Counted from the stretch's first letter, positions 1-32,000 are shown. The stretch: DNA of 32,000 nt from Kineococcus radiotolerans SRS30216 = ATCC BAA-149 (GCF_000017305.1 NC_009664.2:3960001-3992000); one strand, 5' to 3'. Numbers and translations are program-made. Notes: generated by a model from the letters alone, not told the origin.

Positions 1-1704
1 GGGGGAGTGGCCTTCCTGGACCTGCGCGACGCCTCCGGCGTCGTGCAGGTCGTCGCCCGCGACGAGATCCTCGACGCCGGGGGCGCGCGCGAGCTGCGCA
101 ACGAGTACTGCATCCGCATCACCGGCGACGTCCGGCTGCGGCCGGAGGGCAACGACAACGCCAACATCCCCACCGGTGCGGTCGAGGTCGACACCACCGC
201 GCTGGAGGTCCTCTCCGAGGCCGCGCCGCTGCCCTTCCAGATCGACGACCACCTCAACGTCGGCGAGGAGGCGCGGCTGAAGCACCGCTACCTCGACCTG
301 CGCCGCACCGGCCCGGCGAACGCGCTGAAGCTGCGCTCGGCGGCCAACCGCGCCGCCCGCGCGGTGCTCGAGGAGCACGCGTTCACCGAGATCGAGACCC
401 CGACGCTGACCCGCTCCACCCCCGAGGGCGCCCGCGACTTCCTCGTCCCCGCCCGCCTCGCGCCCGGCTCCTGGTACGCGCTGCCGCAGAGCCCGCAGCT
501 GTTCAAGCAGCTGCTCATGGTGGCCGGCATGGAGCGCTACTACCAGCTCGCCCGCTGCTACCGCGACGAGGACTTCCGCGCCGACCGGCAGCCGGAGTTC
601 ACCCAGCTCGACATCGAGATGAGCTTCGTCGAGCAGGACGACGTCATCGCCCTGGGCGAGCAGATCGTCGCCGCGCTGTGGAAGCTCATCGGCCACGACG
701 TGCCGCTGCCGCTGCCGCGCATGACCTACGAGGAGGCCATGCGCCGCTACGGCTCCGACAAGCCCGACCTGCGCTTCGGCCTCGAGCTCGTCGAGTGCGC
801 CGGGTTCTTCGCCGACACCACCTTCCGGGTGTTCCAGGCCCCCTACGTCGGGGCCGTCGTCATGCCCGGCGGGGCCTCCCAGCCCCGCAAGACGCTCGAC
901 GCGTGGCAGGAGTGGGCCAAGCAGCGCGGCGCCCGCGGCCTGGCCTACGTCCTCGTCGGCCAGGACGGGGAGCTCTCCGGCCCCGTGGCGAAGAACCTCT
1001 CCGACACCGAGCGGGCCGGTCTGGCCGCCCACGTCGGCGCGAACCCCGGCGACTGCATCTTCTTCGCCGCCGGAGCGGTGAACCCCTCCCGCGCCCTGCT
1101 CGGCGCCGCCCGCGCCGAGATCGCCCGCCGCACCGGCGCGATCGACGAGAGCGCCTGGTCGTTCCTCTGGGTCGTCGACGCCCCCATGTTCAAGTCCGCG
1201 GCCGAGGACGACGACGTGTCCATCGGCGAGGGGAGCTGGAACGCCGTCCACCACGCGTTCACCGCCCCCAAGCCCGAGGTCGTCGACACCTTCGACACCG
1301 ACCCCGGTTCGGCGCTGTCCAACGCCTACGACATCGTCTGCAACGGCAACGAGATCGGCGGCGGCTCCATCCGCATCCACCGCCGCGACGTCCAGGAGCG
1401 CGTCTTCGCGGTCATGGGCATCTCCGAGGCCGACGCGCGGGAGAAGTTCGGGTTCCTCCTCGACGCGTTCTCCTTCGGCGCCCCCCCGCACGGCGGGATC
1501 GCCTTCGGCTGGGACCGCGTCGTCGCCCTGCTCGCCGGGGTCGACTCCATCCGCGAGGTCATCGCCTTCCCCAAGTCCGGCGGCGGCTACGACCCGCTGA
1601 CCGCCGCGCCCGCGCCCATCACCGCGCAGCAGCGCAAGGAGGCCGGGGTCGACGCGAAGCCGGAGACGAAGAAGGCCGCCGCCGGAGAACCCGCCGGGGC
1701 GTGA
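1..1704 (+). CDS. aspS: Aspartyl-tRNA synthetase, 5' end cut by window edge
   Basis: The frame-1 ORF is open from base 1. [17 protein letters not shown] is internal OB-fold sequence, so the GTG at 7 is not the true start. Class II aaRS motifs are present: [45 protein letters not shown]. Stop is TGA at 1702-1704. Confidence 0.95.
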
Positions 1705-2357
1705 GCCGCGCCGCGCTGGGCTGCGCCGTCGCGTTCGCGGCGCTCGCGGTCCTCGTGACCACGGGCGCCACGGCGCGCGCGGACGCGGCCCTGTCCGCGG
1801 CGGCGGTGGACGCGGCCCGCGCCCACCCGGGGCCGACCCGCCTGGCCCAGCTGGTGGAGGCGGTGACCCAGCCCGTCTGGGTGTACCTGCTGGGCCTGGC
1901 CGGGGTCGTCGCGGTGTGGCGGCGGGGGCGACGCCGGCACGCCCGGGCCGCGCTGCTGGCCGGGGCGCTGGCCGCCCTCGCCTCCCCCGCCCTCAAGGCC
2001 GCGTTCGGCCGGGAGCGCCCGGCCCTGGACGCGGGGTTCACCACCGCCGGGGGCGGGTCGTTCCCCTCCGGGCACGCCCTGGCCTCGGCCACCGTGGTCC
2101 TGGTCGCGGTGCTGCTGCTGGTCCCGCCCCGGTGGCGGCGCGCCGCGCTGGCGCTGGGGGTCCTGGAGCTCGCCGTGGTCGCGGTGGACCGGGTGTGGGT
2201 CGGGGCGCACTGGCCCAGCGACGTGCTGGCCGGGTTCCTGCTGGCCGGGGTGGTCGTCGCCGCGGTGGCCCGCCCCGTGCTCCGGCCCGGGCGTTCAGAG
2301 GGTGACGGCGACCGACCGGGTGCCCCGGGTGCCCCCGGTCCCGAGGCTCGCGGGTAG
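1701..2357 (+). CDS. PAP2-family membrane phosphatase
   Basis: This is the C-terminal part of track ORF 678..2357. GTG at 1701 overlaps the aspS stop (GTGA). The N-terminus [19 protein letters not shown] is hydrophobic. The three PAP2 motifs are present: [28 protein letters not shown]. The part of the ORF upstream of 1701 overlaps aspS and is Arg/Pro-rich noise. Confidence 0.85.
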
Positions 2358-2516
2358 CGCGACCGGGGAGACCTCGTCGACGTGCACGGGCGTGCGGTGC
2401 CCGGTGCCGACGGTCGTCGGGGTGGCCTGGGCGGCGGTGGCGAGACCGACGCCGCCGAGACCGGCGGCGAGGCCCGCGGCGAGGAGCCGGCGGAGGAGGC
2501 GGGTGCGCTGCGTCAC
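2295..2516 (-). CDS. Small secreted protein (about 73 aa) with Tat/Sec-like signal peptide, unknown function
   Basis: From track ORF 2295..2624(-). GTG at 2516 gives VTQRTRLLRRLLAAGLAAGLGGVGLATAAQA followed by TP..., leaving about 42 aa after cleavage. Third-codon positions are almost all G/C in this frame across 2295-2460, whereas the overlapping plus frame has many A/T thirds. An alternative GTG start at 2624 lies 7 nt after the kinase stop. The GGAG is only 2 nt upstream of 2516, so the start is uncertain. Confidence 0.4.
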   Translation of the reverse strand: MTQRTRLLRRLLAAGLAAGLGGVGLATAAQATPTTVGTGHRTPVHVDEVSPVALPASLGTGGTRGTRSVAVTL

Positions 2517-2631
2517 GGCTCCACGGTGCGGGGCGCACCTCGGTGGCTGCCCGGTGCTCCCTGTGCGGTCCCGGTGCGTGGCCCGGGACCGGCGCCCGGG
2601 CCCGCCGCGGTCGCCCCGCGCCACCCCGCCC

Positions 2632-4161
2632 TCAGGTGGTGGGGAGGGTGACGCGGAACGCGGTGCGGCCCGGGCGGCTGTCGACGGTGACGGTGCCGTG
2701 GTGGGAGGCGACGACGGCCTGGACGATGGCCAGGCCCAGCCCGGTGCTGCCCGCGACGCGCGAGCGGGAGGAGTCGGCGCGGACGAAGCGCTCGAAGACG
2801 CGGGGGAGGACCTCGGGGGCGATCCCCGGCCCGTCGTCGACGACGTCGACGTGGGCGACGGCCCCGTCGGGCACGATCCCGACGGTGACCGTGGTGCCCG
2901 GCGGGGTGTGGGTGCGGGCGTTGGCGAGCAGGTTGGCCAGCACCTGGTGCAGCCGGCCGGCGTCGCCGACGACCTCGACGGCCTCCTCGGGCAGGTCCAG
3001 CTGCCACCGGTGGTCGCGGCCGGCGACCTGCGCGTCGCTCACGGCGTCCAGGACGGTCATCGTGAGGTCGACGGGCCCGCGGTCCAGCGGGCGCCCGGAG
3101 TCCAGGCGGGCCAGCAGGAGCAGGTCCTCCACCAGGCCCGTCATGCGCAGCGCCTCGGACTCCACGCGCCCCATGGCGTGCAGGACGTCGGCGGGGACCT
3201 GCCCCCCGGTCACGTCGCGGCTGCGGCGGGTGAGCTCGGAGTACCCGCGGATCGCGGCGAGCGGGGTGCGCAGCTCGTGGCTGGCGTCGGCCACGAACTG
3301 GCGGACGCGCTGCTCGGAGGCGTGGCGGGCCTCCAGGGCGGAGCCGACGTTGTCGAGCATCCGGTTCAGCGCCAGCGCGACCTTGCCGACCTCGGTGCTG
3401 CCGTCGGCGTCGGGGACGCGCAGGGACAGGTCGACCTCGCCGCGGTCCAGTTCCAGTTCCGAGACCCTCGCCGCGGTGTTCGCGACCCGCTGCAGCGGGA
3501 GGAGGTCGCGCCGCACGAGGACGGACCCGGCACCGGCGGCGACGGCCACCCCGCCCAGGATCGCGGCGACCTCGACGCCGACGACGGTGAGCAGGGTGCG
3601 GTCCACGTCGGCCAGCGGGACCCCGCTGACCTGCCGGGAACCGTCGGGGAGCGTCGTCGAGACCACGCGGTAGCGCCCGAGGCCCTCGAGGTCGACGGTG
3701 CGCTTCCTCCCGTCGTCGTCGGCGACGTCCTCGAGCTCCCGGGCCTGCGCGCCGGTCAGCGGCCGGACGCAGGGGTTCCCGGCCGTGGAGCGCGGTTCGT
3801 CGAGGACGCCGGACTGCCCGGTGAGCAGGTCCCCGCCGGCGAACCGGGCGTACAGGGTCCCGTCGGTGGGTCCCGGCCCCCGGAACGCGGGGACGGTGCC
3901 GTCGACGCAGCGCCCCGCGGCGGGCACGGACCCGGGCGGGCCGCCCTGCCCACCGGGGCCCGGGTCGCCGACGTCGCGCCGCCCCCGGTCCACGGCCTGG
4001 TCGAGCTGGGCGTCGACCCGTCCCGTCAGCGACAGGTGCAGCGCCACCGCGGTGACCCCGCCGATGACGAGGCCGACCGCGACCAGGAGCAGGCTCGTGG
4101 TCAGCACCAGCCGGCTGCGCAGCGTCCGGGGACGGCGCGGCCGGCGCGAGGGGGAGGGCAC
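2632..4161 (-). CDS. Two-component sensor histidine kinase (HisKA/HATPase_c)
   Basis: 509 aa with a GTG start. It has an N-terminal TM segment (LVLTTSLLLVAVGLVIGGV), an extracytoplasmic loop and a second TM. Kinase motifs: H-box SHELRTPLAAIRGYSEL, N-box LANLLANARTHTP, G1 DDGPGIAPE, G2 GSTGLGLAIV. Confidence 0.9.
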   Translation of the reverse strand: MPSPSRRPRRPRTLRSRLVLTTSLLLVAVGLVIGGVTAVALHLSLTGRVDAQLDQAVDRGRRDVGDPGPGGQGGPPGSVPAAGRCVDGTVPAFRGPGPTDGTLYARFAGGDLLTGQSGVLDEPRSTAGNPCVRPLTGAQARELEDVADDDGRKRTVDLEGLGRYRVVSTTLPDGSRQVSGVPLADVDRTLLTVVGVEVAAILGGVAVAAGAGSVLVRRDLLPLQRVANTAARVSELELDRGEVDLSLRVPDADGSTEVGKVALALNRMLDNVGSALEARHASEQRVRQFVADASHELRTPLAAIRGYSELTRRSRDVTGGQVPADVLHAMGRVESEALRMTGLVEDLLLLARLDSGRPLDRGPVDLTMTVLDAVSDAQVAGRDHRWQLDLPEEAVEVVGDAGRLHQVLANLLANARTHTPPGTTVTVGIVPDGAVAHVDVVDDGPGIAPEVLPRVFERFVRADSSRSRVAGSTGLGLAIVQAVVASHHGTVTVDSRPGRTAFRVTLPTT

Positions 4162-4195
4162 CCGGGGGTCAGCTCGTGAGCGTCGGGACCGGGGT

Positions 4196-4954
4196 TCAGC
4201 CGGCCGCGGCGACCGCGCCGTCGGCGGGCTTGAGGACGTAGCCGGCCCCGCGCACGGTGTGGATCATCGGGTTGCGGCCCGCGTCGATCTTGCGGCGGAG
4301 GTAGGAGACGTACAGCTCGACGATGTTGGCCTGGCCGCCGAAGTCGTAGTTCCAGACGCGGTCCAGGATCTGCGCCTTGGACAGCACCCGGCGCGGGTTG
4401 CGCATGAGGTAGCGCAGCAGCTCGAACTCGGTCGCGGTGAGCCTGATCTCCTGCCCGGCCCGGGTGACCTCGTGGCTGTCCTCGTCGAGGACGAGGTCGC
4501 CCACCGCCAGGACGGGTTCCTGCTTGGCCGCGACCAGGCCGGAGCGGCGCAGGAGGCTGCGCAGGCGGGCCACGACCTCCTCCAGGCTGAACGGCTTGGT
4601 GACGTAGTCGTCGCCGCCGGCGGTGAGACCGGCGACGCGGTCCTCCACGGCGTCCTTCGCGGTGAGGAAGAGGACGGGGACGTCGGTGGCGTCGGCGCGC
4701 AGCCGCCGCAGCACCTCCAGGCCGTCGATGTCGGGCAGCATGATGTCGAGGATCACCGCGTCGGGGCGGAAGCTGCGGGCGGCGCGGACCGCGTCCAGGC
4801 CGTTGCCGGCCGTCTGCACCTCCCAGCCCTCGTAGCGCAGGGTCATGCTCAGCAGCTCCGAGAGCGTGGACTCGTCGTCGACGACGAGCACCCGCAGGGC
4901 GGTGCCGTCGGGGCGGGTCAGTTCCGAGCGGCGGTTGGTGGTGGACGCGGTCAT
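4196..4954 (-). CDS. OmpR/PhoB-family response regulator
   Basis: Receiver motifs: [36 protein letters not shown]. Winged-helix motifs: [30 protein letters not shown] chose ATG at 4954 (MTASTTNRR...) rather than the track start at 5023, which would add 23 non-conserved residues. The stop is 34 nt upstream of the kinase start. Confidence 0.9.
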
Positions 4955-5001
4955 GTCCTGATCGTCGGTCCTCTCCCTGCCAGCTGTCCCGGGATTCCCT
5001 G

Positions 5002-5034
5002 GGACGGACCTGTGCATCGTCACTGGAACGGACC
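5002..5034. promoter_or_regulatory. Direct repeat GGACGGACC / GGAACGGACC in the divergent regulator-rarA intergenic region
   Basis: ACGGACC occurs at 5004-5010 and 5028-5034, and a third GGACC at 5041-5045. The site lies 48-80 nt upstream of the response-regulator start. OmpR-family regulators bind direct repeats, so this is a candidate autoregulatory site and nothing firmer. Confidence 0.2.
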
Positions 5035-5103
5035 AGCGGGGGACCCGCTCGGCCCCGTGGGCGGCGGTCCCCCCGCCCGCGGGCGAGCACGTACCTTGAG
5101 CGC

Positions 5104-6495
5104 GTGGCCGACCTCTTCTCCAGCGTGACGGCGGGGGACGCGCCCGCGGGTGACCGCACCCCGGCCGTGCTCGCCGGTTCCCCCCTCGCCGTGCGGATGC
5201 GCCCGCGCTCCCTCGACGAGGTCGTCGGGCAGCAGCACCTGCTCCAGCCGGGCTCCCCGCTGCGCCGCCTCGCCGCCGACGGGGACCTGGGCCGGGCCGG
5301 ACCCGCCTCGGTGATCCTCTGGGGGCCCCCGGGGACGGGGAAGACGACGCTGGCCAGCGTCCTCGCCCGCTCCGGCGGGCGGAAGTTCGCCGAGCTGTCC
5401 GCCGTGACCGCCGGGGTGAAGGACGTCCGCCGGGTCGTGGAGGCCGCCCGCGACGACCGCGACCTGTACCGCCGCCAGACCGTCCTGTTCCTCGACGAGA
5501 TCCACCGCTTCACCAAGGCCCAGCAGGACGCGCTGCTGCCGGGGGTGGAGAACCGCTGGGTCGTGCTGGTGGCGGCCACGACGGAGAACCCGAACTTCTC
5601 CGTCGTCACCCCGCTGCTGTCCCGGTCGTTGCTGCTGACCCTGCAGCCGCTCACCGCCGCGGACGTGGAGGGGTTGCTGCGCAAGGCGGTCGAGGACCCG
5701 CGCGGTCTGGCGGGGGAGGTGTCGGTCGACGACGAGGCCCTGGCCCACCTGGTCCGGGTCGCCGACGGCGACGCGCGGCGGGCGCTGACGGCGCTGGAGG
5801 CCGCGGCCGGCACCGCCCTGGACGACGCCCCCGCCGCCGGGGACGTCCCGGGCGGGGGGGTCCGGATCACCCTGGCCCACGCCGAGCGCGCCCTCGACCG
5901 CGCCGCCGTGCGCTACGACCGCGCCGGGGACCAGCACTACGACGTGGCCAGCGCCCTCATCAAGTCGATGCGCGGCTCCGACGTGGACGCCGCCCTGCAC
6001 TACCTGGCGCGGATGGTGGAGGCGGGGGAGGACCCGCGCTTCATCGCCCGCCGCATCGTCATCGCCGCCGCCGAGGACGTCGGGATGGCCGACCCCTCGG
6101 CCCTGCAGACCGCGGTCGCGGCCATGCACGCCGTCGCCCAGATCGGGATGCCGGAGGCGCGGATCGTCCTGGCCCAGGCCGTGGTGCACAACGCCACGGC
6201 GCCGAAGTCCAACGCCGCCTACGCGGGGATCAACGCCGCCATCGCCGACGTGCGCGCCGGCCTCGGCGGGTCGGTGCCCGCGCACCTGCGCGACGCCCAC
6301 TACGCCGGGGCCGGGAAGCTCGGGCACGGGAAGGGCTACGTCTACACCCACGACGTCCCCGCCGGGGTCGCCGAGCAGCAGTACGCCCCCGACGAGCTCG
6401 TCGGCAAGGACTACTACGTGCCCACCGACCGGGGGTTCGAGAACCAGCTCCGCGAGCGCCTCGCCCGGCTGCGGCGGGTCCTGCGCGGTCGCTGA
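5104..6495 (+). CDS. rarA: Replication-associated recombination protein A (AAA+ ATPase, MgsA/RarA)
   Basis: 463 aa with a GTG start. Motifs: Walker [13 protein letters not shown], Walker [16 protein letters not shown] sensor, and the C-terminal MgsA_C-type [27 protein letters not shown]. Confidence 0.95.
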
Positions 6496-6511
6496 GCACT
6501 ACCGTGCCCGC

Positions 6512-7078
6512 GTGCCCGGTCTGCGATCCGTCCTCTCCCGCCTGCTCGCCGTCGGGGGCCGTGCCGCGCTGCGCGAGCTGGAGCGGCGCGACGCGGCCCC
6601 CCGCGGCGTCCCGCCCACCCCGGACGCGGCCCCCGCGCGGCCCCGCCCGCGGGGCGGGGCGGGCGCGCGGGTCGTCCCCGGCGGGGTGCGGGTCGAGTAC
6701 GCCCCCCGCGCCGACGGCCACCCCGACCCCGGGGAGGTCGTGTGGGCGTGGGTGCCCTTCGAGGAGGGTGACGGGCGCGGCAAGGACCGCCCCGTCCTCG
6801 TCGTGGGGCGCGCGGGGGAGGACCTCGTCGCCCTCATGATGACGAGCAAGGACCACGCCGGGGCCACCGCGCGCGACGCCGCCGACGAGGCCCGCCACGG
6901 CCGGGTCTGGGTGGACGTCGGCTCCGGGCCCTGGGACCGCCGGGGCCGCCCCAGCGAGGTGCGCGTGGACCGGGTGCTGCACGTGGCCCCGCGGGACGTC
7001 CGCCGCGAGGGGGCCGCCCTGGACCGGGCGCGCTTCGAGGAGGTCGTGCGGGAGGCCCGCCGCCTGCACGGCTGGTGA
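6512..7078 (+). CDS. PemK/MazF-like (SH3-fold toxin family) protein with disordered Arg/Pro-rich N-terminus
   Basis: 188 aa. The core GEVVWAWVPFEEGDGRGKDRPVLVVGR...LVALMMTSKDH...GRPSEVRVDRVLHV matches the pattern I recognise from actinobacterial proteins annotated as PemK/MazF family. GTG start lies 16 nt after the rarA stop. No adjacent small antitoxin ORF is evident. Confidence 0.65.
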   Translation: MPGLRSVLSRLLAVGGRAALRELERRDAAPRGVPPTPDAAPARPRPRGGAGARVVPGGVRVEYAPRADGHPDPGEVVWAWVPFEEGDGRGKDRPVLVVGRAGEDLVALMMTSKDHAGATARDAADEARHGRVWVDVGSGPWDRRGRPSEVRVDRVLHVAPRDVRREGAALDRARFEEVVREARRLHGW

Positions 7079-9421
7079 TCAGCGGCGGCGCCGCGGCCCC
7101 CGGCCCGCGGGCTGCCGCGGGCGCGGTCGGGAGAGGACGTCCTCGGGCAGCGGGGGGACGGCGAGCACGACGGCCTCCTCCGGCCCCACGGTGAACCCCT
7201 GCCCGTGGTGGGAGGCCTGCACGGGCTCCCCGTCCACCACGGTGTAGCGGACCTCGTCGCCGGTCACCGACACCTCCAGGCAGGAACCGCGGTGGCGGGC
7301 GCGGAAGCGCAGGCCCCGCAACCCCTCCGGCAGCCGCGGGGCGAAGGCCAGCACCCCGTCGGCGTCGCGCATCCCGCCGTAGCCGGCGACCAGGGCCAGC
7401 CACGCCCCGGCGAGGGAGGCGATGTGCAGCCCGTCCGCGGTCTTGCCCCGCAGGTCGTGGAGGTCGACGAAGGCGGCCTCGTGGGCGTAGTCCGCGGCCA
7501 GCGCCAGGTGGCCGACCTCGGCGGCGAGGACGGCCTGCACGGCCGCCGACAGCGAGGAGTCCCGGACGGTGAGCTCCTCGTAGTACTCGAAGGCGTTCCG
7601 CTTCTCCTCCCACGTGAACGCCTCGGGGCGCAGGTGCATCGCCAGCACCAGGTCGGCCTGCTTGACGACCTGGCTGCGGTAGAGGCTGAAGTAGGGGAAG
7701 GAGTCGGCCAGCGGGTACTGCTCGGGCGCGGTGCCCTCGAAGTCCCACCGCTTGCGCTGGGTGGACCCCTCGTCCTGGGCGTGCACCCCCGTCTCCGGGT
7801 CGCGGGGGACGTGGACGGCGTCGGCCAGGCGGGCGAAGCCGGCCAGCTCCTCGTCGGTGACCCCCAGCGCCCGGGCCTGCTCGGGGAACCGCCCGGCCAG
7901 CTCGATCGCCGCGCGCAGGTTCGCCTGGGCCATGAGGTTGGTGTACGCGTTGTCGTCGACCAGCGCGCTGTACTCGTCGGGGCCGGTCACCCCGTCGACG
8001 TGGAACCGGCCCTGCGCGTCCTCCCGGCCCAGCACCACCCAGGAGCGCGCGGTCTCCACCACGAGGTCGACGACGGCCTCGCGGGCGAGCTCCTCGTCGC
8101 CGGTGGCGTGCAGGTAGCGCACGGCCGCGTCGGCGATGTCGGCGTTGAGGTGCACCGCCGCCGTGCCCGCCGGCCAGTACCCGGAGCTCTCCCGCCCGGT
8201 GATGGTGCGCCAGGGGAACGTCGCCCCGGCCAGACCCAGCTCCCGGGCCCGGGCCCGCGCCGCGGGCAGCATCCGGTGCCGCCAGCGCAGCGCGTCGGCG
8301 GCGGCCTCGGGCCAGACGTGGTTCAGCATCGGCATGACGAACACCTCGGTGTCCCAGAAGGTGTGCCCGTCGTAGCCGGTGCCCGTCAGCCCCTTGGCCG
8401 GGATCCCGCGGTCGGTGCCCTGGGCGGCGGCCTGGAAGACGTGGAACAGGGCGAAGCGGACGGCCTGCTGGAGCTCGTCGTCCCCGTCGACGACGACGTC
8501 GGCGTGGGTCCAGAACTCGTCCAGGACGGCCCGCTGCTGCCGGCGCAGCCGGTCCCAGCCCTCGCGGACCCCGTCGGTGAGCAGGCCGGCCAGCTCGGCG
8601 TCCAGCTCGTCGCGCTCGGCCTGCCCCGCCCAGCCCAGCGCCACCGTCTTGGTGACCCGCAGGGCCTCCCCGGCCGCCAGCCGGACCCGGGCGCTGGTCA
8701 CCACCCGGTCGGCGGAGGCGTGGGTGCGGACCTCCGTCCCGGCCGGGCCGACGACGTCGTGCTCGACGTGCGCGGCCACGGCCAGGCCGCTGCCGTCGGT
8801 GCGCTGGCGCAGCGCGCCGCCGCGGTGGCGGGCGGAGGTGACCGTCCCGTGCAGCTGCTCGCTGGCGACGAGGGCCGAGCGCACCTCGACCTCGAGGGGC
8901 TCGTCCACGGCGCGGACGACGTAGTCGAGGGCGAGCAGCCCCGGCCGGTCCAGCGGGACGAGGCGCTCGGAGTCGACGACGACGCGGTGCCCGGCGGGGG
9001 AGGTCCAGCGCACGTGCCGCTGCAGGGTGCCGCTGCGCAGGTCCAGGACGCGCTGGTGGTCGGTGAGCTCCCCGGTGCGGACGTCGAGGCGCTCCCCGGC
9101 GACGAAGAGCTCCACGCGGGTGGCGTCCGGGACCTGCACGAGCCGTTCCTGGACCTTCGGGTAGCCGTAGCTGTACTCGGGGTAGGTCATCGGCCACACC
9201 TCGTGCGCACCGCTGAGGTAGGTCCCGGGGGCTCCGGCCGGGGCGCCCTCCTCCAGGCCCCCGCGCACGCCGGTGCGCCCGTTGGACAGCGCGAACAGCG
9301 ACTCGACCTGCTCCAGGCGGGAGAGGTCCAGCGGGCCCTCGCGCACCGCCCAGGCGTGCGGCTCGGCCGGGTCCCCGGCGGCGGGCCGGGCCGGGTCGTC
9401 GGTGGGGTGGGCGTGCGGCAT
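7079..9421 (-). CDS. Glycoside hydrolase family 65 protein (disaccharide phosphorylase type: kojibiose/trehalose/maltose)
   Basis: Catalytic-domain signature GYDGHTFWDTEVFVMPML, length about 780 aa, and a typical N-terminal LFALSNGRTGVRG. I chose ATG at 9421 (MPHAHPTDD) because GGAGGA lies 9 nt upstream; the track start at 9547 adds 42 Arg/Pro-rich residues. The stop codon abuts the stop of the convergent 6512-7078 gene with no gap. Confidence 0.9.
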   Translation of the reverse strand: MPHAHPTDDPARPAAGDPAEPHAWAVREGPLDLSRLEQVESLFALSNGRTGVRGGLEEGAPAGAPGTYLSGAHEVWPMTYPEYSYGYPKVQERLVQVPDATRVELFVAGERLDVRTGELTDHQRVLDLRSGTLQRHVRWTSPAGHRVVVDSERLVPLDRPGLLALDYVVRAVDEPLEVEVRSALVASEQLHGTVTSARHRGGALRQRTDGSGLAVAAHVEHDVVGPAGTEVRTHASADRVVTSARVRLAAGEALRVTKTVALGWAGQAERDELDAELAGLLTDGVREGWDRLRRQQRAVLDEFWTHADVVVDGDDELQQAVRFALFHVFQAAAQGTDRGIPAKGLTGTGYDGHTFWDTEVFVMPMLNHVWPEAAADALRWRHRMLPAARARARELGLAGATFPWRTITGRESSGYWPAGTAAVHLNADIADAAVRYLHATGDEELAREAVVDLVVETARSWVVLGREDAQGRFHVDGVTGPDEYSALVDDNAYTNLMAQANLRAAIELAGRFPEQARALGVTDEELAGFARLADAVHVPRDPETGVHAQDEGSTQRKRWDFEGTAPEQYPLADSFPYFSLYRSQVVKQADLVLAMHLRPEAFTWEEKRNAFEYYEELTVRDSSLSAAVQAVLAAEVGHLALAADYAHEAAFVDLHDLRGKTADGLHIASLAGAWLALVAGYGGMRDADGVLAFAPRLPEGLRGLRFRARHRGSCLEVSVTGDEVRYTVVDGEPVQASHHGQGFTVGPEEAVVLAVPPLPEDVLSRPRPRQPAGRGPRRRR

Positions 9422-9608
9422 CGGGGGTGTTCCTCCGGGGCGTCGGGTGCGGCGGTGGCCCCATCCGAGCAGCGCCCGGGGCCGCCCGCACGTCCAGCTC
9501 GTCCGGGCCCGCGGGCGGGCGGGTAGGGTCGAGGGCTGCGGCAGCACCGCGCAGCGTCACCCCGCAGCACCCAGCACCGTCCAGCGCGCACAGCAGGAGG
9601 CACGTCCG

Positions 9609-12290
<2,682 letters not shown>

Positions 12291-12299
12291 GGGTCGCCC

Positions 12300-12866
12300 G
12301 TGAGACCGGGGGTCCGACTCGCCGTCGACGTCGGCAGCGTCCGCGTGGGGCTCGCCGCGTGCGACCCTGCGGGGGTGATCGCCTCGCCGGTGCGGACCCT
12401 CGTCCGCGACCCCGGGCACGACGCCGACGTCGCCGAGATCGCCGCGGAGGCGCGGGCGCGGGGCGCGGTGGAGATCGTCCTGGGCCTGCCGCTGTCCCTG
12501 GACGGTTCCGAGGGGCCGGCGGCCTTGCGCGCGCTCGACTACGCCGACAAGATCGTCCGCAGCGTCCCGGAGGTGCCCGTCCGACTCGTCGACGAGCGGC
12601 TGAGCACCGTCGGCGCGCACCGGGCGCTGCACGCCGCGGGTCTGAAGGAGAAGCAGTTCCGCGCCGTGGTCGACCAGGCCGCCGCGGTCGTGCTGCTCCA
12701 GGCGACCCTGGACGCGGAGCGCACCGGCCACGCCCCCGGACGGGTGGTGGCCGGGCCGAAGGGCCGACGCAAGGCCCGTCACCGCGGGCAGGGTGGGACC
12801 GGCACGGAACAGCAGGCGGACGCGGGAGGGCGGGCACGTCCCCACGCCACGGAGGGCAAGGGCTGA
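12300..12866 (+). CDS. ruvX: Putative pre-16S rRNA nuclease / Holliday junction resolvase-like protein YqgF
   Basis: N-terminal RLAVDVGSVRVGLAACD and the LGLPLSLDGSEG motif. It occupies the conserved position after alaS and has a basic C-terminal tail. Confidence 0.9.
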   Translation: MRPGVRLAVDVGSVRVGLAACDPAGVIASPVRTLVRDPGHDADVAEIAAEARARGAVEIVLGLPLSLDGSEGPAALRALDYADKIVRSVPEVPVRLVDERLSTVGAHRALHAAGLKEKQFRAVVDQAAAVVLLQATLDAERTGHAPGRVVAGPKGRRKARHRGQGGTGTEQQADAGGRARPHATEGKG

Positions 12867-13972
12867 TGATGGACCTGATGGATCTACCCGACACCCGCTC
12901 GGCCGGCGCGCGGCAGCGACGTCGCGTGCGCCGCCGCCGCGCCCTCGTCGCGCTCGTCGCGGCCCTCGCCGTCGTCGGCGGCGGGACCTGGGCCGCCTGG
13001 GGCACCCTCGGCCCCGTCGTCGCCCGCGTCACCGAGAGCGACGACTGGGACGGCGCCGGCACCGGCAGCGTCGACGTCAAGGTCTCCGCCGGCGACACCG
13101 GCCGCGCCATCGCGCGCACCCTCGTCGAGGCCGGGGTGGTGAAGACGCAGAGCGCCTTCGTGTCCGCCGCGGCCGCCCAGCCCGGGGCGGCCGGCATCCA
13201 GCCGGGCACCTACCGGCTCAAGGAGCGCATGTCGGCCGCCGCCGCCGTCGCCCTCCTCCTCGACCCCGCCGCGAAGGTCACCAGCCGGCTCACCGTCCCC
13301 GAGGGGCTGCGGGCCGAGCAGGTCTTCGCCCTCATCGAGCAGAACACCCCCATCACCGGCGAGCAGGTCCGCGCGGCCCTCGCGGACCCGGCCGCGCTGG
13401 GGCTGCCCGCCGCCGCCGGCGGCAACGTCGAGGGCTACCTCTTCCCCGCCACCTACGACGTCGACCCCGACGAGACGGCCGTCGAGCTGCTCGGCGCGAT
13501 GGTCGCCCAGACCGGCAAGGTCCTCGACAGCCTGGGCGTCGCCCCCGAGCAGGTCCGCGACGTCGTCGTGAAGGCGAGCATCGCGCAGAAGGAGGCCCGC
13601 TCCGCCGAGGACATGGCCAAGGTGACGCGCGTCCTGGAGAACCGCCTCGCCGACGGGATGAACCTGCAGCTGGACTCCACCGTCAGCTACGCCGTCGGCT
13701 CCTCCAACGTCGTCACGACCACCGCCGAGCAGCGCGCCACCGACTCGCCGTGGAACACCTACCGCAACCCCGGTCTGCCCGCCGGCCCCATCAGCAACCC
13801 CGGCGAGGACGCCCTGCGCGCCGCGGTGTCCCCCGCCGAGGGGCCCTGGCTGTTCTTCGTCACGGTCGACCTCGCCACGGGGGAGACCCGCTTCGCGACG
13901 ACCGCGGCCGAGCACCAGGCCAACGTCCTGCTCTTCCAGCGGTACCTGCGGGAGCACCCCGAGGGGCAGTGA
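12866..13972 (+). CDS. mltG: Endolytic murein transglycosylase MltG (YceG-like)
   Basis: ATG at 12866 overlaps the ruvX stop (TGATG). There is an N-terminal TM (ALVALVAALAVVGGG). YceG motifs: TVPEGLRAEQV, EGYLFPATYD, LQLDSTVSY, SPWNTYRNPGLPAGPISNPG. Confidence 0.9.
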   Translation: MMDLMDLPDTRSAGARQRRRVRRRRALVALVAALAVVGGGTWAAWGTLGPVVARVTESDDWDGAGTGSVDVKVSAGDTGRAIARTLVEAGVVKTQSAFVSAAAAQPGAAGIQPGTYRLKERMSAAAAVALLLDPAAKVTSRLTVPEGLRAEQVFALIEQNTPITGEQVRAALADPAALGLPAAAGGNVEGYLFPATYDVDPDETAVELLGAMVAQTGKVLDSLGVAPEQVRDVVVKASIAQKEARSAEDMAKVTRVLENRLADGMNLQLDSTVSYAVGSSNVVTTTAEQRATDSPWNTYRNPGLPAGPISNPGEDALRAAVSPAEGPWLFFVTVDLATGETRFATTAAEHQANVLLFQRYLREHPEGQ

Positions 13973-13982
13973 GAACCACGCG

Positions 13983-14843
13983 ATGAAGGCTGCCGTGTGC
14001 GGTTCCCCCATCCAGCACTCGCTGTCGCCGGCCCTGCACCGCGCCGCCTACGCGGCGCTCGGCCTGGACGGGTGGAGCTACGACCTCCTGGAGGTCGACG
14101 AGGAGCGCCTGCCCTCCGTCGTCGGCGCCCTCGACGCCACCTGGGCCGGGCTCAGCCTGACCATGCCCCTGAAGCAGGCCGTCGTGCCGCTGGTCGACGA
14201 GGTCAGCGATTTCGCCCGCGCCGTCGGCTCCGTGAACACCGTCGTCGTCACCCCCCGCCTGGACCGGCGCAACACCCCCGGCCGGCGGGGGGTCCGCCTG
14301 CGCGCCGAGAACACCGACGTCATCGGGCTGGTCACCGCGCTCGCCGAGGCCGGTGCGGACCGGGTCCGGCGTGGGGTCGTCCTGGGCGGGGGAGCGACCG
14401 CCCGCTCCGCCGTCGTCGCGCTCCTGCAGGCCGGCTGCCCCCGCCCCGTCGTCGTGGTCCGGTCCCCCGACCGGGCCGTGGAGCTCAAGGGCGTCGCCGC
14501 CCGCCTCGGCGGCGAGGTCGAGGTCCGCGACTGGTCCGAGCTGCCCGTCGCGCTGTCCGCCGACGTCGTCGTCTCCACCGTCCCCATCGGCGGATCCGAC
14601 GCGATGGCCGACGCCGTGCTGGGCGCCTTCCGCCCCGTGTGGTGGCCGCTGCTGCTGGACGTCGTCTACGCCCCCTGGCCCACGCCCCTCGCCCAGCGCT
14701 GGGGCGGGACCGTCGTCGGCGGGTTCGAGATGCTGCTGCACCAGGCCGTCGCGCAGGTCGAGCTCATGACCGGGCGCGCGGGGCCGGTCGAGGCCATGCG
14801 CGCCGCGGGGTTGGCGGCGCTGCGCAAGCGGGCCCGCGCCTGA
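13983..14843 (+). CDS. aroE: Shikimate dehydrogenase
   Basis: 286 aa. Motifs: GSPIQHSLSPALHRAAY, LSLTMPLKQ, NTVV, ENTD. Confidence 0.92.
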   Translation: MKAAVCGSPIQHSLSPALHRAAYAALGLDGWSYDLLEVDEERLPSVVGALDATWAGLSLTMPLKQAVVPLVDEVSDFARAVGSVNTVVVTPRLDRRNTPGRRGVRLRAENTDVIGLVTALAEAGADRVRRGVVLGGGATARSAVVALLQAGCPRPVVVVRSPDRAVELKGVAARLGGEVEVRDWSELPVALSADVVVSTVPIGGSDAMADAVLGAFRPVWWPLLLDVVYAPWPTPLAQRWGGTVVGGFEMLLHQAVAQVELMTGRAGPVEAMRAAGLAALRKRARA

Positions 14844-15039
14844 CGGTGCTGCCGCGGGGTGGACGCTGCCACCACCCGGTTCGATAGCACCACGCCGAGT
14901 CCGTTCCCCGCCGCCCGGCTACGCCTCAAGGGCGACGCACCCTCGGAGGTGCCGCCTCGGCCTCGGTGCAACCGTCTGCACCGACGGGGAGCGGGCACCG
15001 TCGCGGGGGCGTCGTCCCGGCCCGGGCTGCGGGACGGCC

Positions 15040-16230
15040 TCAGCGGTGGAGGAGGTCCACGATCGTCGTGCTGGTGGTGTCGTCGTAGGTGACCGTGCCG
15101 CCGGTGAACGTCTGGCGCACCCCGTTCGCCCGCACCTGCTGCTCAGCCGTCGGCCAGCCGAGCAGACCCGTCTCCCAACCCCGGTCCTTCCACGCGCCGA
15201 GCACCTCGGGGGACAGGACGGCGTAGGTCCCCGCAGCGCTCGAGGCCACCACGCCGTTCTCGAAGGAGGTCACGGTGCCCCTGTCCCACTGCTCCTCGGC
15301 GATCAGCGGGTACCCCAGCGCTCCGCGCTCCCACCCGTCGGCCGCGAAGCGGTTCAGCACGGCGCCGTGCAACGCGACGACCGCTCCCGCCGAGGAGTCG
15401 GTGGCGGGCGCGCGGTACACCAGGCCGCCCTGGAACCGCTGCACCGCCCCGCCCCGGTCGAGATCGATCGCCTCGCTCGAGGGGTAGCCGAGCCAACCCT
15501 TCTCCCAGCCCAGCCGGGCCCAGCCGTCCCTAAGGCTTCCGGAGACGACCTGCGCCCCGGTCGCTGACGACCAGTAGACGGATCCGTGTTCGAAGTGGGT
15601 GAACGCACCGCCCGCCAGGGCCGTCTCCGAGGTGGTCGGGAAGCCCAGGTCCCCGGTCTCCCACCCCGCCGCCGCGTATCGGCCCAGGATCGCTCCCCGC
15701 ACGGCACGAGCCGTGGTGCGGCCGTCCTGCAGGTAGACCAGGCCCCCGGTGAAGTGCTGCACGACGCCACCGGCGACGGCGTCGGCGTCAGAGGTGGGGA
15801 AGCCCAGCCAACCGTGTTCCCAGCCCCCGTCCGCGTAGGCGCCCAGGATCGGCCCCTCCACCACGTGAGCCCCGCTCGCGGAGGTCCAGTACACGTTGCC
15901 GTGCTCGAAGACGGACACCGCTCCGCCGCGCAGCGCCACCTCGTCGGTGACGGGCCAGCCGAGTCGGCCCTCCTGGGCCTCCAGCTCCTGGTAGCGGCCG
16001 AGGATCGCACCCTTGACGGTGCGCTTCACCCCGCCGCGGTTGTACAGGACGCTCCCGTCGGGCTGCGGCGTCGCTGCCTGCGGGACACCCGGGACGATGA
16101 CGATCGTCGGCTCCGCCCGTGCTGAGGCGGGGACGGCGGCAGCCCCCACCAGAGCGCTGGCGCAGCCGACGGCGGCGGCCAGGCGCAGCACCCCGCGGCG
16201 CCGGGTGGTGGTCGAGATGTCGTGTCGCAA
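15040..16230 (-). CDS. Secreted LGFP-repeat (cell-wall associated) protein
   Basis: There are six LG[WFY]P repeats: LGWPVTDE, LGFPTSDA, LGFPTTSE, LGYPSSEA, LGYPLIAE, LGWPTAEQ. I chose TTG at 16230 because AGGAGA lies 4 nt upstream, giving LRHDISTTTRRRGVLRLAAAVGCASALVGAAAVPASARA, a twin-arginine-like signal. The track start at 16323 adds 31 residues with no ribosome-binding site. Confidence 0.85.
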   Translation of the reverse strand: MRHDISTTTRRRGVLRLAAAVGCASALVGAAAVPASARAEPTIVIVPGVPQAATPQPDGSVLYNRGGVKRTVKGAILGRYQELEAQEGRLGWPVTDEVALRGGAVSVFEHGNVYWTSASGAHVVEGPILGAYADGGWEHGWLGFPTSDADAVAGGVVQHFTGGLVYLQDGRTTARAVRGAILGRYAAAGWETGDLGFPTTSETALAGGAFTHFEHGSVYWSSATGAQVVSGSLRDGWARLGWEKGWLGYPSSEAIDLDRGGAVQRFQGGLVYRAPATDSSAGAVVALHGAVLNRFAADGWERGALGYPLIAEEQWDRGTVTSFENGVVASSAAGTYAVLSPEVLGAWKDRGWETGLLGWPTAEQQVRANGVRQTFTGGTVTYDDTTSTTIVDLLHR

Positions 16231-16413
16231 GGGGTCTCCTCCGGGATGGTGCTGACCCCAGGAACGTCGGCCAGCCCGTGCCCCACCTGATGCGGTGTCA
16301 CCCGTTGCGCTCAAGCGGCCCACGTCGCGGGCCGTGCGTCCGGGTGCCGGCCGCGTTCGTCCGGCTGGGGGACCACGGTCAAGGTCGGTCCTTCCGCTCC
16401 CGATGGATCCCTG

Positions 16414-16434
16414 GAGCGCTGGACGTCAGCGCTC
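16414..16434. promoter_or_regulatory. Inverted repeat GAGCGCTG-N5-CAGCGCTC upstream of pilT
   Basis: Perfect 8-bp arms at 16414-16421 and 16427-16434, each containing the palindrome AGCGCT. The site is 39 nt upstream of the pilT ATG in the divergent LGFP/pilT intergenic region. Function is unknown: it could be an operator or a small hairpin in the 5' UTR. Confidence 0.25.
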
Positions 16435-16472
16435 TGTTGTCGTGTCCTGCCAGGGCGCGCGGAGGGAGCGAG

Positions 16473-17882
16473 ATGGGCAACACCGGTCAGGGCGACCAGT
16501 CCCCCGTGGGGGCTTACGTCCCGGTGAACATGCGAGGGGGAGCGGACGGCGTGCCGTCGGCACGTCCGAACATCACCGCTCTCCTCAAGCAGCTCGAGAC
16601 CGACCAGGCCGTGATCGCCGCCCCGTCGCCCGAGCCCGTCGGGATGCGGCTGGAGCCGCTCGGGGAGGAGGCGCCGCGGCACTCCTCCGCGCCCGTGGCG
16701 CCGGTCCTGGCCGCCCCCGTGGTGGCGCCGGTCGTGGCCCGGCTGGCGCCTGAACCCGCCGTCCAGGCTACGGAGACGGCAGCGCTCGTCACCACCGGCG
16801 GCGACCACGACCGCGGCCCCACCGTCCGGGTCAATGATGTGCTGATCCGCGCGCTGGAGCTCGGGGCCTCCGACATCCACCTCACCGTGGGGACCCACCC
16901 CTCCGCCCGGGTCTCCGGCGAGGTCGAGCCCATGGACGAGTTCCCCCGGATGACCACCAACGTGCTGCAGGAGATGATCTACGCGATCCTCACGCAGAAG
17001 CAGCGCGAGACCTTCGAGGCCAACCTCGAGCTCGACTTCGCCTACCAGGTCCCCGGGCACTCGCGCTTCCGCGTCAACGTGTACCGCCAGCGCGAGTCGA
17101 CCGGTGCGGCCTTCCGCCAGATCCCCTTCGAGATCAAACCCCTCGAGGACCTCGGCGTCCCGCCGGTCGTGGGGTCCTTCGCGGGTCTGCAGCGCGGGTT
17201 CGTCCTGGTCACCGGTCCCACCGGTTCGGGCAAGTCGACAACGCTCGCCTCGGTCGTCGACCTCGCGAACCGGACCCGCAGGGACCACATCATGACCGTG
17301 GAGGACCCCATCGAGTTCCTGCACCGGCACAAGAGCTGCATCGTCAACCAGCGCGAGGTCGGGGAGGACACCAAGTCCTTCGCCAACGCACTGAAGAGCG
17401 TGCTGCGCCAGGACCCCGACATCATCCTCGTCGGCGAGATGCGCGACCTCGAGACGATCTCGGTGGCGCTGACCGCCGCCGAGACCGGTCACCTCGTCTT
17501 CGGCACCCTGCACACCTCCAGCGCCGCCTCCACGATCGACCGCGTCATCGACGTCTTCCCGCCCCACCAGCAGACCCAGATCCGCGCCCAGTTCGCCGGC
17601 GCGATCCAGGGCATCGTCTGCCAGACCCTCTGCAAGCGCGCCGACGGCCGTGGTCGCGTCGTCGCCACCGAGGTCCTCGTCGCCACCCCCGCCATCCGCA
17701 ACCTCATCCGCGAGGGCAAGACCCACCAGATCGGCACCGCCATGCAGGCCGGCGCCCAGTTCGGGATGCACACCCTCGACCAGCACCTGGCCGAGCTCGT
17801 CAAGACCCGCCAGATCACGTTCGAACACGGCCTGGAGAAGTGCCACGCCGCCGACGAGTTCCGCCGCCTCACCGGGCGCTGA
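16473..17882 (+). CDS. pilT: PilT-family type IV pilus ATPase with about 115-aa Pro/Ala/Val-rich N-terminal extension
   Basis: ATG at 16473 follows GGAGGGAG at 16461-16468. Core motifs: LELGASDIHL, Walker A GPTGSGKSTT, Asp box HIMTVEDPIEF, Walker B DIILVGEMRD, His box TGHLVFGTLHTSSA, and the PilT-specific PAIRNLIREGK. There is no GspE/PilB-type N-terminal domain and no C-terminal tetracysteine motif. By my count about 90 percent of codons in the extension end in G/C, which supports it being translated. Confidence 0.9.
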   Translation: MGNTGQGDQSPVGAYVPVNMRGGADGVPSARPNITALLKQLETDQAVIAAPSPEPVGMRLEPLGEEAPRHSSAPVAPVLAAPVVAPVVARLAPEPAVQATETAALVTTGGDHDRGPTVRVNDVLIRALELGASDIHLTVGTHPSARVSGEVEPMDEFPRMTTNVLQEMIYAILTQKQRETFEANLELDFAYQVPGHSRFRVNVYRQRESTGAAFRQIPFEIKPLEDLGVPPVVGSFAGLQRGFVLVTGPTGSGKSTTLASVVDLANRTRRDHIMTVEDPIEFLHRHKSCIVNQREVGEDTKSFANALKSVLRQDPDIILVGEMRDLETISVALTAAETGHLVFGTLHTSSAASTIDRVIDVFPPHQQTQIRAQFAGAIQGIVCQTLCKRADGRGRVVATEVLVATPAIRNLIREGKTHQIGTAMQAGAQFGMHTLDQHLAELVKTRQITFEHGLEKCHAADEFRRLTGR

Positions 17883-17896
17883 GAGAGGACAGATCG

Positions 17897-19150
17897 ATGG
17901 CAACCGCTATCAAGGCGCCGGCACGTTCGGGGCACACGACCTTCGAGTACTCCGCCCGCGACAGGTCGGGCAAGCTCGTCAAGGGCGTCCTCGAGGCCAG
18001 CGACAGCAGTGCGGTCCTGGGCCGCCTCAAGAGCCAAGGCCTCGCCCCGGTCTCGGTGGAGGCGTCCAAGGCGGGCAAGGGCATGCAGATGGAGATCGCG
18101 CTACCCGGGTCCAACAGGGTCGGGCTGAAGGATCTCGCACTGATGTCGCGTCAGTTCGCGACGATGGTCTCCTCCGGGCTCTCGCTCATCAGGGCGCTCT
18201 CGATCCTGGCCGAGCAGGCGGAGAGCAAGAAGCTCGCGGCCACCCTCGGAGAGGTACGTGCCGAGGTCGAGACGGGTGCTTCCCTCTCCACGACCTTGGC
18301 GAAGCACGACCGCATCTTCCCCCCGTTGATGATCAACATGATCCGGGCCGGCGAGGTGGGCGGTTTCCTGGACCAGGTGCTGGTCCAGATCGCCGACAAC
18401 TTCGAGTCGGAGGTGAAGCTCAAAGCCAAGGTGAAGTCGGCGATGACCTACCCGGTGGTCGTCTTCATCATCGCCATCCTCGCCGTCGTCGGGATGCTCC
18501 TGTTCATCGTCCCGGTCTTCACCCAGATGTTCTCCGACCTCGGCGGCAAGCTGCCGCTACCGACGCAGATCCTCGTCTACCTCTCCACCGCCATGAAGTG
18601 GGGCGCGCCTTTCGGTGTCGTCGCCCTCGTCGTCGGGTCGATCGTCTGGAACCGTGTCAGGAACAAGGACGAGGTCCGCAACATTGTCGACCCCGTCAAG
18701 CTGAAGATGCCAATTTTCGGCTCGTTGACGCAGAAGATCGCCCTGAGCAGGTTCACTCGGAACCTCGGGACCATGCTGCGTTCTGGTGTTCCCATCCTGC
18801 AGAGCCTGGAGATCGTCGGCAACGCGGCGGGCAACGTGGTCATCAGGCGAGCAGCCATCGACGTCATGGAGAGCGTCCGCTCGGGGCGATCCCTCGCTGG
18901 ACCGCTGGCCGAGCACAAGGTGTTCCCGGCGATGGTCGTGCAGATGATGAGCGTCGGGGAGGACACCGGTGCCCTCGACTCCATGCTGCATAAGATCTCC
19001 GACTTCTACGACCAGGAGGTCGAGGCCACCACGGACGCCCTCACCAGCCTGATCGAGCCGCTGATGATCGCCGTCCTCGGCGGCATCATCGGCTCCATGA
19101 TCATTGCGCTGTACATGCCGATCTTCGGTGTTTTCAACCTCATCAGCTGA
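17897..19150 (+). CDS. pilC: Type IV pilus platform protein PilC (GspF family)
   Basis: ATG at 17897 (MATAIKAP...), 417 aa. It shows the duplicated T2SS-F architecture, with LSRQFATMVSSGLSLIRAL in the first half and FTRNLGTMLRSGVPILQSL in the second, three TM blocks, and the terminal LMIAVLGGIIGSMIIALYMPIF. Confidence 0.92.
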   Translation: MATAIKAPARSGHTTFEYSARDRSGKLVKGVLEASDSSAVLGRLKSQGLAPVSVEASKAGKGMQMEIALPGSNRVGLKDLALMSRQFATMVSSGLSLIRALSILAEQAESKKLAATLGEVRAEVETGASLSTTLAKHDRIFPPLMINMIRAGEVGGFLDQVLVQIADNFESEVKLKAKVKSAMTYPVVVFIIAILAVVGMLLFIVPVFTQMFSDLGGKLPLPTQILVYLSTAMKWGAPFGVVALVVGSIVWNRVRNKDEVRNIVDPVKLKMPIFGSLTQKIALSRFTRNLGTMLRSGVPILQSLEIVGNAAGNVVIRRAAIDVMESVRSGRSLAGPLAEHKVFPAMVVQMMSVGEDTGALDSMLHKISDFYDQEVEATTDALTSLIEPLMIAVLGGIIGSMIIALYMPIFGVFNLIS

Positions 19151-19167
19151 GCACCTCGTCAGGTACC

Positions 19168-19205
19168 GGCACGGCCGGTGAGCGGATCCGCTCACCGGCC
19201 GTGCC
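19168..19205 (+). terminator. 38-nt perfect palindrome (about 16-bp stem around GGATCC) directly after pilC
   Basis: GGCACGGCCGGTGAGCGG AT CCGCTCACCGGCCGTGCC, read directly from the sequence. It begins 17 nt after the pilC stop. There is no U-tract (the following bases are TCTCGTG), which is common for GC-rich actinobacterial terminators. It could instead be an RNA-stability element or a protein-binding site. Confidence 0.55.
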
Positions 19206-19366
19206 TCTCGTGCGTCAGGGGTGTTCGGCCTTCCGGGTGATCGCCTGCACTCGATGCTCAAGCTCGCTGCGACGGCAGCCGAAGTACTGAGTACAAGAGC
19301 CGCCACACCGGACACTCGGTGCGCGAACCGCGAGCGGCTCCAGGTTCTCACGAAGGGGAGCATCGA

Positions 19367-19819
19367 ATGCTCGCTCGCATCCGCAAGTCGATCGAGGACA
19401 AGGACCAGGGCTTCACCCTGATCGAGCTCCTCGTTGTCATGATCATCATCGGCATCCTCGCGGCCATCGCCATCCCGGTCTTCCTGTCGCAGCGCGCCAA
19501 GGCGCGCGAGACCTCGGCGAAGTCCGACGTCTCGGTCATCGGCAAGGAGCTCGCGGCCTACTACGTCGACGGGACCGGCGCCCTCACGGCTGCCGGCAAC
19601 CAGACCAGCGGGTGGACGCTCGCCGGCGGCACGCCCTCCGTGACCGTGGCCAGCGGCAAGCTGAGCCCCGGCAACAAGGTGCTGGTCAGCACCATCACCA
19701 GCCCGACCACCTACTGCGTCATCGTCAAGAGCGGCTTCGCCGCTGACGGTTCCGGTACGTCCACGGACGCCGCGTGGCGCTTCAACCAGGACGGGATCGC
19801 CAAGAGCGAGACCTGCTGA
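19367..19819 (+). CDS. pilA: Type IV pilin, probable major pilin (class III signal peptide)
   Basis: ATG at 19367 after GGGGAG. The leader is MLARIRKSIEDKDQG, then FTLIELLVVMIIIGILAAIAIPVF, giving Gly-1, Phe+1 and Glu+5. 150 aa. Two Cys residues (TYCVIV and the C-terminal SETC) fit a pilin D-region disulfide. It is flanked by hairpins on both sides. Confidence 0.9.
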   Translation: MLARIRKSIEDKDQGFTLIELLVVMIIIGILAAIAIPVFLSQRAKARETSAKSDVSVIGKELAAYYVDGTGALTAAGNQTSGWTLAGGTPSVTVASGKLSPGNKVLVSTITSPTTYCVIVKSGFAADGSGTSTDAAWRFNQDGIAKSETC

Positions 19820-19833
19820 CACGCGTGAAGTGA

Positions 19834-19861
19834 GGAGGGGGCGGCGAATGCCGCCCCCTTC
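19834..19861 (+). terminator. GC-rich hairpin after the major pilin gene
   Basis: GGAGGGGGCGGC GAAT GCCGCCCCCTTC forms a 12-bp stem with one G-U pair and a 4-nt loop, starting 15 nt after the pilin stop. It is followed by TTCGTG. It overlaps a GAGGAGG and an in-frame ATG at 19848, which is an alternative start for the next pilin. Confidence 0.55.
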
Positions 19862-19895
19862 GTGCGCTCTGCCGGACGGCCCACCAGGAGGAACC

Positions 19896-20330
19896 GTGAG
19901 CAAGGACCAGCACGGAGATCACGGGTTCACCCTCGTCGAGCTCCTCGTCGTCATGGTCGTCATCGGGATCCTCGCGGCGATCGCCGTGCCCATCTTCACG
20001 TCACAGCGCGCAGCTGCGCGCGACACGGCGGTCAAGCAGGACGTCACCGCCTTCGGCAAAGAAGTCGCGGCCTACTTCGTGGACGGCACCGGGGTTCTGG
20101 GCGTCCCCGACGCGACCTCCCGGCCGGGGTACCTGGTGCTGACCGACGACGCCAGGCCGAGCTACGTCATCACCGTCAGGTTGAGTGCGGGGACGCGGCT
20201 GGCGGCGCCCCCCGTCGTCCTCGACGCGACGCACTGGTGCGTGGCCCTCACCAATGACGCGGGACGGCAGAAGACCTACAACTACGCCACCAGCGGCGGC
20301 TCCTCGGGACTCGGGTCGGGTCCGTGCTGA
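19896..20330 (+). CDS. Type IV pilin paralog
   Basis: GTG at 19896 follows AGGAGG at 19886-19891. The leader is VSKDQHGDHG, then FTLVELLVVMVVIGILAAIAVPIF. Two Cys residues (HWCVAL and the terminal GPC). An alternative in-frame ATG at 19848 would give a 26-aa leader. Confidence 0.85.
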   Translation: MSKDQHGDHGFTLVELLVVMVVIGILAAIAVPIFTSQRAAARDTAVKQDVTAFGKEVAAYFVDGTGVLGVPDATSRPGYLVLTDDARPSYVITVRLSAGTRLAAPPVVLDATHWCVALTNDAGRQKTYNYATSGGSSGLGSGPC

Positions 20331-20371
20331 ACGCCCACCGCACCACGACGCCGCGATCCCAGGAGACGCAC

Positions 20372-21637
20372 ATGCACGCTGAAGAGGACCTCGAGGCCGG
20401 ATTCTCCCTCTTGGAGACCGTCATCGCGATGGTCATCGCGGGCATCCTCGCTCTCGCGGTCGCCGGCGTCCTGGTGAACGCCATGCGGCTCAGCACGGCC
20501 AACGCGGACCGAACGGTAGCGGCCAACATCGCGGCCGGTGAGATCGAAGCGCTTCGTGCACAACGGGCGATCGACCTGACAGACGGTCGGAGCACCAAGA
20601 ACGCCACCGGCGCGGACGGAACCGTCTACTCGGTGACGACCGAGACGGCACTCCTGCAGAGCAGCAGCGACGACTCGGTGTGCAGCGCTTCGGGCAACGG
20701 CCGCATCGCTTTCAAGCGGTTGCGCGTCATCGTCGACTGGGCTAATCGCGGAACGACGCAGCCGGTCCAGATCGACACCACCAAGGCCCTGGGGGTCGGT
20801 GCCGGCGGCTTGGACGCCCGGAGAGGGGTCATCGCCATCGCGGTCAAGGGCGGCAGCAACCAGGCAGTGGCCGGGATCCCCGTGAACCTCAACCCTTCGG
20901 GCTTGACGGTGACCACGGGGGCCGACGGGTGCGCGGTGTTCCCGAACCTGGTGACCACGTCCAGCTACACGGCGTCGATGTCCGTGCCCGGCTACGTCGG
21001 TACCGCAGCCACCCAGACCGTGACGACCAACCCCATCGGCGTCTTCGCCAACCAGGTCACCCGGCTCACCGTCCGGTACGACCGGGGCGGTTCGATCCGG
21101 CTCGCAGCAGATGCACCTGCCGGTTCAGCCGTGCCGAATAACCTCACCGCCACCGTGAAGTACAACAGCTGGCCCACCAAGCAGTTGTCCGCCTGCACCG
21201 GGAGCAACACGCCGTGCTTGGCCGGAGGGGTGGTCAGCGGACTCTTCCCGGATTCGGCGAGCACGTACTCGATGTGGGCCGGCACCTGTGATCTGGCCGC
21301 TCCGGTCTCCCCGGCCACAGCTGACGCGGACTTCGTCGATGTCGACGCGGTGAAGGACCTCGACGTTCCGCTCGGTGCAGCGGTCGTCAAGGTGAAGAAC
21401 GGTGCTGACGTCGTCCAGCCCGGCGCCACGCTGTACGTGAGACCGGCACCGGCCAACAACGGCGGATGCCTGGGGGCGGAGTCTCAGTACACGTTCGTGA
21501 CGGCGGCCACGGGCGTCGCGGTCGTGGCCCTCCCTCCCGGACCGTGGCAGCTCTCCACCAGACCGGACTTCAGTTCGCCGTCCGCGGTGACGATCACTGC
21601 ACGACAGACGACGGCGGAGACGGTGGTGCGGAGATGA
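20372..21637 (+). CDS. Large (421 aa) PilV-like minor pilin carrying two beta-sandwich (carboxypeptidase-regulatory/Cna-B-like) modules
   Basis: ATG at 20372 after AGGAGA. The leader is MHAEEDLEAG, then FSLLETVIAMVIAGILALAV (Glu+5 present). The segment GIPVNLNPSGLTVTTGADGCAVFPNLVTTSSYTASMSVPGYV fits the G-x-PV...T-D-x-DG-x-F-x-L...Y...GY pattern of CarboxypepD_reg-like domains. A second similar module lies near the C-terminus (TGVAVVALPPGPWQLS). Confidence 0.78.
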   Translation: MHAEEDLEAGFSLLETVIAMVIAGILALAVAGVLVNAMRLSTANADRTVAANIAAGEIEALRAQRAIDLTDGRSTKNATGADGTVYSVTTETALLQSSSDDSVCSASGNGRIAFKRLRVIVDWANRGTTQPVQIDTTKALGVGAGGLDARRGVIAIAVKGGSNQAVAGIPVNLNPSGLTVTTGADGCAVFPNLVTTSSYTASMSVPGYVGTAATQTVTTNPIGVFANQVTRLTVRYDRGGSIRLAADAPAGSAVPNNLTATVKYNSWPTKQLSACTGSNTPCLAGGVVSGLFPDSASTYSMWAGTCDLAAPVSPATADADFVDVDAVKDLDVPLGAAVVKVKNGADVVQPGATLYVRPAPANNGGCLGAESQYTFVTAATGVAVVALPPGPWQLSTRPDFSSPSAVTITARQTTAETVVRR

Positions 21638-22395
21638 TGCGTGTGTGGCAGCGACGTGATGCCGGGATCACCTTGGTGGAGCTCCTGGTGGGGATGTCCA
21701 TCACCGGTCTGGTGCTGGCGATGCTGGCTGCTGTGACGATCGGTTCGATGAGATCCACCTCCAAGGTGAGCAGCAAGAACGACGTCAACAACGACGCGCG
21801 AACCGCAGTCTCGACCATGACCCAGGCTCTGCGGGTCGCACAGCCGATCCTCCTGGTGGATGGCGGTGGTAATCCGGTCAAGATCAACGGGAGATCCGTG
21901 AACCAGGCGTTGGAGGTGGCCACCTCCGCGTCTCTGACCTTCTACGCCAGCATGGCTGCCAGCGTGCCGAGTCCCGCCATCGCCGCCGACCCCCCGCCGA
22001 CACGTGTGACCTACGCGTACAACACCAGCCGCAGGTGCCTCGCGGAGACGACCGTTCCGGGTACCCCGGCGATGAACGCCGCCAACCAGCGCTACTACCG
22101 GTTCACCGCCGCACCCACCACCAGATGTCTCGCGTTCGGCACGGTCAACGTGGACGGTAGTGCCTTGTTCAGCTACTCGACTCTGCCCGAAGCGACGGCG
22201 AGCATGACGGCTCAGTACGCGTCGCCGACGGCCGTGTCCGCCGCGGGCGCTGGAATCGCCGCCGCACAACTGGCATCGGTTCGCCAGGTCAACATCCACC
22301 TGGTCCTCAGTGCTGTCAGCGGGGCAGCCAGCTCCACCACGGGTGTGAACTCGTCCGTCACCCTCGTCAACACCCTCGCCAAAGGAAGCCGCTGA
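21634..22395 (+). CDS. PilW-like minor pilin (prepilin-type N-terminal cleavage/methylation domain)
   Basis: ATG at 21634 overlaps the upstream stop (ATGA). The leader is MMRVWQRRDAG, then ITLVELLVGMSITGLVLAMLAAV (Glu+5 present). 253 aa. Confidence 0.75.
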   Translation: MMRVWQRRDAGITLVELLVGMSITGLVLAMLAAVTIGSMRSTSKVSSKNDVNNDARTAVSTMTQALRVAQPILLVDGGGNPVKINGRSVNQALEVATSASLTFYASMAASVPSPAIAADPPPTRVTYAYNTSRRCLAETTVPGTPAMNAANQRYYRFTAAPTTRCLAFGTVNVDGSALFSYSTLPEATASMTAQYASPTAVSAAGAGIAAAQLASVRQVNIHLVLSAVSGAASSTTGVNSSVTLVNTLAKGSR

Positions 22396-24188
22396 TGTCC
22401 GCTCGCCTGCGCCGCCGTGTCGATGGCGACGAGGGGGCTGCGCTCGTCCTCGTGCTGGGGACGATGGTCATCCTCACGATGTTCGCGCTGACCTCCCTGG
22501 GTCTCGTGATGGGGGCCATGAAGCCCACGCGCGTCGACCAGGACTCCAAGCGGGCGTTCGCCGCAGCCCAGGCCGGTGTGGACGACTTCATCGCCCGTTC
22601 CAACAGCAACGACACCTACTACAAGAACGTGGCCACGGACACGAGCAACCTGGCGATCGCCCCCACTCCGGCAGCACCGCGGGGTGCGACGGTGCCCGGT
22701 TCGAGGGTCAACGACCAGACCTTCCGTTACCGGATGCTCAGCTCCGTGACCGAAGTCGCGCAGACGGGAACGATCCGTCTAGAGGTGACTGGGTACGCCA
22801 CCAACAAGTCCGACGTAGTCAGTCGCAAGGTCATCGCCAACCTCAGGCCCGACAGCTTCCTCAACTATATCTACGTCACGAACTACGAAGTGCAGGACCC
22901 GGAGTTGTACGCCAATCGACTGGGTCTCTTCTACGCTACGCTGAACAATCAGCTCTACCTCTTCTACGCGAACCCCTACCAGGTCAAGACGCAGTGCCAG
23001 GACTACTACTACGGTAATCGGAAGAATGCGCGCTGGCGGGTCAACCCGACCAACCCAAACACGAGTCTGTGGCGGGTGCCGGCGAACAGCAATGGTACTC
23101 CGATCGCCGGCGTCAACCCCTCGGAGTACACGGGTGGATCGTTCTCGGGGAACGTCTACGATTTCAACTGCCAAGAGATCCAGTGGACCGGTGGTGACAT
23201 CGTGCAAGGTCCGCTCCACTCCAACGACGCCCTGCAGATCAACGGGGCGGTGCGCTTCCAGGACATCAAGACGGAGACGTCGTGGAACACGAACCCGGCC
23301 AATGGTCACCTGTGGTGGGGTGGGTACACGAACGATCTCCCCGACAACCAGCCCGTCTACGAGGCGCCCCTGGTCATGCCGAGCGACAACAGCGAGCTCC
23401 AAACGGTGGCGACCACCAGCGACGGCTGCACCTACAGCGGGGCCACCCGGATCACGCTCGTGGGCAACAAAATGCAGGTGTGGAGCCCCGGGACGACGGT
23501 CGCCGCGGCCAATGCCAACGGAGCGACCTGCCTCTCCTCCAACCGGACCGACCTCCTCAACGTCCCCAAGGTGATCTTCGTCAAGGATCGAGCCACCTCT
23601 TGCTCCCCCGGAGTCGTCAACGGGACGACCGGGGTGGGGTTCCCCCTCACAGCTCTGGGTGAGAACCCCACTTACGGCAGGTACAACCCCGACTTCAGTT
23701 GCGACAAGGGTGACGTGTATGTCCAGGGCACGTTCTCGGGGGCCACGACCATCGCCGCCTCCCACGACGTGGTCATCACCGGTGACATCCGCTACGCGTC
23801 GGGCGTGACCGGCACCGACGTTCTGGGGCTCATCGCCAACCGCAACGCCTGGGTCTACCACCCGGTGGACGGGTCCGGTGAGAACTTGAGCGGCTTCACG
23901 CCGGTGTACAACATCAACGCGGCCATCCTGACGTTGCAGAACAGCTTCCTGGTCCAGAACTACGATCTGGGCGACAACCTGTCACCGACGAACGCCGTGG
24001 CCACGAAGCTCAACGTCGTCGGATCCATCGCCCAGCAGTTTCGTGGGCCAGTCGGCACGGGCGGCAGTCCGGGAACCGGGTACCTGAAGAACTACGTCTG
24101 GGACTCCCGTCTACCGGCCAACCCCCCTCCGTTCTTCATCAAGCCGGTGTCCTCGCCCTGGTACCTCGAGAAATTGACCGACTCGTGA
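22395..24188 (+). CDS. PilX-N-domain-like large pilus-associated protein (597 aa), candidate tip or cap component
   Basis: ATG at 22395 overlaps the upstream stop (TGATG). The N-terminus MSARLRRRVDGDEGAALVLVLGTMVILTMFALTSLGLVMGAM resembles the PilX N-terminal hydrophobic segment but has no Glu at +5. The rest is rich in Asn, Tyr, Thr and Gly, contains 6 Cys, and has repetitive beta-strand-like stretches (GDVYVQGTFSGATTIAASHDVVITGDIRY). It has the lowest GC in the window. Confidence 0.7.
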   Translation: MSARLRRRVDGDEGAALVLVLGTMVILTMFALTSLGLVMGAMKPTRVDQDSKRAFAAAQAGVDDFIARSNSNDTYYKNVATDTSNLAIAPTPAAPRGATVPGSRVNDQTFRYRMLSSVTEVAQTGTIRLEVTGYATNKSDVVSRKVIANLRPDSFLNYIYVTNYEVQDPELYANRLGLFYATLNNQLYLFYANPYQVKTQCQDYYYGNRKNARWRVNPTNPNTSLWRVPANSNGTPIAGVNPSEYTGGSFSGNVYDFNCQEIQWTGGDIVQGPLHSNDALQINGAVRFQDIKTETSWNTNPANGHLWWGGYTNDLPDNQPVYEAPLVMPSDNSELQTVATTSDGCTYSGATRITLVGNKMQVWSPGTTVAAANANGATCLSSNRTDLLNVPKVIFVKDRATSCSPGVVNGTTGVGFPLTALGENPTYGRYNPDFSCDKGDVYVQGTFSGATTIAASHDVVITGDIRYASGVTGTDVLGLIANRNAWVYHPVDGSGENLSGFTPVYNINAAILTLQNSFLVQNYDLGDNLSPTNAVATKLNVVGSIAQQFRGPVGTGGSPGTGYLKNYVWDSRLPANPPPFFIKPVSSPWYLEKLTDS

Positions 24189-24976
24189 CCGGTTTGGCCG
24201 TTGCGTGCGGAGTGGTCGGTGTCCTGGTCGGATCCTTCCTCAACGTCGTGGTGCACCGAGTGCCGTCGGGTGAGTCGGTGGTGGCTCCTGCCAGCCGCTG
24301 TCCTGTGTGCGGACACGCGATCCGGCGTCGTGACAACGTGCCGATCCTGTCCTGGTTGTTCTTGCGGGGACGGTGCCGGGACTGCGGCGCACCCGTCAGC
24401 GTCCGCTACCCCCTCGTCGAGGGGGGGACGGGACTGGTGTTCGCCGTGGTCGCCCTGCGCGTTGGACCCGTTGAAGCCCTGCCGGCTTACCTGTACCTGG
24501 CGGCTTTGGCCGTCGCCCTGGCGTTGATCGACGTGGACGTCCACCGACTGCCCGACGCGATCGTCAAGCCGGCCTACCCCGTCTCGCTGCTGCTCCTGGT
24601 CACCGCAACCGCCTTGACCGGGGAGTGGAGTCGATACGTTCACGGCCTGATCGGCGGTGCCGGGCTCCTGCTGCTGTACTTCCTGCTTTACCAGCTGTGG
24701 CCGGGTGGCATGGGGTTCGGCGACGTCAAGCTCGCCGGTGTTCTCGGCCTGTACCTTGGGTGGTGGGGGTGGGAAGCGCTCGTCGTGGGCGCCTTCGCGG
24801 CCTTCCTCCTCGGCGGCATCGTCGGCGTGGGTGTGCTGCTCACGCGTCGGGGCGGCCGCAAGAGCCGCATACCCTTCGGGCCCTTCATGCTCGCCGGCGC
24901 CTGGCTGGCGCTCCTCTTCGCGCAGCCCGTCGTCGACTGGTACCTCTCGCTCTTCGGCATCACGCCATCCGCGTGA
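24185..24976 (+). CDS. pilD: Prepilin peptidase / N-methyltransferase (peptidase A24)
   Basis: GTG at 24185 overlaps the upstream stop (GTGA). Motifs: N-terminal four-Cys motif CPVCGHAI...CRDCGAPV, catalytic Asp regions ALIDVDVHRLPD and GMGFGDVKLAGVLG, and multiple TM segments. Confidence 0.92.
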   Translation: MTGLAVACGVVGVLVGSFLNVVVHRVPSGESVVAPASRCPVCGHAIRRRDNVPILSWLFLRGRCRDCGAPVSVRYPLVEGGTGLVFAVVALRVGPVEALPAYLYLAALAVALALIDVDVHRLPDAIVKPAYPVSLLLLVTATALTGEWSRYVHGLIGGAGLLLLYFLLYQLWPGGMGFGDVKLAGVLGLYLGWWGWEALVVGAFAAFLLGGIVGVGVLLTRRGGRKSRIPFGPFMLAGAWLALLFAQPVVDWYLSLFGITPSA

Positions 24977-25090
24977 CCCCGGCGGAATCGACGACTCGAC
25001 GCTCAAGGCGGTCTCGATCGGCTCCGATGATCTCAGTGAACATCTCGAAGGATCCAGCCTGGAACAGGCTCACAACCACAAGGAGGCGAC

Positions 25091-26137
25091 GTGCCCGGAC
25101 GAACCGCTATCGGGCTCGACATCGGTACGTCGGGTGTGCGCGCCGCAGAACTGTCGTACGGGCGCGACGGCATCACGCTTGAGAAGTTCGGGCAGGTGGC
25201 CCTGCCCGAGGGCGCCGTCCGAGACGGTGAGGTCGTCGAGCGCGCCGTGGTGGCCGACGCCATCCGGGCACTGTGGAAGGGGAGCGGGTTCTCCGGCCGG
25301 AAGGTCTCCCTGGGGGTCGCCAACCAGCGCGTCGTCGTCCGGCAGGTCGACCTCCCGTGGATGTCGACCGCAGAGTTGAAGGCTTCCCTGCCCCTGCACG
25401 TGCAGGACTACCTGCCGATGCCGGTCGCTGACGCCATCCTCGACTTCCACGTCACAGAAGAGCTGCAGGACGGCGAAGCCCGCGGGCTGCGCGGGCTGCT
25501 GGTCGCCGCTGCTCGTGACATGGTGATGTCGAACGTCGGTGCGGTCCAGGCTGCCGGGCTGCGCTCGGTCTCGGTCGACCTCACGTCCTTCGCCGTCCTG
25601 CGCAGCGTCGGCAGGCCGCAGTCCGAAGTGGCGACCGAAGCCTTGCTCGACATCGGGGCGCGCGTGTCCAACCTGGTGATCCACTCTGCGGGTCAACCAC
25701 GCTTCGTCCGTGTCCTCCTCTCTGGGGGGCAGGACGTCACGGATGCGATCGCGGAACGGATCGGAGTGCCCTCAGCATTCGCCGAGGCGGTGAAGCGGGG
25801 TTCCGCGGCCGACTTGAACGACACGGACGGTCACCTGGCTCAGAGCGCCATCGACCTCATGCTGGAGGTCTTCGTCGATGAGATCCGCAGCTCGCTCGAC
25901 TACTACGGTGCATCCACCCCCCAGTTCCCCGTTGAGCGCATCGTCGTATCCGGCGGGGGTTCGATGCTCACCGGCATCGTCGCCAAGCTCGAGGCGATCA
26001 CCCGCCGCCCCGTGGTTCTGGGGAACCCCATCTCGGCCCTCCACATCGGTCGGACCGGCCTCGACCCCGATCAGCTGCTGACGGTTCAGCCGCTCGCCGC
26101 CGTGCCGGTCGGTCTCGCCCTCGGAGGGATCTCATGA
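25091..26137 (+). CDS. pilM: Type IV pilus assembly protein PilM (actin-like ATPase fold)
   Basis: GTG at 25091 after AAGGAGG. Motifs: IGLDIGTSGVRAAEL (phosphate-1), LLDIGARVSNLVI, and RIVVSGGGSML near the C-terminus. Confidence 0.9.
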   Translation: MPGRTAIGLDIGTSGVRAAELSYGRDGITLEKFGQVALPEGAVRDGEVVERAVVADAIRALWKGSGFSGRKVSLGVANQRVVVRQVDLPWMSTAELKASLPLHVQDYLPMPVADAILDFHVTEELQDGEARGLRGLLVAAARDMVMSNVGAVQAAGLRSVSVDLTSFAVLRSVGRPQSEVATEALLDIGARVSNLVIHSAGQPRFVRVLLSGGQDVTDAIAERIGVPSAFAEAVKRGSAADLNDTDGHLAQSAIDLMLEVFVDEIRSSLDYYGASTPQFPVERIVVSGGGSMLTGIVAKLEAITRRPVVLGNPISALHIGRTGLDPDQLLTVQPLAAVPVGLALGGIS

Positions 26138-26787
26138 GCTTCCAGACCTTGGAGGCGGTCGCGACACGTACCGCCGTCGTGCGGGTGAACCTCCTCCCCC
26201 CCGAGTTCGAGGAGGCGCGAAGAGCTCGTCGACTGCAGATCGGCCTCGGGGCCTGTCTGATCACCGTCGTGGCGGCGGCCGCGGGGGCCTACGGCGTCAC
26301 CGCGGGGCACGTCGCTGATGCGCAGTCCGCCCTCGAAGCCGAGCAGTCACGAACCGCCGGCCTCCAGGCGGCTCAAGCTCCCTACGCCGAGGTGCCCAAG
26401 GTCGAAGCGCAGCTGCGGGACGCTCAGGCCGTCGCCGAGTCGGTGGCTGCTCACGACATTCCGTGGTACAGCTACGTCGATCAGCTGGCCACCAACGCCC
26501 CTGCCGAGCTGTCCCTGACCTCGTTGACCTTCGCCGTCAACGACACCAGTGCGGGCACGAGCGCCACCGGCACCGACCCCCTGGCTGTGACCGGTGTGGG
26601 AACACTGTCGGTGACGGGGCAGACGAAGTCCCAGGACAAGGTGGCGGGGTGGCTGGAGTCAATCGGGACCATCGGGGGACTCGCCAACCCCACGCTCACC
26701 AACAGCGCGTACGACGCGAGCTCGGGCGTCGTCACCTTCACGTCGGGGGCGACGGTCACCGAGGCCGCCCTGTTGACCGAGCAGTGA
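26134..26787 (+). CDS. pilN: Type IV pilus assembly protein PilN
   Basis: ATG at 26134 overlaps the pilM stop (ATGA). It has the conserved N-terminal VNLLPPE motif (the PilM-binding INLLP type), followed by the TM segment IGLGACLITVVAAAAGAYGV and a coiled-coil region. Confidence 0.82.
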   Translation: MSFQTLEAVATRTAVVRVNLLPPEFEEARRARRLQIGLGACLITVVAAAAGAYGVTAGHVADAQSALEAEQSRTAGLQAAQAPYAEVPKVEAQLRDAQAVAESVAAHDIPWYSYVDQLATNAPAELSLTSLTFAVNDTSAGTSATGTDPLAVTGVGTLSVTGQTKSQDKVAGWLESIGTIGGLANPTLTNSAYDASSGVVTFTSGATVTEAALLTEQ

Positions 26788-26815
26788 GCCGAGACAGGAC
26801 AGGAGGTCCGACGAC

Positions 26816-27475
26816 ATGAGCACATCCAGGAACACCGTCTTGATCGCCGGCACCGGCGCTCTCGCGCTGCTCGTGCTGGTAGCCAGCTACTTCCTCCTCG
26901 TGGCGCCCAAGCGCGCCGAGGCCGCTGACCTGGCCACCCAGAGGGTCTACGCGAAGGAGAAGAACGCCGGGATCGAGCAGCAGACCCGGCAGTTGCAGTC
27001 CCAGTTCGAGAGCATCGGCGACAAGCGGGCTCAGCTCGCGGCCATCCGCTCGACCCTTCCAGCCGCGGCGGACGTCCCGGCGCTCCTGCGCCAGCTCGAA
27101 GGGTACGCGAACACCGCGGGTGTGGTGTTGACCGGCGTCACGCCCGGCACCCCTGAAGTCTTCGGGTCCGCCACGGACGCTGCGACGGCACAGGCTTCCG
27201 GGCCCCAGGTCGTGGACATCCCCCTGACGATCACCACCTCCGGCTCGTTCTCCCAGACCGAGCTGTTCATCAAGTCCACGCAGGCGGACATGCAGCGGTT
27301 CTTCCTCGTCGAGAACCTGGCCCTGAACGCCGGTGACGCTTCGACGAGCGGGGTGGTGTCCACGACCCTGACCGGCAAGATCTTCGTCCTGCAAGCCGAT
27401 GCGGTGACGCCGAGCGAGTCCACCACCCAGTCCGCGGGGACCACCGCGGTGCCCACGGGAGCGAGTGCCCAATGA
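26816..27475 (+). CDS. pilO: Type IV pilus assembly protein PilO-like
   Basis: ATG at 26816 after AGGAGG at 26801-26806. It has an N-terminal TM (VLIAGTGALALLVLVASYFLLV), a coiled-coil region, and then LPAAADVPALLRQLEGYANTAGVVLTGVTPG, typical of PilO cores. It sits directly after pilN. Confidence 0.75.
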   Translation: MSTSRNTVLIAGTGALALLVLVASYFLLVAPKRAEAADLATQRVYAKEKNAGIEQQTRQLQSQFESIGDKRAQLAAIRSTLPAAADVPALLRQLEGYANTAGVVLTGVTPGTPEVFGSATDAATAQASGPQVVDIPLTITTSGSFSQTELFIKSTQADMQRFFLVENLALNAGDASTSGVVSTTLTGKIFVLQADAVTPSESTTQSAGTTAVPTGASAQ

Positions 27476-28536
27476 GCGAGCAGTTGTCCGACGTGGATGC
27501 CGAGGCGAGAACTCGCGTCATCGACGGCGCGGTGCTCCGCAAATTGCTCGTCGGTGTCGCCGGCGCTGCGGTGATCGGCGGAGGTGCTCTCGGTTTCCTG
27601 TGGCTGAGCAGCGTGCCGGGCGCCGATGCGGAAGCGAGCGCGCTCACGGGTGTCCCCAGCGTTCCGAGCGCCGACGCGACCCCGCCACGCCCGGCCGGTC
27701 CGATCGGTTTCAGCGTGGGCGGGAGGGACATCTTCGCCGCCACCGTCGCGCCGTCCGTGAACTCCGACCTGCCGGTCGAGGGGGTTTCCGGGTCGTCCGC
27801 GGTCATCCCCACGTCCTCCACCCCCAGCGTCGTCGTGACGGCCGTGCCCACCGCGGTGATCCCTCGCGCAGCGTCCTCCGCGGGGAACGTCGCTGGTGGT
27901 GGGACGATCAGCACGAGTGCTCCCAGTGCTCCCAGCGTTTCAGCGGTGACGAGTCCAGTCGCCGCCGTCCCGGTTCCCGGCCCGTCCCGTTCCACGGCAC
28001 CCGCCTGGGAAGCGCCCGCGGTGGGGTTCGTCACCGGGAACGCCGATTACGGCGTCTTCGATCTCGACGGGAAGCGGGTGACGGTCCTGACGGGTCAGCT
28101 CATCTACCCGTTGTCCGTCCGCTACCAAGGGGTCGTCGTGGTCGAGACCCCAACCCCCACCCCCACCCCCACGCCCACGTCGACCGCGAAAGACTCCTCG
28201 GTGCTCGGCAAGTTCACCTCGGAGAACAATCCGGCGACGGGTTGGCTCGTCCCGTCGAACCTCGAAAAGCCGACGCAGTTGCCCGCGGCCGCACTCGGCA
28301 AGGTCTCCGGTCAAGTGCGCCTCAACGGCGTCCTGCGTGACCAGTACTGGGTTCGCGTCGACCGGCAGGACGACGTCCTGATGACGGCGGGAACGGCTGT
28401 GGGGACGACCGGACTCACGCTCACGGGTGCCAGCGACAAGCGGGTTCCGTACGCCGGCGCCATCTTCACGGACGGCGTGGGCAACGTCTACTTCGGCTCG
28501 ATGGGTGAAAGGGAGTCCGACGGTGTTCTCTACTGA
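27472..28536 (+). CDS. Single-pass membrane protein of unknown function in the PilP position (Ser/Pro/Thr/Val-rich linker, TP repeat, beta-rich C-terminus)
   Basis: ATG at 27472 overlaps the pilO stop (ATGA). It has one TM (LLVGVAGAAVIGGGALGFLWL), a GGRDIFA motif reminiscent of the RDPF motif of PilP proteins, a long low-complexity region, and ETPTPTPTPTPTST. I do not recognise a family for it. Confidence 0.6.
   Translation: MSEQLSDVDAEARTRVIDGAVLRKLLVGVAGAAVIGGGALGFLWLSSVPGADAEASALTGVPSVPSADATPPRPAGPIGFSVGGRDIFAATVAPSVNSDLPVEGVSGSSAVIPTSSTPSVVVTAVPTAVIPRAASSAGNVAGGGTISTSAPSAPSVSAVTSPVAAVPVPGPSRSTAPAWEAPAVGFVTGNADYGVFDLDGKRVTVLTGQLIYPLSVRYQGVVVVETPTPTPTPTPTSTAKDSSVLGKFTSENNPATGWLVPSNLEKPTQLPAAALGKVSGQVRLNGVLRDQYWVRVDRQDDVLMTAGTAVGTTGLTLTGASDKRVPYAGAIFTDGVGNVYFGSMGERESDGVLY
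28147..28179 (+). repeat. In-frame ACC-CCN hexanucleotide (Thr-Pro) tandem repeat
   Basis: acc cca acc ccc acc ccc acc ccc acg ccc acg, read directly from the sequence. It encodes the (TP)n linker inside the 27472-28536 gene. Confidence 0.8.
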
Positions 28537-29950
28537 CAACACGCGACGTGGTCGCCGGTCCGTGGTGGCGCTGGTGCTGGCCGGTGCGGCGGTCCTCACG
28601 GCCGGCGGGTCCGCCGCCGCAGGGACCCCCGTGACCGCCCACCGCACCTACGGGGCCGACCGGTACGCCACGGCCGCCTACCTCGAGAACTACGCCTCCC
28701 GCGACACCGCCTACATCGTCACGGGTGAGAAGTTCGCGGACGGTGTCACGGCCGGCGCGCTTGCCGGGCAGCCGGGATCCAACCTCTTCCTGACGTCGCG
28801 CGGACAGCTGCCCGACGCCGTGCGCAAGGTCATCGGCTACTACCGCAACGTCGTGGTGGTCGGTGGTGCCGATGTCGTCTCCGCCGATGTCGTGACGTGG
28901 TTGCAGCAGAACACCCGGGCGCGCATCACCCGGGTGGAGGGCAGGGACCGTTACGAAACGGCAACCCGCTTGTCCGCGACCGCGTTCTCGCCGGGTGTGT
29001 CCAACGTGCTCGTGGCCACGGGGCTCGACTACGCGGACGCTCTCTCCGCCTCCGCCGTCGCGGCGACCACAGGCGTACCCGTCCTGACCGTTCCCGGCAC
29101 GTCCATCCCCGAAAGCACCCGTCTGGAGCTGCTGCGCCTGGCCCCGCAGCGGATCACCGTCCTCGGCGGCGAGGCATCGGTGAGCCGCGACGTGGCCGTC
29201 GACCTCCAGCAGTTCACCGGGGGGCCGGTCGAGCGCATCTACGGCGATGACCGCTACCAGACCGCCGTCGCGGTCAGCAAGCGGTTCTTCGGGCCAGGGG
29301 TCCCGTTCGTGCAGTTGGCTTCAGGGACGAGCTGGCCCGACGCCATCGCCGCGGGTGCCAAGGCCGGCAGGAACGCCTCGCCGCTCCTGCTGACCCCGCG
29401 CTCCTGCGTCCCCCAGTTCGTGAACCTGGAGATCGAACGGTTGCGCACCCGCGATCTCCAGGCGGTGGGTGGGGACGCCTCGTACTCCCAGGCCGCGGCC
29501 AAGCGCACGTCGTGCGAGGCGGGCCCGAAAACCTACCTGGACGAGCTGGCCGCGCCGACGGGCAACGCGAGGTTCCTCGGGGGCAACGTCACGATGGCGG
29601 GGGTCTTCTACCCGCGCACCGTGGCGTTCTCGACGTACGCCCCGACGAACTCCTCGCAGGAGCTCCCCAACGGGGAGTACCGGACCTGGAGCCTCGGCGC
29701 GAAGCGTTCACGCTTCACCACGGTCGTCGGCATCGCCGATGGCACGACGTCGGGCCTGCGGTCCAGGGTCCAGGTCTACGGCGATGAGCGCCCCCTGGGG
29801 ACCTACGAGGTGTCCGTCGGCAACCCGGCTGTGATCGACCTGGACGTCCGCGGGGTGGACAACCTCAAGGTGGTGACGACGTCGTCCGCGCGGTCAGCGT
29901 CCGACGAAGACGGCGCGACAGTCTTCCTGGGTGACGCCGCCGTCAACTGA
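28523..29950 (+). CDS. Secreted protein with three cell-wall-binding-repeat-2 (CWB2) modules and a C-terminal NPCBM-like carbohydrate-binding domain
   Basis: GTG at 28523 (AAGGGAG upstream) overlaps the preceding gene by 14 nt. The signal peptide is VFSTDNTRRGRRSVVALVLAGAAVLTAGGSAAAG. Three repeats begin GADRYATAAYL, GRDRYETATRLS and GDDRYQTAVAVS, each followed by ...GG..VVS-type ends, which is the CWB2 pattern. The C-terminal YLDELAAPTGN...FTTVVGIADG...VQVYGD...LDVRGVDNLKVV...FLGDAAV fits the NPCBM/NEW2 pattern. Confidence 0.78.
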   Translation: MFSTDNTRRGRRSVVALVLAGAAVLTAGGSAAAGTPVTAHRTYGADRYATAAYLENYASRDTAYIVTGEKFADGVTAGALAGQPGSNLFLTSRGQLPDAVRKVIGYYRNVVVVGGADVVSADVVTWLQQNTRARITRVEGRDRYETATRLSATAFSPGVSNVLVATGLDYADALSASAVAATTGVPVLTVPGTSIPESTRLELLRLAPQRITVLGGEASVSRDVAVDLQQFTGGPVERIYGDDRYQTAVAVSKRFFGPGVPFVQLASGTSWPDAIAAGAKAGRNASPLLLTPRSCVPQFVNLEIERLRTRDLQAVGGDASYSQAAAKRTSCEAGPKTYLDELAAPTGNARFLGGNVTMAGVFYPRTVAFSTYAPTNSSQELPNGEYRTWSLGAKRSRFTTVVGIADGTTSGLRSRVQVYGDERPLGTYEVSVGNPAVIDLDVRGVDNLKVVTTSSARSASDEDGATVFLGDAAVN

Positions 29951-29963
29951 CGCTCACCACGAC

Positions 29964-29995
29964 GAGGCCCGCACCCCACCCGGGGTGCGGGCCTC
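29964..29995 (+). terminator. Strong stem-loop ending the pilus block
   Basis: GAGGCCCGCACCCC ACCC GGGGTGCGGGCCTC forms a perfect 14-bp stem with a 4-nt loop, 14 nt after the 28523-29950 stop. There is no clear U-tract. Confidence 0.7.
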
Positions 29996-30061
29996 GCGCG
30001 TTGCCGGGCCTACGATGGCCGCGACCGAGCACCCCGTCCCCGCGCCCCAGGAGCTTCACCC

Positions 30062-30673
30062 GTGATCGTCCTCGTCGGCTTCATGGGCGCCGGCAAGACG
30101 ACCGTGGGCCGTCTCCTCGCGACCCGCCTCGGACTCCCGTTCGTCGATACCGACCACGTGGTCGAGGCTCGCGCGGGCCGTCCGGTCCGGGAGATCTTCA
30201 CCACCGACGGCGAGGCGACCTTCCGCGACCTCGAGCAGGCCGCCGTCGAGGAGGTCCTCGCCGGCCCGCAGGCCGTGGTGTCGCTGGGCGGCGGGGCCTG
30301 CGGGCGGGAGGCGACCCGCGAGGTCCTGCGCGAGCACGTGGTCGTCCACCTCGACGTCTCCCTGCCCGAGGTGAGGCGGCGGACCGCCGGTGACGTCTCC
30401 CGCCCGGTGCTGCGACGGCCCGGTCTCGAGGAGCTGCACGCCGCCCGCCGGACCGTCTTCCACGAGATCGCCGACGTCGAGGTCCCCACCGACGGGCGCA
30501 GAGCCGAGGACGTCGCCGGTGGGGTCTTCGACGCGGTCGCGGGTCGCCTGGCTCAGCCCGAGAACGGGGCCCGGGACGCGCCGCTGCGCGCACCGGGTCG
30601 TCCCGAGGCGGGGATTCCCGCCGCAGACGGCGCACCGGCCGGTGCGTCGAACGACCTCGCGGAGGACAGATGA
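30062..30673 (+). CDS. aroK: Shikimate kinase (with C-terminal low-complexity tail)
   Basis: GTG at 30062 after AGGAG. Motifs: P-loop [28 protein letters not shown]. Confidence 0.92.
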
Positions 30674-31770
30674 CCACCCCGACCACGAACCCTGGACCCG
30701 TCCGCATCGCCGTCGACGGGGAAGCCCCCTACGACGTCCTCATCGGCCGCGGCCTGCTGGGGGAACTGCGCGGGATGCTGGGCCCGAGGGTCGCGAAGGT
30801 CCTCATCGTGCACCCGCGGGCGCTGCGCAGCACCGGCGAGGCGGTGCGCGACGACCTGATCGCTCAGGGTCTCGAAGCGATCCTGGCCGAGGTCCCCGAC
30901 GGCGAGGAGGCGAAGTCAGCGGAGGTCGCCGCGTTCTGCTGGACGGTGCTGGGGCAGTCGGACTTCACCCGCTCCGATGCCGTCGTCGGGGTCGGCGGGG
31001 GGGCGGTCACCGACCTCGCCGGGTTCGTGGCGGCCACCTGGCTGCGGGGGGTCCGCGTGGTCCAGGTCCCGACGACGCTGCTGGCGATGGTCGACGCGGC
31101 CGTCGGCGGCAAGACGGGCATCAACACGGCGGAGGGCAAGAACCTTGTCGGCTCGTTCCACCCGCCGGCGGGGGTGCTCTGCGACCTCGACGCCCTCGAC
31201 ACCCTGCCGCTGCACGACCTGCGGGCCGGGCTGGCTGAGGTCGTGAAGTGCGGTTTCATCGCCGACCCGCGGATCCTCGAGCTCGTCGAGGCCGACGTCG
31301 CCGCGGCCACCGACCCTCGCTCGCCGGTGCTGGCCGAGCTCGTCGAGCGCGCCGTGCGCGTGAAGGCCCGGGTGGTGGGGGAGGACCTCAAGGAGTCCGA
31401 CCTGCGCGAGATCCTCAACTACGGGCACACCTTCGCCCACGCCGTGGAGCTCGTCGAGCGCTACCAGTGGCGCCACGGCGCGGCCGTCAGCGTCGGCCTC
31501 GTCTACGTCGCCGAGCTGGCCCGGATGGCCGGGCGGCTGTCCGACGCGGACGCCGACCGGCACCGGTCCGTCCTGCGGTCCCTGGGCCTGCCCACGACCT
31601 ACCGCGGGGACCGGTGGCCGCAGCTGCTCGACGCGATGAAGCGGGACAAGAAGGCCCGGGGCGCGCTGCTGCGGTTCGTCGTCCTCGACGGGATCGGCAA
31701 GCCCTCCCGCTTGGAGGGCCCCGACCCCGCGATGCTGCAGGCCGCCTACGCCGAGATCAGCGCGGAGTGA
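30670..31770 (+). CDS. aroB: 3-dehydroquinate synthase
   Basis: ATG at 30670 overlaps the aroK stop (ATGA). Motifs: [46 protein letters not shown] and [11 protein letters not shown]. Confidence 0.95.
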
Positions 31771-31771
31771 C

Positions 31772-32000
31772 TCAGGCGCAGGGAGTCGTCGAGATCCCCG
31801 CGCTGGAGGAGTAGTACCAGGCGTCGCCCTCGCCGTCGGCGTCACGGCCGCCGATGCAGTAGCCGACGGCGTCAGCGGCGAGGATGACGACCTCGCTCTG
31901 TGGTGCGGCGATGCCGAGGGCGAGGGGATCGGTGGTGTACGTGCCGTGGGCCATCGCGTAGTTCTCCTCGGCCATCGCCACGGCCTGCACGTCCTCCTTG
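31772..32000 (-). CDS. Third type IV pilin paralog, C-terminal part only (5' end beyond window)
   Basis: The minus-strand frame stays open to the window edge. It reads ...KEDVQAVAMAEENYAMAHGTYTTD..., which is the end of the pilin N-terminal helix and matches KSDVSVIGKELAAYYVDGTG and KQDVTAFGKEVAAYFVDGTG in the two upstream pilins. It has the same Cys pattern (GYCIG ... TPCA stop). Its stop is 1 nt from the aroB stop, and the two genes are convergent. Confidence 0.7.
   Translation of the reverse strand, partial: KEDVQAVAMAEENYAMAHGTYTTDPLALGIAAPQSEVVILAADAVGYCIGGRDADGEGDAWYYSSSAGISTTPCA

What the first reader, a model, noticed from the sequence alone, without database searches (positions are those of the whole stretch)
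16473..29950. Type IVa-like pilus machine in a high-GC actinobacterium with only a PilT-type motor, no PilB and no secretin, ending in wall-binding proteins
Thirteen co-oriented genes are present: pilT-like, pilC, two pilins, PilV-, PilW- and PilX-like proteins, pilD, pilM, pilN, pilO, an unknown single-pass membrane protein, and a CWB2/NPCBM protein. Many are coupled by overlapping stop and start codons (21634/21637, 22393-22397, 24185/24188, 26134/26137, 27472/27475, 28523/28536).

To my knowledge, the experimentally studied pili of Actinobacteria are sortase pili and Tad/Flp pili. A PilMNO-type T4a-like apparatus in this phylum is essentially uncharacterised.

Two features do not fit the standard model. 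First, the only ATPase carries PilT hallmarks (AIRNLIRE, no GspE N-domain, no tetracysteine), so the locus encodes no extension motor. Second, the positions held by PilP and PilQ in diderm bacteria are taken by a novel single-pass membrane protein and a secreted cell-wall-binding protein.

The locus could build a retractile pilus, or a short pseudopilus that crosses the thick wall. Its function (adhesion, motility, DNA uptake or secretion) is open.
Basis: partly seen in the sequence, partly recalled or inferred. Interest (0 to 1): 0.78.

Follow-up and report, generated by a model that had tools for sequence, protein, structure and literature searches.

The report
Kineococcus type IV pilus cluster lacking pilB
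This is the type IVa pilus gene cluster of Kineococcus radiotolerans, a member of a cluster type common in Actinobacteria, and it is unusual only because this genus has lost the neighbouring pilus-extension motor gene (pilB) while keeping the rest of the machine intact and apparently in use.

Summary
The 13 co-oriented genes (16473-29950) are real. The window is the Kineococcus radiotolerans SRS30216 chromosome. HMMs confirm a PilT-family ATPase (TIGR01420, 481 bits; PilB model far below cut-off), PilC, four prepilins, a weak PilX_N-like protein, PilD, PilM, PilN (just below the Pfam cut-off), PilO, an orphan single-pass protein and a CWB2x3-NPCBM protein.

The machine is not a new kind. At least 599 related loci exist across Actinomycetota, set inside the aro operon. 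In 63 of 66 related loci with enough upstream DNA, a canonical MshEN-type pilB lies directly upstream of pilT. The only exceptions are Kineococcus species.

PilT, PilC, PilD and PilM are under purifying selection. Three FliA/WhiG1-type promoter motifs sit before pilT, pilA1 and pilM. The machine therefore looks live and is probably expressed with flagella in zoospores.

I could not test whether a PilB-type ATPase is encoded elsewhere in the genome. Lack of a secretin is normal for monoderms. The last two genes were found only in Kineococcus-like loci and have no known role.

The parts
16378..16406 (+). FliA/WhiG1-type promoter-like motif before pilT: GTCA-N17-CCCGATGG
   Evidence: The pattern TCAAG-N15-17-CCGAW occurs 3 times in the window against 0.11 expected, and 0 of 100 shuffles reach 3. 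A match sits at the same position in L002 and L005 and in many relatives. The published WhiG1 consensus is CTCA-N16-17-GCCGA (PMC12871210).
16473..17882 (+). pilT: PilT-family ATPase of 469 aa, with a 119-aa low-complexity N-terminal extension followed by the PilT core
   Evidence: TIGR01420 scores 481 bits against a 319 cut-off, while the PilB and GspE models fall far below theirs. Pfam finds T2SSE only, with no MshEN domain. Walker A (GPTGSGKST), Walker B, the His box and AIRNLIRE are present in the translation. The start at 16473 is supported by conservation of the N-terminus in L002 and L003.
17897..19150 (+). pilC platform protein
   Evidence: Two T2SSF domains, 217 bits. It aligns full length to the PilC models of NCBIfam, though below their equivalog cut-offs.
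19168..19205 (+). Perfect 17-bp hairpin after pilC, terminator-like but without a U tract
   Evidence: Minimum free energy -43.7 kcal/mol, z = -6.1 against shuffles. Similar hairpins occupy the same position in other Kineococcus loci.
19257..19285 (+). FliA/WhiG1-type promoter-like motif before the major pilin gene: CTCA-N17-GCCGAAGT, an exact match to the published consensus
   Evidence: The CTCAAG and CCGA blocks are invariant in six Kineococcus species. The same motif precedes pilA in Cellulomonas, Sanguibacter, Kineosporiaceae and Frankiales loci.
19297..19340 (+). Conserved stem-loop in the pilA1 5' leader (GAGCCGC...GCGGCTC)
   Evidence: The consensus fold on six Kineococcus leaders gives mostly invariant pairs with little covariation. 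No Rfam family matches.
19367..19819 (+). pilA1: probable major type IVa prepilin, with leader ...DKDQG|FTLIELLVV and a C-terminal Cys pair
   Evidence: N_methyl 40 bits; TIGR02532; translation.
19896..20330 (+). pilA2: second pilin, with leader ...GDHG|FTLVELLVV
   Evidence: N_methyl 37.6 bits.
20372..21637 (+). PilV-like minor pilin, 421 aa
   Evidence: N_methyl 21.3 bits. TIGR02523 scores 37.7 bits, below its cut-off. Orthologues occupy the same position in L002, L013, L019 and L064.
21634..22395 (+). PilW-like minor pilin, 253 aa
   Evidence: N_methyl 27.9 bits. Its start overlaps the preceding stop codon.
22395..24188 (+). Large PilX_N/GspK-like protein (597 aa) with no Glu5; a possible tip component
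   Evidence: PilX_N scores 17.7 bits, below its cut-off. Homologues at 28-35% identity occupy the same position in many loci.
24185..24976 (+). pilD prepilin peptidase
   Evidence: A24_N_bact 118 bits and Peptidase_A24 52 bits.
25002..25030 (+). FliA/WhiG1-type promoter-like motif before pilM: CTCA-N17-TCCGATGA
   Evidence: Matches lie at the same position in L002, L004, L005, L013, L016, L019, L023, L024 and L028.
25091..26137 (+). pilM
   Evidence: PilM_2 157 bits.
26134..26787 (+). pilN
   Evidence: PilN scores 20.0 bits, just under the 22.8 cut-off. The assignment rests also on the N-terminal VNLLPPE motif, a single transmembrane segment and the conserved position.
26816..27475 (+). pilO
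   Evidence: PilO 30.8 bits.
27472..28536 (+). Orphan single-pass membrane protein (354 aa): transmembrane helix, long Ser/Pro/Ala/Thr-rich linker, small beta segment, (TP)n linker and a C-terminal domain
   Evidence: No Pfam, NCBIfam or PDB match. Only 3 homologues were found among 5.8 billion proteins, and in both homologues whose context was looked up the gene lies directly after pilO. The AF2 model is unusable, with mean pLDDT 31.
28523..29950 (+). Secreted protein with three CW_binding_2 repeats and an NPCBM domain; its start overlaps the end of the preceding gene
   Evidence: CW_binding_2 157 bits over 3 stretches and NPCBM 30 bits. An orthologue with the same architecture occupies the same position in Kineococcus sp. 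GCM10028916.
13983..14843 (+). aroE: left border of the conserved insertion site. In relatives pilB follows it.
   Evidence: Shikimate dehydrogenase domains. The order mltG-aroE-pilB-pilT is seen in many related loci.
15040..16323 (-). Divergent LGFP-repeat gene occupying the place where pilB lies in relatives. It is not part of the machine.
   Evidence: LGFP x6, 263 bits. It is absent at this site from L002-L005, where L002 has an unrelated gene and L003-L005 have none.
30062..31770 (+). aroK and aroB: right border of the cluster
   Evidence: SKI and DHQ_synthase domains.

Best explanation
The locus is the K. radiotolerans copy of a type IVa pilus cluster that is widespread in Actinomycetota and sits inside the aro operon (aroE-[pil genes]-aroC/aroK-aroB). 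It encodes pilins, the prepilin peptidase PilD, the platform PilC, the PilM-PilN-PilO alignment complex and the retraction ATPase PilT. There are probably three transcription units (pilT-pilC; pilA1 to pilD; pilM to the CWB2 gene), each preceded by a FliA/WhiG1-type promoter motif. The pilus is therefore most likely made together with flagella in the motile zoospore stage and used for surface attachment and retraction. This last point is an inference by analogy with Actinoplanes zoospores.

The ancestral cluster began with a canonical MshEN-PilB extension ATPase gene directly upstream of pilT. The genus Kineococcus has deleted it cleanly. The rest of the cluster is still under purifying selection, so the machine is still used. 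The most conservative inference is that filament extension is powered by a GspE/PilB-type ATPase encoded elsewhere in the genome. That step is inferred, not shown.

The two terminal genes (orphan membrane protein and CWB2-NPCBM protein) were found only in Kineococcus-like loci. They are co-transcribed and translationally coupled with pilMNO. Their role is unknown, and wall anchoring is only a guess.
For: Identity of the parts. Organism.

Distribution and ancestral order: at least 599 related loci. 63 of 66 loci with at least 2.5 kb upstream carry a full-length PilB directly before pilT, and all exceptions are Kineococcus. The PilB of the Kineosporiaceae MAG (P0001) has an MshEN domain plus T2SSE.

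Clean loss: there is no pilB remnant in the window or in L001-L005 at E<=10.

Still functional:
- All ORFs are intact in five species.
- dN/dS is 0.22-0.30 for PilT, 0.23-0.27 for PilC, 0.26-0.33 for PilD and 0.19-0.35 for PilM. The housekeeping neighbours mltG and aroE give 0.37-0.42 and 0.14-0.32.
- The PilT core is not accelerated. Its identity to outgroups is 71-79%, the same as outgroups show among themselves, and only 2 clade-specific changes fall at conserved sites.

Regulation: three motif matches in the window against 0.11 expected. In related loci there are 84 matches on the cluster strand against 3 on the other, and 44 of them lie directly before pilT, pilA or pilM. The motif fits the published WhiG1 consensus, and pilus clusters are reported targets (PMC12871210). 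K. radiotolerans has a FliA homologue in its motility island and forms zoospores (PMC2587704).

In relatives pilT has its own promoter motif between pilB and pilT, for example L016 at 9567-9592. Deleting pilB would therefore leave pilT-pilC expression intact.
Against: No PilB-type gene was found for Kineococcus anywhere I could look:
- The window covers 16 kb upstream of the cluster.
- The 10 kb downstream were checked in K. radiotolerans, and 10 kb around the orphan gene in Kineococcus sp. GCM10028916.
- None of the 120 best database hits to a Kineosporiaceae PilB is named Kineococcus or lies on the 4.76-Mb chromosome. This is a weak test, because the list stops at 71% identity.

An unlinked pilB has no precedent among the 63 related loci. 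A simple deletion with no replacement is the more parsimonious genomic event. Expression, pilin processing and filaments have not been shown for this organism.
Confidence: 0.5

Rival explanations
1. Single-motor machine. Kineococcus has no PilB-type ATPase at all, and the PilT-family ATPase alone powers both assembly and retraction of the pilus, as CpaF does for Tad pili.
For: pilB is cleanly deleted in all five Kineococcus genomes where the region upstream of pilT could be examined, yet the other genes stay under purifying selection and keep their promoter motifs. No Kineococcus PilB appeared in any search. There are precedents for one ATPase doing both jobs: CpaF (PMC6920026), and PilT being required for extension of the V. 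cholerae MSHA pilus (PMC9815625).
Against: The Kineococcus PilT core shows no acceleration and only two clade-specific substitutions, M435L and G446R. It keeps the AIRNLIRE retraction hallmark. Its N-terminal extension is a general feature of actinobacterial PilT, not a Kineococcus novelty. To my knowledge no T4aP system is known to assemble without a PilB-type ATPase; in the MSHA case MshE is still needed. Genome-wide absence of PilB was not tested.
Confidence: 0.25
2. The cluster no longer builds an extended retractile pilus. It makes a short pseudopilus or serves a secretion or cell-envelope function across the thick wall, with the CWB2-NPCBM and orphan membrane proteins as wall-associated partners.
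For: No extension ATPase is linked to the cluster. Two wall- and membrane-associated genes found only in Kineococcus-like loci are translationally coupled to pilO.
Against: The locus has a PilT retraction ATPase and PilMNO, which are T4aP hallmarks rather than T2SS or Com hallmarks. The GspE and ComGA models fall far below their cut-offs. The pilins are ordinary T4a type. The gene order is that of pilB-containing relatives. Nothing links CWB2 or NPCBM domains to type IV filaments.
Confidence: 0.12
3. The cluster is an inactive remnant that is decaying after the loss of pilB.
For: Loss of the extension motor would normally inactivate a T4aP system. PilN and PilO evolve fast, with dN/dS of 0.46-0.89. 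GC falls to 64-70% inside the cluster against 73-78% in the flanks.
Against: There are no frameshifts or stop codons in any of the core genes compared (pilT, pilC, pilD, pilM, pilN, pilO) across five species that have diverged to dS of about 0.4-1.0. dN/dS of the core genes equals that of housekeeping neighbours. Promoter motifs and the pilA1 leader are conserved. PilN and PilO are fast-evolving in pilus systems generally (my own knowledge).
Confidence: 0.08
4. It is an ordinary Gram-positive T4P locus whose pilB lies just outside the window, next to the third pilin.
For: A pilin-like gene does start at the window's end, at 31772 on the minus strand.
Against: A K. radiotolerans contig (L084) extends 10 kb past aroK and shows aroB, three pilin-like genes without a prepilin motif, efp, nusB, a bldD-like gene, pyrR, pyrB, pyrC, carA and carB. 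Kineococcus sp. GCM10028916 shows the same order as far as pyrC, where the fetched stretch ends. The 16 kb upstream within the window hold aspS to aroE and no T2SSE gene.
Confidence: 0.02

Closest known systems
Actinobacterial aro-locus T4aP clusters (pilB-pilT-pilC-pilA...pilD-pilM-pilN-pilO) of Cellulomonas, Sanguibacter, Leifsonia, Cryobacterium, Kineosporiaceae, Frankiales, Nitriliruptoria and Thermoleophilia genomes and MAGs. These were seen here and were predicted by Denise et al. 2019 (PMC6668835).
   Same: They share the genomic site after mltG-aroE and the same gene order from pilT to pilO. Identities to the window are 60-86% for PilT, 45-80% for PilC and 35-76% for PilM. The same FliA/WhiG-type motifs precede pilT, pilA and pilM.
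   Different: Every non-Kineococcus locus with enough upstream DNA has a canonical MshEN-PilB directly before pilT, and the window does not. The orphan membrane protein and the CWB2-NPCBM gene after pilO were found only in Kineococcus-like loci.
Zoospore type IV pili of Actinoplanes missouriensis (Kimura et al. 2019, J Bacteriol; known to me only as cited in PMC12871210)
   Same: It is an actinobacterium with flagellated zoospores. According to PMC12871210, type IV pili are needed for adhesion to hydrophobic surfaces and FliA/WhiG-family promoter sites in the cluster were confirmed. K. radiotolerans also forms zoospores and has FliA.
   Different: The paper could not be read here, so the gene content of that cluster, including its ATPases, was not compared. 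No experiments exist for Kineococcus.
Monoderm T4aP of Firmicutes (Streptococcus sanguinis, Clostridium perfringens; review PMC6916266)
   Same: PilMNO, PilC, PilD, PilT and several pilins are present, with no PilP or PilQ and other outer-membrane parts. This is the expected monoderm layout.
   Different: Those systems have an extension ATPase (PilF/PilB) that is essential for piliation. The window's locus has none.
Tad pilus with the bifunctional ATPase CpaF (PMC6920026), and the V. cholerae MSHA pilus, in which PilT also promotes extension (PMC9815625)
   Same: They are precedents for one ATPase acting in both directions, or for PilT helping extension.
   Different: CpaF belongs to the TadA family, not the PilT family; the TadA model scores 49.7 bits against a 373 cut-off here. 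MSHA still requires its extension ATPase MshE. The resemblance is a possible working analogy only, not membership.

Membership tests
Type IVa pilus system (PilMNO type) | Prepilins with a class III signal peptide (G|F/I-x-x-x-E, N-methylation motif) | tested here: met
   Four proteins pass the Pfam N_methyl cut-off, at 40, 37.6, 21.3 and 27.9 bits. The leader and Glu5 are visible in the translations.
Type IVa pilus system (PilMNO type) | Prepilin peptidase (A24) and a PilC platform with two T2SSF domains | tested here: met
   A24_N_bact 118 bits with Peptidase_A24 52 bits; T2SSF 217 bits over 2 stretches.
Type IVa pilus system (PilMNO type) | PilM-PilN-PilO alignment complex | tested here: met
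   PilM_2 157 bits and PilO 30.8 bits. PilN scores 20.0 bits, just below the 22.8 cut-off, but has the NLLP motif, a single transmembrane segment and the conserved position.
Type IVa pilus system (PilMNO type) | Dedicated extension ATPase PilB (MshEN/GspE_N domain, tetracysteine) | tested here: not met
   None is present in the window (16 kb upstream of the cluster), nor in the 10 kb downstream in K. radiotolerans. None lies upstream of pilT in four other Kineococcus species. The whole genome was not searchable with these tools.
Type IVa pilus system (PilMNO type) | PilT retraction ATPase | tested here: met
   TIGR01420 scores 481 bits against a 319 cut-off.
Type IVa pilus system (PilMNO type) | Secretin PilQ with PilP (diderm systems only) | tested here: not met
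   No secretin or PilP domain occurs in any product. This is expected for a monoderm (PMC6916266), so it does not count against membership.
PilT/PilU subfamily of T2SSE ATPases | Full-length match above the curated cut-off; Walker A and B, His box and AIRNLIRE motif; no MshEN domain and no tetracysteine | tested here: met
   The motifs GPTGSGKST, DPDIILVGEMRD, TGHLVFGTLHT and AIRNLIRE are present in the translation. The extra 119-aa N-terminal extension matches no family.
Actinobacterial aro-locus T4aP cluster | Located after mltG-aroE and before aroC/aroK-aroB, with the order pilT-pilC-pilins-pilD-pilM-pilN-pilO | tested here: met
Actinobacterial aro-locus T4aP cluster | pilB immediately upstream of pilT | tested here: not met
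   Present in 63 of 66 related loci. Absent in the window and in all Kineococcus loci.
FliA/WhiG1 (sigma-28 type) regulon | CTCA-N16-17-GCCGA promoter within 200 bp of a start codon (criterion of PMC12871210) | tested here: met
   The pilA1 site is an exact match. The pilM site has one mismatch in the -10 element. The pilT site has one mismatch in each element, so it does not meet the published criterion. The looser pattern is enriched 3 against 0.11 expected and is strand- and position-specific in relatives.
FliA/WhiG1 (sigma-28 type) regulon | Transcription depends on the sigma factor | not testable with these tools
   Needs RNA-seq or transcription start-site mapping in wild type and a fliA mutant.
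Tad/Flp pilus | TadA/CpaF ATPase, TadB and TadC, short Flp pilins | tested here: not met
   The TadA model scores 49.7 bits against a 373 cut-off. The pilins are 144-150 aa and of T4a type. There is a single two-domain PilC.
Com pseudopilus or T2SS | ComGA or GspE ATPase, with no PilT or PilMNO | tested here: not met
   ComGA scores 120 bits against 300 and GspE 150 against 630. PilT and PilMNO are present.
   No family, PDB or usable structure match was found. Homologues were found only in Kineococcus-like loci. Sanguibacter goes straight from pilO to aroC.

The most novel reading that the evidence does not exclude
The genus Kineococcus has no PilB/GspE-type ATPase anywhere in its genomes, and its otherwise complete, selectively maintained type IVa pilus machine is driven in both directions by a single PilT-family ATPase. 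That would be the first T4aP system without a dedicated extension motor.
Probability: 0.25. Interest if true: 0.8.

Novelty: new variant of a known kind. Interest (0 to 1): 0.5.

Why it matters
Type IVa pili are thought to need two antagonistic motors, PilB to extend and PilT to retract. Here a whole genus has deleted the linked pilB from an otherwise conserved cluster and has kept everything else under selection.

If no other PilB exists in these genomes, Kineococcus would be a natural test of whether a PilT-family ATPase can drive assembly. It would also be a tractable system, because the organism is culturable, is a monoderm and has a complete genome. If a PilB is encoded elsewhere, the finding reduces to an ordinary rearrangement.

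Apart from that question, the analysis shows three things. This cluster type is very common in Actinomycetota. It sits in the aro operon. It carries FliA/WhiG-type promoter motifs, which ties pilus production to the motile stage.

Tried and rejected
- **Whole-genome search for PilB.** This was not possible.
- **PilB homologue list.** A search with a Kineosporiaceae PilB listed only the 120 best hits, all at 71% identity or more. None was from Kineococcus, but a Kineococcus orthologue might fall just below that list and a xenologue certainly would. Cluster look-ups of unnamed hits gave no organism names.
- **Third homologous-protein search.** I left it unused, because no query design would bring a hypothetical Kineococcus PilB into the top 120.
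- **Plasmids.** tblastn of PilB against PLSDB was uninformative. The accessions I recalled for the K. radiotolerans plasmids are not held.
- **Looking up the pilin-like gene beyond the window.** aroB gave only short contigs, but aroK gave the needed 10 kb.
- **Upstream extension.** A look-up with the response regulator found nothing, and RarA gave nothing beyond the window.
- **Orphan protein 27472-28536.** The AF2 model has mean pLDDT 31 and is unusable, so no fold search was run. A PDB profile search and Pfam at E<=10 gave nothing.
- **Promoters and RNA.** The generic sigma-70 and terminator scan was uninformative. The classic TAAA-N-GCCGATAA sigma-28 pattern gave 0 matches; the actinobacterial CTCA variant was the right one. 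Rfam found no family in the pilA1 leader of the window.
- **Literature.** The K. radiotolerans genome paper and the copper proteomics paper do not mention pili. The supplements of Denise 2019 and Imam 2011 do not list Kineococcus by name. Kimura 2019 is not held.
- **Idea rejected: the PilT N-terminal extension is a remnant of PilB or compensates for its loss.** It has no similarity to PilB, and comparable extensions occur in relatives that carry PilB.

Full report

Yes. The window is 71-78% G+C outside the cluster and 64-70% inside it. Third-position GC picks out one frame per gene. Independent gene calls on public contigs agree.

Profile searches give these assignments:

| Coordinates | Assignment | Evidence |
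|---|---|---|
| 16473-17882 | PilT/PilU-family ATPase | TIGR01420 481 bits vs cut-off 319, residues 120-461; PilB model 150 vs 676; GspE 150 vs 630; ComGA 120 vs 300; TadA 50 vs 373; no MshEN/GspE_N domain; AIRNLIRE, Walker A/B and His box present |
| 17897-19150 | PilC | two T2SSF domains |
| 19367-19819, 19896-20330 | T4a pilins | N_methyl |
| 20372-21637, 21634-22395 | PilV- and PilW-like prepilins | N_methyl |
| 22395-24188 | 597-aa PilX_N-like protein | weak, below cut-off |
| 24185-24976 | PilD | A24_N_bact + Peptidase_A24 |
| 25091-26137 | PilM | PilM_2 |
| 26134-26787 | PilN | just below cut-off, with the NLLP motif |
| 26816-27475 | PilO | PilO |
| 27472-28536 | single-pass protein | no family |
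| 28523-29950 | secreted protein | three CW_binding_2 repeats + NPCBM |

Exact-sequence look-up identifies the window as the chromosome of Kineococcus radiotolerans SRS30216 (PilM = ABS04483, CWB2 protein = ABS04479, aroB = ABS04477).

**2. Surroundings**

Upstream of the cluster lie aspS, a two-component system, rarA, a PemK-like gene, a GH65 hydrolase, alaS, ruvX, mltG, aroE and a divergent LGFP-repeat gene. Downstream lie aroK and aroB. The cluster is therefore set inside the conserved alaS-ruvX-mltG-aroE ... aroK-aroB housekeeping region.

**3. Related loci change the picture**

The 80 best all come from Actinomycetota: Kineococcus, Cellulomonas, Sanguibacter, Leifsonia, Cryobacterium, Frankiales, Nitriliruptoria, Thermoleophilia and many MAGs.
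- Mapping the window's proteins onto them shows one conserved layout: mltG-aroE-[second ATPase]-pilT-pilC-pilA...pilD-pilM-pilN-pilO. In Sanguibacter, aroC follows directly.
- The second ATPase is a canonical PilB. It has an N-terminal MshEN domain, the T2SSE core and the CxxC...CxxC tetracysteine.
- Of 66 loci with at least 2.5 kb upstream of pilT, 63 have this PilB. The three exceptions are Kineococcus spp. A fourth Kineococcus locus has aroE directly upstream, and it lacks pilB too, as does the window.
- tblastn with PilB against the window and the Kineococcus loci at E<=10 finds no remnant.

A PilMNO-type pilus cluster is thus common in this phylum. The peculiarity is a clean loss of pilB specific to the genus.

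**4.

A K. radiotolerans contig reaching 10 kb past aroK shows aroB, three small minus-strand pilin-like genes, efp, nusB, a bldD-like gene, pyrR, pyrB, pyrC, carA and carB. Kineococcus sp. GCM10028916 has the same 13-gene cluster followed by the same housekeeping genes as far as pyrC, where the fetched stretch ends. No PilB lies within 16 kb upstream or about 10 kb downstream. The test is not met.

I could not search the rest of the 4.76-Mb genome. The one indirect test was the 120 best database hits to a Kineosporiaceae PilB. None was from Kineococcus. This is weak, because the list ends at 71% identity.

**5. Is the pilB-less cluster alive?**

- All core genes are intact in the five species compared.
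- NG86 dN/dS against four other Kineococcus species is 0.22-0.30 for PilT, 0.23-0.27 for PilC, 0.26-0.33 for PilD and 0.19-0.35 for PilM. The neighbours mltG and aroE give 0.37-0.42 and 0.14-0.32. PilN and PilO are faster, at 0.46-0.89.
- The PilT core is not accelerated. Its identity to outgroups is 71-79%, the same range that outgroups show among themselves. Only two Kineococcus-specific changes fall at otherwise conserved sites, M435L and G446R.
- The 119-aa N-terminal extension is not a Kineococcus novelty. Variable Pro/Ala-rich extensions are common in actinobacterial PilT, and in some MAGs this region is a true MshEN domain.

The sequence therefore points to a machine still in use, with a PilT that looks like an ordinary PilT.

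**6. Regulation**

Aligning the regions upstream of the pilin gene revealed a conserved CTCAAG-N16-(G)CCGA motif.

- The pattern TCAAG-N15-17-CCGAW occurs three times in the 32-kb window. The expectation is 0.11, and 0 of 100 shuffles reach three. All three are on the + strand and each lies before a transcription unit: pilT (16379), pilA1 (19258) and pilM (25003).
- In the related loci there are 84 matches on the cluster strand and 3 on the other. 44 of them lie directly before pilT, pilA or pilM.
- The motif fits the published actinobacterial WhiG1/FliA consensus CTCA-N16-17-GCCGA. The same preprint reports pilus clusters as confirmed targets in Actinoplanes and Rubrobacter, and as predicted targets in Cellulomonadaceae and Sanguibacteraceae (PMC12871210).
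- K. radiotolerans forms flagellated zoospores and has a FliA homologue in its motility island (PMC2587704).
- A perfect 17-bp hairpin (-43.7 kcal/mol, z = -6.1) separates pilC from pilA1.
- In relatives pilT has its own motif between pilB and pilT, so deleting pilB would not silence pilT-pilC.

The inference is that the pilus is co-expressed with flagella in the motile stage. By analogy with Actinoplanes zoospores, it would serve surface attachment.

**7. The last two genes**

The orphan protein has only three detectable homologues among 5.8 billion proteins: a near-identical Logan copy, a 46%-identical protein in Kineococcus sp. GCM10028916, and a 38%-identical protein on a metagenome contig. 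In the last two, whose context was looked up, it lies directly after pilO. It has no family or PDB match, and AlphaFold gave an unusable model with pLDDT 31.

The CWB2-NPCBM protein is conserved in the same position in the second Kineococcus genome.

Other actinobacteria lack both genes. Sanguibacter has nothing between pilO and aroC. Microbacteriaceae have an unrelated polytopic protein. One MAG has a different small single-pass protein.

They are therefore accessory genes found only in Kineococcus-like loci. They are translationally coupled to pilMNO, but nothing shows that they replace PilP or PilQ. Absence of PilP and PilQ is the norm in monoderm T4aP (PMC6916266).

**8. Mechanism and rivals**

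Shown:
- a complete T4aP gene set minus PilB
- loss of the linked pilB, specific to the genus
- purifying selection on the remaining core genes
- conserved sigma-28-type motifs

Inferred:
- the machine builds retractile pili in zoospores
- extension is powered either by an unlinked PilB-type ATPase (most conservative reading, about 0.5) or by PilT itself (about 0.25)

Precedents for the second reading exist only outside this exact setting. CpaF is a bifunctional Tad motor (PMC6920026). PilT promotes extension of the V. cholerae MSHA pilus, but there the extension ATPase MshE is still needed (PMC9815625).

A pseudopilus or secretion role (about 0.12) and decay (about 0.08) fit the data less well. 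The 'PilB just outside the window' scenario is excluded.

**9. Novelty and score**

T4aP clusters in Actinomycetota are known from genome surveys (PMC6668835). According to PMC12871210 they have also been studied experimentally in Actinoplanes. Lack of a secretin is expected. What is new is the variant: a genus-wide, cleanly pilB-less cluster that is still under selection, plus two accessory genes found only in Kineococcus-like loci.

Its importance depends on one simple computation I could not run, a PilB search of the complete Kineococcus genomes.

- Interest: 0.5
- Novelty: new variant of a known kind

Noticed in passing
window 13983-31770; L028 19292-20518: The pilus cluster sits inside the shikimate (aro) gene region: aroE-[pil genes]-aroC/aroK-aroB in Actinomycetota. 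From memory, pilMNOPQ is followed by aroK-aroB in Pseudomonas and Neisseria, which would make this linkage conserved across phyla. Kineococcus has no aroC between the cluster and aroK.
   Followed up: partly
L021 12453-12528: A c-di-GMP-I-GGC riboswitch (RF03167, 66.6 bits against a gathering score of 59) lies in the 5' leader of the major pilin gene of a Frankiales MAG, downstream of the same sigma-28-type promoter motif. Kineococcus has no such riboswitch there.
   Followed up: partly
window 19297-19340; aligned leaders of L002, L003, L004, L005, L082: The pilA1 leader contains a stem-loop (GAGCCGC...GCGGCTC with an inner CACCGG/CCGGTG stem) conserved in six Kineococcus species. Most pairs are invariant, so there is little covariation evidence. 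No Rfam family matches.
   Followed up: partly
L041 9461-11122, L058 3430-5091; also L034, L036-L038, L040, L042: In several deep-branching Actinomycetota MAGs the PilT orthologue, with an AVRNLIRE- or GVRNLIRE-type motif, carries an N-terminal MshEN domain (PF05157, 54-63 bits in the two tested). MshEN is known as the c-di-GMP-binding domain of extension ATPases. These loci also have PilB. The disordered N-terminal extensions of other actinobacterial PilTs may be degenerate remnants of it.
   Followed up: partly
window 31772-32000 (minus strand, partial); L001 11103-11576, 11669-12142, 12221-12577; L082 15221-15685, 15795-16190: After aroB lie three (in another species two) small minus-strand genes. 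Their products have a pilin-like transmembrane helix (for example ...AIPVFLDQR...) and a C-terminal Cys pair, but no G|FTLxE prepilin cleavage motif. They look like non-cleavable, membrane-anchored relatives of pilins.
   Followed up: partly
window 15040-16323 (minus strand); L002 9189-10097 (minus strand): The site vacated by pilB is variable in Kineococcus. K. radiotolerans has a six-repeat LGFP (wall-associated) protein there, strain SYSU DK003 has an unrelated gene, and three other species have nothing between aroE and pilT.
   Followed up: yes
window 16473-17882: Public records give three different starts for this PilT: 382 aa (ABS04491), 443 aa (WP_203417612) and 469 aa (WP_260150983). 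Conservation of the N-terminus (M-x-x-x-G...Y-V-P-x-N-x-R) across Kineococcus species supports the 469-aa form.
   Followed up: yes
window 18001-24000: G+C drops to 64-67% over pilC, the pilins and the minor pilins, against 73-78% in the flanks, although the cluster is ancient and syntenic. This may reflect weaker codon bias or fast evolution of the pilin genes rather than recent transfer.
   Followed up: no
L054 6376-7404: A Naasia MAG carries an extra PilT paralogue (51% identity to the window's PilT) upstream of pilB, giving that locus three ATPase genes.
   Followed up: no
L082 12597-14120: In Kineococcus sp. GCM10028916 the gene after the CWB2 protein is called as a 507-aa product with both shikimate kinase and 3-dehydroquinate synthase domains. 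A separate aroB follows it. This is either an aroK-aroB-like fusion or duplication, or a gene-calling artefact.
   Followed up: no
window 6512-7078: A PemK/MazF-like toxin domain (37.7 bits) lies at the C-terminus of a 188-aa ORF with an Arg/Pro-rich N-terminal part. No adjacent antitoxin gene is obvious.
   Followed up: no
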